Origin: an uncultured bacterium
GTDB taxonomy: Bacteria; Planctomycetota; UBA1135; GCA-002686595
Reading direction: 5' to 3'
Length of the DNA: 64,000 bases
Assembly: GCA_943787795.1 (NCBI GenBank)
Contig: CALSNU010000002.1
Coordinates: forward strand, 192,001 to 256,000
The first letter of the stretch is position 1; each line of letters opens with the position of its first letter. Both the position numbers and the translations under genes were made by a program. Of this stretch, positions 1 through 64,000 are shown one piece after another. The notes under the pieces are model-generated. The model saw only the letters and a list, made by a program, of their open reading frames with translations. It was not told the DNA's origin and ran no database searches.

Positions 1-2538
1 TGCGCCCAGTGCCACGACCACAAGTTCGACCCGATCAGCCAGCGCGACTACTACGCGATGTACGGGTTCTTCAACTCCATGACCGAGGAGGCGACGGACC
101 GGAACATCGAGAACCCGGTCCCCTTCCTGCGCGTCCCGCTCCCCGAGCAGGCGGGCAGGCTCGAGGAGATCTCCGCCGCGACCTTGGCGCTGACAGAGGA
201 GCTGGACCGACCCAACCCGGAGCTCGACGAGCGCGAGCGGCGCTGGATCGAGAGGACCTCCCAGGAGGTCCTGGGCCGCTGGAAGACCGTCATCCCCGAG
301 CGGGTCGCGGCGACCGAGGGCGTGGAGCTCACCGTCGAACCGGAGAGCGGCGTCGTGGTCGCGGGCGGAGCGAACCCCCACAACACCACCTACACCATCG
401 ACGCCTGGGTGCCGCCAGGACAGATCGAGGGGCTGCGGCTCGACGCCCTGGTCCCCGAGGGCCGGGCCCTGCCCGGCCGCGCGAGCAACGACAACTTCGT
501 GCTCACCTCCGTGGAGGTCCTCGCCGCCCCCGCCGACCGGCCCGAGGAGCTCCAGCCGATCGGCCTCGGCGCCGCCGTCGCCACCCACAGCCAGGATCGC
601 TTCCCCATCACCGGCGTCCTTGACCCCTCCTCCGCGAGCGGCTGGGCGGGACTCGGGAAGACCGGAGACCGGTCGGCGCTGCTGGTCCCCACGCGCGGCT
701 TCGGGTGGGCCGAGGGCACGGAGCTCCGGGTCAAGCTGGTGTACGCCTCCGTCCACTCCCAGCACGGCCTCGCGCGCTTCCGCCTCGCCGTCCGGCGCTC
801 CGACGACCTCGAGCCGGCCCTGCGCACGGGCACCTGGCACCGCGCCCACTTCCCCGCCTCCGCGGCCGCGGGTCTCTACGACGAGCCACACCCGCCCCAG
901 GACCAGATCGCCGGAGGCGTGGACCTCTTCCGCGAGGCGGCCCCCGGCGTCCCGTGGACGGCCCACCCCGAGTACTCCGAGGGTCGCCGCCACCTGTTCG
1001 AGAGCGGCCTCGGCGTGCACTTCCTGGTACAGCGCATCGAGGCCCGTGAGGCCCGCAGGATCGAGCTGCTCCTGGGCAGCGACGACGGCGTTGAGGCCTG
1101 GCTGAACGGCGAGCTGGTGCACTCCAACCGCGTGGCCCGCGGGGTCAACATCGATCAGGACCGGGTCCCGCTCTCCCTCGCGGCCGGCGACAACGAGCTC
1201 GTGCTGAAGGTGGTGAACACCGGCGGCGCGGGGGGTTTCTCCTGGCGGCTCGTGGACGGCGGAAGCGCGGACGGCCTGCCCCCGGCCATCGAGCTCGCCA
1301 TGCAGACCCCGCTCGCCGAACACACCCAGGCGACCCGCGACCTGACGCGGGTCTTCTGGCGCCGCAGCCACGCCGAGGAGTGGGCCGCGGCCTTCGACGA
1401 GCGAGAGGCCCTGGCCGCCGAACGAGCCACCATCGAGGGGGCGCTGCCCAGCACCATGGTCTCCGAGGAGCGCTCCGAGCCCCGGCCCGCCCACGTCCTG
1501 ATGCGCGGAGCCTATGACAAGCTCGGGGAGGTGGTTGAGCCCGCGACCCCCTCGGCGCTCCCGCCCCTCCCCGCGGACGCACCGCGCAACCGCCTCGGGC
1601 TCGCGCGGTGGATCGTCTCCGGCGACAACCCGCTCACCGCCCGGGTCTGGGTCAACCGCGCCTGGCAACACTTCTTCGGGGCCGGCATCGTCGCGACCCC
1701 CGACGACTTCGGGAACCAGGGCAAGTGGCCGAGCCACCCCGAGCTGCTGGACTGGCTGGCCGTGACCTTCGTGGAGAGCGGCTGGGACATGAAGGCCATG
1801 CACGAGCGGTTGGTGCTCAGCCGCGCCTACCGCCAGGACTCCAACGTCCGGCCCAACGAGCTCGAGGTCGACCCCGACAACCGCCTGCTGGCCCGGAGCT
1901 CGCGCTTCCGCCTCGACGCGGAGGTCCTCCGAGACCAGGCCCTGCACGTGGCCGGGCTCCTCGACGAGACCATGGGCGGCCCGGGCGTCCGGCCCTACCA
2001 GCCCGAGGGGATCTGGTTCGCCGTGGGTTACAGCGGCAGCAACACGGTGCGCTACGCCCAGGGTCCGAAGGAGGACCTGCACCGCCGGTCGCTCTACACC
2101 TTCTGGAAGCGCACCGCGCCGCCCCCCAACCTGACCACCTTCGACGCGCCCATGCGCGACGCTTGCACCGTCCGCAGGGAGCGCACGAACACGCCGCTCC
2201 AGGCGCTGGTCATGCTGAACGACCCCACCTACGTGGAGGCGGCCCGCTTCATCGCGGCCCGCGTCCTGCGGGAGGCCGGACCGTCGCACCTGGAGCGCGC
2301 GGGGCACCTGTTCCAGCTGGTCGCCAGCCGGACGCCCACCGGTGAGGAGGCGGACCGTATCGCCCGGCTCGTCACCGCGCTCTCCGCGGACTTCGAGGCG
2401 GACCCCCTCGACGCCGTGGAGCTGGTCGCGACCGGGGACCTGGAGGTCCCGGCGGACGTGGACACCATCGAGCTCGCGACCTGGACGCTCACGGCCAGCG
2501 CCATCCTGAACCTGGACGAGGTCCTGACGAGGAACTGA
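1..2538 (+). CDS. DUF1549/DUF1553 (PSD1) planctomycete cytochrome-c-associated protein, 5' truncated
   Basis: Frame 1 is open from base 1 and reads [18 protein letters not shown] (CxxCH). C-terminal DUF1553 motifs [39 protein letters not shown] and TNTPLQAL are present. The stop overlaps the next ATG. Confidence 0.9.
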
Positions 2539-4016
2539 TGCAGCACCCCCTCCACGACTCCCCCATCGCCGAGCGCGCCGCGCACCTCACCCGCCGCCAG
2601 TTCTTCGGCAGGACCGCCACGGGCATCGGCACCGCCGCCCTGGCCTCGGTCCTCGGGCCGCGCGCCCTCGCGGCGCCGGCCATGGGCGACCGGACCGGCG
2701 GCCTCCCGGGTGTCCCCCACTTCGCCCCCAAGGCCAAGCGGGTCATCTACCTGTGCATGTCCGGCGCCCCCAGCCAGTTCGAGACCTTCGACTGGAAGCC
2801 GCGCCTGCGGGACATGTTCGACCAGGAGCTCCCTGACTCCATCCGCAACGGCCAGCGCATCACCACCATGACCTCCGGTCAGACGCGCTTCCCCATCGCT
2901 CCCTCGAAGTTCGACTTCGCCCGCCACGGCGAGGCGGGGACCGAGGTCTGCGAGACGCTCCCCTGGACGGCGAAGATGGTGGACGACCTGTGCGTCATGC
3001 GCAGCGTCCACACCGACGCCATCAACCACGACCCCGCCATCACGTTCATGCAGACGGGGTCCGAGCAGCCCGGCCGGCCGAGCTTCGGCGCCTGGCTCTC
3101 CTACGGGCTCGGCTCCATGAACCGAGACCTGCCGAGCTTCGTGGTCATGACGCCGCGCTGGAAGGGACGACGCGAGGCCCAGGCCCTCTACCAGCGCCTG
3201 TGGGGCTCAGGCTTCCTCCCCTCCGAACACCAGGGTGTCGCCCTGCGCGCAGGCGGCGACCCGGTGCTGTACCTGAACGATCCGGACGGCGTCGACCGCA
3301 AGAAGCGGCGCGAGATGCTCGACCTCGTGTCCGAGCTGAACTCGAAGCGAGCCGACGAGGTCGGCGACCCGGAGATCCGGGCGCGCATCGAGCAGTACGA
3401 GATGGCCTTCCGTATGCAGTCGGCGGTGCCCGAGCTCACCGATCTCTCCGGCGAGCCGCAGTCGGTGCTGGACCTCTATGGCCCCGACGCCAACGTGCCG
3501 GGCACCTTCGGCGCATCGTGCCTCCTGGCGCGCCGCCTGGTGGAGCGCGACGTGCGCTTCGTCCAGATCTACCACCGGGGCTGGGACCAGCACGGCAACC
3601 TGCCCAATGACCTGGGCAACAACTGCCGGGACATCGACCAGCCCGCCTACGGGCTGATCCAGGACCTCAAGAACCGCGGGCTCCTCGAGGACACCCTGGT
3701 CATCTGGGGCGGCGAGTTCGGCCGGACCACCTACTGCCAGGGGGCCCTCTCCAAGGAGAACTACGGGCGGGACCATCACCCGCGCTGCTTCTCCATGTGG
3801 ATGGCCGGAGCCGGCGTGAAGACGGGACAGACCTACGGCACCACGGACGATTTCTCGTACAACATCGTCGAGGACCCCCTGAGCGTGTACGACCTCAACG
3901 CCACGATCCTCCAGCTGCTGGGCATCCAGCACGACCGCCTCACCTTCCGCCACGCTGGCCGGGACCACCGGCTGACCGACGTGCACGGCGAGGTCGTCCA
4001 GGCCCTGCTGGCCTGA
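2538..4016 (+). CDS. DUF1501 family protein (Tat signal, sulfatase-like fold)
   Basis: TRRQFF twin-arginine motif, [31 protein letters not shown] and GRDHHP. This is the usual partner of DUF1553 genes. Confidence 0.92.
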
Positions 4017-4030
4017 CCCCAGTCTCGAAG

Positions 4031-5206
4031 ATGCCCCGACCCAACCCCCGCCGTGCCGCTGGCGCGACCCTCCTCCTCCGCACCTCGCCGCTCTGGATTC
4101 CGCTGGTGGTGGGCGCCTGTAGCACCGGCGCCGACCTCGTCCAGGCGGAACAGGCCGCCGAGCAAGCGGAGATCCGGCAGGCCGGGCTCGACGCGCTGGA
4201 GGCGGCGGCCGCGGCAGGCGACCTTGCCTCGCAGATGCGGCTGGCCTCCATGTACTACGACGGGCGGACCGTCCCCCGGGATCGCGGGAGGGCCGCCGTC
4301 TGGTACCGGGCCGCCGCCGACCAGGGGCTGGCCGAGGCCTACTACTCCCTCGGGATCATCCTGGAGGACGGCGACGGCCTCCCCCAGGACGCCGCGGCCG
4401 CGGTGGCCGCGTACCGCGTGGCCGCGGAGGCGGGGGTCGCTGAAGCTCAGACCAACCTTGGGCTGATGGCGCTCCGCGGAGAGGGGATGGAGCCCGACCT
4501 GAAGGTGGCGTACCTCTGGCTCTCACGAGCCGCTGAGCTCGGCGTCGCCAGGGCTCAGTTCATGCTCGGGTCCATGATCGCCAACGGCAGGGGCGCGAGC
4601 CCCGACACCGCGCTCGCGGTCCAGTGGTACGAGCGCGCCGCCAGGCAGGGCCTCGGTCCCGCCCAGGAGGTCCTCGCCGCCGCGCTCCTCACGGGAGACG
4701 GAGTGCAAAGAGACCCGAGCCTCGCGGCTCGGTGGCTCGAGCTCGCTGCGGACCAGGGATCAAGCAGAGCACAGGAGCGGCTCGGCCTGCTCCTCGTCGC
4801 AGGGGCCGATGGGATCCCCAAGGACGCTCCCGCCGGCGCCGCCTGGCTGCTCAAGGCCGCCGAGGGGGGCACTCCCACGAGCCAGTTCAACCTCGGATTG
4901 CTCTACATCCGTGGCGACGGCGTGGAGGCCAACGATCGCGAGGCCTTCCGATGGTTCTCCGCCGCGGCAGAACAGGGGCTGAGTGAAGCCCAGACGCGGG
5001 TGGGCGCCATGGCCGAGGCCGGCCGCGGCGTTCGCAAGAACGTTGTGGTCGCCGCGAGCTGGTACATGGTCGCCGGCCGGGAGGGGAACCTCGGCGCCCT
5101 GCGCCGGCTGGAAGCCCTCGACCAGAACCTGTCCGCGTCCCAGCGCCAGGCCGCCCAGGAGCGCGCCCTCGCCTGGGAGCAGGCGCGCGCCGGAACAGCC
5201 CGCTAG
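4031..5206 (+). CDS. Sel1-repeat (SLR) protein, probable lipoprotein
   Basis: Repeated A..G...AQ..LG..Y..G.GV..D...A..W units and an LVVGAC lipobox-like segment. Start moved to the ATG at 4031. Confidence 0.85.
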   Translation: MPRPNPRRAAGATLLLRTSPLWIPLVVGACSTGADLVQAEQAAEQAEIRQAGLDALEAAAAAGDLASQMRLASMYYDGRTVPRDRGRAAVWYRAAADQGLAEAYYSLGIILEDGDGLPQDAAAAVAAYRVAAEAGVAEAQTNLGLMALRGEGMEPDLKVAYLWLSRAAELGVARAQFMLGSMIANGRGASPDTALAVQWYERAARQGLGPAQEVLAAALLTGDGVQRDPSLAARWLELAADQGSSRAQERLGLLLVAGADGIPKDAPAGAAWLLKAAEGGTPTSQFNLGLLYIRGDGVEANDREAFRWFSAAAEQGLSEAQTRVGAMAEAGRGVRKNVVVAASWYMVAGREGNLGALRRLEALDQNLSASQRQAAQERALAWEQARAGTAR

Positions 5207-5329
5207 AGCCCTCGGGTGGTGGTGCAGCCCCGGCGCCCGGGCTCGAGACTGTCCTCGATGGAGACCGGCCCGCCATCTTGATGTTCTGGGCCTCAGGGCG
5301 CGTCCCTGGTTCAGGTCGATAGCAGCCCC

Positions 5330-6379
5330 ATGGCTCGCACGACGCTCCCCCTGCTCACCACTCTCTTCCTCTCGGCCTGCGCCACGACACAGTCCGGGCT
5401 CCGGGCGTACCACGGGGGGGACTACTCGGCCGCCATCGGGGCCTGGACGCCCCTCGCCGAGGCAGGTGAGCCCGCCGCTCAGTTCTTCCTGGGGACGATG
5501 TACGACGATGGGATCGGCGTCGAAGAGGACAAGCTCGAGGCGCTCGAGTGGTACCTGTTGGCGGCGGGCAGCGGCCACCCCAAGGCCCAGACCAACCTGG
5601 GCCTCCTGTACTTCCACGGTAACGGCGTCGCGCGCTCCCACGAGCGCGCGCTGCGGTGGTTCCAGCGCGCGGCAGAGCAGGAGTTCCCGGAGGCGGAGAG
5701 CAACCTGGGCGTGCACTTCCTGCTCGGCATCGGCGTCGACCCCGACGCCGAAGAGGCCCACAGGTGGTTCACTCGAGCCGCCGCGCATGGCCACGCCAAA
5801 GCCCAGCGGATCCTCGGGACCATGTTCGAGGAGGGGACCGGATGCGAGACCGACGACCGCGCCGCAGCGAGGTGGTACGAAGAGTCTGCGCGCAGCGGCG
5901 AGTCCGACGCCATGCTCCGGCTGGGCGTCATGCACCTGGAGGCGCGCGGGGTCCCGCTCGACGAGGGCCGCGCCGCTGAGCTCCTGACGGGAGCCGCCAA
6001 GGCGGGACAGGTGGACGCACAGGTGCTGATCGGGTGGATGCACTTCACCGGCCGAGGCGTCCCCAGGAACCCCGCGAAGGCGTCCGCATGGCTCGCCGCC
6101 GCCGCCCATCAGGGCGACCGCGGGGCTCAGGCGAGCTTCGGGCGGGCTTGCATTGAGCAGGCCACGACCGATCAGGCGCTGACCGAGGGGGTTCAGTGGA
6201 TCCAGCTCGCGGCGACCGAAGGCCTCGCTCACGCACAGTACGACCTCGCCCTGCTCTACCTGCGTGGGACCGGCGTGGAACGCTCCAGGGAGCAGGCCCT
6301 CCGGTGGATGGAGCGTGCCGCCGCCGCGGGTCACGCCGGGGCCATCTCGCGGCTCGCGGCGCTGAGTGACGGGGACTGA
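5330..6379 (+). CDS. Sel1-repeat lipoprotein
   Basis: FLSAC lipobox followed by many Sel1 repeats (e.g. AQTNLGLLYFHGNGV). Confidence 0.88.
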   Translation: MARTTLPLLTTLFLSACATTQSGLRAYHGGDYSAAIGAWTPLAEAGEPAAQFFLGTMYDDGIGVEEDKLEALEWYLLAAGSGHPKAQTNLGLLYFHGNGVARSHERALRWFQRAAEQEFPEAESNLGVHFLLGIGVDPDAEEAHRWFTRAAAHGHAKAQRILGTMFEEGTGCETDDRAAARWYEESARSGESDAMLRLGVMHLEARGVPLDEGRAAELLTGAAKAGQVDAQVLIGWMHFTGRGVPRNPAKASAWLAAAAHQGDRGAQASFGRACIEQATTDQALTEGVQWIQLAATEGLAHAQYDLALLYLRGTGVERSREQALRWMERAAAAGHAGAISRLAALSDGD

Positions 6380-6397
6380 CTCACCGCACGCCACCCC

Positions 6398-7654
6398 TCA
6401 CCACGGCTCACCGAGCGAGCGGGCGACCCGCTCCAAGGCCTGCTCCAGGGAGGCGTCCGGGGTCAGGCCCGAGGCGGCGATGGCGATGCTCGTCTTCACA
6501 AGGTCCTCGACTCGAGGCCTCGAATTCGGGTTCAGCTGGGCCTCGACGAGAGCACGCTCGAACAGGTCCCCGGCGATCATCTCCTTCCCCAGGACCTGAT
6601 AAGCAGCCGCCAGAGGACGCAGTGCGCGGCCCCGCCAGATGCTGTTGATGGCTTCCCGCAACTCGTCGTACTTCGCCAGGGCCTGATCCGCCATGGCGCG
6701 CCCAGCCTCCATCTCTCCCGCCAGGCCCCGCAGGCGGGCCACCCGCGCGCGGAGCGCGACCTGGTCCTCGAGTAGGACCTTGCTGCCCACGACGAGGGCC
6801 TCCATGCGATCGATCTTCTCGCTGGCCAGTGAGGTGGCCTCATGCTCCAGGTCGCCCCCGATGAAGCCCTCCAGGATCTCGATCCTCGGGACGAGGGGAA
6901 TCTGACTCCAGCTCCCGATCGCGCGCTCGTAGAGCCGGTCTCGAAGCTCGCTGTCCCCGTGCACCCTGCCGTAGAAGCGCGTGACCCCCTCGAGCGCGAA
7001 GCGCGCCTCCTCGGACGTGCCCTCACGAGCGATCCTGAACAGCAGCTCTGCCTGAGGCTCGATCAGGCCGGGGTCAAGGACCCCGGCGGCATGAACCGTG
7101 AGCACCCCACCCTCCGTCGGGTCGATCCGGGCCTGGATACGCGCTGCCCGGACCTTGTCGCCCAGCTTCGCGTGGGCGAGGCCGATCCGCGCCCGCACCC
7201 GGTCCCTGCGCCAGCCCTGCTCGCTCGGTTCGGTGAGCGCCCGCTCAAACTGCTCCGCCCGTCCCAGCGCCGCCTCGGCCGCCGCGGCCTGACCGGCGTC
7301 GGCGTGGTGCACTGCAATCGCCGCAGCCCCGAGGGCCCGCCGCCAATTGGAGATCTGCTCCACCCACACCCAGGCCTCTTCGACCGGGCCCCCCGCGTCG
7401 AGCCAGGCCTCGACCAGGTCCTCCTTGAGCCGAGCGCGAGTCTTCAGGTGCGGAACCTCGGGCATCTTGGAGACCGCCGTGAAGGCGCGCCCAAGCAGCA
7501 CCTGCGCTGCTGGCAGGTCGGGAAGCGAGCGCGCCGACACCTCGCTGACAACCTCATCGGCGCCCTGGAATACCAGGCCGTGGTCGGGCGGAGTGGAGAC
7601 CGCCACGGAGGACGAGAGGGCTCCGGTCAGGAGGGTCGTGAGGATCAACAGCAT
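6398..7654 (-). CDS. Secreted helical-repeat hypothetical protein
   Basis: Hydrophobic N-terminus and an alpha-helical, TPR-like composition. It lies downstream of the 7784 gene on the same strand. Confidence 0.7.
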   Translation of the reverse strand: MLLILTTLLTGALSSSVAVSTPPDHGLVFQGADEVVSEVSARSLPDLPAAQVLLGRAFTAVSKMPEVPHLKTRARLKEDLVEAWLDAGGPVEEAWVWVEQISNWRRALGAAAIAVHHADAGQAAAAEAALGRAEQFERALTEPSEQGWRRDRVRARIGLAHAKLGDKVRAARIQARIDPTEGGVLTVHAAGVLDPGLIEPQAELLFRIAREGTSEEARFALEGVTRFYGRVHGDSELRDRLYERAIGSWSQIPLVPRIEILEGFIGGDLEHEATSLASEKIDRMEALVVGSKVLLEDQVALRARVARLRGLAGEMEAGRAMADQALAKYDELREAINSIWRGRALRPLAAAYQVLGKEMIAGDLFERALVEAQLNPNSRPRVEDLVKTSIAIAASGLTPDASLEQALERVARSLGEPW

Positions 7655-7709
7655 GGTTCGTGGGAGCGTGTTGGGCTGCGCCGCGCTGGCACATTGAAGG
7701 ACGGGGCGG

Positions 7710-7740
7710 GGCCCCCCCGCCGAGATTCGGCGAGGGGGCC
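7710..7740 (-). terminator. GC-rich hairpin downstream of C-terminal-domain gene 1
   Basis: ggcccccccgccga-gat-tcggcgagggggcc inverted repeat about 44 nt past the stop. There is no strong U-tract. Confidence 0.45.
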
Positions 7741-7783
7741 TCCTGAGACCGCGCCGCCCGGACGGCGCGGCGATCCAGTTCGA

Positions 7784-9724
7784 TCAGTTGAAGGTGACCG
7801 AGAGACCGTTGGTGAAGTTGGAGACCGCGCCGGCGGTGCCGACGTCCCGGTACCAGGCCTGGAAGTTCCAGCTCTCGCCGGCCACCGCGGACACGAAGCC
7901 CGTGGGCTGGGGGATCTGATTCAGGTCCAGGGCCAGGGAAATGATCCCGTTGGAACCGGCGTTCTGAATCTGACCCGGGCCCACGTACCGCCCGATGCTC
8001 CCGAGCAGCAGAAGGTTGCCCTCGGAGCCGCCCGGGTTCGGGACGAAGCTCTGCGTCTGGCTGGTGAGGAAGAACGCCGCCGAGCTCTGCGGGAGGCTCT
8101 GGGCGTGGATCGTCACGTCATTGTCCGAGGCCGTCAGTGAACCGGAGGCCGACATGCGCGCCACCGACCCAGTGGAGTTCGCGTTGGCCTCGCCGAAGCC
8201 CTCACCGATGCAGTCGCCGCCGGTGAAGCCGAAGGCGTTGGCCGCCGACCATCCGCAGAGCCAGTTGTTGGCCGTATCCGGCGAGAAGGCCCCACGGTAG
8301 GGCGCGAACTCATAGAACCCATCGGCGGGCGCCGAGGCGGTGGTGCTCGCCGCGTCGTTGATCGGCGTCGGATCGAGGCTCACCACGGGGATCATGATCT
8401 TCCCGCCGCGGCTCACCGGCGTGGAGCGGGTGATGCTGGCGATGGGCGAGCTGCTGGCGAGGACGTTGCTGTTGGTCGGCGCGAAGACGCCGCGGGCGTT
8501 GGCCTCGTCGTAGGCGTTCCCCGCGAGGTTACGGAAGAAGACCGTGTCCGTGATCTCGATCAGCTTGCCGCTGGGGTCCTGCGACCGGTAGAAGTCTGCG
8601 GGGTCGACGGGCGCATTGATGGTCGAGAACGTGCTCGCGGGGGTGTTCCAGCGGTCCTCGAAGGAGAGCGTCCCTCCAGCGCCATAGCCCGACGCGCCGT
8701 CACCGTCGTCGCCGTCCGCCCGGACGACCTTCTCGCCGCAGTCCATGATGATGGAGTTGCGGATCTGCACGTTAGCGTTGTCCCGCCAGGCGGTGGCGCC
8801 GTCGCCGTCTACCGGCTGACCGATGACGGTCATGTTGTAGAGCGAGGCAGTGGTGACGGGCTGATAGAAGGAGTCCTCGGCGCCGTCCATCTCGATGCAG
8901 TTGTCGCCGACACCGGAGCCCTGGTTGGCGTTGAGGCTGTAGCCCTGGACGATGAGGCCGAACTGGGCCTTGCCGCGCCAGCCCTGGTCGATGTCGAGGC
9001 TGTCGTCGCCGATGTTCCAGATGCTGAAGTGCTTCAGGTTGACCGTGCCGCCCCAGATCTCGATGCCGTCGTCGACGTTGTTCATGATCTCGACGAAGTC
9101 GATGTCCGTGCCGCGTCCAATGCCGCCAAGGGAGAGGCCGTTGAGCTCGTTGTTGAGACCGATGACCCTGCCGCCGTAGCGAAGAGAGACGTAGTTCAGC
9201 GTGCCCGAGTCGTCGTCGTCGTTGCCGCCGCCGTACTGGGCGATCGTGCTGCCAGCCGGAGGCTGGAGGCCCTCCATGTTCCCGTAGTTCGAGCCCTTGG
9301 GCTCAGGCGAGTTCGAGGGGATCGCGTTCTCGGAGATGTAGGCGTCACCCATGATGGTGATGTTGCCCCACTCGTTGGCGGACTCACGCCAGGTGCCGGT
9401 CTTGGGGTCACCGCCGACCCACGTCGCGACGTCGGCCTTGGAGGTGAAGATGACGGGGTTGCCCGACTCGCCGAGGACGAAGAGCTGCGCGCCCTTCGCC
9501 ACCGCGAGCGAGCCGCCGACCCCGGTGTCGCTGGCGATCACCGTGCCAGCCTGAATGGTCAACGTGGCGCCGGGCTCCACGTAGACCTGGGTCTGGATGT
9601 TGTACGTGTTGTTGGCGGTCCAGGTCGTCGAGGTCGTGATGTTGGACGCGACGATGATCTCCGCAGCGCTCGACGAGGAGGCCGCAAGCGCGCCAAGAGC
9701 CAGGGTCGAAAGAGCTTTCTTCAC
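7784..9724 (-). CDS. Secreted beta-helix-like protein of the TonB-receptor-associated type, with the shared ~140-aa C-terminal domain
   Basis: The GTG at 9724 gives signal peptide MKKALSTLALGALAASSSSA. Core motifs DDSGTLNYVSLRYGG, NELNGLSLGGIGRGT and DDGIEIWGGTVN are present. It ends WNFQAWYRD...SNFTNGLSVTFN. Confidence 0.85.
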   Translation of the reverse strand: MKKALSTLALGALAASSSSAAEIIVASNITTSTTWTANNTYNIQTQVYVEPGATLTIQAGTVIASDTGVGGSLAVAKGAQLFVLGESGNPVIFTSKADVATWVGGDPKTGTWRESANEWGNITIMGDAYISENAIPSNSPEPKGSNYGNMEGLQPPAGSTIAQYGGGNDDDDSGTLNYVSLRYGGRVIGLNNELNGLSLGGIGRGTDIDFVEIMNNVDDGIEIWGGTVNLKHFSIWNIGDDSLDIDQGWRGKAQFGLIVQGYSLNANQGSGVGDNCIEMDGAEDSFYQPVTTASLYNMTVIGQPVDGDGATAWRDNANVQIRNSIIMDCGEKVVRADGDDGDGASGYGAGGTLSFEDRWNTPASTFSTINAPVDPADFYRSQDPSGKLIEITDTVFFRNLAGNAYDEANARGVFAPTNSNVLASSSPIASITRSTPVSRGGKIMIPVVSLDPTPINDAASTTASAPADGFYEFAPYRGAFSPDTANNWLCGWSAANAFGFTGGDCIGEGFGEANANSTGSVARMSASGSLTASDNDVTIHAQSLPQSSAAFFLTSQTQSFVPNPGGSEGNLLLLGSIGRYVGPGQIQNAGSNGIISLALDLNQIPQPTGFVSAVAGESWNFQAWYRDVGTAGAVSNFTNGLSVTFN

Positions 9725-9931
9725 AGCGATAGTTGGGTTGGTTTTTTTTGGCCGTTCGGAAGCGTTCGGCCGGGGGGGTATGTCGGTTCGACGCGAGGAA
9801 TCTACGGCGGCCCCGGGCGGCAAGCCTCAAGCCGGTGTGAAGCGTCCTAGAAGCGCTTGTTAGCCGATCGAAACCGGCCTTGCTGGCCACTTACGGGCCG
9901 TTTCTCGCTCTCCTGGCTGTCCCGATGATCC

Positions 9932-9976
9932 AAAAAAAAGCCGCGCGCCAGGCCCAGAACGGGCGCGGCGCACGGC
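9932..9976 (-). terminator. Rho-independent terminator after the TonB operon
   Basis: GC-rich imperfect stem at 9940-9976 followed by 8 T on the minus strand (A8 at 9932-9939), just past the TPR gene stop. Confidence 0.75.
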
Positions 9977-9998
9977 GTCTCCCCTGAACCCCTGGCGG

Positions 9999-11597
9999 TC
10001 AGCGCGCGCTCTGGCGGGCCGCCTTCTCCACGAGCTCGAGGAACCGCGCCACCTTCTCGTCGCTCTCGTATTGCAGCGACGCCTTCAGCAGCGGAATGGC
10101 CTCCGCGTAGCGCTTGCGGCTGACCAACAGCTCCCCGTGGAGCTTGGTGGCCTTGGCCTCGAAGCCAGTGATCTGCGCGGCCGTCCCATAGCGCAAGAGG
10201 GCCTCTTCGAGGCGCTCCGCATCGGCCAGAGCCTGGGCGAGGAGGATCAGCGCGTCGCCGTCCATGGGGTTCTCCGCCACGATCTGCCCGAGGGTCTCGA
10301 TGTTGGTGGCGAGGTCGCCCTCACGGACCGAGACCTTGATCTTCGCCATGCGCAGGCGATAGCGCTCCTGGTCGGAGAGGCCGTCCGCGCGGAGGCGCTC
10401 GATGCCCTCCATGAGCTCCTTGGCCGGCCCCAGCTCACCGCGCCGGATCATCTTCTCCAGCGACGTGATGGCTCGACCGGGGCTGGCGGAGGCGAACCCG
10501 TCGAGGGCTTGCAGGTAGTGCTCGACCGCGAGCTCCACCTGGCCCTGGTTGCTGTAGATGTCCGCGAGCAGGTTCAGCACGCCCTCATCCGCCTCACCCA
10601 GGCGCGTCATGATGGCGAAGCACTCCGCGGCCTTCTCGAAGTCCTGGAGACCAGACTGACACCGGCCCATCTTGCGCCAGTGCAGCGCGTTGCCCGGATC
10701 GTTCTCCGCGGCACCGGCGAAGATCCGGTAGGCCTCGGTCCAGCGCTCCTGACCCATCAGCGAGTCGCCGAGCGCGAGGCGCCACTGTAGCCCCTCGTCC
10801 GCCAGCATCATCGCCGAGCGGAAGGCGGTCTCCGCGCCCTCGAAGTCTCCGGCGCGCAGCAGGCAGCCCCCGAGCAGCCCGTAGGTGAGGCTGTCCACCC
10901 GGCCGAGCATGACGCTCTGCTTGAGCGCGCTGGCCGCCTTGTCCCACTGCTCGAGGTCGTAGTGGCAGAGGGCCAGGTTGAACCAGGCCCGCTGGAACCG
11001 CGGGTAGCCCTCGAACTCGTCGAGAGCGCGCTCGAAGGCGGCGATGGCCTGCTCGTGCCGGACCGGGTCCGCCTGATAGTGAACCTGTCCCTCCAGGAAC
11101 GGGAGCAGCGCCGAGGAGACCTTGGTCGTCTTCCTGGCGATCAGCTGGAGGGCCTTCTCCTCCTCTCCAGCCCCGATGAGCTCGATCACCTTCTGGAGGT
11201 CCTTGACATCCTCGGGGTCCACGGGCGGCTCGATGTCAGTGACCGCGAGCAGGCCGGTTGTGAACCGGCGCTGGAACGCTGTCGACGAGATGTACCCCTC
11301 CGCGATGGGCCGGTAGCGGTCGGCTCCGCTCGACGCGACCGAGGCCGTGGGCACGTCCAAGACGACCGCCTCTCCGTCCGCCTCGCCGTCCGCCGCAGGG
11401 GACTCGTCCCCCTCCTCGGCGAGGGTCGCTGAGGCCACAGCCGGGACGGCCGCGCTGACCGCGGCCGCGATGCCGAAGCGGTCGCTGGACGGGTTCGTCG
11501 GGGCCTCCGGCGCCACCGGAGCGCTGCTCGCGCAGCCGGCTGCGGCGAAGATCGCGGGAACGAAGAGGGTGAGAACGAGGCGGTTCGTGGTCGTCAT
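9999..11597 (-). CDS. TPR-repeat lipoprotein of the TonB operon
   Basis: AAAGC lipobox and multiple TPR units. The start overlaps the tonB stop. Confidence 0.85.
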   Translation of the reverse strand: MTTTNRLVLTLFVPAIFAAAGCASSAPVAPEAPTNPSSDRFGIAAAVSAAVPAVASATLAEEGDESPAADGEADGEAVVLDVPTASVASSGADRYRPIAEGYISSTAFQRRFTTGLLAVTDIEPPVDPEDVKDLQKVIELIGAGEEEKALQLIARKTTKVSSALLPFLEGQVHYQADPVRHEQAIAAFERALDEFEGYPRFQRAWFNLALCHYDLEQWDKAASALKQSVMLGRVDSLTYGLLGGCLLRAGDFEGAETAFRSAMMLADEGLQWRLALGDSLMGQERWTEAYRIFAGAAENDPGNALHWRKMGRCQSGLQDFEKAAECFAIMTRLGEADEGVLNLLADIYSNQGQVELAVEHYLQALDGFASASPGRAITSLEKMIRRGELGPAKELMEGIERLRADGLSDQERYRLRMAKIKVSVREGDLATNIETLGQIVAENPMDGDALILLAQALADAERLEEALLRYGTAAQITGFEAKATKLHGELLVSRKRYAEAIPLLKASLQYESDEKVARFLELVEKAARQSAR

Positions 11598-12280
11598 GAG
11601 TTCTTCATGTCCGGAATTTCGAAGGGGCAGCTGACCTTGTACTCCACCGGCACACCCTTCACGGTGCCCGGGAAGAACCGCCAGCCCTTGACGGTTCGCA
11701 GCACGGCGCTCTTGAGGCCGGGGCTGTTGATCTTCTTGACGCGCGGGTTCACCACCCGTCCGTTCTTGTCCACCTTGAAGATCACCACCGCGAGGGCCGG
11801 GGTGAGCTTCTTCTCCGCGGGGGACAGCTTCGCGGAGTCCTGCCGCTTCGGCTGCGGCCTCTGGTCGAGCTCGCTCGCGTCAAACAGCTGGTCGAGCCCG
11901 CCCCCCCCGCCGAGGGCCTTGGAGAGGTCGATGCTGAAGTCGCCGGCCACGGCGCCGAAGCCGGTGGCCGCGTTGGCCGCCGCCTCGAGCTGGGAGAGCG
12001 TCAGCTCCTCCACGGCGTCCTGCTCGAGCTCCGGAGGGGGCTCCTCTGGCTCCTCGGGCTCTTCTGGCTCAGGCTCCGGCTCATCCAGTACGTCCTGGGG
12101 AGGCTTCTCGGCCAGCGTATTGGCCGACCGGATGTCGGTGTCCGGGCGCTCGCCGCCCGCGATCTCGTTGATGACCGAAAGGGCGAAGAACAGCAGCACC
12201 GTCGACGCCAGGGCGCAGATCGCCACGAGCGTACGCTGGAGGGCGGCCTTCGCCGCCGCAAGTGCCTTGCGGTTCCCCAT
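11594..12280 (-). CDS. tonB: Energy transducer TonB
   Basis: N-terminal TM helix, EPEPEPEE proline/glutamate linker and a TonB_C-like FKVDKNGRV...WRFFPG domain. Confidence 0.85.
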   Translation of the reverse strand: MGNRKALAAAKAALQRTLVAICALASTVLLFFALSVINEIAGGERPDTDIRSANTLAEKPPQDVLDEPEPEPEEPEEPEEPPPELEQDAVEELTLSQLEAAANAATGFGAVAGDFSIDLSKALGGGGGLDQLFDASELDQRPQPKRQDSAKLSPAEKKLTPALAVVIFKVDKNGRVVNPRVKKINSPGLKSAVLRTVKGWRFFPGTVKGVPVEYKVSCPFEIPDMKNS

Positions 12281-12288
12281 GGGATCGT

Positions 12289-12708
12289 TCAGGCGCCCCC
12301 TTTGGTCGTCGCGATGTTCACGGTGACATTGTCGCCTGCCCGCTCGGCCTCGTCGATGACCCTGACCATCAGCCCCGCGCTCGCCTTGCGATCCGCCTGG
12401 ATGATGACGGGCATGGTGCTGTCCTCCTTGAGCTTGCGCTTGACCGTGGCCTGAACGCGGTTGACCCCGATGTTCTCCTTGTCGAAGACCACCTCACCGC
12501 TCTCGGTCACGGCGATCAGGATGCTGTTGCTCGGCAGGTCCTTGGACGAGGCAGCCTGCGGCTTGTCCACCTCGACGCCGGTCTCCTCCACGAAGACGGT
12601 CGTGACGATGAAGAAGATGAGGAGAATGAAGACACAGTCAATCAGCGGCGACATGTCGATCGTCGTCTCGGCCTCGTCGTCGCTTCCGGCGTCCTTGAAT
12701 CGTCCCAT
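12289..12708 (-). CDS. exbD: Biopolymer transporter ExbD
   Basis: IDMSPLIDCVFILLIFFIVTT motif and VIIQAD. Confidence 0.93.
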   Translation of the reverse strand: MGRFKDAGSDDEAETTIDMSPLIDCVFILLIFFIVTTVFVEETGVEVDKPQAASSKDLPSNSILIAVTESGEVVFDKENIGVNRVQATVKRKLKEDSTMPVIIQADRKASAGLMVRVIDEAERAGDNVTVNIATTKGGA

Positions 12709-12759
12709 GGTGGTTTTGGTAGTGGCTCGGCGGGGTGCTCATTGCAGCCCGCCGATGGT

Positions 12760-13527
12760 TCAGGGCGTGGTCGATGCGGCCGCGGCGGCCAGGCGCTCGC
12801 GGAGCCGCCCGGCGACCTCGCCGCGGGCAGACGCGCGCACGATCTCGCGGACCACGCGCTCGTGGTCCTCGAGCGACTTCTGGTGCCAGACCGTCTCGGC
12901 GTGGGTGAGGAAGTCCTTGTAGCGGCCAAACTTCCTCGAGAGGTAGTAGTGGAAGAAGAGGCCGGGCAGCGCGACCACGAGCCCCGTCTCCGTGGTGTAG
13001 AGCGCCTCGGAGATGCCCTCGGCGATCATGGCCATCGTCTTGTCCCCGCCGCTCCCCGCCGCCAGGGCCTTGAAGGTGGAGAGCATGCCGGTGACGGTCC
13101 CGAGCAGACCGACCAGGGGCGCCGCCCCCACGGCGATGTTCATGAGCCGGAGGTCGCGGATGAAGGGCTCGACCTCATGGGTCCTGAGCTCGTCGAACGC
13201 CGCGCTGGCGTCGACCTTGTCGGCCGCGGTCAGGCGCTCGACCTCGTCGAAGACCTCTCCGACCGCTCCCCGGCGGCCCTCCGGCTCGTGGATCCAGCGC
13301 CGCCAGGTCGCCTCGCTGATCCCGCGGAAGCCCTTGGAGCGGAGTCGGATCAGGACGCCGAAACCCAGGGCGAAGATGAACAGGGCGATCGCGGCGAGGA
13401 CGATCATGGCCCAGCCGCCCGAGAGCCAGATGTACAGGCTCGACTCCAGGGTCGACTCGGAGTCGATCCTGGCGGCGCGGGCGGCCTCCTGCAGCCGCAG
13501 GAGGAGGTTCTGGATGTGCTGGACCAC
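12760..13527 (-). CDS. exbB: MotA/TolQ/ExbB proton channel protein
   Basis: APLVGLLGTVTGM and GISEALYTTETGLVVALP motifs. Confidence 0.9.
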   Translation of the reverse strand: MVQHIQNLLLRLQEAARAARIDSESTLESSLYIWLSGGWAMIVLAAIALFIFALGFGVLIRLRSKGFRGISEATWRRWIHEPEGRRGAVGEVFDEVERLTAADKVDASAAFDELRTHEVEPFIRDLRLMNIAVGAAPLVGLLGTVTGMLSTFKALAAGSGGDKTMAMIAEGISEALYTTETGLVVALPGLFFHYYLSRKFGRYKDFLTHAETVWHQKSLEDHERVVREIVRASARGEVAGRLRERLAAAAASTTP

Positions 13528-13541
13528 CTCGGTTGTGCTCC

Positions 13542-15158
13542 TCAGGAGGCGAGCTCGGGCGCGGCGGGGTCGGTCGACGGGGCCACGTCATCCTCGGGTT
13601 CGGCAGCCGCGCTGGTCGCGGGCTCCTGCACGGGGCCGAGCATGTCACTGAGGACACGGGTCACCTCACCGCGAATCGCGTCCGGCGTCGCCGGCCCGCC
13701 GCGGTCGCCCGTGGCAGCCGCAGCTGGCCCGAACTCGTCGGACATGGCGACCTCGTTGGCGAAGCGCACCGCCGCCGACTCCATCTTCGTGGTGATCGAG
13801 CGCGCCTTGCGGGAGAGGTAGGCGTGCAGCAGCAGCGAGGGGATCGCGACGACCAGGCCGAACTTCGTCGTGATCAGCGCCTCGGAGATGCCCCCCGAGA
13901 GCTGCTTCACGTCGCCGGACCCGAAGAGCGTGATCTGCTTGAAGGTGTTGATGATGCCCGTGACCGTGCCGAGGAGGCCGAGCAGGGGCGCCGACGCCGC
14001 GCAGATCGCGATGAACGGCAGCGCGGCCTGCAGCTTGGTCTTGGTGATCAGGAGGCGCTCGTACATCACCTCCTCGATCAGGTCCCGGGACCGACCGAGG
14101 CTCGCGACACCCGCCGTGAGCATCTTGCCTGCGGGCCCGCGGAGCTCCTTCACCCGGCGCTGGGCGCTCTCCGCGTCGCCGTCCGCCACGGCGGACATGA
14201 GCGCGTTCATGGCCTTGCGACTTGGCGTCCGCACGAAGAGCAGCGTCAGCCACTTGATCACCGCGACGAGCGCCGCGAGGGCCGCCATGCCGAGGATCGG
14301 ATAGATGATGACGCCGCCCTTCTGGACGTGCTCGAGCAGCGTCTCGCGGGTGGCCTCCATCTTGTACGCGTTCCCGAGCGTGGCGTCGAAGGGGGCCATC
14401 CCGGCGCCCTTGGCCACCAGCTCCGCTGCGGCCTCCAGGTCCCCAGGCTCTGCGAACCCGCGGACGGTCGGCTCAAGGGAGCTGGCCGGGGCGCTCACCG
14501 TGCCGACGGCGAGGCCGTCCTCGGAGGCGAAGTAGGCCGTCGGCCCGAGGAGGACGAAGGTGCCGTCCTTGACGAACCCGGCGCCGTCGATGGCCTGCCC
14601 CTGCATCCGGAGGCCGCCGGCCATGTCGGTGAGGCGCTTGAAGGAGGCGTCGAGCACCCGCAGCTGCTCCGCGAAGACCTCGGCACCGCTGAGGTCCGAG
14701 GACTCCTCGGCGGCCGTGATCTCGCGCAGGAGATCCTCGTACGCCGCGAGCTCGGAGATGTGCAGCCGCGACTCGAAGTTGCGGCGGTACTCGGCGAACT
14801 GGGCGCCCAGGAAGGCGACCGCCTGCTTGCGCGCCGCGATCGAGTTACCGAGCCGGGCGAGGGCCTTGGCGCCCGCGTTCTTGTCGTTCCGCAGGGCCTG
14901 CCGCTCGGCCTCCGCGTCCAGGAGTTGGCGCTGGAGCTCGGAGACCTGCCGGCTGAGGGGGAGCTTCTCGTCGAGCGCGCGCTGGCGCAGGGCCTCGAGC
15001 TCTGCTTGCGCTGCGTCCAGGTCCTTGAGCACCCCGGCCGCGACCTCGTCGAATCGAACGTCTCGGTCCGGAGCCTCCTGGGCCTGGGCGGGAGATGAGG
15101 GCGGGGTGACCGCGACCAGGGCGCCGACGGCGACCCACTTGTTGATGTGGTGGAGCAT
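13542..15158 (-). CDS. Large MotA/TolQ/ExbB protein with periplasmic coiled-coil extension (TtpC-like)
   Basis: Signal peptide, long coiled coil, then APLLGLLGTVTGII and GISEALITTKFGLVVAIP. Confidence 0.88.
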   Translation of the reverse strand: MLHHINKWVAVGALVAVTPPSSPAQAQEAPDRDVRFDEVAAGVLKDLDAAQAELEALRQRALDEKLPLSRQVSELQRQLLDAEAERQALRNDKNAGAKALARLGNSIAARKQAVAFLGAQFAEYRRNFESRLHISELAAYEDLLREITAAEESSDLSGAEVFAEQLRVLDASFKRLTDMAGGLRMQGQAIDGAGFVKDGTFVLLGPTAYFASEDGLAVGTVSAPASSLEPTVRGFAEPGDLEAAAELVAKGAGMAPFDATLGNAYKMEATRETLLEHVQKGGVIIYPILGMAALAALVAVIKWLTLLFVRTPSRKAMNALMSAVADGDAESAQRRVKELRGPAGKMLTAGVASLGRSRDLIEEVMYERLLITKTKLQAALPFIAICAASAPLLGLLGTVTGIINTFKQITLFGSGDVKQLSGGISEALITTKFGLVVAIPSLLLHAYLSRKARSITTKMESAAVRFANEVAMSDEFGPAAAATGDRGGPATPDAIRGEVTRVLSDMLGPVQEPATSAAAEPEDDVAPSTDPAAPELAS

Positions 15159-15172
15159 GGCTGGGTCTCGCC

Positions 15173-15991
15173 TCAGTCGACCTTCACGGGGAGCTGGACG
15201 AAGGCGGCGGCGGTGTCGCCCTCCTTCATGGCAATGGCCGCCTGAATGGCCGGCGCCGCGGCGTCGTCCTGACGCCAGACGTACCCCTCGGGGCCCGGAC
15301 GCCCGGTGCCCCCGATGGTCCCGTCCTGGTTGACGTAAAAGGCAGCCGAGACGCCGAGGTACAGGACGTCGACGTTGACCGATTCGCCGTTCCCGAGCTC
15401 GCGGTTCTCGTTCGCCACGTGCACGTCCGCGTTGAACTTGTCCGCGGCGTCGAGGATCCCGGTCACGTTGACGAAGCGGCTGGAGAGGCTGAGCTTGGTC
15501 TCTGCTGGGTCCTTTGGGAGGCCCGAGACGAGCGCCGAGAAGACGTCGTTCTCACGGAGCGGCGCCGGCATCAGCGTCACCAGCCCCGCCGCGCGCTCCT
15601 CGAGGTCCCCGATCACTGCCTCGAGGGAGGCGGTCGCTGCCTTGAGCTCCCCCTCCTCGGCCTCGAGCTCGGAGGTACGCGCCGACGTGTCGTCAATCTC
15701 CCCCTTCAGAGCGTCGACGGCTGCGCGCTCCATCGCCACCTGCTCGGTGAGGATCGCGATCTGGTCGGCGAGGAACTCCTTGTCCTCCGCGAGCCGCGCC
15801 TTCTCCTTGCCGATCGCGCCCCGGAGGGTGACGTACTTCTCCATGGCCGCCCGGGTGAGCTCGACCTTCGAGTCCTGGGGCTCCTGCACCTGGGGTTGGG
15901 CCACGAGGGAGCTCGCGAGGAGCGCCGTCGCGCCGGCAAGGACCAGGGCGCCGAGGGCCCGCGGGGTGTGGTTCTGTCTGATTCGGTTCAT
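15173..15991 (-). CDS. DUF3450 family periplasmic coiled-coil protein
   Basis: Signal peptide, coiled coil and VDVLYLGVSAAFYV. Its position between the receptor and the large ExbB is typical. Confidence 0.8.
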   Translation of the reverse strand: MNRIRQNHTPRALGALVLAGATALLASSLVAQPQVQEPQDSKVELTRAAMEKYVTLRGAIGKEKARLAEDKEFLADQIAILTEQVAMERAAVDALKGEIDDTSARTSELEAEEGELKAATASLEAVIGDLEERAAGLVTLMPAPLRENDVFSALVSGLPKDPAETKLSLSSRFVNVTGILDAADKFNADVHVANENRELGNGESVNVDVLYLGVSAAFYVNQDGTIGGTGRPGPEGYVWRQDDAAAPAIQAAIAMKEGDTAAAFVQLPVKVD

Positions 15992-16026
15992 CGCACATGT
16001 CCGCCGTCCAGGCGGTTCGACTGCAT

Positions 16027-19000
16027 TCAGAAGCTGAAGTCCGCGCTGAGGCTCAGGGCGTACTCGATCCCGCGCGTGTAGGAGGTATTGGTGACGTCAG
16101 GCCCGGTGAAGTCAGATCGATAGACCTCTTCGATCGTCGGGTTGGTCAGGTTCTTCGCCTGGAGCTTCAGCGACAGGTGCTGAGAGAGCCGCTGGGTGAG
16201 GCTGAAGTTGAGGGTCCCGAACGCCTTCTGGTAGACGGCGGGGATGTAGTTGCTGATCTGGCCGACGCTGTCCCCCGTGACGAGCGTGTCTCCTCGCACC
16301 GTGTAGAACAGGCCCATCTGGGTCCCCGTGTCCGGCACCTGATAGGTGAAGTACAGGTTGTAGAGGTACTCAGGCGCGTTGGTCGCGTCGCGGGAGGTCA
16401 GGTTGACACCGAGACCGCTGAACACGTCCACCTGGTCCTGCGGGAGCTGCACCGACGAGTCGATCAGCGTCGCGTTGGCTCCGACGGAGAGGCCCTCGAG
16501 GCGCTCCCACAGGGGTTCGAGCCGCTGCCGGACCTCGAACTCGACCCCGCTCAGGCGGCCCTTGGGGTAGTTGACCGGCGTGGTAAAACCGAAGTCGAAG
16601 ACGCGCTGGATGTACTCGATGGGCTGGTCGATGTCCTTGTGGAAGTACGACAGTGAGACCAGCGATTCCGCCGTCGGGCGGTAGTCCACCCGCAGGTCGT
16701 AGTTCGCGAGCCCCACCAGCTCGAGGTTGGGGTTACCGATGAAGACCGGCCCCCCGAGGAACTCCTGCTGGAGGATCGGGACGAGCTCCTTGAACGTCGG
16801 GCGCGCCACGGTCTGGCTGTAGGCCGCGCGAACGGACCAGTTCTCGTCCACGTCATACACCGCAGCGATGGACGGCAGGACGTCGTCCTCGGTGTAGGGC
16901 TCCGCGATCTCAGCCAGGATCTCCGGCGTGAACTCCGAGACCGCGGTCCCGTCCGGATCGAAGTACTGGGCGTCCGCTCCCGGGTCGAGGCGCGTGACGA
17001 TCTCGGTGCCCTCGAGCCGGACGCCCCCGATCAGTGAGAGGGAGGCATTGATGGGCACATCGAGCATCCCGTACCACGCGTCGACGTTGAACTCGCCCTC
17101 ATAGTCGACGTCGAGATCAAACTCCTGGCTGATGGGGTGGTTCTCATTCCCCCAGTTGGAGCTCCAGAACTCATTGAAGCCGCCGGAGTAAGTGATGAAG
17201 GGCTCACCGTAGTTGCTGAAGCTCTCCTGATCGAACTCCCGGTCGACCTGGTCATCGAAGTAGCCGACCTTCAGGTAGCCCTCGTCGCCGCTCCACTGCT
17301 CGAAGGGGAGCTCCCCGTTGAGCTGGATCTGGTTGCTGTCCTCCTCGATCGTCTTGAAGATCCGCTGCAGGTTGCCCAGCGTGAAGTTGGCCGCCGGCTT
17401 GAAGGCCTCGAAGAAGGGATCGTTGACGCCCGGCGGGATCCCGAAGGTCGGGTTGCCCGGGTCATAGCTGGGTGGCCGCCAGAGGGAGCCGAACAGTCGC
17501 TTGTCGGGTTGATCGAGGTCCGCGAAGCTCGACGCGAGCTTCCAGTCGAGGATGGGCGCCTTCAGCTTGATCGAATCACCGAGCGAGACGGACTCCATCT
17601 CGAGCTCGTGGCGACCGCTGAGCTGGAGCGTTCCGGTGGTGCGCTCCGTGTACTCAAGGGACTCCGTCCTCAGGTAGGGCGCCGCGTCCGTCTCGCTCCC
17701 GTAGTTGCCCGGCCCCGCGGGGTCGTTCGGGTCGTAGCCCGGGAAGAAGTACTCCTTGCCGCGGGTGTCCTCAGCGAGGGTCGCGCGATCTTCGGCCGTA
17801 TGGGAGTAGAGGTAGTCCAGCCCCACGCTATGCCCGTCCCACTCAGCGCCGAGAGAAGCAAGCCCGCCCCACTGGACCAGCTGAGAGGCCTGGGTGACAT
17901 CGAAGAGCGACGTGACGAACTCTCCCTCGTTGACGCCGCCCTGCCCGGTTTGCGGGGTCAACCCCGGCCCGACCACGCTGTTCACCCACCAGCTGTCGTC
18001 GACGCCGTTGTCGAAGAAGGAGCTGTCCTTCTCGTAGAAGAGGCTGAGGAAGCCGCCCACCTCCACGCCGCTGTCGAGCTCGCGCCCTCCGCCGAGGGCA
18101 GTGCTGAACTTGTAGTCGGTAGGAGCGCTGGAGGGGGAGACCCCCACGGCTCCCGACCAGTTCTCCCCGAGCGGCTGGATCGGACGCTCGTCGGCCTCGA
18201 GACCGAGCGCGCCGACGCCGCCGCCGCGGTACGAGAGGAACCCGGCCTCGTTGGTGGCCTGGGTGTTGTAGCTCGTCTGGGCCGAGAAGTTGAAGATCGG
18301 CTTGTCGGGGATCCGGTTCAGCACCAGATTGACCGCCCCGCCCGAGGCGTCTCCCTGCTGGTCGGGAGTGAAGGTCTTGGAGACCTGGATGCTCTCGATC
18401 ACCGCCTTGGGAAACTGGTCCAGCTCAACGGCGCGCTTGTCCTCGTTCGCGGAGGGCAGCCGCACGCCGTTCACCTGGGAACTGACGTAGCGGTCCGGCA
18501 AACCTCGAATGACCGGGGTCGAGTCCGCCGACACCGTGGCCCCCGAGACCAGTCCGAGCGCCTCATCCGCGCTGCCCACCGAGGCCTGAGAGAGCAGCTC
18601 GCTCCCCACGGAGTCGATGAGCGAGGGCGCATTGAAGCGCAGGTTCAGCAGCCCGATCTCGCCCGCGCCGCCGAAGCTCATGGGCGGTTCGAAGACGAAC
18701 TTGTCAATCTCGGTGAAGTTGTTGGTGAGCTCCGCATCGACGATCTCCAGGGCGCCCTCCTCGAGCACGACCTCCACGACCTCGCTGCTGAAGCCGGGTC
18801 CGGAGAAGACCACCGTGTAGCTACCCGCCGCCAGGCCAGAGAAGACGTAGGCCCCGCGGGCGTCCGCCTGGGCGGACTTCCCAAGCTCGACAATCTCCGC
18901 CCGGGCGCCGGCCGCGGGCTCGTCGAAGTCGACGTCGCGGATCGTGCCCTGGATCGAAGCTGACTGCTGACCGAACGTGAAGGCTGCGGTTAACTGCAGC

Positions 19001-19143
19001 AGTACGACGGCCACCATGCAGCGGTGGGCGATGCGTTGGAGCACAGGAGGTGGGAGATTGGATGCGTCGGACCCTGACCAGGTCGCGGTGCCCCGCCGGT
19101 GACCTGCTGACACCACATCAAGCGATGGAGCGGTCCTCAGCAC
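16027..19143 (-). CDS. TonB-dependent receptor with N-terminal carboxypeptidase-regulatory-like domain (start uncertain, possibly ATG 19017)
   Basis: Plug motifs IRGLPDRY, LDQFP, SIQVSKTFTPD and GGAVN. Barrel motifs RAAYSQTVARPTFKEL, GNPNL and KNLTN. C-terminal Phe. Confidence 0.93.
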   Translation of the reverse strand: MLRTAPSLDVVSAGHRRGTATWSGSDASNLPPPVLQRIAHRCMVAVVLLQLTAAFTFGQQSASIQGTIRDVDFDEPAAGARAEIVELGKSAQADARGAYVFSGLAAGSYTVVFSGPGFSSEVVEVVLEEGALEIVDAELTNNFTEIDKFVFEPPMSFGGAGEIGLLNLRFNAPSLIDSVGSELLSQASVGSADEALGLVSGATVSADSTPVIRGLPDRYVSSQVNGVRLPSANEDKRAVELDQFPKAVIESIQVSKTFTPDQQGDASGGAVNLVLNRIPDKPIFNFSAQTSYNTQATNEAGFLSYRGGGVGALGLEADERPIQPLGENWSGAVGVSPSSAPTDYKFSTALGGGRELDSGVEVGGFLSLFYEKDSSFFDNGVDDSWWVNSVVGPGLTPQTGQGGVNEGEFVTSLFDVTQASQLVQWGGLASLGAEWDGHSVGLDYLYSHTAEDRATLAEDTRGKEYFFPGYDPNDPAGPGNYGSETDAAPYLRTESLEYTERTTGTLQLSGRHELEMESVSLGDSIKLKAPILDWKLASSFADLDQPDKRLFGSLWRPPSYDPGNPTFGIPPGVNDPFFEAFKPAANFTLGNLQRIFKTIEEDSNQIQLNGELPFEQWSGDEGYLKVGYFDDQVDREFDQESFSNYGEPFITYSGGFNEFWSSNWGNENHPISQEFDLDVDYEGEFNVDAWYGMLDVPINASLSLIGGVRLEGTEIVTRLDPGADAQYFDPDGTAVSEFTPEILAEIAEPYTEDDVLPSIAAVYDVDENWSVRAAYSQTVARPTFKELVPILQQEFLGGPVFIGNPNLELVGLANYDLRVDYRPTAESLVSLSYFHKDIDQPIEYIQRVFDFGFTTPVNYPKGRLSGVEFEVRQRLEPLWERLEGLSVGANATLIDSSVQLPQDQVDVFSGLGVNLTSRDATNAPEYLYNLYFTYQVPDTGTQMGLFYTVRGDTLVTGDSVGQISNYIPAVYQKAFGTLNFSLTQRLSQHLSLKLQAKNLTNPTIEEVYRSDFTGPDVTNTSYTRGIEYALSLSADFSF

Positions 19144-19315
19144 GCGGTGGGGAGGATTGGAGGCGGCCTTTTGTGGCCACGGGGGGGACGCTATGGCTGC
19201 CGCCTAAAGGAAGTGCAAAGCCGACCCTGCCTTCGCATCAAGCGCTCATTCAGATCGGTTCACAAACCGCGCCTGGGCCCAACAAGGGCCCCAGGCCATC
19301 CGGCGATCGCCGCGC

Positions 19316-20845
19316 TCAGGCGACGCCGGAGCGTCGAACTACCGGCGCAGCGGCCTGGCTCAGTTGCCGGTCGCTGGCGCCCAGTCCACGAAGGATCTCC
19401 ACGGCCACTCTGCGCCCCCCGGCTGCCACGGCGAGCGTGCTCTGCCCCGGGAAGACGCTGTCCCCCACCAGGTGGAACCCCTTCGGGAGGCGCTCGCCGA
19501 GGACGCCCGCGTAGACACCCAGCCCAGCCCGCCTCGGGATCCCACCAACCAGGCCATCCGACCGGCCGGTCCAGCGCTTGAAGGTGCGCGCGGAGCCCGT
19601 GAACTCACGCACGACCCCGCACCACTCCGGCGCGAGCTCCGCGACCGTGCGGCGCATCCGGTCCTGGATCTGCTGGACGTACGCCCTGCCCCCGTCTTGG
19701 TCTCCTCGGATCCGGTCGACCGAGATGTGGGTGGAGAGCGTGGCCCGGCGGAGGGCAGGGTTGCTGACCCCCTCCTGCTCGGCGCCGATGGACATGAACA
19801 CGTGGTTCCCCTCCAGGAACGGCGCCCCGGGATCGGCCACCATCTCGAGGTGCTGGGCGCCGGGGCCGCAGCCCTCGGGCGGCCGCACCGTGCGGAAGAT
19901 CATCCCCGCGCTCCAGCCGCCAGACACCCGCCTCGACAGCCTCTTGAGCACCGGGTCGTCCAGCCCGGCGATCCGCGCCGCGTCCTGGGGCAGGGTGTTG
20001 AAGACGATGTGCGGTGCGCTCACCTCCTCACCGCCGCCGCTCGCGCTCCAGAGCCCGCGCGGGTCACGGTCCACGCCGCGAATCGGAGCACCGAAGTGGA
20101 CGCGCCCGCCGAGGGCCTCGATGGCGTGCACCATCCCCCAGGCCAGCTCGCCGATGCCGCCCTTCACGTGGACGGCGCCGCGGTGGTGATAGTCGAGGGC
20201 GGCCAGGGCGAAGGGCGCCTCTGCTTCCCTCACCCCGCACTGGACGGTGATCTGGCACTGGGAATCGAGCCAGTGCACGAGGGGGTCAAAGCCGGTCAGG
20301 CCGTAGCGCTCCAGGACTCGCCACAGGGGCCGGCCGACGAGCCCGGCCAGGGGCAGGTATGAGCCCAGCCGCGCCGCGTGCCGCGCGAGCGCGCGCGCGT
20401 TGAACGGAGGCAGGAGCTCGGCGTCATCGAGGAGCGGCCAGAGGGCCGCCGCCACGCGCTCCTGGAGGCGAAAGAAGCGACGCAGGCCGCGGACAGGCGC
20501 GCCGTCCATGCGTTCGAATTGCGCGAGCAGCGCGTCCCGGTCCCGATGCGCCAGGATCGAACGCCCTGGTGTCCGGAGCTCCAGGGCTGGGTCGAGGCGC
20601 TCGAACTCCACGGCCATCCCGTGACGCCTGATCCACTGGCCGAAGATCTGCTCGTCATCGAAGCCCGAGAACAGCGTCGCGCCGCCCTCGAATCGATCGC
20701 CGTCGTGGTCGAAGGTGCAGGCGCAACCGCCCGGATAGGTCAGCCGCTCGAAGAGGCGGACCTTGGCCCCGCGCTCGGCGAGGGAGAGCGCCGTCCCCAG
20801 CCCGCCGAACCCGGCGCCAACGACGATGGCGTCCGCGCGGCTCAT
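19316..20845 (-). CDS. Phytoene desaturase family FAD oxidoreductase (CrtD/CrtI-like)
   Basis: IVVGAGFGGL dinucleotide fold, YPGGCACTF, FEGGATLFSG and GDSVFPGQST. The ATG at 20845 overlaps the upstream stop. Confidence 0.85.
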   Translation of the reverse strand: MSRADAIVVGAGFGGLGTALSLAERGAKVRLFERLTYPGGCACTFDHDGDRFEGGATLFSGFDDEQIFGQWIRRHGMAVEFERLDPALELRTPGRSILAHRDRDALLAQFERMDGAPVRGLRRFFRLQERVAAALWPLLDDAELLPPFNARALARHAARLGSYLPLAGLVGRPLWRVLERYGLTGFDPLVHWLDSQCQITVQCGVREAEAPFALAALDYHHRGAVHVKGGIGELAWGMVHAIEALGGRVHFGAPIRGVDRDPRGLWSASGGGEEVSAPHIVFNTLPQDAARIAGLDDPVLKRLSRRVSGGWSAGMIFRTVRPPEGCGPGAQHLEMVADPGAPFLEGNHVFMSIGAEQEGVSNPALRRATLSTHISVDRIRGDQDGGRAYVQQIQDRMRRTVAELAPEWCGVVREFTGSARTFKRWTGRSDGLVGGIPRRAGLGVYAGVLGERLPKGFHLVGDSVFPGQSTLAVAAGGRRVAVEILRGLGASDRQLSQAAAPVVRRSGVA

Positions 20846-21294
20846 GCCATCGCCTCGCCGTCCAGCAGCCGCACCATCACCCAGCCGACCAGCACGCCCC
20901 GCGCGGTCCACGCGAGCGTGCGGACGAGGTTGCCCGCCATCAGCGCGCGGTGGGTCGATTCATCAAAGCCCTGCTCGAGCCGACCGTGCTGCGGGACGGC
21001 GAAGAGGGCCGTCTCCAGCCACACCAAGCCCAGCAGCGCCAGGCCGACGATCCACACCCGGCCGTCGATCCCCGCGGGAGGCGAGAGCCAGAGTGTGATC
21101 GCGGTCAGCAGCTCCACGAGCATCAACGGTCCCACCACGAGCGAGATCCGCTGCATGTGTGACTCGTGGTAGGCACGGAAGCCCGAGCCCACGGATGCGA
21201 AGAGCGGATAGTGCACCACGTGGATCGTCCAGATCAGCCCCACCAGCGCCCAGGTGGACGCGGCGTGCGTGGCGAGGAGCAGTCCACCTGACAA
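20842..21294 (-). CDS. Small multi-pass membrane protein (conserved hypothetical)
   Basis: GLIWTIHVVHYPLF, YHESH and VPQHGRL motifs with about four hydrophobic segments. It is in-operon. Confidence 0.75.
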   Translation of the reverse strand: MSGGLLLATHAASTWALVGLIWTIHVVHYPLFASVGSGFRAYHESHMQRISLVVGPLMLVELLTAITLWLSPPAGIDGRVWIVGLALLGLVWLETALFAVPQHGRLEQGFDESTHRALMAGNLVRTLAWTARGVLVGWVMVRLLDGEAMA

Positions 21295-21304
21295 GGCCGA
21301 TCCC

Positions 21305-22039
21305 TCAGCGCGTCCGCGCAGAAGAGAGGCCGCCGTCGACGCCGAGGATCTGCCCGGTCACCCAGCCCTGGCTCGGGTCGAGCATCCACTCGATGGCGCT
21401 GGCGACCTCGTCGGGCTCGCCGATCCGCCCGAGGGCGTGCATGGCGCGGGACGTCTCGAGCGCCTTCTCGGAGCTCGTGATCGGCGCGGCGAGCGGCGTG
21501 TCCACGAGGCCGGGGGCGACGACGTTGACGCGGATCCCCTGGGGGGCGTAGGTCGCGGCGGCTGAGAGAGCGAGCCCCTGGACGCCAGCCTTCGCGGCGG
21601 CGATGGCCTCGTGGTTGGGGAGGCCCGTGCGAGCGGCCGCGGTGCTGACCAGGACGATCGAGCCCCCACCGCGGCGCAGGGCGGCGGCGCCGGCGTGGAC
21701 CGTGGCGAAGGCCGAGCGGAGGTTGGTCCGGACCGTGGCGTCGAAGTCCTCGACCTTGGTCATGTGCGCGGGACGGAGGAGGATCGATCCCACGCTGTTG
21801 ACGATGCCGTCGAAGCGGCCGTGGGCCTCCTTACAGCGCTCGATGGCCGCCTTCACGTCGGCGGGCTCGGCGGCGTCGAGGGCCATGTGAGGCGCGTCGA
21901 GCTCCTCACCCAGGGCGGCGAGCTTGGCCTCATCGCGGGCGGCCAGCAGCAGGCGACCGCCGCGTCCTGAAATGCGACGGCAGAGCGCGCTGCCGATGCC
22001 CCCGGTCGCGCCGAGGATGACGTATGCATGGTCCTTCAC
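21305..22039 (-). CDS. Short-chain dehydrogenase/reductase (SDR)
   Basis: LGATGGIG, NLRSAF and IRVNVVAPG motifs. The catalytic segment is atypical (HEAIAAAK, not YxxxK). Start set at GTG 22039. Confidence 0.88.
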   Translation of the reverse strand: MKDHAYVILGATGGIGSALCRRISGRGGRLLLAARDEAKLAALGEELDAPHMALDAAEPADVKAAIERCKEAHGRFDGIVNSVGSILLRPAHMTKVEDFDATVRTNLRSAFATVHAGAAALRRGGGSIVLVSTAAARTGLPNHEAIAAAKAGVQGLALSAAATYAPQGIRVNVVAPGLVDTPLAAPITSSEKALETSRAMHALGRIGEPDEVASAIEWMLDPSQGWVTGQILGVDGGLSSARTR

Positions 22040-22136
22040 AGGGCGAAGTTCGCGCCGCCAGGCCCCCGGGATGCGGGGCAACGGGCTCTCTGGGGTGCCC
22101 GGGGGCCCCATGCCAGCGGCCCGGAGATGCGGTTCA

Positions 22137-22200
22137 CTGGGATCAGAGATCTGCTGGGATCACAGATCTCTGGGGATCACAGATCTCCTGGGATCACAGA
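22137..22200. repeat. Tandem ~17-bp repeat (CTGGGATCACAGATCT) x4 containing 7 GATC sites
   Basis: Read directly: ctgggatcagagatctg / ctgggatcacagatct / ctggggatcacagatctc / ctgggatcacaga. Confidence 0.9.
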
Positions 22201-22236
22201 GGGGGGAGGCGCCGACACCCGCCGCTCCCGCTCCGG

Positions 22237-23868
22237 TCACTCCTCAGCGGCTGCGGCGACTCCCTCGGGCGTGAGCCGCTCGCCGGCCTCGAGGACCTCT
22301 CGAACGTGGTCGAAGATTCGCCCGTCCGCGGCCCGCTTCTCGGGAGCTCGCTTGGCCAGGGAGCGCAGCGGCATGGAGACCCGCTGGTTGCCCTCGAGCG
22401 AGCCCGCGTGCCGCTGGAAGTAGGCCCAGTAGAGTCGCGTGATCGGGCAGGTCTTCTTGGGGTGGAAGGCGCAGCCCCCGCAGAAGTCACTCATCCGGTC
22501 GATGTAGGCGGCGCCCGAGATGTAGGGCTTGGTGGTCATGGCCTCGCCGACCCCAAAGGTGCCCATGCCGAGCACGTTGGGCTCCACCACCCAGTCATAG
22601 GCGTCCACGTAGCAGGCCCAGAACCAGTCCGTCAGCTCACGGGGCGACACGTCCAGGAGCGTCCCCAGGTTCGCGAGCACCATCAGCCGCTCGATGTGGT
22701 GGCCGTAGCCGTCCCGCAGGACGCGGCCCGCCGAGACGTCGAGGCAGTCGAGGCCGGACGCCTGGCCCCAGTACGCCTCCGGGAGCGAGCGGGACGCGCC
22801 CAGCGCGCTTGGAGCCGCCCCGCGCAGCTCCGCCGGCGGCCGCTCCAGCCGGACGTTCTCCGGCAGGTCGCGGAAGCCGTCCGTGGCGCGGTGCACGTGC
22901 CGCACGAACTCGCGCCAGCCGAGGATCTGGCGGATGAAGCCCTCCCGGGACGCGATCGGCGCGTCCATGGACGCGACGTCGTCGACGACTTCCCGGGGCA
23001 GGAGCCGGTGCAGATGGAGCAGCGGGGAGATGCGCGTGTGGAAGAGGTTGTCCTCCTCCCGACTCATGGCGTCCTCGTAGGGACCAAAGGAGTCCATGCA
23101 CTCGGCCTGCGCCCACGCCCACACCTTGCTGGCGTGGGTCGCGCGGGTCGGTATCGAGCCGGGGTCAAGCGTTCCGGGGTGGTCCGCGTAGCGCTCCTCG
23201 ATGAGCTCGGCGACCTCGCGCTCGATGTCCCCGTGCCGGAAGCGGGGCACGGCGGGGGCGGGGGGGTCCCCCGGCCAAGGGAGGCGGTTCTCCCCGTCGA
23301 AGCTGGCCTTGCCGCCCTCGTACTTGCCAGCGCTGTCCATCAGGATCCCGGTGCGCTTGCGGACGTGGCGGTAGAAGCGGTCCATGCGCCAGGGAGCCTC
23401 GGCGCCGGTCCCCTTGACGAAGTCGTCGGCGGTGGTGAGCCACCCCTCGTGAGGCCGGGTCTCGAGGAGCCCCTCCACCACGAGGGCCTCGAGCTCCGCC
23501 CGGAGCTCCCGCTCGGCGGGCTCCATGTGCAGGAGCGGCCCGAGCTCGGTCGCCGCGGCCCGCAGGGGCTCCGCGTATCCCTCGCCCTCGCCCGCGACCA
23601 GGTAGCGCACCTGGACCCCGCGCCCCGCCTGCTCGAGGGCGAAGCGCCGCTGGTTGGCGAGCACGAGGAAGAGCTTCTGCTTGTGGTAGGGGCGGCGGCT
23701 GGCCTTGCCGGGGCACTCCACCATCACGATCCCCGCCTCGGTGGGCTTCAGCGCCGCGAGGGGACCGATCCCGTGGCTGAGCTGGTCATAGGGCACGTAC
23801 ACCCAGGACCGCTCGGGGCCGTCGCCCGCGGGGTTCGCCTTGGCGAGCTGCTCGAGGAAGGCTCTCAA
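22237..23868 (-). CDS. Cryptochrome/photolyase, FeS-BCP (PhrB/CryB-like) class
   Basis: YHKQKL, WRMDRFYR, FGPYEDAM, EGFIRQILGWREF, HHIERLMV, DAYDWVVEPNV and TKPYISGAAYIDRMSDFC. Four Cys (DCLD, FCGGC, TCP) fit a 4Fe-4S cluster. Confidence 0.92.
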   Translation of the reverse strand: MRAFLEQLAKANPAGDGPERSWVYVPYDQLSHGIGPLAALKPTEAGIVMVECPGKASRRPYHKQKLFLVLANQRRFALEQAGRGVQVRYLVAGEGEGYAEPLRAAATELGPLLHMEPAERELRAELEALVVEGLLETRPHEGWLTTADDFVKGTGAEAPWRMDRFYRHVRKRTGILMDSAGKYEGGKASFDGENRLPWPGDPPAPAVPRFRHGDIEREVAELIEERYADHPGTLDPGSIPTRATHASKVWAWAQAECMDSFGPYEDAMSREEDNLFHTRISPLLHLHRLLPREVVDDVASMDAPIASREGFIRQILGWREFVRHVHRATDGFRDLPENVRLERPPAELRGAAPSALGASRSLPEAYWGQASGLDCLDVSAGRVLRDGYGHHIERLMVLANLGTLLDVSPRELTDWFWACYVDAYDWVVEPNVLGMGTFGVGEAMTTKPYISGAAYIDRMSDFCGGCAFHPKKTCPITRLYWAYFQRHAGSLEGNQRVSMPLRSLAKRAPEKRAADGRIFDHVREVLEAGERLTPEGVAAAAEE

Positions 23869-24007
23869 GATCTCTCACCCAGGGTCAGGGAAGCACTCCG
23901 GATGCCTCCAGGCTGTTGCCCGCACCGAAGACCGGGCTGATGAAGGACTCGATTGGAATGGCGCACGGCGGGCTCTTCGAGTCGCGCCCTCGCATGGAGG
24001 CGCGTCG

Positions 24008-24748
24008 ATGAGCCGCGGCCCCCTCGTCCTCGGCGACATGGGCCACTCGCTCTCGCGCCTGAACCGGGCCCGGGCCACGTGCCGCGGCCTGGGCTTTGAC
24101 CTCAAGGAGGTCCTCTACCCCGGCTTCGAGGGACGGCCGCTGGCGCCCAACTTCGACGCCTTCATGGAGCAGGTGGAGCTCCAGGTCGACGTCTACCGCC
24201 TCTCCCACTCGCGGCCCCTGATCTACGCGACGGGGTTCGGGAGCCTCGTGCTCCTGGCGCTGAGGGCCCGGGCCAAGGTCCCCGACCTCCCCTCCATCAT
24301 CCAGGGCGCCGTGCCCTGGGAGACCGTCCGCGCCCGCGGGTCCGGGGACGCCAGCAGCGGCGTCCAGGATCAGAGCCGGTTGGCGGACCCGGAGGAGCAG
24401 GAGCGCTTCATGCAGGAGCACTTCTTCTCCCCCCTGGACGCCGATGAGCGGCGGTCATTCTTCTCAGGCATCGCCACGTGTTCTGCCTACCCTCACCTCT
24501 ATGAGTGGGTCGACGCGGGCTGGCTCGCCTCGTTGGAGGGCACCCTCGCCGGCCGCCCTCCGGCCATCGACGACATCCGAGTCTGGCTCTGCGGCCAGGA
24601 CGAGCTGACGGACGAGGAGGAGCACGACGCCGCCCTGCGCGCGCTGGGGGCCGAGTGGCCCACGGAGCGGGCCGAGCACTGGGGCCACTTCCCCTACATC
24701 GATGACCCCGGCCCATGGATCGGGGCAATTCAGGCCGCTGGAGTCTGA
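24008..24748 (+). CDS. Alpha/beta-hydrolase-fold-like protein
   Basis: YPGFEG, YATGFGS (nucleophile-elbow-like but lacking Ser) and WGHFPYID. Start set at ATG 24008. Confidence 0.6.
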   Translation: MSRGPLVLGDMGHSLSRLNRARATCRGLGFDLKEVLYPGFEGRPLAPNFDAFMEQVELQVDVYRLSHSRPLIYATGFGSLVLLALRARAKVPDLPSIIQGAVPWETVRARGSGDASSGVQDQSRLADPEEQERFMQEHFFSPLDADERRSFFSGIATCSAYPHLYEWVDAGWLASLEGTLAGRPPAIDDIRVWLCGQDELTDEEEHDAALRALGAEWPTERAEHWGHFPYIDDPGPWIGAIQAAGV

Positions 24749-24771
24749 GGCCCGGGGCGTATCCTCTTTCC

Positions 24772-26148
24772 ATGACCGTCGGAGGGGAGCCAGAGTTCAT
24801 TGGACGACAGGGCGAGCTCAAGGTCCTGGAGGAGCTCGCGGGCTCTGGCCGGCCTGAGTTCTTCGTGCTCTACGGCCGCCGCCGGGTGGGCAAGACCGAG
24901 CTCCTGCAGCGCCTGTGCTCCGGAGAGCACCGCGCGGTCTACTTCCTGGCGGCCCAGGTCCGCGAGAAGGACAACCTGCGGTCGTTCAAGGAGGCCCTGA
25001 AGGACGGGCTGGGCGGGGACTCCTTGCTGGACGGGATCGAGCTCCCCGACTGGAGCGCGGCGCTCGGCTTCGCGGCCGAGCGCGCAGGCGACGAACGCCT
25101 GATCCTGGTGCTCGACGAGTTCCCCTACCTGTGCGACTCGACCAAGGGGCTCCCGAGCCAGCTCCAGCAGTTCTGGGACACGCGCGGCAAGCGCTCATCC
25201 CTGATGCTCGTGCTGTGCGGGAGCCAGGTGTCCTTCATGGAGAAGGAGGTCCTCGCGGAGCGGTCGCCGCTCTTCGGGCGGCGCACGGGCCAGCGGCGCC
25301 TCGAGCCCCTGCGCCCCACCGAGGCGCTGAACTTCTTCCCGGGCTGGTCGGTACGCCAGCGGATCGAGGCCTTCTCGATCCTCGGCGGCATGCCCGCCTA
25401 CCTGCGGCGCTTCGACGACAGCAAGAGCGTCGAGGAGAACATCGTCACGGAGATCCTGCGACCGGAGGGGTACCTGTTCGACGAGGTCCAGTTCCTGCTG
25501 CGCTCGGAGCTCACGACGCCGCATACATACAACTCGATCCTCGCGGCGGTGGCCAAGGGCGCCAGCCGCATCGGCGATATTGCGGTCCGCGTCGGAGTCG
25601 ACTCGCCCACGGCCAGCAAGTACCTGCACGTCTTGCGAGAGCTGCGGCTCGTGGACCGCGAGGTCCCGATCACCGACCCGGATCCGCTCCGCTCGAGGAA
25701 GGGCCGCTATCGCATCTCGGACCGCTTCCTCGCGTTCCACTTCCGCTTTCTCCAGCCCCACCTCTCCCTCGTCCATGCGGGTCGAGGAGAGCGAGTCCTC
25801 TCCGAATTCGTCCGGCCCCAGATGGACGCGCTCTTCGACGACGCCCGGGTGGACTTCGTCATGGATCACCTGCGGCGGGAGGCCGCCGAGATCGTCGGCT
25901 CCGAGCTCGTCGAGGTGGGCCGCTTCGAAGGCAAGTACGTGCGAGCCGTCGGGAGGACCTCCGACGAGCGTACGGTCGCGGCGGTCGTCGTCCCCGGGGG
26001 CACCCGCTCCACCGCCACCCTCGAGAACGAGCTGGGCGGCCTGAGGGCGGTCTTCGGGGATGACCCGATCAAGCTGGTCTACGGCATCACCTCGCGCGCA
26101 GATCGCCCCCTCGAGGTGGAGCGGGTCCCCGAGGGAGAGCTCCTCTGA
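24772..26148 (+). CDS. Archaeal-type AAA ATPase (ATPase_2 family) with wHTH region
   Basis: FIGRQGEL, Walker A YGRRRVGKT, Walker B LVLDEFPY, LCGS, SPLFGRRT and GGMPAYL. Confidence 0.9.
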   Translation: MTVGGEPEFIGRQGELKVLEELAGSGRPEFFVLYGRRRVGKTELLQRLCSGEHRAVYFLAAQVREKDNLRSFKEALKDGLGGDSLLDGIELPDWSAALGFAAERAGDERLILVLDEFPYLCDSTKGLPSQLQQFWDTRGKRSSLMLVLCGSQVSFMEKEVLAERSPLFGRRTGQRRLEPLRPTEALNFFPGWSVRQRIEAFSILGGMPAYLRRFDDSKSVEENIVTEILRPEGYLFDEVQFLLRSELTTPHTYNSILAAVAKGASRIGDIAVRVGVDSPTASKYLHVLRELRLVDREVPITDPDPLRSRKGRYRISDRFLAFHFRFLQPHLSLVHAGRGERVLSEFVRPQMDALFDDARVDFVMDHLRREAAEIVGSELVEVGRFEGKYVRAVGRTSDERTVAAVVVPGGTRSTATLENELGGLRAVFGDDPIKLVYGITSRADRPLEVERVPEGELL

Positions 26149-26190
26149 GGACGGGCCCCGCCGGTAGCTCGACGGGGGTAGACTCCCGCC

Positions 26191-26526
26191 GTGTCTCTGG
26201 AGGATGAGTTTCAGCGCTACTTCGACTCCGTCGGCGACGGACAGGACCGCTGCTACCTGTGCCGTCGGTCGCCCAAGGAGGTGAAGCTGTTCTTCGGCTT
26301 CGACGAGGACGGAGTGCCCCTGAAGGCCGCCGCGCACGGGATCGAAGACGTGGTCCTCGAGGAGATGGACATCATGAGCTACCGGGGCCCGCGCCCCGTG
26401 TGTGCCGTTTGCCAGCTCAACGTGGACGCGATCAGCGCCCTGGGCGAGGAGGCGATCTTCAGGCAGGTGGTGGCCCGCATGCGTGAGAACCGCGACGACC
26501 TGTGGCCAGGGAACTCCGGCTCATGA
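26191..26526 (+). CDS. Small CxxC...CxxC putative zinc-binding protein
   Basis: CYLC and CAVC motifs. The stop overlaps the ClC start. Confidence 0.7.
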   Translation: MSLEDEFQRYFDSVGDGQDRCYLCRRSPKEVKLFFGFDEDGVPLKAAAHGIEDVVLEEMDIMSYRGPRPVCAVCQLNVDAISALGEEAIFRQVVARMRENRDDLWPGNSGS

Positions 26527-28400
26527 AGGGGAGCTCCGACGAACCCGACTCCGAGCCGATGCGTACCGAGAGCACGCCGGGCCAACGGTCGAGCGCCGGC
26601 GAGTGGCTTCAGCTGCGCGGCTTCACCAAGTGGATCGCCCTCGCGGCGCTCATCGGCGTCCTCGGGGGCGTGGCGGCCTCAGCCTTCACCGAGCTCGTGG
26701 ACGCGGCGAAGGAATACGGCTTCGGCCGCATCGCGGGAACGACCGAGGGCGGCGTGCTGCGGACCGCCAACCCGCTGCTGGTCCTCGCCCTGCCGGCCCT
26801 CGGCGGCCTGCTCGTCGGCCTGACGATCCACCTGACAGGGACGGAGCGAGATGGGGCCGGCACCGACGCGGTCATCCGGGCGTTTCACCGGATGAAGGGC
26901 CGGGTCCGCGGGCGCGTCGCCGCCGTGACCGCCGTGGCGTCGACCCTGACCATCGGCTCGGGCGGCTCGGGCGGCCGGGAGGGTCCGGTCTCCCAGATCG
27001 GAGCGGCCATCGGCAGCACCATCGCGGACCGCCTCAACTTCTCCGATCGCGACCGACGCCTGATGCTGATGGCGGGCGGCAGCGCGGGGGTCGGCGCGAT
27101 GTTCGCCTCCCCCCTCGGCGGCGCGCTATTCCTCCCCGAGGTGATGTACCGCCGCGGGGAGTTCGAGGGCGACGCGATCATCCCCTGCGTCGTGTCCTCC
27201 TCCGTGGCCTACGCCACCTTCGCCGCGATCCTCGGGGAGGAGCGGGCGGTGATGATCCCCCGGGAGGTGGTGGAGCACCTCTCCTTTGGAGGGCTGAAGC
27301 AGATCGGCGGCTACATCGTCCTCGGCGTCCTCGCCGCAGCCGTGGGCTGGCTCTTCGTCCACGGGATTCGCGCCGTGGAGCGGCTCTTCCGGAGCATCCC
27401 GCTGGTCCCCGGGATCATGCGGCCCGCCCTCGGGGGGCTGCTGGTGGGCGCGATCGCCCTCGCGCTCCGCCCCGTCGTCGAGGGACCGGGCGTGGCCTTC
27501 AGCGGCTACGCCCTGGTGGAGTCCGCGCTCTCCGGAGCGCTCGGCCTGAAGGTGCTCACGCTGCTCATCGTGGCCAAGGTCCTGGCCACCGCGGTCACCG
27601 CGGGGTCAGGCGGTGCGGGCGGCCTCTTCGCCCCAGCCCTCAGCCTCGGTGCCGTCCTCGGCGCCGCTGTGGGCATGGGTGCGGACACCATCTTCCCGGG
27701 CCTCGACCTGGACCCCGCCGAGTTTGCCCTCGTTGGAATGGGTGGGTTCTTCGCAGGCGTGGCCAAGGTCCCCATCGCAGCCGTCGTGATGGTCAGCGAG
27801 ATGACCGGCAACTACGACCTGCTCGCACCGCTCATGATCGTGGCGGTCGTCCACATGACCCTCTCCACGCGGTGGTCTCTGTACCCCTCTCAGGTCGGCG
27901 GCCCCGTGGACTCCCCGGCCCACGTGGGGGAGTACATCGTGGACGTCCTCCAGAGCCTGAAGGTCTCTGACGTGCTGGATCCATCCATGCAGCCCACCCT
28001 CATCCACGAGACCACGACCCTGCGCCGGGCCATGCGGATCGTGAGCGACTCCCGGGAGACCCACTTTCCGGTCGTGGACGACGACGGCAACCTCGTGGGG
28101 ATCTTCTCCCTGAGCGACCTGCGGCGGATCTTCCTCGAGCACGAGGTCCAGGACATCGTCGTGGCCCGCGACTTCATGCGGGAGCAGGTCGCCACCGTGA
28201 CCGCCGATGACTCGCTCCACGACGTTCAGAGGCTGTTCACGCGACGTGGGGTGAGCGCCCTCCCGGTGGTGGACGGCTCCGATACGAGGCGGGTGGTGGC
28301 GTTCCTGAAGCGAAACGACGTGGGCAAGGCCTACGCCGAGCGTCTCAAGGAGTTGAAAGGCGCCTCCAACGCGGTTTCAGGTCCGCGCCCGGGGGCCTAA
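26523..28400 (+). CDS. ClC chloride channel/transporter with two CBS domains
   Basis: GSGGSGGREGP, GGLFAP and VMVSEMTG motifs, many TM helices and a C-terminal CBS pair (FPVVDDDGNLVGI). Confidence 0.93.
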   Translation: MKGSSDEPDSEPMRTESTPGQRSSAGEWLQLRGFTKWIALAALIGVLGGVAASAFTELVDAAKEYGFGRIAGTTEGGVLRTANPLLVLALPALGGLLVGLTIHLTGTERDGAGTDAVIRAFHRMKGRVRGRVAAVTAVASTLTIGSGGSGGREGPVSQIGAAIGSTIADRLNFSDRDRRLMLMAGGSAGVGAMFASPLGGALFLPEVMYRRGEFEGDAIIPCVVSSSVAYATFAAILGEERAVMIPREVVEHLSFGGLKQIGGYIVLGVLAAAVGWLFVHGIRAVERLFRSIPLVPGIMRPALGGLLVGAIALALRPVVEGPGVAFSGYALVESALSGALGLKVLTLLIVAKVLATAVTAGSGGAGGLFAPALSLGAVLGAAVGMGADTIFPGLDLDPAEFALVGMGGFFAGVAKVPIAAVVMVSEMTGNYDLLAPLMIVAVVHMTLSTRWSLYPSQVGGPVDSPAHVGEYIVDVLQSLKVSDVLDPSMQPTLIHETTTLRRAMRIVSDSRETHFPVVDDDGNLVGIFSLSDLRRIFLEHEVQDIVVARDFMREQVATVTADDSLHDVQRLFTRRGVSALPVVDGSDTRRVVAFLKRNDVGKAYAERLKELKGASNAVSGPRPGA

Positions 28401-28485
28401 GATCCCATGCCAGCGCGCGGCTGCCCTAGCCCCCCCTGGATCAGACTTCCCTACCAGCCCGAACCCAGCCAACCCCGAGAGCCCC

Positions 28486-28899
28486 ATGTACGACCCGCAG
28501 ATGGTCCAGCCTTTCCGCGACGAACTCACCTCGATCGGAGTCAAGGAGCTCCTGACCTCCGAGGATGTCGACACCGCGGTCAAGGCCGCGGGGACGACGC
28601 TCGTCTTCGTCAATTCCGTGTGCGGCTGCGCGGCGGGGTCGGCCCGACCGGGCCTGCGTCTCTCGATGATGAGCGAGGTGAAGCCCGACAACGTCGTCAC
28701 GGTCTTCGCTGGCATGGAGCGTGAGGCCACCGAGCGCGCGCGCGAGTACTTCAAGCCGTACCAGCCCAGCTCCCCACAGATCGCGCTCATGAAGGACGGC
28801 CAGCTCGTCCATATGATCCAGCGCCATGACATCGAGGGGCAGCAGGCCGACGCCGTCGCGAAGAACCTCTCCGAGGCGTACGCCAAGCACTGCGAATGA
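28486..28899 (+). CDS. BrxA/BrxB (YphP/YqiW) family bacilliredoxin-like disulfide isomerase
   Basis: VNSVCGCAAGSARP, TVFAG, PSSP and RHDIEG signature motifs. Confidence 0.92.
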   Translation: MYDPQMVQPFRDELTSIGVKELLTSEDVDTAVKAAGTTLVFVNSVCGCAAGSARPGLRLSMMSEVKPDNVVTVFAGMEREATERAREYFKPYQPSSPQIALMKDGQLVHMIQRHDIEGQQADAVAKNLSEAYAKHCE

Positions 28900-29348
28900 G
28901 GGAAGAGTCAGGACCGGGCAACGAGCGCCTCGCCCAGGCCCGGTCCTTTCTCCAGGAGGCGGTCTACAGATCGCGCGGCGACCAGGCCGGTGCCGCGCTG
29001 CTCGCCGCCCGAGGGTCGGTCGACGGGAGCTGCGGGCTCGGCGAGGGGCCGAGCGTGGTGCTCGACCTGACGCCCCGCGCCCAGGCGCTCTTTCTGGAGA
29101 TGGGCGCCACGGAAGCGACCGCTCTCGAGCCCGTTCAGGCGTGCATGGCCGACTGGGTCCGTCGCCAAGATGCCCTCGACCGAAGGCGCAACCACTTCCT
29201 GAAGGCCTTCAGGGGAGAGCACGGCGCCGACCGTCGCGGCTATTCGGAGGACACCCTGAGGGCCTTCGAGGAAGGCCTCGAGGCGGTCAATGCCCAGGTG
29301 ACCTCCGCTCTGGATGAGGCCGCCGAGGCTCTGCTCCTCCTGGTCTGA
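28896..29348 (+). CDS. Hypothetical protein
   Basis: The start overlaps the brx stop (ATGA) and the sequence is plausibly helical (QDALDRRRNHFLKAFR). Confidence 0.65.
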   Translation: MREESGPGNERLAQARSFLQEAVYRSRGDQAGAALLAARGSVDGSCGLGEGPSVVLDLTPRAQALFLEMGATEATALEPVQACMADWVRRQDALDRRRNHFLKAFRGEHGADRRGYSEDTLRAFEEGLEAVNAQVTSALDEAAEALLLLV

Positions 29349-29571
29349 CCCGATTGACTCGCTCGACCCGACGGACTCAACTGCCGGGCCGCCGAGCTTT
29401 ACGCCGCCGGAGAGGCCGGCGAGAGTGGGCGCTGGACCTGGCCAGCCGCAGCCCACGGCTCTGAGACCGTTGCCGAAGTGGGCGGGTCCCGGGGGCGAGC
29501 TCATTCAAAGCCGCCGGGGCTCAACCGTAGGACCGATCTGTCTGGGCCCAGGGCATCAGTGCCCTTGGCGC

Positions 29572-29718
29572 GGGGTTCCACGGTGCGGGGGTTCCACGGT
29601 GCCAGGACCCAATCATCAGGGGCCGTGACGCGAGGTCCCGTTCATCCGGCCGGGGACACCTGGTCGGGGTCACTTGGTCGGGGTCACCCGGGCGGAATCA
29701 CCCGGGCGGAATCACCGG
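29572..29718. repeat. Cluster of short tandem duplications in a gene-poor stretch
   Basis: ggggttccacggtgc x2 (29572-29602), tggtcggggtcac x2 (29661-29687) and tcacccgggcggaa x2.5 (29684-29718). Confidence 0.75.
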
Positions 29719-29767
29719 CCCAGGCGCTGCGGGAAGGCAGGTACGAGGCGTGGCCCGTCGGGAGCGG

Positions 29768-29887
29768 TCAGCCGCTGAAGCCGATGAAGAGCGTCAGGAG
29801 GCAGGCGGAGAGCAGCACGAACTCGGGGAGCCAGTGCTTCGCGGCACGGGTGCTCCCCGACCCATATACGAGGGTTCGGGACGGCAT
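29768..29887 (-). CDS. Possible 39-aa single-TM small protein
   Basis: MPSRTLVYGSGSTRAAKHWLPEFVLLSACLLTLFIGFSG, preceded by a pyrimidine-rich leader. Confidence 0.3.
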   Translation of the reverse strand: MPSRTLVYGSGSTRAAKHWLPEFVLLSACLLTLFIGFSG

Positions 29888-30073
29888 ATGAAAAGGGCGC
29901 AGGAAAGGAAGGAGAGGGAGCCCGTGATGGGCCTCCGATAGAAGTGTGCATCGCTCAGCGCACAACGCCATTCGGGTCTTCCCGTGGGCCCGGCCCTCCC
30001 TGGCTTCAACCCCTCCCAGATGAAGCCAGCGGGGCTCCAGAGCCGCCCAACCTGCCTCAGATCAGGACCCGAT

Positions 30074-30343
30074 TCATCCCCTTTCCAGGTGAGGGCAGTG
30101 CCGGCAGCCGTTGTCGCAGCACGCTCGCTCCCAGAGCGTGGCCGCAGTCATGACCCAAAGCCCCGACTCTGGGTCCAGATAGAGCGGCTCGCCGCCGGCG
30201 ATCGCCGCGCGGTGGGCCTCGATGATGGCGCCACGGAAGGGATGGTCGCTCGCGAGCCTGGCGGGGTGCGGGTCGACCAGGTGCGCCGGGAGCGGGCCCT
30301 TGCCCGGCCGGGGTGAGCCGGGTTCTTGGATCGGTTGTTCCAT
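30074..30343 (-). CDS. DUF5522-like small Cys-rich protein
   Basis: H..A...G...Y.DP.SG..V.T...L..R.CCDNGCRHCP pattern. Start set at ATG 30343. Confidence 0.8.
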   Translation of the reverse strand: MEQPIQEPGSPRPGKGPLPAHLVDPHPARLASDHPFRGAIIEAHRAAIAGGEPLYLDPESGLWVMTAATLWERACCDNGCRHCPHLERG

Positions 30344-30685
30344 CGGAGGTGCGTCGGTCCGGATGAGCCCATGGGCCCACCGCCGAGGTACACGGGAAGA
30401 TCGGCCAGGCGCCAGGAGATCGAAGAGCAAAGTCAGGCTTCTTCCTGAAGGTCGCCCAGATCAGGCCACCCCCCGGCACGCCATGGAGGCCCGACCCGTG
30501 GAGCCGCCGAGGGAGACCTTCAGATCAGACCCCTTGGGCCCTGGAACGAGGGGACGCGGCTGCGAGCCGCCCGGCCAGGGTTCACGCTCCTGGGGCATCC
30601 CCGAGGCCGCCGCCAACTGGCCGGCACAGCCCGGGCAGACGATGGGTTAGCCTGAACCAACCGAAGACCCTCGTCTGACCAAGCC

Positions 30686-31144
30686 ATGACCTCGTTGATT
30701 CGCCTCGCCCTCCTCTGCCTCGCCGCCGGGCTCTCGCTCTCGTGCGCCGCCACGACCTTCCAGAACCGCTCCGTGCCGGACACCACGGCCCCTCCTGCCG
30801 AGGACATGTGCCGGGTCTACGCCGCGCGCTCCGCGCAGATGATGGGACGCGTCCGGACCGTCGAGATCATCGTCGACAAGCAGACCGTCGGCGAACTCGG
30901 AGAGGCGGGCTACCTGTGCTGGGATCTGCCGGCTGGACGCACCGTGGTGCAGGCGATGTTCCGCGGATCCGTGCTCGACGGGAAGCCCGTCGAGACCGTG
31001 TTCGGCTTCGACGGCGAGGGTGGAGAGACCTACTACTACGAGCTGCACGTGGACTTCAGCTCGAGGAAGGCGGTCGCCACCCCGCTCGACGACGTCGCGG
31101 GCAAGGCCCTGATGGCGGACCGCAAGCCCCCGGAGCTCCGTTGA
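30686..31144 (+). CDS. Lipoprotein, DUF2846-like
   Basis: LSLSC lipobox and a beta-rich domain (VGELGEAGY...LPAG...GETYYY). Confidence 0.7.
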   Translation: MTSLIRLALLCLAAGLSLSCAATTFQNRSVPDTTAPPAEDMCRVYAARSAQMMGRVRTVEIIVDKQTVGELGEAGYLCWDLPAGRTVVQAMFRGSVLDGKPVETVFGFDGEGGETYYYELHVDFSSRKAVATPLDDVAGKALMADRKPPELR

Positions 31145-31226
31145 GCTCGTTGATGTCGGCATCGATGGACCCCCACTCCTCCAAGGACACGGGGCGTCGC
31201 CGGTCGGGTGCGGAGGCCCTCCGTCC

Positions 31227-32204
31227 GTGATGCTCCTCGCCGCCGCCTCGGTGCTCGCGCTCGCGCCCGCCGCCCAGGGGCTCGCCCCCCCCGCGAGCGC
31301 CCCTCCGCCGAGGATGAGGGTCCTCGTGTGGAACATCGAGCGAGGAGCCAACCCATACACGGACGGAGCGGAGAAGGCCCTCGCGCAGATCCGCGCGCTT
31401 GACCCTGACGTGTGTCTCCTCCAGGAGAGCTACGACATCGACGGGGAGCGGCCCAAACTCGGCGCCTGGATGGCGAAGGAGCTCGGCTGGAACAGCTGGC
31501 AGGGCGACAGCACCCACCTCTGCGTGCTGACCCCGCTCGAGATCCGTGACCGCTACTTCCACGCGACCTGGCACGGCGTCGGCGCCCGTCTCGAGGACCG
31601 CGCGGGCCGGGCGTTCGATGTCTACAGCACCTGGATCGACTACCGCGCCTACATCGCCTACGCCTTGCGAGACAACCCGGCCATCGAGGACGCCGAGTTG
31701 CTCCGCTGCGAGTCCGAGGGTTCCAACCGGCTGGCGCAGGCCAACGCGCTCCTCGCGCACCTGGAGGAGTCCGGCCGCTTCGACGGCTCGGTCCCGCTGC
31801 TGGTGGGCGGCGATTGGAACTGCCCGTCTCACCTCGACTGGACCGACGACACGGCGCGGGCGTTCCGCTTCAAGCGCCCCCTCGAGCTCCCCGTCAGCCG
31901 CCGCATGGCCGCCGAGGGCTTCATCGATACGTTCCGAGAGGTGCACCCCGACCCCCTGCGCCGCCCTGGGTTCACCTGGACGCCCATGACACGCGGGACC
32001 GTGGACGCCCCGATGCCCCTGGACCGGATCGACCGGCTCTACCGACGCCCCGCCACCGGGGGCGAGCTGCGGCTGGTGCCCGTCGCCGCCAGGGTCCTCC
32101 CGGACCGCCATGAGCCCGCCGAGCTCCCGCGCACCGAGCGCGCCTTCCCCAGCGACCACGGGGCCGTGGTGATCGACCTGGAGTGGCGCTCGGCTGGCCG
32201 CTGA
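31227..32204 (+). CDS. Secreted endonuclease/exonuclease/phosphatase (EEP) family protein
   Basis: WNI, LQE, GGDWN, DRIDRLY and PSDH motifs with a signal peptide. Confidence 0.9.
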   Translation: MMLLAAASVLALAPAAQGLAPPASAPPPRMRVLVWNIERGANPYTDGAEKALAQIRALDPDVCLLQESYDIDGERPKLGAWMAKELGWNSWQGDSTHLCVLTPLEIRDRYFHATWHGVGARLEDRAGRAFDVYSTWIDYRAYIAYALRDNPAIEDAELLRCESEGSNRLAQANALLAHLEESGRFDGSVPLLVGGDWNCPSHLDWTDDTARAFRFKRPLELPVSRRMAAEGFIDTFREVHPDPLRRPGFTWTPMTRGTVDAPMPLDRIDRLYRRPATGGELRLVPVAARVLPDRHEPAELPRTERAFPSDHGAVVIDLEWRSAGR

Positions 32205-32332
32205 GCGGCCCCTCGAGTCCCGGGATGAACGGAAGCGGGGGCGCCGATTGCCGCCCCCCCGCTCGCGCCCTAACTTGAGGGGTCGACGGCCCGCCTCCGA
32301 ACACTCCGTTCGGGGTGCCGTCCCCCATCAGC

Positions 32333-35300
32333 ATGGCCCTCCACTCGACCGCAAGCGAGCCCACCGCGCCCTTCCGCCCCCAGCACCCCGTCCGCATCGT
32401 GACGGCCGCGTCCCTGTTTGACGGGCACGACGCGGCGATCAACGTGATGCGCAGGATTCTGCAGTCGTCGGGGGCCGAGGTGATCCACCTGGGGCACAAC
32501 CGCTCGGTGGCCGAGATCGTGGACTGCGCGATCCAGGAGGACGCCCACGGCATCGCGTTGACCTCCTACCAGGGGGGCCACGTGGAGTACTTCAAGTACA
32601 TGGTCGAGCTGCTGGCCGAGCGCGGCGCGAACATCAAGGTCTTCGGGGGCGGCGGCGGCACGATCCTGCCCGAGGAGATCGAGGAGCTGCACGCGGCGGG
32701 CGTGGCGCGCATCTACTCCCCGGACGACGGTCGGGCCCTGGGCCTGCAGGGGATGATCAACGACCTGCTCGAGCGGTGCGCCGAGGTCGACAAGTCCGAG
32801 GCGGCCAGCCCCCCCATCGAGGACCTCATCGAGGACCTCCCGGCGCGCAGGCACGACGGGATCGCGCGACTCATCACCCTCGCTGAGAACCTGGAGGACG
32901 GCGCCGACGTCATCGCTCGCCAGCTGGAGCAGCTGCACGCCTCTGGCGTAAAGAAGGACACGCCCGTGCTGGGTATCACCGGCACCGGCGGCTCGGGGAA
33001 GTCGAGCCTCGTGGACGAGCTGGTGCGCCGCTACCTGCGGGACCAGCCGGGCAAGACCATCGCGATCCTCTCGGTGGACCCGAGCAAGCGGAAGACCGGC
33101 GGGGCGCTGCTGGGCGACCGGATCCGCATGAACGCGATCCACGACGAGCGCGTCTTCATGCGTTCGCTCGCCACCCGGCAGGCCAACCTCGCCCTCTCCA
33201 AGCACGTGCAGTCGGCCATCGACCTCTGCAAGGCCGCGCGCTTCGACCTCATCGTCGTGGAGACCAGCGGCATCGGCCAGTCGGACACCGAGATCACGGA
33301 CCACAGCGACGCCTCCCTGTACGTGATGACGGCGGAATACGGCGCGGCGACGCAGCTCGAGAAGATCGACATGCTCGACTACGCCGACCTGGTCGCCATC
33401 AACAAGTTCGACAAGCGCGGCAGCCTCGACGCCATGCGCGACGTCAAGAAGCAGGTCCAGCGCGCCCGTGAGCTGTGGGAGGCGAGCCCCGACGACATGC
33501 CGGTGCACGGCACCATCGCCAGCCAGTTCAACGACGCCGGCACCAACCGCCTCTACCTGGCGCTCATGTCCAAGATCGTGGAGCGAACCGGCGCGCCCCT
33601 CGGCCCCGGCGGCGACCTCGCCACGGCCGACGGCGAGAAGCGCTCGGTGATCCCCCCGGACCGCGTGCGCTATCTGGACGAGATCAAGGAGAGCGCCGCG
33701 CGCTTCGACGCCTGGGTCGAGCGCCAGGCCGCCCTGGCCCGGACCCTCTACCAGCTCCACGGGTCCATCCTCGCCCTGCGCAGTGATGCGCCCAGCACGG
33801 ACGTGCTGCCCGCCCTTGAGGCGCAGGATGGCGACGGCCCTGGGGTCACCGCGCTGCTCGAGCGCTACGACGAGCTCGCCAAGGAGCTCGACGGGCGCGC
33901 GCGCAAGTCGCTGGAGGCCTGGCCCGGCATCCTGGAGCGCTTTGGCAAGGACCACTTCGAGTTCCAGGTCCGCGGCAAGACCCTGCGCCAGCCCCTCACC
34001 GTCGAGAGCCTCTCCGGCACCAAGGTCAAGCGCGTAGCGCTCCCCCGCTTCCGCGACTGGGGCGACGTGCTGCGCTGGCGCTTCCAGGAGAACGTCGCGG
34101 GCGAGTACCCCTTCACCGCCGGCGTCTTCCCCCTCAAGCGCCAGGGTGAGGACCCCGCGCGCATGTTCGCCGGCGAGGGCGGCCCGGAGCGCACCAACCG
34201 ACGCTTCCACTACGTCTCCCGCGGCCTCCCCGCGGCGCGCCTCTCCACCGCCTTCGACTCGGTGACCCTCTACGGCGAGGACCCCGCGACGCGCCCGGAC
34301 ATCTACGGCAAGGTCGGCAACTCGGGCGTCTCCATCGCGACGGTCGACGACGCCAAGAAGCTCTACAGCGGCTTCGACCTGTGCGCGCCGACCACGTCGG
34401 TCTCCATGACCATCAACGGGCCGGCGCCCATGGTGCTCGCGTTCTTCATGAACGCCGCCATCGACCAGCGCTGCGAGAAGCACATCCTCGAGCACGGCCT
34501 CCAGGCCGACGTCGAGGCGGCCTTCAAGGCCAAGTACGACGACCGCGGGCTTGCGCGGCCCAGCTACCAGGGCGAGCTCCCCGAGGGCAACGACGGCCTC
34601 GGCCTGATGCTGCTCGGGCTGTCGGGCGACGACGTCCTGCCGGCGGACACCTACGACGCCCTCAAGGCAGAGGCCATGAGCGCGGTGCGCGGCACGGTGC
34701 AGGCCGACATCCTCAAGGAGGACCAGGCCCAGAACACCTGCATCTTCTCCACCGAGTTCGCCCTGCGGATGATGGGCGACATCCAGGAGTCGTTCGTCCG
34801 GCGCGACGTCGGGAACTTCTACTCCGTCTCCATCAGCGGCTACCACATCGCCGAGGCCGGGGCGAACCCCATCACCCAGCTGGCCTTCACCCTCGCGAAC
34901 GGCTTCACCTACGTGGAGTACTACCTGTCGCGGGGCATGAAGATCGACGACTTCGCGCCCAACCTGTCGTTCTTCTTCTCCAACGGCACCGACCCCGAGT
35001 ACTCCGTCATCGGCCGCGTGGCCCGGCGCATCTGGGCCAAGGCCGTGCGGGAGATGTACGAGGGCTCCGAGCGCTCCCAGAAGCTCAAGTACCACATCCA
35101 GACCAGCGGCCGCTCCCTGCACGCGCAGGAGATCGCGTTCAACGACATCCGCACGACGCTGCAGGCTCTGTACGCGCTGTTCGACAACTGCAACAGCCTG
35201 CACACCAACGCGTACGACGAGGCGATCACGACGCCGACGGAGGAGTCCGTCCGCCGTGCCCTCGCGATCCAGCTCATCATCAACAAGGAGCTGGGCCTCG

Positions 35301-35788
35301 CGAAGAATGAGAACCCCCTCCAGGGCTCGTTCATCATCGAGGAGCTGACAGACCTCGTGGAGGCCGCGGTCATGGAGGAGTTCCACTCCATCTCCGAGCG
35401 CGGCGGCGTGCTTGGCGCCATGGAGCGCATGTACCAGCGGTCCAAGATCCAGGAGGAGTCCCTGCACTACGAGGCGCTCAAGCACTCCGGCGCGCTCCCC
35501 ATCGTCGGGGTGAACACGTTCCTCGATGACAAGGGCTCGCCCACCATCGTCCCCGGCGAGGTCATCCGCTCCACCGAGGAGGAGAAGCAGTACGCCATCG
35601 CGAGCCGCGAGGCCTTCCAGGCCCGGAACCAGGACGCCTCCGGCGCCGCGCTCGACGGCCTCCAGCGGACCGCGCTCGACGGCGGCAACACCTTCGACGC
35701 ACTCCTCGAGGTCGCCAAGGTGGCCTCCCTCGGTGACATGTCCGCGGCCCTCTACGAGGTGGGCGGGCAGTACCGCCGGAACATGTGA
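32333..35788 (+). CDS. icmF: Fused isobutyryl-CoA mutase/GTPase IcmF
   Basis: N-terminal B12 domain (FDGHDAA), MeaB-like GTPase ([13 protein letters not shown]) and a mutase barrel with Phe at the specificity position (RMFAGEG). It ends GGQYRRNM. Confidence 0.95.
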
Positions 35789-35882
35789 GCGGGCGACGGC
35801 CGAGGGTTCTCGCCGGTTCTCGCCAAGGGATGGGCCTCGAGGTACGTACGCATGGGGCCGGCCACCCGTCGCCGGTGCCCTG

Positions 35883-37544
35883 ATGACCTCCGCCCGCCGA
35901 ACCGCCGCCGCTGCAGCCACCGCCGCCCTTGCCTGCGCCCTGTGGCTCGCGTTGGGCAGCGCCGACAGGGACATTGACACGGGCGCGGCGATCCGCGTCG
36001 CCGTGGTGGATGGCGCGGAGGAGAAGGCCCCCAGCGCGGCCGACCTGTTCGCCGTCCGCTCCAAGGAGCGCAGGCGCGCCGTGGCCGCCGCCACACTCGA
36101 TGCCGCCACGATCGACGCAGCGAGCACTCAGGAGCCTCAAGGGCTCTCGGTCACCGGTCGCGTCCGCGCGGACACGACGTTCTCTCCGGAGGCCGTCACG
36201 ACGATCTGGGCGCATCGGCCGGGCGTCGTCGAGGACAAGGCGAGGTCAGTGAAGGCAGCCCCGAGCACCTCACGCGCATGGAACTTCGAGTCGCTTCCCC
36301 CGGGGTCCTGGGTCTTCACCGCCTTCGTGGTCGAGGGGGAGCGGGCCGCGCTCGGTTCGGTGGGTCCGGTAGACGTGCTCAAGGGGATGGCGCCCGTCTC
36401 AATCGAGGCCGTCGAATACTCGGTCGGTGGCGTGGTGACCGACTCGGGCGGCCAGCCGCTCGCCGGGATCCCGGTCAACCTGACGTGGGCCTCCACCCAG
36501 CAGCACCGCCTCCCCTCACGCCACTTCCCGCCCAGCTTGGGCGGAGGGGAAGACCTCGCGCAGTTCTTCGGCGGCCTCTCCAGCAATCTGCCCCACGTGA
36601 ACGACGCGCAGCAACGGACCACGGACACCTTGGGACGCTTCTCGTTCGCAGTCGCTGGACCCGGGACCGCGGAGCTCCGCGCGCCGGGGAGCACGATCAT
36701 CGGCCTGGAAGCCATCACCTTCGGGCAGCCGAAGGGCGGGAGGGTCGAGGGGAGCGTCCAGATCGGGCCGGACCACCAGATGCTCGTGAGCTTCGAGATG
36801 GGGAGCCCGACCTCCCCGCAGCCAGCGCGGCCCATGACCTCCGAGGAGGCGGTGATCATCTCGGAGGAGTTCTCCACGTCCGTGCTTGGGCTCGCGGCAG
36901 ATGGCGCGGGCGATGACGGAACCTGGCTTGCCTCACGGGTTGAGGTTCAGCTGACCCCTGCCAAGCCCAGGGTCGACGACCTCGTCCTCCAGCTCCACCA
37001 GACAGCGAAGCTGAAGGGTCGGCTGCGGGCCGATGCGGGAGGACCGGAGGGCATCGACTGCTTCCTCCGGCTGCTCTCGGAGGGGGCCCCGAAGGGCGCG
37101 GCCCGCCAGCAGCACGTCTCGACCGATGAGAACGGCGAGTTCACCTTCGAGCGCTGCGCCCCAGGCGATTACTTCCTCTACGCCCGCTCGGGCGGCGCAG
37201 ACGGGCAGGACTACAGCCTCCGGGTGACCCTCACCCTCGAAGAGGGCGAGGAGCGCTTCCTCAACGACCGCCTGACCCCGTCCGCCCGGATCAACGGCGT
37301 CGTCCATGACCGCGAGGGCACTCCGCTCGTTGGAGTCGACGTCCTGGCCACCGGTTGCCGGAACGGCAACCTGACCCGACGGGCCACCACCGACGCCAGC
37401 GGCATGTACACCCTCAAGGGGCTATACGAGGGCGAGTACGAGCTCAAGCTGGCGAACAACAGCGTCGAGGAGCGCCTGATCATCAAGGTCCCAGAGGGCG
37501 GCGCGGCGATCGAGGCGGCGACGCTGGTCGCGTCAGACATCTGA
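35883..37544 (+). CDS. Membrane-anchored protein with carboxypeptidase-regulatory-like beta-sandwich repeats
   Basis: N-terminal hydrophobic anchor and repeated G.V.D..G.PL.G / TD..G.F...L..G.Y units. Start set at ATG 35883. Confidence 0.78.
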   Translation: MTSARRTAAAAATAALACALWLALGSADRDIDTGAAIRVAVVDGAEEKAPSAADLFAVRSKERRRAVAAATLDAATIDAASTQEPQGLSVTGRVRADTTFSPEAVTTIWAHRPGVVEDKARSVKAAPSTSRAWNFESLPPGSWVFTAFVVEGERAALGSVGPVDVLKGMAPVSIEAVEYSVGGVVTDSGGQPLAGIPVNLTWASTQQHRLPSRHFPPSLGGGEDLAQFFGGLSSNLPHVNDAQQRTTDTLGRFSFAVAGPGTAELRAPGSTIIGLEAITFGQPKGGRVEGSVQIGPDHQMLVSFEMGSPTSPQPARPMTSEEAVIISEEFSTSVLGLAADGAGDDGTWLASRVEVQLTPAKPRVDDLVLQLHQTAKLKGRLRADAGGPEGIDCFLRLLSEGAPKGAARQQHVSTDENGEFTFERCAPGDYFLYARSGGADGQDYSLRVTLTLEEGEERFLNDRLTPSARINGVVHDREGTPLVGVDVLATGCRNGNLTRRATTDASGMYTLKGLYEGEYELKLANNSVEERLIIKVPEGGAAIEAATLVASDI

Positions 37545-37552
37545 CGGGGACC

Positions 37553-37894
37553 TCAGTTCCAGACCTCGGCGGGCCCGTTGATGAGGGCCTCCGCAGGGAG
37601 TCTGCCGGTCATGGGGTCGGCGCAGAGCGGGCACCCCGACACCGCGTGGCCCCCCCCACCGTGACGCGCCGCCTCGAACTGCGCGCGGGTGCGCGCCATC
37701 GCATCGCTCTGGCCAGGTCTCTCCGATCCACCCCCCGGATACGGCGCCGTGACCTCCAATCGGTCGTGAGCCACCGCGCCTCGAGGGGCCTGGCGGCCTC
37801 CCGCAGCCGCCACATCAGCGCCACCCGGAGCGCCACAGCCCAGCACGACCAAGCCCAGGAGGCCGTGGAGCACGGTGGAGAGGGGACGCTGCAT
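37553..37894 (-). CDS. Possible small lipoprotein with a CxxC motif
   Basis: MQRPLSTVLHGLLGLVVLGC lipobox-like start and CPLC near the C-terminus. Confidence 0.4.
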   Translation of the reverse strand: MQRPLSTVLHGLLGLVVLGCGAPGGADVAAAGGRQAPRGAVAHDRLEVTAPYPGGGSERPGQSDAMARTRAQFEAARHGGGGHAVSGCPLCADPMTGRLPAEALINGPAEVWN

Positions 37895-37912
37895 GGCTTC
37901 GGAGTCGACGAT

Positions 37913-38017
37913 GTTCACTGACGGACCCGGTTCACTGACGGACCCGGTTCCCTGGCGGACCCTGGTCACGGACGGAAGAGGGGTCCACTGAGGAACAGAG
38001 GTCCACTGAGGAACAGG
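37913..38017. repeat. Two adjacent tandem repeat arrays (17 bp x ~3.5 and 18 bp x 2)
   Basis: gttcactgacggacccg occurs as 2 exact plus 2 degenerate copies, followed by ggtccactgaggaacag x2. Confidence 0.85.
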
Positions 38018-38124
38018 GGCGGATGTACCGAGGGATCAGGGTCAGGCCACCGCCCACAAGATCTTAATCCGCCCGGGCTCACCCCACGGAGGCAAGAGCG
38101 CCTCGCCCAAACTAGACTCATTCC

Positions 38125-38550
38125 GTGCAGCACCCCAACGACGCGCCCAAGGCCTCCATCCTGTTCCTATGTGGCCATAACGCAGGTCGCTCCCAGATGG
38201 CCGCGGGCTGGGCCCAGGCGCTCGGCGGCGACCACGTCGAGATCTTCTCCGGTGGCTCCTCCCCCGCCGAGGTGGTCAACCCGGTGGCGGTCGAGGCCAT
38301 GGCCGAGGTGGGCGTGGACATCTCCGGAGCCGCGCCAAAGCGCTGGACCGAGGAGATCGTCGCCAAGGTCGACGTGGTGGTCTCCATGGGCTGCGGAGAC
38401 CGCTGCCCCATCCTGCCGAGCCAGCGCTACCTGGACTGGACGCTCACCGACCCGGCCGGCGAGGGCATCACCCTCGTGAGGGCCGTGCGGGACGAGATCA
38501 AGGGTCACGTGGAGCAGCTGCTTGCCGAGCTCGGGGTCCCCACCGCATGA
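38125..38550 (+). CDS. arsC: Arsenate reductase, LMW-PTP fold
   Basis: P-loop LFLCGHNAGRSQMA, MGCGDRCP and W.L.DP motifs. Confidence 0.9.
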   Translation: MQHPNDAPKASILFLCGHNAGRSQMAAGWAQALGGDHVEIFSGGSSPAEVVNPVAVEAMAEVGVDISGAAPKRWTEEIVAKVDVVVSMGCGDRCPILPSQRYLDWTLTDPAGEGITLVRAVRDEIKGHVEQLLAELGVPTA

Positions 38551-39209
38551 ACCAGCGCGCACTCCTCGCCGAGTTTGTGGGTACCGCGGCGCTCCTCGCT
38601 GGCGTGGTGGGCTCGGGCATCATGGCCGAGCGCCTCTCGCCGAGCGACGTCGGCCTCCAACTCCTCCAGAACGCCATCGCCACCGCGGCCGTTCTCGTGG
38701 CGCTGATCCTTGCGCTCCAGAAGGCCTCAGGAGCGCACTTCAATCCAGCGGTCACTCTCGCCGCCCGGCTCTCGAACGAACTCTCCACCCGCGCGGCCCT
38801 GGGCTACATCGCGGCCCAGTTCATCGGCGCGGTCCTCGGCGTCTCCCTCGCGAACCTGATGTTCGAGCTCCCGGCCGTCGAGCTCTCCACCAAGGTCCGC
38901 AGCGGACCGCATCTCCTCCTGGCAGAGTTCCTGGCGACGCTTGGCCTGGTGGGCGTCATCCAGGGCGTCGTCCGCTCCGGCCGGGCGCACCTCGCAGCCT
39001 ACGCCGTTGGGGCGTACATCGCGGGGGCGTACTACTTCACGTCGTCCACGAGCTTCGCCAACCCCGCCGTCACCGTCGCGCGCGCGCTCACCGACACCTT
39101 CGCCGGTATCGCTCCGTCCAACGTCCCGGCCTTCATCGCCGCCCAGCTCGTCGGCGCCGCCGCGGCTGTGCCGCTGCTCAGGCGCATCTATCCCTGCGAC
39201 GAAGGCTGA
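38547..39209 (+). CDS. MIP/aquaporin family channel (arsenic-associated type)
   Basis: SGAHFNPAVT and FTSSTSFANPAVT motifs. The start overlaps the arsC stop. Confidence 0.92.
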   Translation: MNQRALLAEFVGTAALLAGVVGSGIMAERLSPSDVGLQLLQNAIATAAVLVALILALQKASGAHFNPAVTLAARLSNELSTRAALGYIAAQFIGAVLGVSLANLMFELPAVELSTKVRSGPHLLLAEFLATLGLVGVIQGVVRSGRAHLAAYAVGAYIAGAYYFTSSTSFANPAVTVARALTDTFAGIAPSNVPAFIAAQLVGAAAAVPLLRRIYPCDEG

Positions 39210-39252
39210 CGGGACGCAGCAAGCTGGGTCGGCCTTCCTTGCTCTGCTCCGT

Positions 39253-39360
39253 GCCTCAGCTCCAAGCCTCAGCTCCCAGCTTCAGCTCTTCCGGCTGCGC
39301 TCCTTTGGCTGCGTTCCTTTGGCTGCGTTTCTTTGGCTGAGCGCCATTGGCTGAGCTCCG
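39253..39360. repeat. Intergenic tandem repeats (11 bp x3, then 14 bp x5)
   Basis: gcctcagctcc-type x3, then ggctgcgctccttt / ggctgcgttccttt / ggctgcgtttcttt / ggctgagcgccatt / ggctgagctcc. Confidence 0.8.
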
Positions 39361-39520
39361 CCGGCCCGCTCCCCGCTCAGCGAACCGATTCAGCGCTCCA
39401 CGTGACCGCACCGGCTCGCCTCTCCGGCCCCTTGCCCCGTCTCGATCGGCCCTCCCCCTGACCCTGCTCAGGGCAGCTGAGCCCTCGGGCTCCACCAGGC
39501 CGAGCGCCCGGACGACAGAA

Positions 39521-39557
39521 ACGCCCCCCGGTGAGTCATCGACTCGCCGGGGGGCGT
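39521..39557 (-). terminator. C6/G6 hairpin downstream of C-terminal-domain gene 2
   Basis: acgccccccggtgagtc-atc-gactcgccggggggcgt, followed on the minus strand by TTCTG. Confidence 0.65.
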
Positions 39558-39595
39558 CCATTGGGTGCAGCGGCCGAGGCCGCCACCGGCCAAGA

Positions 39596-41002
39596 TCAGT
39601 TGAAGGTGATCTCGTAGCCGTCCGTGAAGTTGCTCGTCGCCGAGCCGCCGATGGCGTCGCGGTACCAGGCCTGGAAGCTCCAGGTCTCGCCAGCCGACAC
39701 GGCCACGAGCCCAGTGGGCTGCGGGACCTGCGTGTTGTCGATCGCAAGCGCGATCTCACCGGTGGAACCAGCGTTCTGGATCTGGCCCGTGCCGACGTAA
39801 CGGCCAATCGCACCACCAAGGCAGAGGTCGCCCTGGCTACCACCGGGGTTCGAAACGGAACCCTGGGTCTGCGACGTCAGGAAGAAGCCGAAGGAGTTGT
39901 TCGGCAGAGCGCTGGCCTCGAGGACCAGGTCGTTCGCGGCAACGTTGTTGGTACCGGAAGCGCTCATCGCGGCGCCGACGCCGGTCGAGTTGATGTTGGC
40001 CGAGCAGTAGTTCACGCCCGGGGCGACCGGACCGCTGCTGCAGATCCGCCCGTTCCAGACGCGGGGCGTGAAGACGTTCCCGGTGAAGGGCGCGTTCGTC
40101 GCGGTGCCCAGGTCCAGCGTGATGACGCCATCGGCGCTCACGAAGTTCTGGTTGGTACCGTTTCCGTTCGTGTAGTCGTGATCCATCTGGGCGCCGGTGG
40201 TGAAGTTGTCACCCACAAGCGCGATCCCAGTGGCACCGGCCGGAAGCGAGAAAGGCGTGACGAACGGGATCACAGTCTGCCCGTTCTGACCAAGGCCGAT
40301 ACCCGTGCCATCATCCTCGGCCACGAGGGTCCAGGCCGTCGGGTCATTCTCGTTCCCGGCGTAGGTGGTCGCGCAGGTGTAGACCTGAAGGCCGACCGTG
40401 GTGGTGCTCGACGTGTTCGCGAGGAGGTAGTCCACCGAGATCGGGGCCGTGAGCGTGACGTCGAAGTAGACCGCACCGCCGGCAGCACCGCCGTTGTTCG
40501 CCTGGAAGATCGACTCTGCGCAGTTCGGGCCGCCGGGGGGCGGGGGGGGCGGGGGGGTCTGCTCGGTAACGTCAATCTGACCGAAGCCGGTGCCACCCGC
40601 GAATCCTGCGATCCGAGCGTAGTAGGTGGAGCCAGCGACAATGCCGCTGGCGGTCACCGAGCTCTGGAGGCCGCAGGAGTCGTCATTGCACTGGATCAGG
40701 TTGAGCGCGTTGCAGGACCCATCAAAAATCTCAAGCGCGGTGTCGTACGACGAGCCGCAGAGCGAGAACACGAGGTCGTTCGTGTTGGCAGCGGTGATGC
40801 TGTACCAGATGTCCGGGCCGCCGCCGCCGGCGCAGCTGAAGGGGAGGAGCCCTTCGTCGATGGCCGTGGTGGTGTCGAAGGCGGTCGGGGTGCCGATCGT
40901 GAGGCCGATCGCGTTGGCGCAGTCGTCGTTCGCCGCTTGGGCGGACGCACTACCTGCGGCCACGATCGCGGCAGCGACCGTCATCGTTGTTTTCTTGAGC
41001 AT
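39596..41002 (-). CDS. Secreted Cys-containing beta-sandwich protein (1 N-terminal module) with the shared C-terminal domain
   Basis: Signal peptide MLKKTT...ASAQA, an ANDDC...DIWY...YDT...CNDD module, a poly-Pro linker, and the C-terminal domain ending YEITFN. Confidence 0.9.
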   Translation of the reverse strand: MLKKTTMTVAAAIVAAGSASAQAANDDCANAIGLTIGTPTAFDTTTAIDEGLLPFSCAGGGGPDIWYSITAANTNDLVFSLCGSSYDTALEIFDGSCNALNLIQCNDDSCGLQSSVTASGIVAGSTYYARIAGFAGGTGFGQIDVTEQTPPPPPPPGGPNCAESIFQANNGGAAGGAVYFDVTLTAPISVDYLLANTSSTTTVGLQVYTCATTYAGNENDPTAWTLVAEDDGTGIGLGQNGQTVIPFVTPFSLPAGATGIALVGDNFTTGAQMDHDYTNGNGTNQNFVSADGVITLDLGTATNAPFTGNVFTPRVWNGRICSSGPVAPGVNYCSANINSTGVGAAMSASGTNNVAANDLVLEASALPNNSFGFFLTSQTQGSVSNPGGSQGDLCLGGAIGRYVGTGQIQNAGSTGEIALAIDNTQVPQPTGLVAVSAGETWSFQAWYRDAIGGSATSNFTDGYEITFN

Positions 41003-41312
41003 GTCGAGAAGCAGTAGGAAAGTACGAGGGTAACCAGCTCGAGCATCGAGACTGGTCCCCGATAAGGGAAGGGGAACGCGCGTCTAGGGCGCCCCCTCGT
41101 GAGGCTACTCAATCCCATTGAATTCCGTGAGGGCGATAACGCCTCCGATTTCGGACCGGTGCCTCTGACCGTCCGCGCCGAGTTGGCTGGCCTCCCGCAT
41201 GTGTCTCATTCAGGGAGGGGCTATTGACCCGATCGCCTCCCGGCCGAGTCGACTTCACTCGAGGATCGCCGATCTCACCCGAGGGCGATCCGACGGGTCG
41301 ACTCGCGCGGAG

Positions 41313-42554
41313 TCAGCGCACGACGCCAGTGATCGGTACGCGGACCAACGGCTTCTTCTCGTACCCCGTGTCAAAGGCTAGCTCGCAGCGAATCGTTCCC
41401 TTGAAACCGGCCGGTACGTCGGTGATCTTGACGTTCGCCCAGATCGCATTCTCGCCCTCGACGGGCTGCGTCTTGACGCTCAGCTGCTCCGCCAGGGGGA
41501 CCTCGAGACCGAGGGTTCCTCGGATGTAAGCCCTCGCCTTCGAGAGATCGATACCGGGCTTCGTCGCCACGAGCTTGACTCGCTGCAGGTAGTTCTGCCC
41601 GGCGCGGAGCTGGCCAAAGCTGACCACCCCCGGCGAGATCTCAAGGTCTCCAAGAACACGGAAGTTCGTGAGGACGTTGACGCAGAAATGGGCTGAGGTG
41701 GGCCCGAAGACCCGGCCCCGCTTCAGCGCCGCCTCGCGACGCCTTCGAAGGAGCGGCGTCTCCGGCATCGGGTGATCGGAGACCAGGAGGAAGCGGTAGC
41801 CGCCGGGGCCCTCGTCCATCCCAGGGGCAAGCTGGATGCGGAGCTTCCAGTGGGTCGATCGACCATCAGCCAGTGGACGCACAGGATCCAGCTGGAACGT
41901 CATGCCCCTTGGAAGAGGCCGCCTCGACGCCTCATCCTGGGTGAATCGCACCGGCTTGCCGGTTGTGCTGATGATGTTGATCTCGCCGGATCGCCGCTCT
42001 TCCTGCCGAAGGTCGCCAAAGATGAGCCCGAGAGGGGTCACCCGGAACCGAGGCTCGACGTCTGCGATCAACTCGAACGTCGTCGGCACGTCCGAGGCGT
42101 TGGTGACCAGCTGGACCGTGAGCTTCGAGCGATCCTGCTTGAGGAGAGTGTCCACCGCCATCTCCAGCGTGACCTCTGCTCCAGGGGGAATCGGCTCGCC
42201 GACCTCGTAGGGCTGATAGCTGTCGGCCCCGGCACTCTTGTAGGTGAGCACTGGATCCAGGCAGCCGCAGTTGGCGATCGCGCGCTCGATGACCAGGGGC
42301 GAGCCGCCGCCGGTCTTGAACTCGAAGCGATGGCTCAGCGGCACCCCCTGGCGACGCATCGGCGCCTGGAAGGAGGCCTTGGCCGGATCCACGATGATCT
42401 TCGGCGGCTGGTCATCATCCGAGAGCACGCGCTCTGACGGAGCGTCAACCCACCCGCTCTGGGCCGCCGCAGGCGCGCCAGAGAGCGTCAAGACCGTCAC
42501 CAAGAGGGCGGACGAGAATCGCAAGGAGAGGGCTGTTTGTTTCGTTCGAAGCAT
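41313..42554 (-). CDS. Secreted DUF1573-like Ig-domain protein
   Basis: Signal peptide, HRFEFKTGGGSPLVI...ANCGC and IPPG motifs, with three Ig-like segments. Start set at ATG 42554. Confidence 0.75.
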   Translation of the reverse strand: MLRTKQTALSLRFSSALLVTVLTLSGAPAAAQSGWVDAPSERVLSDDDQPPKIIVDPAKASFQAPMRRQGVPLSHRFEFKTGGGSPLVIERAIANCGCLDPVLTYKSAGADSYQPYEVGEPIPPGAEVTLEMAVDTLLKQDRSKLTVQLVTNASDVPTTFELIADVEPRFRVTPLGLIFGDLRQEERRSGEINIISTTGKPVRFTQDEASRRPLPRGMTFQLDPVRPLADGRSTHWKLRIQLAPGMDEGPGGYRFLLVSDHPMPETPLLRRRREAALKRGRVFGPTSAHFCVNVLTNFRVLGDLEISPGVVSFGQLRAGQNYLQRVKLVATKPGIDLSKARAYIRGTLGLEVPLAEQLSVKTQPVEGENAIWANVKITDVPAGFKGTIRCELAFDTGYEKKPLVRVPITGVVR

Positions 42555-42650
42555 GTGGTGACCGTGGGTGAGATCCGGCGACCCCATGCTAGCGCAGATC
42601 CCGACGAGGAGAAGCGACTTGAGCGTCAGGACCCGGTGGTCCCAGAAACA

Positions 42651-42691
42651 GCGCGCCCCCCGTCAAGCAAGATGCTCGACGGGGGGCGCGC
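42651..42691 (-). terminator. C6/G6 hairpin downstream of C-terminal-domain gene 3
   Basis: gcgcgccccccgtcaagca-aga-tgctcgacggggggcgcgc, followed on the minus strand by TGTTTCTG. Confidence 0.65.
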
Positions 42692-42731
42692 CTGTTGGCT
42701 GCAGCGGACGTCAGTCCGCCGCGGACGAAGA

Positions 42732-44513
42732 TCAGTTGAAGCTGACCTCGTAGCCGTCCGTGAAGTTGCTCGTCGCCGAGCCGCCGATGGCGTCGCGGTA
42801 CCAGGCCTGGAAGTTCCAGGTCTCGCCAGCCGACACGGCCACGAGCCCAGTGGGCTGCGGGACCTGGGTGTTGTCGATCGCAAGAGCGATCGCACCGGCG
42901 GAACCAGCGTTCTGGATCTGGCCCGTGCCGACGTAACGGCCGATCGCGCCACCGAGGCAGAGGTTGCCCTGGCTACCGCCGGGGTTCGCAACGGACCCCT
43001 GGGTCTGCGACGTCAGGAAGAACCCGAAGGAGTTCACCGGGAGGTCGCTGGCCTCGAGGACGAGGTCGTTGGCCGACACGGCGTTGGTGCCGGAGCCGCT
43101 CATCGCAGCGCCCACGCCCGTCGAGTTGACGTTCGCCGTGCAGTAGTTCGAGCCCGGGGCGATCGGACCGCTGCTGCAGATAACACCGTTCCAGACGCGC
43201 GGGGTGAAGGCGCCTCCGGCGAAGGGAGCGTTGTCCGCCGCGCCGAGGTCAAGGGTGATGACGCCGTCGGCGCTCACGAAGTTCTGGTTGGCGCCCGTAC
43301 CGTTCGTGTACGAGTGGGCCATGGTGGTGCCGGTGGTGAAGTTGTCACCAACCAGCGCCATACCGTACGTACCCGGAGCGAGGGTGAACGGGGTCACGAG
43401 ATCGACAACGGTTTGGGCTCCAACGCCAGCGCCGATGCCCAGGCCGTCATCCTCGGCCACGAGAGTCCACGCACCAGGGTTGCCCGCGTTGCCCAGGTAG
43501 GTAGCGGGAGTCGTGTAGACCGAGATCGCCGGGATGGCGCCGGCCGTGTTGAGACTCAGCTGAGCAATCGAGATGGACTGCGTGACGGTGATGTCGAAGT
43601 AGACCGCCCCGCCGGCAGCGCCGCCGTTGTTGTTCATGAAGGTCGTCTCAGCGCAGTTCGGCGCCGGGGGCGGGGGCGGAGTCTGCTCGTTGACAACGAT
43701 GGTCCCGAAGCCCGTGGCGCCGTTCCAGCCGCCAACGCGGGCGAAATATGTGGTGCCTGCCGTGACGCCGGCAACCGTGACGCCGCTCTGGAGGCCGCAC
43801 GAGTCGTCGTTGCACTCAATGAGGTTGAGCGCTCCGCAGGTGCCGTCGTAGATCTCGAGGGCGGTGTCGTAGCTCGAGCCGCAGAGCTCGAAGCGGAGAT
43901 CCTGAGTAGTGGCAGCCGTGAAGCTGTACCAGATATCAGGAGCGCCACCAGCGCACGCCCAGGCGAGGAGACCCTCGTCGAGCGCGACCGAGTTGTCGGT
44001 GGCGGCCGGGGTCGCCAGCGTGAGCGCAGCGGCGGTGGCGCAGGTGTCGTTGCTCGCGCCCGGGGGCGGGGTGACCTCGGCGATGTTGAGCGTGCCAAAG
44101 CCGGTTCCGCCGTTGAAGCCCGCAATTCGGATCAGGAACTGATCGCCGACGCTGACGCCGCTGAGGGTGGCGCCGCTCTGGAGCCCGCAGAAGTCATCGT
44201 TGCAGATGATCTCGATCGGGGCCGCACAGGTGCCGCTGTACAGGGTCAGGGCGGTGTCGTAGCTCGACCCGCAGAGGTCGATGGCGACGTCGTCGGTCGA
44301 CGCGGCGGTGTAGGAGTACCAGATGTCGGGTCCGCCGTTCGCCGCGCAGTTGAACGGGATGACGCCCTCATCGATGGCGAGGGTCGTGTCGAAGGCCGTG
44401 GCGCCGAGGGGAGCGGCGATAGCCGTCGCGCAGTCATCGTTGGCCGCCTGCGCAGAGGCGGCGCTCGCGACACAGAGCGCCGCTACGAACGTGGTGCTTG
44501 TCTTCTTAAACAT
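42732..44513 (-). CDS. Paralog of 39596-41002 with 2 N-terminal modules and the shared C-terminal domain
   Basis: Signal peptide MFKKTSTT...ASAQA, two NDxC...CNDD modules, and a C-terminal domain nearly identical to gene 2. Confidence 0.9.
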   Translation of the reverse strand: MFKKTSTTFVAALCVASAASAQAANDDCATAIAAPLGATAFDTTLAIDEGVIPFNCAANGGPDIWYSYTAASTDDVAIDLCGSSYDTALTLYSGTCAAPIEIICNDDFCGLQSGATLSGVSVGDQFLIRIAGFNGGTGFGTLNIAEVTPPPGASNDTCATAAALTLATPAATDNSVALDEGLLAWACAGGAPDIWYSFTAATTQDLRFELCGSSYDTALEIYDGTCGALNLIECNDDSCGLQSGVTVAGVTAGTTYFARVGGWNGATGFGTIVVNEQTPPPPPAPNCAETTFMNNNGGAAGGAVYFDITVTQSISIAQLSLNTAGAIPAISVYTTPATYLGNAGNPGAWTLVAEDDGLGIGAGVGAQTVVDLVTPFTLAPGTYGMALVGDNFTTGTTMAHSYTNGTGANQNFVSADGVITLDLGAADNAPFAGGAFTPRVWNGVICSSGPIAPGSNYCTANVNSTGVGAAMSGSGTNAVSANDLVLEASDLPVNSFGFFLTSQTQGSVANPGGSQGNLCLGGAIGRYVGTGQIQNAGSAGAIALAIDNTQVPQPTGLVAVSAGETWNFQAWYRDAIGGSATSNFTDGYEVSFN

Positions 44514-44920
44514 GAATTTGAGGAGGTATACAGGGAAGAGAACCTCAGCGCCCAAGACAGGAGTTGGTCGCCGGGAAACTAAGGAGCGGAGATGGATAGC
44601 CGACGAGAGATTCCCGGGCTCAACTGAAAGCTACCCCAAGCGGCCGAATGCAGAGGCAGAGAGTCGGCGCAGTGATGAAGATCGGTTGTGGCGGGGCGTG
44701 AGGGCTATGGGGCGGTGGGTCGCTTTGGGGCACCTTCGGGTCTACCCTTACCGCTCATCGTCCATCGCGTCTGTCTCTCTGCCCAGCTCACAGACCTCCG
44801 ACACGTCCAGCAGCCGAGCCCTGAAGGCCGCCGCGCTCGGCCGTCTCTGCATGTGCGCTCTCGACTCTTGGTCGAGGGCCGTAAGGTGTGAGAGGAAAGA
44901 GCCGTCTACCCCCTCCTGAC

Positions 44921-46621
44921 ATGCGTCACTTCACCCTCATCGCAGCCGTTCTTGCACTCAGTTCCGGCGTCACGGGAACCGCTACGGCATCCCCGCCCCA
45001 GGACGACGCTGCCTTCGAAGCGCTCCTGGAAGAGGTGAACGAGCTCATGCTCCGGCTGCCGCTCCGCTACCACATCCGGGCCTACGAGTCGCTCGCTGGC
45101 TCCCGCGAGCCCGCCGCCATCGAGGAGCTCACACGACGCTACGACAAGCCCGATCTACCGAAGGATCAAGAGCGGTACCTGATGGCTTCTTCCCTGTCGG
45201 TGATTGGCAAGAAGGGAAAGGACGGACTCGTGGAGGCCCTTGCAGCCTGGCGAGGAGAGGCAAGTGCGGCCGAAGACGCCTGGCTGTGGCGGCATGCTCT
45301 CGAGGTGGAGATCCAGCTGGCAGGTCCAGACGGCGCCGCTGAGATCGCGCGGAACGCCAGAAGTACAGCCCTGCGCGGAGCCGCCATCGAGGCCCTCGCA
45401 GCGACCTCGAGCGAACCTTTGTATGACCTGATTCCTGAGCTGCTCCAGAGTCCGCCGAAGAAGGAGCAGGACCAGATCGCGCTGATGGGCGCCTACGCCT
45501 CCGCGCTCACCGCGCTGGGCAACAAGAAGACCCAGACGGAGACCCCCTGGAAGAAGCTGGCGCTCACTCTCGTGGCCACCTTCGAGGACGAGGACGTCCC
45601 GCGAGCCGCCAAGTTGATCCTCGCGCGGCACCTGGCCGCGGAGCTGGACGCGGAGGCCGTGGTGCTCGAGGCCGCGGCGTGGCGGACCCTCCTGGCGAAG
45701 CGTGCCCAGGAAGCCAAGGACCGGCGGAAGGAGGGCGACAAGGCCGCGCCCAAGGCCGACGACGCCGACGACGAGTACGTGCGCCCACGCTTCTTCGGTG
45801 TCGAGGTGACCGGAGAGCGGATCTGCTACCTCCTCGACCTGTCCGACTCCATGGCCGCCCCCATCCCGCCGGAGTGGAAGCCCAAGGGAGCGCCGGAGTC
45901 GGGCCCGAGGGTCCGCAAGAAGCGGAAGAAGGGCGACCTCCCCACCGAGGCCGATATCCCCTGGTACATCGTGAAGACCCGCTTCGATGTGGCCCGCGAA
46001 CACCTCCGGGTCTCCCTGGAACGCCTCCAGCCGGACCAGAAATTCTGCGTGATCGGGTTCGGCACAAGGGCCGAGTACATCAAGGGCACCAAGGGCATGG
46101 TCAAGGCCACGTCGGGCAACGTGAAGAAGGTCCTCAAGGAGCTGGACGGCATCAAGATCGGCGCGCCGCAGGGCGAGCGGGTCCACGGCACCATCTGGGG
46201 TGACACCAACCTCCACGCCGGCCTCAAGCTCGCCTTCGCCACCTCCAAGAAGGGGCGCGTGAAGGGCGCTGGCTACGTGGACCCTGACACCTTCGTGAGC
46301 GGGGCGGACACCCTGTTCGTCCTGAGCGACGGCGACCCCTCGGTGGACGACTACACCGTCACCGACGTGGACTACGGCGACGGGAGGGTCATCACCGACA
46401 AGGAGAGCAAGCGCGAAGGGAAGGAGCGGACCATGAAGATGAACTTCATCGGCCCCTACTCGAACTGGCCCCTGCTCCTCGAGGACACGCGCCGGATGAA
46501 CATGCTGCGCGAGGTCGAGATCCACGTCATCTCGGTCGGCGATGCCGACGAGCAGGCCCTGGGGATGCTCGCGGACATCGGCCTCGGCAAGCTCCAGGTC
46601 TTCGGCCGATCCAAGGACTGA
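44921..46621 (+). CDS. Secreted HEAT-like + VWA-like domain protein
   Basis: Signal peptide and a helical N-half, then FFGVEV...YLLDLSDSM (MIDAS DxSxS), TNL and LSDGDP. Confidence 0.8.
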   Translation: MRHFTLIAAVLALSSGVTGTATASPPQDDAAFEALLEEVNELMLRLPLRYHIRAYESLAGSREPAAIEELTRRYDKPDLPKDQERYLMASSLSVIGKKGKDGLVEALAAWRGEASAAEDAWLWRHALEVEIQLAGPDGAAEIARNARSTALRGAAIEALAATSSEPLYDLIPELLQSPPKKEQDQIALMGAYASALTALGNKKTQTETPWKKLALTLVATFEDEDVPRAAKLILARHLAAELDAEAVVLEAAAWRTLLAKRAQEAKDRRKEGDKAAPKADDADDEYVRPRFFGVEVTGERICYLLDLSDSMAAPIPPEWKPKGAPESGPRVRKKRKKGDLPTEADIPWYIVKTRFDVAREHLRVSLERLQPDQKFCVIGFGTRAEYIKGTKGMVKATSGNVKKVLKELDGIKIGAPQGERVHGTIWGDTNLHAGLKLAFATSKKGRVKGAGYVDPDTFVSGADTLFVLSDGDPSVDDYTVTDVDYGDGRVITDKESKREGKERTMKMNFIGPYSNWPLLLEDTRRMNMLREVEIHVISVGDADEQALGMLADIGLGKLQVFGRSKD

Positions 46622-46667
46622 GCCCGCGCTCCCCTGCCTGGCGCGGCCCCTTGGTGGGTCAGCAGAG

Positions 46668-47747
46668 TCAATCCGTCCGGGCCCGGGCCACCGCCTCGAG
46701 CCACCCCAGTCCGAATCGATCGTCGGGCTCGAGGTAGTGCCCCTCGCTCCACTCGTTGAGCGAGGCGACGAAGACGAGCGGGTCCTCGAGGCTGGACGGG
46801 AACGCGAGCGCGCTGGAGAGGTGCTCCTGGAAGTGCTCGGGGTGCTCGCCGGTGATGACCGGCGACCAGGGGTAGCGATCCGGGCGCGTCTTCCCGAAGT
46901 CCGCTCCCCTCGGTGAGGCGTCCCACCCCGGCGCGACGGAGGGCATGTAGGGGAGACCCGAACGGGCCCCGAAGCCGGACCACTCCCCCTCCCGCCGCAC
47001 CGCCATCTCGCGGTAGTCCTGCAGGGAGGGCCCCTTCCAATCAGGCAGGAACACGTAGTGGGTGACGCTGTCAAATCCGATCGAGGCGACCTCGCCGATG
47101 TACGCGGCGTTGGGCTCCACCGCGGCCAGGTGAAGCTCAAGGCCAGCCATCTCGCGCAGGCGCTCCCGCGCGGCTGAAACGGCCTCGCGCGCCGCCGCGA
47201 CACCAAGCTCCTTGATGAAGAAGGTCGAGTCGAAGATCGACAGGTAGACGGCGCCCCCGACTCGGATGTAGTTGGGCCGCTGGAAGTAGTCCTCGGCGAG
47301 CATCGTGATGAAGGCGACGAAGTCCTCGACATCCGAGGGGACCCGCCGCGCTGGATCGATGACCGCCGCCTCGGATCTCCGCACCGGCAGCACCCGGCGG
47401 GGCATGCGGTTGGCCCACATGAGCGCGAACGGCGCGGTGGAGCCCTCATCACTCCCTAGATATCCCTCATTCAGCGCCTGCTCGAAGACTCGCTTCCCTC
47501 GGCACCAGAAGACGCCATAGACGAATGCACCGATCCCGTGTCCGAGCGCGAGGTTGAGCCGACGCCCAACCTCGACGGGGTCTCGGTCATCGTACGCCCC
47601 CAGCATGGGCACACGGGGTTGCCCATGCCCACCGAAGCGCGCTCGACAGCTCCGGACCAGTTCCCACTCAGTGAAGCCCTCGTGGAAGCTGGCATCGCGC
47701 TCAGGGATCGGGTGCCAACCGGTGTAGACGTAGGCAGCGAGACGCAT
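46668..47747 (-). CDS. Glycoside hydrolase family 99-like / WbsX domain protein
   Basis: GFTEWELV, P.LG.YD, LMWAN, PGWD.SPR and NEWSEGHYLEPD motifs. Confidence 0.88.
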   Translation of the reverse strand: MRLAAYVYTGWHPIPERDASFHEGFTEWELVRSCRARFGGHGQPRVPMLGAYDDRDPVEVGRRLNLALGHGIGAFVYGVFWCRGKRVFEQALNEGYLGSDEGSTAPFALMWANRMPRRVLPVRRSEAAVIDPARRVPSDVEDFVAFITMLAEDYFQRPNYIRVGGAVYLSIFDSTFFIKELGVAAAREAVSAARERLREMAGLELHLAAVEPNAAYIGEVASIGFDSVTHYVFLPDWKGPSLQDYREMAVRREGEWSGFGARSGLPYMPSVAPGWDASPRGADFGKTRPDRYPWSPVITGEHPEHFQEHLSSALAFPSSLEDPLVFVASLNEWSEGHYLEPDDRFGLGWLEAVARARTD

Positions 47748-47875
47748 GAGAGTAGAGAGCCTACCGGCTCGGAGCAGCAGAGTCGTCCCCTGGGCCCCAT
47801 CGCATCCGCCCACTAAGTGACGCGATGAGTACAAAGCTGCGCTCTCTCGGCGGCTGGCCGACGAGGATAGGAGCT

Positions 47876-50800
47876 ATGGAATTCCCGATCGTTGCTATTG
47901 GACTGGCGTCCGGCGCTCTCGCCATCGAAGCCCTCCGACTGAATGCTCAGCTCCGGAGACGTATCGACACCCTCGAGCTAGAGGCCAGGTCGACCAGGCG
48001 GCGGCAAGATCGCCTCATCGAGCGTGCCAACGCCGGGGAGTTGGGCACCGTGCGGCTCGCTGGAGCCGCCGAGGCTGAGATCGCCAGAGAGGGCAGCGAG
48101 GGCTCATCGACCACCGCACCCGGTCCGCGCCCCGCGGCCCCTTCGGTGGTGCCCACCTCGCCCGGCAACGAGGCGACGGGCCGCGGCGAGGAGACGGACA
48201 GCAGCGCCTCCTCCGACAGCAGCGCCCCCTCCGACAGCAGGGCCCCCTCCGACAGCAGGGAATCCGCGGCGGACCGGTGGGCAGATGGCCTGGAGAACGG
48301 CGAGCTCCCCAGCGAGGCATCTTCCGCCGAAGCGCCCTCGAACCAGGGATCGACGAGCCGGCCAACGACAGAGCTTGATCGATCCGCTAGCCCCGCCCAT
48401 CGACGCGTCAACAAGACCCGAGGAAGCGAAGCCGAGAGCTGGGAGCGCTGGCTCGGCGTACGGGGCGCTGCCCTCGTGGGCGGGATCGCCCTGGTCTTCG
48501 CCGGGATCTTCTTCATTCAGGTCGCGATCCAGCGAGGTTGGCTGAACCCGGCCACCCGCGACGCGATCGCCGTGGCGGCGGGGATCGTCGGCCTGACCCT
48601 GCATGCGCCGCTCATCCGACGCGGCAACCGCATCCTCGGAGAGTCCATCAGCGGCGCCGGGACCGTGCTCATCCTTGGGGGCGCGTGGGCTGCCGCGCAG
48701 CTGCACGACCTGATCCCCCACGGCCTCGCGCTGCTCATCATGGGCGGCGGCGTGGGGGCGGCGCTCCTGATGGCGGTCCGCTCGAGCTCCAAGGTGCTGA
48801 CGGGGTTCGCTCTGATCGGCGGATACGCCACGCCGCTCCTGCTGGACACCGCCGCGACCTCCACCTTCCCCCTCCTGGGCTTCCTGCTCGTCCTGAACGT
48901 GGGCCTGCTCGCCGCCATGCGGGTGACCCGATGGAGTTGGATGGGGCTGGGAGCGACGCTCGGGACGTTCCTCGTCCAGTACATCTGGCTTCAGCTCAAC
49001 GACGCTCCCGGAGGCCCATGGAGCATCGTGCTGAGCCTCGGCCTCTTCCCGCTGCTGTTCAGCGCGGTGTTGCGGGCCGCTCCCGGTCGTAGTTCGGAGC
49101 TCCCGCCCGCGAGCCTCCTGGCTCTCCTGGCCCCGGCCGTGATCACCCTCCTGACGACGCCAGAGGTCACCAGCACCGCGAGCCTCTGGCCGATGACGGC
49201 GCTCATGGGCGCTCTCATCGTCGCCGCGCGCTTCATCCTGCGGTCGGACAGGCTCACCCTGGCGACCTCGATCACCGGCGGCCTGACCCTGACGATCATC
49301 GCCCTCAGGACCCGCATCGCCCTGTCGGGCGAGCTGACCGATTGGACCTGGATCCAGTGGGCCATCGGCATGTGTGGGATCTCGGGCAGCCTGCTCCTCC
49401 TCGCGCTCCGCGCCGGATCGAACCGGCGCAAGGACCTGAGCCTGCCCTCCTTCGCCGTCGCCTCCATCGCCCTCCTCGCGGCCCCCGCCGTCGGCTGGCA
49501 GCCTCAGTGGTTGGATCTCCCGATACCGTTCACCGTCGGCGTCCTGTCGATGGGGGTGATCGCAGGCGCCTCGGCCCTGATGATGAATGGGGTCCGCTAC
49601 GCCCTCCTGGCGGGGACCCTCACGGGCCTGGCGGCCAGCTTCATCAGCTTGATGCTGGACCATGAGTGCCTCCGGCCTGACTCCCCGCCGCTCCTCGCGG
49701 GGTTCGCGCTGGCCGCGGCAGCCCTGGTCCTCGGACGCATGCGCCCCGACCGCAGGGACGCCGCCGGCGCCCTGGCGGCCTCCTTCCCCGTGGTCCCGCT
49801 GGTGCTCCTCGTCCTGACCCTGAACACCTACGAGTCGCCCGCAATCACCGCCGCCCTCGTGGCCGTCTCGGCCCTGGGCCTGGCGACCGCTCTCCGGAAC
49901 CGCTGGGTCTTTGTGGTCGCCGGCCTCGTCGCAGGTGCGACCGCGCTCGACCTGACCGGATACCTCGGCCTGAGCCCGCGCTGGGGCGAGGCCTCCATGG
50001 TGCTGCCGGTGCTGAGCTTCTGCGTGGTCGCGGGCTCGCTCCCTCTCGCTGCCCTCTGGCAGCGTGAGGAGAGTGGCCCGAAGGGTGAGGGGTTCGCGCT
50101 CATCTCGGCGCTCCCCGGGCTCGTGCTGGCTCTCGCCGCGTCCCAATCCGAGCTGCTCGAGGAGGCGACGGGACTGGCCATCCTCGGACTCGACGGCCGG
50201 CTCGTCATGCTCCTCAGCGCCGCCGCCGTACTCCACCTCGCACGGCGTCTCGCGAAGGAGAGCGCCGGGAGCCCCAGGGCTCGCGCGGTCATCGACGCCA
50301 CCACCGTCACCCTCGCGTGGTGCGGCCTCGCTCAGCTCGTGAGCTTCGACTGGCCGACGACCTCCCTCGCCGGAGCGGCGGCCGCCTTCACCTTCTTCGC
50401 CGGGCGGGCGAAGGGGCAGACCGTGGCCGTGGTGGCCGGGACGACGCTGGGCGCCGCAGGGCTCGGGCTCATCTTCTCGACCTACGCCCTCGACACCTTC
50501 AGCCGCGAGCCCCTGCTGATCCCACTGGATGTCACCATCGACCACGCCCTCGTAGCGGCGGCGCTCCTCGGGGGTCTCTGGGGGCTAGTGGGCCGCAGCG
50601 GGCTCGGCCAACCCGAGCAGCCCCAGGAGATCATCGGACTCCGCGTCGGCCTCGCGTCGGTCCTCCTCGGCGTCGCGTTCTCGTGGATCAACGCCGTCAT
50701 CCTCAACCACTTCAGCACCGGCGAGGTCATCACCCTTGACGTCGAACGCCTGCAGTCCAGGGACCTCACCATGTCCTTCGCCTGGACGGCCTTCGCCATC

Positions 50801-51073
50801 GTCCTGCTCGCGGCCGGTGTCCGTCGCCGGGTCTCAGGCCTGCGCTGGGCGAGCCTGGTGGTCCTGGTGGCCACGGTGCTGAAGGTCTTCCTCTACGACC
50901 TGGGCGCTCTGGAGGGGCTCGCGCGCGTGGGCTCCTTCCTGGGCCTCGCGGTCTGCCTGCTCGGCGTTTCCCTGCTCTACGGCAAGGTCCTCGGGGAGGA
51001 CTCCAGGCGCAACGGGGCCGGGGGCGATAACCTGCTCCCCCATGACGACGATGACCCACAGCCCGACGCCTGA
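47876..51073 (+). CDS. DUF2339 family polytopic membrane protein
   Basis: AGGAG RBS, WERWLG...GG..L, many TM helices and the C-terminal KVFLYDL...RVGSFLGL motif. Confidence 0.88.
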
Positions 51074-53022
51074 GGAGTGGCGGCTCCGGGTCGAGCGTGA
51101 GCTCGGCCCGGACCGGGATTTCGAGCGGTCCCTGGTCTCGCGGACCCTGGAGGGCATCGACATCCAGCCGCTCTACACGGCCGACGCGGCGCCGAGCAAC
51201 GCGGCGGCGGGCGCCGTCTCACCCAGGAGCGGCGGGTGGGCGATCGCCCAGCGGGTCGACCACCCCTCCCCGAAGGTGGCCAACCAGCACCTCCTCGAGG
51301 ACCTCGCCGGCGGCGGCAGCGGCTGCCTGATCGACCGGGCGAACGGATCCGGAGGGGTCGAGCTGGAGTGGCTCCACGACCTCGACCAGCTCCTCGACGG
51401 CGTCTATCTCGAGGCCGTCCCCATCGCCTTCGGCACCAGCGCGGACGCCCTCCCGCTGGCCGCCACGTTCGCAGCGCTCTGCGCCGAGCGCGGCCTCGAG
51501 CCCGGCAGCGTGGAGGCCCACCTCGGTATGGATCCGCTGGCGACCCTCGCCGCGCGTGGCTCGCTGCCGGGCGACCTCACCGACGCCCGCCGCGAGGCGT
51601 GCGCCCTCGCGGAGCACGCAGCCGCGAACATGGGCGCCACGCGAGCCCTCGCGGTCGACGCGTCTCCGTGGTATCGGGCTGGAGGTCACGCGGTCCAAGA
51701 GCTGGGCTACGCCGTCGCCGCCTACGCAGAGATGTTGCGCTGGCTGACGTCCTCGGGAATGGGCATCGAAGACGCCGACAGGCAATTCGTCTGGCGCCTC
51801 GATGTCGGTCACGACCTGCTCACCGAGGTCGCCAAGCTCCGCGCGCTGCGCCTCCTCCACGCCAAGGTCCTGGGGGCCTTTGGCAGCGCCGGTGGCGCTC
51901 CGCTCGTCCTCCACGCAACGACCTCGCCCAGGGGGCTGGCCCAGCGCGACCACTGGACCAACATGCTGAGGACCACACTTGGCGCTTTCGCGGCGTCCAT
52001 GGGCGGCGCCGACCTCATCACCACGCTCCCCCACGACAGCTCCCGTGGACTGGCCAGCTCGCTCGGTCGCCGAAACGCGAGGAACATCCAGCTCGTCCTC
52101 GCCCGGGAGGCTCGGCTCGATCAGGTGGGTGACCCTGCGCGAGGCGCCCACGCCTTCGAAGCGCGCACCGAGGCCCTGGCGCGAGGGGCGTGGACGGTCA
52201 TGCAAGAGATCGAGGCCCGAGGCGGATTCGCCGAGGCCCTCACCGGCGGCGAGATCGCCCGGGCGCTCGGGGACTCTCGGGGGGCCCTCCTCCGCGAGGT
52301 CTCCACGCGCCGCCGACCCATCGTGGGTGTCTCGGTCTTCCCTCCGACGGAGGACCCGGTCCTCGATCAGGGAGACCCAGCCGCAGACTCGGCCGCAGAC
52401 CCGACGCGCGGCGCGCGGCGAGCGCGCCTCGACGCTCGCAGTCCGGTGGTCATCGGCCCCGTTGAGGACGTCCCGCACGGCGCCCGAGCCGCCGCTGCCG
52501 GCGCCACCATGGAAGAGCTCGGTGACGGGCTCGTGCGCGGAGCACCGGAAGCGCTGGACCCGCTCCCCTCCATCAGCGAATCCGCCGTCTTCGAGGAGGT
52601 CGCAAGCGGAGATCAGCCGGCCCCTGTCGCGTTCCTCGCCTGCCTCGGACCGCTCTCCGATCACGGCCCGCGGGCCGCCTTCGCGAGCGACCTGCTCCGG
52701 GCGGGAGGCTTCGCGGCCGCCCAGTCGGAGCCGGCGCAGAGCCCCGCGGCGCTGGCCGACGCCTTCAAGGCCTCCGGGGCCAGCGTGACCTGCATCTGCG
52801 GCACGGATGCGGACTACGAGGCCCTCGCGGAGCCTGTCTGCGCGGCGCTCCGCGCAGCGGGCGCCAGGTCGATAGTGATCGCCCGCCGGGCCCGCGGACG
52901 GGGACGAGGCTCTCCGCGCTGCGGGGCTGAGTGGACACGTCTACTTGGGCTGCGACGCGGCCGCGATCCTCGGGGAGCTACGCTCCATGGCCGCCACCTC
53001 GAGCTCCAAGGAGGCCCACTGA
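51051..53022 (+). CDS. mutA: Methylmalonyl-CoA mutase small (beta) subunit, with an apparent 1-nt insertion near 52888-52890
   Basis: [33 protein letters not shown] and DPARGA motifs. The native-looking C-terminus ([22 protein letters not shown]...KEAH*) lies in the shifted frame and stops at TGA 53020-53022. Confidence 0.8.
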
Positions 53023-55187
53023 TGACACCTCATCCCGACCTCTCTGCCCTCGCCTACGACGAGGCGACGCCCGCCCAGACGGCGCGCCCGGCCGGCTCCT
53101 CCGAGACGTGGAGTACGCCCGAGGGGATCGACATCGCGTCCAGCTACGAGGCCGAGGAGGCCGACGGCGTCGTGCCCGACTCCGTGCCGGGCTTCGCGCC
53201 CTTCGGTCGCGGGCCCTACTCGACCATGTACGTCCGGCGCCCATGGACGATCCGCCAGTACGCGGGCTTCAGCACGGCGGAACAGTCCAACGCCTTCTAC
53301 CGGCGCAACCTCGCCGCGGGCCAGAAGGGGCTGTCCATCGCCTTCGACCTCGCGACCCACCGCGGCTACGACTCGGACCACCCGCGGGTTGTCGGCGACG
53401 TCGGCATGGCCGGGGTGGCGATCGACTCCATCCTCGACATGGAGGTCCTCTTCGACCGCATCCCGCTCGATCGGATGAGCGTGTCGATGACCATGAACGG
53501 CGCCGTGCTGCCGATCCTCGCGCTCTACGTCGTCGCAGCCGAGGAGCAAGGCGTCCGGCCCGAGCAGCTCAGCGGGACCATCCAGAACGACATCCTCAAG
53601 GAGTTCATGGTCCGGAACACCTACATCTACCCGCCGACGCCGTCCATGCAATGCGTGGCGGACGTGTTCCGGTACACGTCGCAGCACATGCCGCGCTTCA
53701 ACTCCATCTCGATCAGCGGCTACCACATGCAGGAGGCCGGCGCGACGCTCGACCTCGAGCTGGGCTACACGCTGGCAGACGGGATCGAGTACGTGCGCAA
53801 GGGCATCGCCGCCGGGCTCTCGGTGGACGACTTCGCGCCCAGGCTTAGCTTCTTCTTCGCGATCGGCATGAACCCGTTCATGGAGGTCGCCAAGCTCCGC
53901 GCGGCGCGCATGATCTGGGCCGAGCGCATGCAGCGCTTCGAGCCGAGCAACCCCAAGTCGCTGACGCTCCGCACACACTGCCAGACGTCTGGCTGGTCCC
54001 TCACGGCTCAGGACGTCTTCAACAACGTCCCGCGCACCATGACCGAGGCCTTGGCCGCCGCGCTGGGCGGGACCCAGAGCCTGCACACCAACTCCCTCGA
54101 CGAGGCGCTCGCCCTGCCCACGGACTTCAGCGCCAGGATCGCCCGCAACACCCAGCTCGTGCTCCAGCAGGAGAGCGGGCTCACCCGTACGGTCGACCCC
54201 CTCGGGGGCAGCCACTACGTGGAGCGCCTGACCCGTGAGCTCAAGGCGCGCGCGGACGAGCACATCGATGAGGTCGAGGCCCTGGGCGGGATGACCCGCG
54301 CCATCGAGGACGGCCTCCCGAAGCTCCGCATCGAGGAGGCGGCGGCGCGAGCCCAGGCCAGGATCGACTCCGGCGCCCAGCCGATCATCGGCGTCAACGA
54401 GCACCGGCCAGCCCACGAGGAGGACGTCCCTGTACTCTCCATCGACAACGCCGAGGTCCGCGCCGCACAGCTCCAGCGGCTCGAGCGACTGAAGCGTGAT
54501 CGGGACCCGAAGGCGGTCACGGCCGCCCTCGCGGCCCTCCGGAACGCGGCCCACAAGGTTCAGGCCGGGGAGCCCCGGACGGACGCAGAGAACCTCCTCA
54601 CCCTGTCGATCGAGGCCGCCCGGAGCCGGGCGACGGTCGGCGAGATCTCCTCCGCCATGGAGGACGCCTTCGGGCGACACCGCGCGACGATCCGGGCCGT
54701 CTCCGGCGTCTATCGATCCGAGATGAAGGACAGCAACGACAGCGTGGACGCCGCCCGCGGCGCCGCCGATGGATTCCTACAAGACACCGGACGGCGCCCC
54801 CGCTTGCTGGTGGCCAAGATGGGCCAGGACGGCCACGACCGAGGCCAGAAGGTCATCGCGACGGCGTTCGCGGATCTCGGTTGGGATGTCGACATCGGCT
54901 CCCTCTTCCAGACCCCGGAGGAGACGGCCCGGCAAGCCGTGGAGAATGACGTGCACGTCATCGGGGCGTCATCCCTGGCGGCGGGGCACCTGACCCTCGT
55001 GCCGGCGCTGCGAGCGGAGCTGGCTCGGCTCGGCCGCGCAGACATTCTCGTGGTCGTGGGCGGCGTCGTCCCGCCCCAGGATGTCCCTGCCCTCCTTGAG
55101 ATGGGCGCCGCCGCCGTCTTCGGCCCGGGCACCGTCATCACCGAGGCAGCGGTGACCCTGATCGAGAAGCTCGGCGCCGAGGGCTGA
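53022..55187 (+). CDS. mutB: Methylmalonyl-CoA mutase large (alpha) subunit
   Basis: AAGGAGG RBS at 53008-53014, [15 protein letters not shown] (Tyr specificity residue), [12 protein letters not shown] and the B12 motif QDGHDRG. Confidence 0.95.
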
Positions 55188-55315
55188 GCCACAGGGCCCT
55201 CCAGGCTCCGTCGATGAGAGGGCTCTTAGAGCGTTGGCCCGCCGCGGCTCCACCGCTGGAGATTCGTGGTCTTCTGGTCGATGAAACCATGGGCCGAGCA
55301 CGGCCCGTTCGCCCC

Positions 55316-56383
55316 ATGAGTATCTCGACACGATTCGCCTCGCTGCTGGTGGCAGCCGCCACCGTGATGGCCCCGGTCACCGCCACGATGACCGCCGCCG
55401 CCGCGTCGCCTCCATTTCAGAGTCCCAAGGGGCCGCTGGAGTCCCACGTCCCGCCGACCGAGCCCGGGATCGCCTGGTTCGGCACCTGGGCTGGAGCTCT
55501 CGAGGCATCCAAGCGCTCGGGGCGGCCGATCCTCTTCATGTCGGCGGCGCCCCAGTGCCAGGGCGTCCCCGGCGTCTGGTGACCCGGCTATCAGCAAACG
55601 GATAGGCGTGTCCTGTCCGACAAGGCCGTCGTCGCTGCCTCCCGCGCGTTCATCTGCGTCAGGCCCCAGACCTACGAGGACGCCGCGGAGGCCAAGGTCC
55701 TCTCCTACGTCTTCGCGGGCAGGAGCGGGCTGGAGAACACCTCCTTTGCCCTCTTGGACCCTGAGGGCAAGAAGCTCACGCGCGGTTCCAGGTCGCCGTC
55801 CATGACCTATGGAGACGCCGCGGGCCTCGAGGAGGCCCTGAAGAAGATCAGCGCGCGGTACACCGCGAAGGCCAAGCCGATCCGCGAGCTGCCGGAGCTC
55901 AAGGACCTTCGTCTCGCGCTCAACGTCGCCGCCGCAGACATGCGCCCGCTCGTCGTGCTCCGCGCCGATGACGACGGACCACGGCGACGCCTCACGGACG
56001 CCGTCAGCGCGCTCGCCTGGAGCGAGCGCCTCGTGGGCCGATTCCACTTCGTCGTCCTCGAGGGTGAGACGACCTTTGAAGGGCTCAGCCCTGACGCCGG
56101 CCTCAGCGTGGTCCAGCCAGACCCCTACGGTCTGGGAGGCACCGTCCTCGCAAAGGCGGGCCCCGGAGCATCGGCCAAGCTCCTCGCGGAGGCCCTGGAC
56201 CTGGGCCTCCGCACCTTCGAGGCCGAGGCCCGAGAGCACGACGAGCACGTGCGGGAGGCGCGTCGCCGTGGGATCCAATGGGAGACAGAGCTCCCCGTCA
56301 CCGACTCACACGACCGCAGGGGCCGGAGGCCCAACCATCGGCCGGGCCGACGTGGCCCTGGACCCGGTCGCAGGGACCGATAG
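55316..56383 (+). CDS. Predicted secreted thioredoxin-like selenoprotein (Sec at TGA 55580-55582; 355 aa)
   Basis: ORFs 55214-55582 and 55754-56383 share a frame and are separated only by one TGA. Read-through gives ...RPILFMSAAPQCQGVPGVW-U-PGYQQTDRRVLSDKAVVAASRAFICVR. A SECIS-like hairpin follows. Confidence 0.8.
55599..55619 (+). promoter_or_regulatory. Putative bacterial SECIS hairpin
   Basis: CGGATAGG-cgtgt-CCTGTCCG forms an 8-bp stem (one G-U). The 5-nt loop starts 24 nt after the UGA and has GU at loop positions 2-3. Confidence 0.65.
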
Positions 56384-56432
56384 GAGCGCGCATCCACGGA
56401 CCGAGGACCGGGGTCCGTCGCCGGGCGGCCCG

Positions 56433-56549
56433 TCAGCGAATGGCGTAGCCCTGCGATCCCTGCCCCATGAGGTTCAGGACCGCGACGATCAGCGCGAAGA
56501 GCAGGATCGGAGCGGCGATCCAGAGCCAGTTCTTGCGTAGGAAACCCAT
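56433..56549 (-). CDS. 38-aa single-TM small protein (DUF5989-like), absent from the ORF track
   Basis: Translated by hand as MGFLRKNWLWIAAPILLFALIVAVLNLMGQGSQGYAIR*. It has a basic/Trp N-terminus, a TM helix and GC-rich third positions. Confidence 0.6.
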   Translation of the reverse strand: MGFLRKNWLWIAAPILLFALIVAVLNLMGQGSQGYAIR

Positions 56550-56692
56550 GGACGTCCACGCCCCTCGGCGCTGCGACGAGCATAGCCACGCCGAGGGGGC
56601 GAGGGCAATCGTCTCCGAGGTGCCCGTGGAACCCCGACGATTCGGCCGGTGAACCCTGGGTCTGCGAGCTTCGAGGCGGCATGAATGGTGCC

Positions 56693-57937
56693 ATGAGACT
56701 TGCCCCCTGGGCCCTGCTCGCCGCGGCCCTCCTCAACCACACCCCTGTCTTCGGACAGGCGGCCAGCGCCCGGCAGATGTCGCTCGGCGGCGCCGGCGTC
56801 GCCTCGGCGAAGGCGCAGAACTCGGCCTTCGTGAATCCGGCCCTCGCGCAGCGCGCTCGCGGCTCGGATCGGATCGAGATCACCGCGCCGGTCGTGACCG
56901 TCGTCGGCGCCGACGAGTCCAATCTCCGTCAGGGCGTGGAGAACCTGCAGGACTCCATCGACGCTCTCCAGGCCGGCCTCGGTGGAGCCAATGAGGCGTC
57001 GCTTCGGAGCGACGTCGCGGCGGAGCTCTCCTCCCTCGCTGGAGGAGAGGTCTTCGCCGACGCAGGGGTCGGCGCCTCCTTCGTCCTGCCCCGGGGCCCC
57101 ATCAGCCTCGGCCTGACCTGGCGTAGCTTCGTCGACCTGCGGGGGCTGACCTCGATCGACCCCGCCGACTTCACGACCATCAACAACACCGTCAACCCGC
57201 TCGACCTGGACCAGCTCTCCTCGGAGGTCCTGGTCCCTTCGGTGCGCGTGGACGAGATCGGGTTCACCTTCGCCACGGACTTCTCGTTCTTCGGCCTCCC
57301 GAGCTCGGCGGGCGTGACGCCGAAGTTTCAGTCCGTCGAGAGCCGGCTCTACTCCGTCTCCGTCTCCCAGGCCGATCAGTCCGACATCCTCTCGGGGCTC
57401 GGCGACGGAGGGACACGTCGAGATGACATCCTCAACGTCGACCTCGGCGTTGCCGTTGACCTCTCGCCCCGCTTGCGCGCCGGGATCGCGACCAGCAACC
57501 TGCTCAAGCACACCTTCGAGGCACCGGCCATCTCGGGGGTCGCGTTCGCCTACGAGCTTGAGCCCTTGACCACCGCCGGCCTCGCCTACGGGCAGGATGG
57601 CTGGATGGTCACCGCCGACCTCGACCTGAACTCGACCAGTCGCTTCGAGGGCCTTGGGGGATCTCGCTTCCTGCGCCTCGGCGGAGAGCTGAGCCTCGGG
57701 ACGCCCCTTGCGATGCGAGGCCTGCCCGGGCATCCGCACCTGAGCGACGTCGAGGGCGCGCCGAACGACGCGGTGGTGATCCGCGCCGGGTTCTTGACCG
57801 ACCTGGACTCGACGCAGCAGGACCTGTGGAGCCTGGGTATCGCTTTCCCTACCTACCTCCAGGCACCGCTCGAGTTCACACTTGCGGTTGGCGGCGAGGC
57901 CTTCGGCGCCGGCCTGCAGTTCGGTTGGTCGATCTGA
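56693..57937 (+). CDS. Outer-membrane beta-barrel protein, TraF_2/FadL/PorV-like clan
   Basis: Signal peptide, ARQMSLGGAGVA...NPA N-terminal motif, amphipathic strands and an aromatic C-terminus (LQFGWSI). Confidence 0.75.
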   Translation: MRLAPWALLAAALLNHTPVFGQAASARQMSLGGAGVASAKAQNSAFVNPALAQRARGSDRIEITAPVVTVVGADESNLRQGVENLQDSIDALQAGLGGANEASLRSDVAAELSSLAGGEVFADAGVGASFVLPRGPISLGLTWRSFVDLRGLTSIDPADFTTINNTVNPLDLDQLSSEVLVPSVRVDEIGFTFATDFSFFGLPSSAGVTPKFQSVESRLYSVSVSQADQSDILSGLGDGGTRRDDILNVDLGVAVDLSPRLRAGIATSNLLKHTFEAPAISGVAFAYELEPLTTAGLAYGQDGWMVTADLDLNSTSRFEGLGGSRFLRLGGELSLGTPLAMRGLPGHPHLSDVEGAPNDAVVIRAGFLTDLDSTQQDLWSLGIAFPTYLQAPLEFTLAVGGEAFGAGLQFGWSI

Positions 57938-57981
57938 CCGGCCCTCCGTCCCTCCCTCTAAACACCCATCGCAAGCGACCC

Positions 57982-58719
57982 ATGATCTCCCCCATTGACG
58001 GCCTCCCGGACGGCGTGCTCGGTTTTGACATCGGCGACAAGATCACCACGGCCGACTACGACGACATCCTCGGTCCGGCCATCAAGGCTCAGGCAGAGGC
58101 CGGCAACGGAGTCCGGGCGGTCATCCGCCTCTCCCAATGCCCCTCCATGTCCGCCGGCGCCATCTGGGACGACATCAAGCTCGCCACGGCGTACTGCGGC
58201 CAGTGGCGCAGGATCGCGATGCTCGCTGACGCGACCTGGATCAGGGCGTCAATCCGCGTGACCAACTTCATGATGCCCGGCCAGTTCCGCGCCTTTGACC
58301 TCGATCAGTTCGAGGCGGCCTCGGAGTGGGCCGCCAGCGAAGACGGCGGCTTGCACGTGACGCTCTCAGAGGCGCTCCCCCGGATCGCCACCCTTGAACC
58401 GGGTGGCCGCCTGACGAAGGAGGACTTCGCCGACGCGGCGGCCGCGATCGACCCTGTGATCGAAGAGGAGGGGGACCTCGCAGGGGTCCTCATCGCCTCC
58501 GAGTCGATCCCAGGGTGGACCTCGTTCGGCTCCTTCCTGGCCCACATGCGCTTCGCCAAGGACCACCACCACCACATCAAGCGGATCGCGGTCTGCTCCA
58601 ACAGCGCGGCCGCCCAGCACCTGCCCTCCCTGGGCAAACACTTCATCTCAGCGGACGTGAGGTCCTTCGACTTCGACGACCGGGACGACGCGATGGAGTG
58701 GCTGCGGTCCGAGGACTGA
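57982..58719 (+). CDS. Tandem SpoIIAA-like (STAS/SEC14) domain protein
   Basis: Two repeats of K/R.T..D...RIA...F.......A.EW. Confidence 0.85.
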   Translation: MISPIDGLPDGVLGFDIGDKITTADYDDILGPAIKAQAEAGNGVRAVIRLSQCPSMSAGAIWDDIKLATAYCGQWRRIAMLADATWIRASIRVTNFMMPGQFRAFDLDQFEAASEWAASEDGGLHVTLSEALPRIATLEPGGRLTKEDFADAAAAIDPVIEEEGDLAGVLIASESIPGWTSFGSFLAHMRFAKDHHHHIKRIAVCSNSAAAQHLPSLGKHFISADVRSFDFDDRDDAMEWLRSED

Positions 58720-58734
58720 CCAGCCCGGCGCGGC

Positions 58735-59400
58735 TCAGACCTTTCGGCCGACGATGATCTGGTGGCGCGTCCCCTTTCGCCGGGGGCGCGCGTACGAGCG
58801 GTGCTTGGTGACCTCGAAGCCGCCCTTGGCGAGAGCCGTCGCGAACTCCGGCTCCTCGTTGCTACACCAGTAGGCGACGCGCCCACCGGGACGCAGCGCA
58901 TCCCGCACCAGCCGGATCCCGGCGCGCCCGTACAGCGCCTGGTTCTGTCGATCGACCATGGGCGCAGGGCCGTTGTCGATGTCCAGCATCAGCGCGTTGA
59001 GCGCCCCGCCGTAGCGCTGGAGGACCTTGTTGACATCCCCTCGAATGAGCTTCACCCGGGAGTCCTTCAGGGGGTCGCCCGAGTGACCACCGGCGGGCCC
59101 GAGGTTCCACTCGACCACCGCGTCGAGCAGCTCGACCTGGATCGCTTTACCGCCCTCGGGGAGGAGGTCAAGGGCGGTGCGAAGCGTGAAGCCAAGACCC
59201 AGCCCACCGATCAGCACCAGCGCGCCGGGCTCTAGACCCTCGCAAACGTGCTGCGCGAGCTCCTCCTCGGAGTTGTGTTGCCGAGACGACATCAGCGCCC
59301 GCTTGGCCGCGACGATCTCGTGATGCCCATCGTGCTCGAAGAGCTCGAGCTCCGTTCCGTCGGACGTCTTCGCGCTCCCCACCCGTTCCCTAGGCTTCAT
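58735..59400 (-). CDS. Spermidine-synthase-like SAM-dependent protein
   Basis: LMSSRQHNSEE.LA, VLIGGLGLGFTL, VEL and LDIDNGP motifs. Confidence 0.85.
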   Translation of the reverse strand: MKPRERVGSAKTSDGTELELFEHDGHHEIVAAKRALMSSRQHNSEEELAQHVCEGLEPGALVLIGGLGLGFTLRTALDLLPEGGKAIQVELLDAVVEWNLGPAGGHSGDPLKDSRVKLIRGDVNKVLQRYGGALNALMLDIDNGPAPMVDRQNQALYGRAGIRLVRDALRPGGRVAYWCSNEEPEFATALAKGGFEVTKHRSYARPRRKGTRHQIIVGRKV

Positions 59401-59513
59401 AGGCGCACCCTAACCGGGAGCGGCCAGCGCCCGCGAGCGGCCCCTGGGATCCTGGGCGCGACCGACCACGATTCGGGACAGCCGCCGCCTGCAGCTCGCG
59501 CCGTCAACAACGA

Positions 59514-59552
59514 GCGCGGCCCCCCGGCGAATGCATTGCCGGGGGGCCGCGC
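59514..59552 (-). terminator. C6/G6 hairpin downstream of C-terminal-domain gene 4
   Basis: gcgcggccccccggc-gaatgcatt-gccggggggccgcgc has perfect 15-bp arms, about 20 nt past the stop. Confidence 0.65.
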
Positions 59553-59571
59553 CCACTGATGCAGGATGCGG

Positions 59572-60585
59572 TTACTCGAACGTCACGCTGGTGGCGTTCG
59601 AGAAGTTGCTCGTTGGCTGCGGGTTCGCGTCGCGAAACCAGACCTGGAAGTTCCAGGTCTGACCCGCGAGGACCGCGCCGTTGTAGGGCGGCGGGAACGA
59701 GTTCAGGTCGACCTCGAGCTCGCGAAAGCCGCTGGTCCCGCTGTTGAAGAGAGTGGACTCCATACGGAGCACCGACCCGTCGAGGCAGAGCGTCCCTTGG
59801 CTGCCCCCGGCCCTGGGCGTCGAGCCCTGAGTCTGCGATGCGAGGACCATCCCCAAGGCGCCAAGAGGCAACCGTCCCGCGCGGAGGCGCAGGTCGTTGG
59901 CTCCCAGGTCCTCGAAGCCGACCGCGCTGAGCCGGGCCGAATCGCCGCCTGAGTTCAAGGTCGCCGGTGCGCAGTAGTTCTCGCCGATGAATGAAGCGGA
60001 CAGAGGAGTCGCGAGCGACGTTCCCCCCTGAGTCCCCGGCAGGAAGAGATGAACGCGGTCCATCATGAACCCCTGACTCCGTGCCGAGAACTGGAGCGTG
60101 TTCAGGCCGGAGTTGAGATCGAAGCGCGCATCGGTGTACGAGGGACCGGGGAGCTCGAAGCGCGACTCCCAGTTCCAGTTGCCCGGCGTGCTCGGGTTGT
60201 TGGAGAACATCTTGATCCAGGGCCCGTTGTTCATCCGGATCCAGGTGTCGTTCTCCATCGTCGGGTCCGGGTCATCATGCCGATTGCGGAGCCGGACGAT
60301 GTACTCACCCGGGTTCGACGCGAGGATCTGGTAGGTCAGGACCGCGTTCCCGGGGCTGTTGAAGTAGTTGGGGCCGTTCCAGCGGAGGAACCCGTCGCCG
60401 CTGAAGCCGGACGGGGAGCCGGGCGAGGCCCACCCGTTCGGCCCCTTGTCCTCGATCTCGATGGCGATCATGCCGTCGTCCTCGAGGTATTGAGCCGAGG
60501 CCGTCTCGACGGCGATCAGTGGTGCGATGGCGGCGGCGACCAGCGTGCCCCGCGCGGTCTTTCGAATCGTTGCGATGAGAGTCAT
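59572..60585 (-). CDS. Secreted CBM-like jelly-roll protein with the shared C-terminal domain
   Basis: Signal peptide ending ASAQ, an IEIED...GFSGDGFLRW...G.NTL.FSARS.GF.MDR module, then NYC...WNFQVWFRD...SNFSNATSVTFE. Confidence 0.85.
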   Translation of the reverse strand: MTLIATIRKTARGTLVAAAIAPLIAVETASAQYLEDDGMIAIEIEDKGPNGWASPGSPSGFSGDGFLRWNGPNYFNSPGNAVLTYQILASNPGEYIVRLRNRHDDPDPTMENDTWIRMNNGPWIKMFSNNPSTPGNWNWESRFELPGPSYTDARFDLNSGLNTLQFSARSQGFMMDRVHLFLPGTQGGTSLATPLSASFIGENYCAPATLNSGGDSARLSAVGFEDLGANDLRLRAGRLPLGALGMVLASQTQGSTPRAGGSQGTLCLDGSVLRMESTLFNSGTSGFRELEVDLNSFPPPYNGAVLAGQTWNFQVWFRDANPQPTSNFSNATSVTFE

Positions 60586-60819
60586 GGTGCGAATACAAAT
60601 ATTTGGAGGCCAAAAAGGCGACGCGCTGGCCAACGAAGCGGATCACGGCCAGCGCCCTCTGAGGCGTGAGGATACGGCGCTCCGCTGGAGCCGCCATCCC
60701 AGGCGTGGACTTCCCGACGGCTCCGACGCTCGACCGCGCTGGAGGTCGCGCCCAAGGGGTCCTCGGGGCGCCCTGGGATGTCACACCGCCGCGACCAGAA
60801 CTTTGGTTCACTTGGCGAT

Positions 60820-61170
60820 GTGAGCTGCCCGCAATCGACCAAGGCTAAGGGTCTTCCCCACCCCGAATCCTGGTGCGTCTATCTCGTGCGACGGGCGGAC
60901 GATGCCCTCTACACGGGGATCGCGACGGACGTGGAGCGGCGTTTCGCCGAACACTGCGAAGGCCGCGGAGCCAAGGCGCTCCGGGGTCGCGGCCCGCTCC
61001 AGCTCCTGTCATTCAGCCCGGCTGGCGATCGGTCCCTCGCCCAGCGAGTCGAGGCCCGGATCAAACGCCTCTCCAAGACCGAGAAGGAACGACTGGCCAC
61101 GAGCCGTGGGGCTCTCACAGGGTTCATCCGCGCGGTGGCGGACGGGCGTACCGGTGAGGACGACACGTGA
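60820..61170 (+). CDS. Small GIY-YIG nuclease family protein (UPF0213/YhbQ-like)
   Basis: WCVYLVR, LYTGIATDVERRFAEH, GAKALRGRGP and E.RIKRL motifs. The start is uncertain. Confidence 0.88.
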   Translation: MSCPQSTKAKGLPHPESWCVYLVRRADDALYTGIATDVERRFAEHCEGRGAKALRGRGPLQLLSFSPAGDRSLAQRVEARIKRLSKTEKERLATSRGALTGFIRAVADGRTGEDDT

Positions 61171-61194
61171 GACGATCTCCGTAAGCTTGAGCCC

Positions 61195-62352
61195 ATGACA
61201 AGAGCAGGCTTCCCCAGACGTCACGCCGTCATCGTGGGCGCCGGAGCGCTCGGTGGATGGACGGCGCTCCACCTCGGCCGGCTAGGGTGGGACGTGACCC
61301 TGGTGGACGCCTGGGGTCCTGGTAATGGCCGGGCGAGCTCCGGCGGAGAGACCCGTGTCATCCGGCGAGGCTACGGTCAGCGGCGCCACTACGTGCCGCT
61401 TGTCACCCGGGCCCTCGAGCTCTGGGCGGAGCTCGAGGCGGAGGCCCAGGTGCGCCTGCTGGATCGGCGCGGCGTGCTCTGGATGGCGAGCGAGCCCGGA
61501 GAGTTCGAGCTCGGTTCGGTCGACGCTTTCCGGGCCAACGGCGTCCCCTTCGAGGAGCTGGGTCGCGCTGAGCTCGAGGCGCGGTTCCCCTCGATCTGCG
61601 TCGCCGACGTGCCCTGGGCAGTGCACGAGCCGGACGCCGGCGCGCTCTTCGCCCGGCGCGGCTGCGAGGTGGTCTGGAGGGCTGTCGAGCGGGCAGGTGG
61701 CCAGACCCTCCTCTCCACGGCCCACCCCAACCTCGACAGGAAGGGAGACTGCCAGGGCGTTCGCCTCTCGGACGGGACGGCCCTCGACGCTGATGTCACG
61801 ATCTTCGCCGCTGGGCCCTGGATGGCCGGGCTCTTTCCCGACGCCCTCGGCGACCGGTTGAAGGTCACGCGCCAGGACGTCTTCTCGTTCGGTCCCCCGC
61901 CCGGAGCGGAGGCACACCAGAGGCTGCCCGTGTGGGCGGAGTACGCCTCCCGGCTCTTCGGGGACGACAGCTTCTGGTATGGCATCCCCGATGGGTTGAG
62001 CCGCGGGTTCAAGCTGGGCGAGGACACCCACGGCGGCGATTGGGACCCGACCCACGGCGATCGCGTGGTCGACCCCGCGCGGCTCGACCGCGCCCGCAGC
62101 TACCTCGCGCACCGCTTCCCTGGATTGGCAGACGCCCCGCTCATCGATGCCCGGGTCTGCCAGTACACGATGAGGAAGCGGTCGGACCTCCTGGTGGACC
62201 GGCACCCCGGAGCCGACCGACTCTGGCTCCTGGGCGGCGGCTCAGGGCACGGATACAAGCTGGGGCCCGCCATCGGAGAGATCGCTGCCAGGGCGATCAC
62301 CGACGACTCAGGCGTCCCTGAGACCCTGGGTGCGCTCCGGCTCCAGCCCTGA
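61195..62352 (+). CDS. Monomeric sarcosine oxidase-like FAD-dependent oxidoreductase
   Basis: IVGAGALG, SSGGETRVIR, VCQYT and SGHGYKLGP motifs. Confidence 0.88.
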   Translation: MTRAGFPRRHAVIVGAGALGGWTALHLGRLGWDVTLVDAWGPGNGRASSGGETRVIRRGYGQRRHYVPLVTRALELWAELEAEAQVRLLDRRGVLWMASEPGEFELGSVDAFRANGVPFEELGRAELEARFPSICVADVPWAVHEPDAGALFARRGCEVVWRAVERAGGQTLLSTAHPNLDRKGDCQGVRLSDGTALDADVTIFAAGPWMAGLFPDALGDRLKVTRQDVFSFGPPPGAEAHQRLPVWAEYASRLFGDDSFWYGIPDGLSRGFKLGEDTHGGDWDPTHGDRVVDPARLDRARSYLAHRFPGLADAPLIDARVCQYTMRKRSDLLVDRHPGADRLWLLGGGSGHGYKLGPAIGEIAARAITDDSGVPETLGALRLQP

Positions 62353-62476
62353 TCCGACGGGCAGCCCCAGTTCCGACCGGGCCCCGACCGAGTCCCAACC
62401 TGCCGCTGGGCCGGGATCTTCAGGCCCAGCACGGGGACAGGCGAGCCATCGAGGCGCTGCTCGCGACCTCGACCGC

Positions 62477-63157
62477 TCAGTCGTTGAAGACGAAGAACCC
62501 GATCCCGCCAGGCTCACGCAAGACGATGTTCTCCGCCGGTGCGCTGTCGGTGCCGCCCACCTCCTCGAACACCGGGATCTCCCGCGCCCGGACCGCGGCG
62601 ATCACCCCGGCGTTTCGGCCGCCGTTGAAGTAGGTGAGCGAGGGGTTCGCGAAGGAGTGCGGGCACGCCAGCGGGCCCATGAAGCTGAGGTCTGCCAGCC
62701 CGTCCCGGCGAAGGGTCAACCACCCCTGATCCACGCCACCCGCTGCGACGCGCGCGTCGAGGAGCGCGCACCAGAAGGTGACGGAACGAGCGAGGCTCGG
62801 GGTCTCGATGGAGATGCCCGCGAAGCTCCCAAGGAGTGCCCCACGCGGGCCGATCTCCAGCTCGGGTTCCGGGCCGTCCACCACCCACAGAGGAACCCCC
62901 GAGGGCGCCGCGACAAGACGGCCGCCGTCGAAGGGCGCCGCCCCATGACGTGTCAGGAGCTCATCCGCCCCGCGGCCCAGCGCGCCTCGCCATACCCGGA
63001 CGCCGGCGCGGGCGCGAGGGGCGGTGTCCACGTGGATCACGGCGGCGCCGTCCGTCATGAGGCTCGACCCCTTGGAGACCGGCTCAAACCCGAGCCGGGT
63101 GAGGGACCTCGCCGAGACCTCGGGGTCGGGCGCTGGCGTGGTGAGGCAGAGGGTCAT
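62477..63157 (-). CDS. VOC/glyoxalase-like protein
   Basis: Two VOC-like halves (ISIETPSLARSVTFW, PSLTYF, LREPGG). Confidence 0.65.
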   Translation of the reverse strand: MTLCLTTPAPDPEVSARSLTRLGFEPVSKGSSLMTDGAAVIHVDTAPRARAGVRVWRGALGRGADELLTRHGAAPFDGGRLVAAPSGVPLWVVDGPEPELEIGPRGALLGSFAGISIETPSLARSVTFWCALLDARVAAGGVDQGWLTLRRDGLADLSFMGPLACPHSFANPSLTYFNGGRNAGVIAAVRAREIPVFEEVGGTDSAPAENIVLREPGGIGFFVFND

Positions 63158-63444
63158 GGGGTGTGCAGGGTGTGCGGGGTGGCCGGGCCTGACGTCCTGT
63201 TACGAGGCGAGCCAAGGCGGCCAGGCAGGGTACCAGCCGCCCAACGGTCCAGCTCGGCTCGGGCCACCCCATGGACCGCCCACCACCACCGGCGATGCGG
63301 GACAGGACGAGAGGAATCGGCTCCGAGGGACCGGCCCCGAGGACCCCGCGACGGGGATGCTGCCGCCACAGCCCGCTCGCGAGCCGAAGCGCCGATCGTC
63401 GCCGAGGCTGCCGGTCCCGTCGCCAAGGCGCTACGCTCTCCCTC

Positions 63445-64000
63445 GTGGATCCGGGCAACGAGCAGGAAGAGAGCCGACTGAGGCTCCTCGCCGAGGGCGT
63501 CCTCGCCGGCGATCGAACCCAGCTCGCCCGGGCGATCACGCTGGTGGAGAGCACCCGCAGCGGAGATCAGGCCCTGGCGCAGCGGCTCCTGGAGGCCGTC
63601 TTGCCCGCGACGGGGAAGAGCCACCGGATCGGGATCAGCGGCGTGCCTGGGGTCGGGAAGAGCACGCTCATCGAACGCCTCGGTGGGCAGCTGGTGGACG
63701 ATGGGCACCGGGTCGCGGTCCTCGCGGTCGACCCCTCCAGCGCCCTGACTGGCGGCAGCATCCTCGGGGACAAGAGCCGCATGGACACGCTCGCCCGGCG
63801 CGAGGGTGCGTTCATCCGCCCCTCCCCCAGCGCAGCGACCCTGGGCGGCGTCGCCCGGCGAACACGGGAGACCCTGCTCCTCTGTGAGGCGGCGGGCTTT
63901 GACATCGTGCTGGTGGAGACCGTCGGCGTCGGCCAGAGCGAGACCGCCGCGCGCGACATGGTCGACACCTTTGTGGTGCTGCTGCTGCCTGGCGCCGGGG
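63445..64000 (+). CDS. meaB: Methylmalonyl-CoA mutase-associated GTPase MeaB, 3' truncated (not in the ORF track)
   Basis: Translated by hand from GTG 63445: [39 protein letters not shown] and [10 protein letters not shown]. Confidence 0.93.

Follow-up and report, generated by a model that had tools for sequence, protein, structure and literature searches.

PEP-CTERM sequences consist of a short motif, a transmembrane helix, and a basic tail, and the translocator of autotransporters (type V) is a C-terminal outer-membrane β-barrel of approximately 250–300 amino acids. Dockerins are calcium-binding helical modules of about 70 amino acids that bring enzymes to a shared cell-surface partner; they are mostly C-terminal with occasional exceptions, and both dockerins and SLH domains tolerate N-terminal placement. 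The secretion system of type IX (T9SS) recognizes cargo C-terminal domains (CTDs) that are less conserved than the domain described here, and we take TIGR04131 to represent the type B T9SS CTD. To our knowledge, it is poorly understood how Planctomycetota bring folded proteins through their outer membrane or place them on it. Here, we analyzed a window of 64,000 nucleotides from an uncultured, Saltatorellus-like member of this phylum in which four secreted proteins end in the same domain, hereafter tail A, which we propose to be a shared envelope-targeting module that acts as an address or anchor label (rough probability 0.55 from the sequence comparisons below).

A first-pass annotation of the window had described the four proteins as having Sec-type signal peptides, three unrelated passenger types, and a common C-terminal domain. 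The genes are indeed minus-strand open reading frames (ORFs) at the positions it gave, and they and their features are as follows.

7784..9724, minus strand: gene 1, ORF with a GTG start, 646 aa, ending in tail A; the longest ORF extends to 9823
7787..8230, minus strand: tail A of gene 1, 148 aa, profile match E 8.4e-76; stop codon at 7784-7786
9662..9724, minus strand: putative Sec signal peptide of gene 1, ~21 aa, MKKALSTLALGALAASSSSAA; called by our own rule and by eye, boundary approximate
39596..41002, minus strand: gene 2, ORF, 468 aa; a GBD_T9SS_assoc-like module and a sandwich module, then tail A
39599..40042, minus strand: tail A of gene 2, 148 aa, profile match E 6.7e-82; the copy used for folding
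40940..41002, minus strand: putative signal peptide of gene 2, ~21 aa, ASA then Q; own rules, approximate
42732..44513, minus strand: gene 3, ORF, 593 aa; two GBD_T9SS_assoc-like modules, then tail A; the longest ORF extends to 44555
42735..43178, minus strand: tail A of gene 3, 148 aa, profile match E 1.1e-81
44451..44513, minus strand: putative signal peptide of gene 3, ~21 aa; own rules, approximate
59572..60585, minus strand: gene 4, ORF, 337 aa, ending in tail A; the longest ORF extends to 60633
59575..60018, minus strand: tail A of gene 4, 147 aa, profile match E 1.1e-68; the most divergent copy of the four
60493..60585, minus strand: putative signal peptide of gene 4, ~31 aa, ASA then Q; own rules, approximate

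Over their last 148 residues the four proteins share 45 invariant columns with a mean column identity of 73%, and the motif recorded in the first pass (NS[TG]G, LP, SQTQ, GGSxGxL(C)L.G, W.FQ.W[YF]RD, SNF, and F-x-stop) was found as written. Each tail matches the four-sequence profile far beyond chance (E 1e-68 to 7e-82), and in the alignment the tails of genes 2, 3, and 4 are 57, 58, and 40% identical to that of gene 1. Both conserved cysteines are missing from the gene 1 copy, a feature absent from the earlier description. Homologues of the gene 4 tail region (query residues 195–337) at 62–90% identity are all annotated as hypothetical. By BLAST clustering and Pfam the passengers are of three unrelated types: those of genes 2 and 3 group together, that of gene 1 stands alone, and that of gene 4 joins one paralogue elsewhere. 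Among the four window genes, GBD_T9SS_assoc (PF23759) is limited to gene 3 (E 6.1e-12) and gene 2 (E 9.6e-5, under the curated cut-off), while the passengers of gene 1 (called β-helix-like in the first pass) and gene 4 are without Pfam families apart from weak matches to CBM49 (E 0.18) and GH115_C (E 0.064), respectively. All four putative signal peptides look typical by eye and by our own rules, and three pass the strict rule, which gene 1 misses solely because the rule left its GTG start untried.

The suspicion that four copies in one window foretold many more was well founded, as a profile search of the 4.7-Mb source genome returned 101 matching ORFs. Of the 100 with a significant domain, 97 stop 0–2 residues past tail A and 91 carry near-full-length C-terminal copies, with the end sequence ..V-T-F-[QEN] and no distinctive linker upstream; tail A is single in every ORF and never in tandem. 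Worldwide, tail A has matches in 9,696 representatives at 50% identity, and 147 of the best 150 have their C-terminus within 3 residues of its end. The question of whether the position is always terminal is thus answered with nearly always. Rare but real N-terminal placements exist, which is unexpected for a pure C-terminal signal: in one ORF of the source genome a full-length copy directly follows the signal peptide and precedes a 111-aa CxxCH module, and P0092 has the same layout, likewise before a CxxCH module. Tail A genes account for 93 of the 3367 called genes (~2.8%). They are scattered, with 8 adjacent pairs among the 93, and no neighbor family is enriched beside them, which is the pattern expected of genome-wide cargo of one pathway. 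Mean pairwise identity between the tails is 42%, which together with the 9,696 representatives argues against a few recent paralogues as the explanation. Approximately 28 columns reach at least 80% identity over the 91 copies. These copies maintain a conserved face among paralogues despite unrelated passengers (N18 in 87, R81 in 83, Q124 in 84, R128 in 90, D129 in 89, and N138 in 86), with W126 also among the invariant polar or aromatic residues, and the two cysteines of a pair are present in 81 and 88.

An AlphaFold2 model of the gene 2 copy (pLDDT 95.2) is an all-β, two-sheet sandwich, confidently predicted as Ig/macroglobulin-like and in keeping with the earlier remark that the domain has no transmembrane anchor. 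The best structural neighbor scores Z 8.2, which is background level, and the modeled fold is a generic Ig/FN3-like one with no specific structural relative; CBM56 and other carbohydrate-binding module (CBM) or dextranase accessory domains are weak neighbors at Z ~7. As the first pass had supposed, no catalogued family matches tail A in Pfam, NCBIfam, or PDB. When 62 copies were scanned with hmmscan against Pfam-A and NCBIfam at E values up to 1, one stray NCBIfam match was to a T5SS/PEP-CTERM-associated repeat (E 0.0014) and the best CBM match was to CBM49 (E 0.11, in one of the 62). An autotransporter translocator was rejected because tail A is a 145-aa predicted sandwich and no autotransporter family was matched. 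In the public annotation inspected, tail A proteins are called "hypothetical" or are named after the passenger alone, and a domain model would improve the annotation of the 9,696 representatives.

The expected association with signal peptides was also recovered: 44 of 93 tail A genes pass the strict rule compared to 424 of 3274 others (odds ratio 6.0, p 3e-15). A permissive rule accepts 93 of 100 tail A ORFs, yet also 1492 of 3367 proteins overall; both are our own rules, supplemented by eye, and such calls are crude. Passenger diversity is extensive, as 95 passengers fall into 49 unrelated BLAST clusters, 41 of them singletons. Pfam families match 49 of the 95 passengers and never cover tail A itself in these 95 proteins. 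The families include peptidases (M12B, M43, M14, S8, and S1), endonuclease I, GH16, SASA esterase, GSDH, C-type and legume lectins, LamG, FG-GAP propellers (11 passengers), and GBD_T9SS_assoc (12 passengers). The majority of the evident extracellular hydrolases and lectins, and of proteins resembling adhesins, are tail A carriers. The hydrolases among the cargo raise the alternative that tail A is a lectin- or CBM-like module that binds algal or prey glycans and marine particles and concentrates enzymes on food. Its CBM-sized β-sandwich, its CBM-type neighbors at Z ~7, and its conserved Trp, Arg, Asp, Asn, and Gln residues would suit such a role, but carbohydrate-active proteins (GH16 and SASA) are few among the 95, the majority being proteases, lectins, FG-GAP proteins, or proteins without an assigned family. 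Moreover, CBMs are found at either end of proteins, internally, and in tandem, whereas in 97 of 100 ORFs tail A occurs once, at the end; a share of ~2.8% of called genes and the lack of any CBM family match better than the CBM49 one likewise count against this alternative, which we regard as improbable. Membership of tail A in a CBM family was itself rejected, given no CBM family match, few carbohydrate-active passengers, and a fixed terminal position.

Tail A is typical of one Planctomycetota family, that of Saltatorellus, in which it was detected in 10 of 11 and in 11 of 12 genomes sampled. Ten of the 11 contain 40 to at least 65 matches each (scores were counted up to 65), and the cultured Saltatorellus ferox carries at least 150 copies. 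Only 21 of 401 sampled genomes overall contain it, none of them among the 11 genomes by which the phylum sample represents three sister families. Its distribution by lineage is close to all-or-none. The present analysis also identified a second unnamed C-terminal β-sandwich of Planctomycetota, tail B, in 81 of the same 401 genomes. Four sister genomes contain 106, 72, 71, and 24 matches to it, and the source genome has none with the first profile. Of 20 tail B loci read, 14 place the match within 22 residues of the protein end and the other 6 were in the wrong reading frame. Tail B is likewise without a match in Pfam and NCBIfam; at ~110–125 aa it is shorter than tail A (~145 aa), and it has neither the GRYVG-loop region nor the signatures NSxG, SQTQ, and W.FQ.WYRD.

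Profile–profile comparison by hhalign of divergent tail A copies (A5) with tail B (A4) gave a probability of 84.4% (E 7.1e-6 over 118 columns), compared to only 14.6% for the whole tail A alignment (A2) against tail B, and one ORF weakly matches both profiles. Each tail is modeled with confidence as a sandwich, 26 of the top 50 structural neighbors are common to the two, and a cohesin module is listed among the Foldseek neighbors of tail B (E 5e-3). These profiles indicate that tails A and B are homologous and connected by the divergent copies. Tail A is one hyper-expanded branch of a wider Planctomycetota superfamily of C-terminal sandwiches, whose two members share profile–profile homology, fold, position, and passengers; the idea of an isolated, lineage-specific invention does not survive this comparison. 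The tails also replace one another. Modules of the gene 2 passenger are fused to tail B in genomes without tail A, and homologues of the gene 1 passenger (presumed orthologues; 66, 65, and 49% identity) change tail at one junction motif, those in G406 and G403 being 65–66% identical with a different tail. Tail A is interchangeable with tail B on the same passengers, and such replacement is stronger comparative evidence than copy number. Family-wide exchange for a homologous tail would be odd for a substrate-specific module.

No partner machinery that tracks the tails was found, as SprA, PorV, exosortase, the C25 peptidase, and a nearby barrel were undetected or did not follow them. For SprA (SprA/Sov), PF14349 had no matches in the source genome and TIGR04189 had none in five genomes rich in tail A, one of them the complete S. 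ferox chromosome; the same five lacked PorV (NF033710), and no control genome scored above the cut-off with either TIGR04189 or NF033710. Exosortase (PF09721) was without a match in the source genome, which is 85% complete, and matched in 2 of 11 sampled family genomes and in a control genome. It is frequent in same-order families that lack tail A (12 of 12 genomes in one, f2, and 10 of 11 in another, f108), and since tail B-rich genomes have it, exosortase is probably unrelated to either tail. A PEP-CTERM or exosortase identity was rejected on the zero PF09721 matches in the source genome and the absence of any PEP-CTERM model among the 62 copies. Neither of the two candidates of the kinds that the first-pass annotation had recommended profiling, a peptidase and a barrel, tracks the tails. 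Peptidase_C25 (PF01364), the class of the PorU-type enzyme that removes CTDs in T9SS, where cargo is attached to anionic LPS, occurs in 225 of 401 genomes and is common in families without tails, while none was detected in the source genome or in six other tail-rich genomes of the family. The nearby TraF_2 barrel does not follow the tails either, occurring in 1 of 12 family genomes versus 22 of 23 genomes of a tail-less family.

Empty machinery searches, together with a generic Ig/FN3-like fold whose best Z is at background, would be compatible with a structurally inert terminal Ig-like cap or spacer that was spread by recombination and has no shared partner. We consider this very improbable, because such a cap would not be expected to keep ~28 columns at ≥80% identity in 91 paralogues, to persist in a single and terminal state, or to reach tens to hundreds of copies per genome throughout a family. 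A less remote alternative, though one we still think unlikely, is that tail A is a non-covalent retention module, dockerin- or SLH-like, that binds one surface receptor and plays no role in crossing the outer membrane. This receptor, which could be a protein scaffold, lipopolysaccharide, or a different glycan of the envelope, would hold secreted enzymes and adhesins on the cell. N18, R81, Q124, W126, R128, D129, N138, and the predicted disulfide are typical of a stable extracellular binding domain, the rare N-terminal placements would be tolerated, the fold lies in an Ig, macroglobulin, and cohesin-like neighborhood that includes the cohesin hit of tail B, and a switch between tails A and B from family to family would suit a change of receptor. 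Against retention, tail A is never in tandem and its position bias exceeds that usual for known binding modules, neither a scaffold nor a receptor candidate bearing repeats of a partner module came to light, and the outer-membrane crossing of ~100 folded proteins would be left unexplained.

The envelope-targeting reading draws support from the strict position and single copy, the diverse cargo, the signal peptides, the conserved face, the scattered genes, the distribution, the tail swaps, and the homology between the two tails. Tail A proteins would pass the inner membrane via Sec, and the tail, once periplasmic, would adopt its Ig/macroglobulin-like sandwich fold, in most cases held by one disulfide. 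One common outer-membrane partner would read its conserved polar face and move the passenger across or onto the outer membrane for display or release. Periplasmic folding, the disulfide, the common partner, passage or surface attachment, and any cleavage are steps that we infer. Counting against envelope targeting are the machinery searches, the N-terminal copies, the absence of a distinctive linker, and the crudeness of the signal-peptide calls. High conservation, invariant polar residues, and a predicted disulfide would also suit a ligand-binding module. More tentatively, and with greater doubt than we attach to envelope targeting itself, tails A and B may be the labels of a Planctomycetota outer-membrane export or attachment pathway that is neither type IX nor exosortase-based and serves ~3% of proteins; the complete switch from tail B to tail A in the Saltatorellus family would then mark a co-evolved change of receptor. 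If tail A is a sorting or anchoring tag, its carriers are the list of what an undescribed pathway transports throughout a bacterial lineage, and the tail provides a handle for finding the machinery among genes that switch with tails A and B.

Among known systems, tail A resembles PEP-CTERM in that it typifies a lineage and tags the C-terminus of many proteins that have signal peptides and unrelated passengers, but it is predicted to be a soluble all-β domain of 145 aa. With the dockerin–cohesin systems of cellulosomes it shares the small module on dozens of secreted enzymes, although tail A is a β-sandwich. The architecture is that of T9SS CTDs, with a single folded Ig-like sandwich forming the very end of proteins exported by Sec, diverse cargo numbering tens to hundreds per genome (proteases, nucleases, lectins, and adhesin-like repeats), and genes scattered over the genome; certain passenger modules even carry Pfam's T9SS-derived name (GBD_T9SS_assoc). 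Identity with a T9SS CTD by sequence was rejected, since none of the 62 copies matches the type A models (Por_Secre_tail; TIGR04183, PF18962) or the type B models at E values up to 1; the one borderline TIGR04183 match in the source genome lies in an unrelated 1292-aa frame. Tail A further differs in its length (~145 aa versus 72 model positions of TIGR04183), higher conservation, cysteine pair, and rare N-terminal placement. In its logic the proposed route would resemble that of T9SS cargo CTDs, although the fold family has no sequence relationship to theirs and the searches for T9SS core genes were empty.

In the reading that we favour, and to which we give a probability of roughly 55%, the domain that closes four exported proteins of the window (tail A, about 145–148 aa) is a candidate shared targeting module that would bring them to one cell-envelope partner. 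All four genes are uninterrupted open reading frames of the minus strand at the coordinates of the first-pass annotation, and the proposed common C-terminal domain was recovered: an alignment of the last 148 residues of the four products has 45 invariant columns, and column identity averages 73%. In this alignment the gene 1 copy lacks both cysteines that the other three copies retain. The passengers, the protein parts upstream of the tail, are also unrelated as proposed, as those of genes 2 and 3 contain GBD_T9SS_assoc-like modules and those of genes 1 and 4, for which no Pfam match was found, fall in separate BLAST clusters. These genes and other features of the window are as follows.

7784–9724, minus strand: gene 1
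9999–19143, minus strand: TonB-type energy-transduction cluster (TonB-dependent receptor, DUF3450, two MotA/ExbB-family proteins, ExbD, TonB_C and a TPR protein)
32315–35788 and 51042–55187, plus strand: two very large methylmalonyl-CoA-mutase-family proteins
39596–41002, minus strand: gene 2
41313–42587, minus strand: signal-peptide protein of 424 aa with a DUF1573 domain, between genes 2 and 3
42732–44513, minus strand: gene 3
56681–57937, plus strand: TraF_2-family outer-membrane barrel
59572–60585, minus strand: gene 4

The TonB-type cluster is the immediate upstream neighbour of gene 1, with which it shares the strand. One of the large mutase-family proteins also carries fused B12-binding and MeaB GTPase domains (an IcmF-like architecture), and the other, of 1381 aa, has a long N-terminal region without a Pfam match.

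The prediction that four copies in the window imply many more across the genome was borne out. The genome (4.71 Mb in eight contigs, 85% complete) gave 101 matches to a profile of the four tails, and a separate hmmsearch over stop-to-stop frames returned the same 101 ORFs. All 100 ORFs with a significant domain carry one domain each, and 91 of these are near-full-length C-terminal copies. Among the 91, identity reaches 80% or more in 28 columns, including N18, R81, Q124, R128, D129, N138 and two cysteine columns, which hold Cys in 81 and 88 copies; a disulfide between these cysteines is predicted. The final conserved Phe is the penultimate residue in 54 copies, and no Pro/Gly/Ser-rich linker was found before the tail. 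That tail A might be limited to a few recent paralogs, an outcome the first-pass annotation had allowed for, does not hold, as the tails of this genome share a mean pairwise identity of 42% and the copies are thus not recent duplicates. An inert terminal domain is the least likely of the readings considered and highly improbable.

The first-pass annotation had the domain at the C-terminus of all four proteins. This position stands for 97 of the 100 ORFs, in which the domain ends 0–2 residues before the end of the protein, and fails for one full-length N-terminal copy in the same genome and for P0092, an entry among the top 150 matches worldwide. The copy in the window's genome is:

contig C6, minus strand, ORF holding the match at 244056–244484: the only full-length tail A copy of this genome that is not C-terminal

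In this ORF tail A comes directly after the signal peptide and before a module of 111 aa that has a CxxCH haem-binding motif; in P0092 the N-terminal arrangement is similar, but the C-terminal part differs and is unnamed. The layout of these two proteins is evidence against a strict C-terminal signal. Two other apparent non-terminal cases among the top 150, P0142 and P0049, were dismissed as artefacts, as both run into out-of-frame text.

The diversity of passengers noted in the window extends to the whole genome, where 95 passengers of at least 40 aa fell into 49 BLAST clusters, 41 of them singletons. Pfam matches (E up to 0.001) were obtained for 49 of the 95 full cargo proteins and not for the other 46. 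GBD_T9SS_assoc (12 proteins) and FG-GAP repeats (11) were found alongside peptidases of families M12B (2), M43, M14 (2) and S8 (2), a trypsin-like peptidase, S9- or esterase-like proteins, further enzymes (endonuclease I, GH16, SASA esterase and two GSDH) and binding or other domains (C-type lectin (2), legume lectin, LamG (2), LTD, NIDO and collagen), so that the cargo looks like a secretome. Signal peptides, reported for all four window proteins, are clearly enriched among tail carriers by a strict heuristic rule, which accepted 44 of 93 tail genes versus 424 of 3274 others (odds ratio 6.0). A permissive rule that accepted 93 of the 100 tail ORFs was rejected as a measure because it flags 1492 of 3367 proteins overall (44%). 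The tail genes are dispersed: a crude gene call places eight pairs of the 93 next to each other. No family is enriched in the surroundings of the 93 cargo genes; the best raw p-value, 0.004, is not significant given multiple testing over about 320 neighbours. The main alternative to a targeting module is a module of pure retention, which we regard as possible though doubtful.

Worldwide, 9696 representatives at 50% identity match tail A at E up to 0.001, 2031 of them at 1e-30 or better, and in 147 of the best 150 matches the domain lies at most three residues from the protein end. The named sources are Planctomycetota MAGs, Saltatorellus ferox Poly30 and one MAG labelled Paracoccaceae (Alphaproteobacteria). 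In the last, at least five genes have tail A at 55–57% identity (loci L065, L089, L090, L101 and L102), and it is most likely a mislabelled or contaminated bin rather than a case of tail A beyond Planctomycetota. Of 401 genomes sampled across the phylum, 21 have tail A, including 11 of 12 in the window's Saltatorellus-like family, none of 11 across three sister families, and, with weak scores, four of eight in a distant family. A sample of the order (61 genomes) had it in 10 of 11 family members, with 40 to at least 65 matches each, and in only four genomes outside the family, with one or two copies. The cultured S. ferox carries at least 150 copies, as every one of the 150 candidates scored, of 386 at first look, matches at E 1.6e-39 or better.

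Relatives of the passengers were found with another ending. Numerous relatives of the gene 2 passenger occur in four of five genomes that lack tail A; these proteins close with another module (tail B), which is beta-rich, about 110–125 aa long and located at their extreme end. A five-sequence profile of tail B gave 106, 72, 71 and 24 matches in those four genomes and none in the window's genome. The cleanest case of a tail swap is gene 1, whose passenger has homologues, presumed to be orthologues, in G403 (66% identity), G406 (65%) and G157 (49%). The junction motif NNWLxxW[ST]AxxAFG[FL]T is preserved in all three, and beyond it comes a different tail, which in G403 is a canonical tail B (i-E 8.4e-12, residues 541–648 of 649) and in G406 and G157 a tail B-like variant recognized by eye and not scored by the small tail B profile. 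For the gene 4 passenger, no relatives were found in five other genomes. Tail B occurs in 81 of the 401 phylum genomes, among them every one of the 11 from the three sister families, and is of low copy in the window's family. Within the family, G208 and G397 differ from the ten genomes rich in tail A, as they have many tail B candidates and little or no tail A. In the window's genome there are a few ORFs resembling tail B, and one ORF matches both profiles weakly:

contig C3, 165324–167226, plus strand: ORF of 633 aa whose C-terminus matches tail A (E 3.5e-4) and tail B (E 6.8e-3)

This ORF may be an evolutionary intermediate.

No catalogued family was known for tail A at first reading, and this was upheld: when the four proteins, 62 tails and 95 whole cargo proteins were scanned against Pfam and NCBIfam, no family covered it, and the tail region of the four proteins matched no model of either collection at E up to 1. 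Tail B likewise has no Pfam or NCBIfam family, and a profile search of PDB sequences gave nothing below E 0.3 for either tail. Database names of tail A proteins are hypothetical or taken from the passenger, and the nearest ESM Atlas clusters consist of unnamed proteins from Planctomycetota that share no Pfam family. A full-text literature search returned no description of such a domain, nor did a term search in passages of three papers on the Saltatorellus clade (10.1101/817700, PMC11032199 and 10.64898/2026.10.26.761892). An AlphaFold2 model of tail A from 62 aligned copies is all beta (pLDDT 95.2, pTM 0.89), and the predicted fold of tail B is a confident sandwich (pLDDT 89.2). Foldseek against the PDB gave no match at E 0.001 or better for either. 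In an exhaustive VIA-align comparison, the neighbours of tail A were only generic Ig, FN3 and macroglobulin-domain structures (best Z 8.2, which is background level), and the best neighbours of tail B were alpha2-macroglobulin MG domains (Z 10.3). The neighbours of these predicted structures give the tails a fold class, not a function. That tail A is a substrate-binding module is unlikely, and less likely than retention.

The two tails belong to one superfamily. The five-sequence tail B profile gave no signal against tail A, a result superseded by better alignments, and the whole tail A alignment reached a probability of only 14.6% against tail B, though colinear over 119 columns. Of the tail A copies in the window's genome, the 15 that diverge most, which end in FCP or FTP and match the tail A profile at E 3.4e-8 to 4.9e-24, matched tail B with 84.4% probability (E 7.1e-6, 118 columns), and 26 of the top 50 VIA-align neighbours are common to both tails. 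The lineage-specificity proposed in the first-pass annotation thus holds in part: tail A is nearly confined to the window's family in the order sample, but its homologue tail B is widespread.

Candidate machinery was sought by family searches. SprA_N and SprA gave no matches, with no control genome above the cut-off, and PorV was not found in five genomes rich in the tail, one of them the complete S. ferox chromosome, again with no control genome above the cut-off. The only Por_Secre_tail match in the window's genome is borderline:

contig C4, 426163–426420, plus strand: Por_Secre_tail (TIGR04183) match, 21.4 bits, E 8.3e-4, inside a 1292-aa frame

Exosortase was not found in the window's genome (85% complete) nor in nine of 11 relatives. 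It is common in the sister families, where tail B co-occurs, and is nearly complementary to tail A within the order; G208, the family member that lacks tail A, has one. As a reader of tail B it was rejected, since two other families, f3 and f4, carry tail B and have exosortase in only three of 12 and one of four genomes, so the link between exosortase and the tails is probably a phylogenetic coincidence. Neither the presence of Peptidase_C25 nor that of the TraF_2 barrel near gene 4 tracks the tails, and both were set aside; the barrel is patchy, as within the window's family it was found only in the window's own genus, yet a distant family has it in 22 of 23 genomes.

The targeting-module reading rests on the single copy per protein, the fixed position, the unrelated secretome-type cargo and the conserved polar face of tail A, together with the scattered genes, the all-or-none distribution among lineages and the interchange with a homologous tail. 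In this logic tail A is similar to the T9SS C-terminal domain, yet it lies outside that family.
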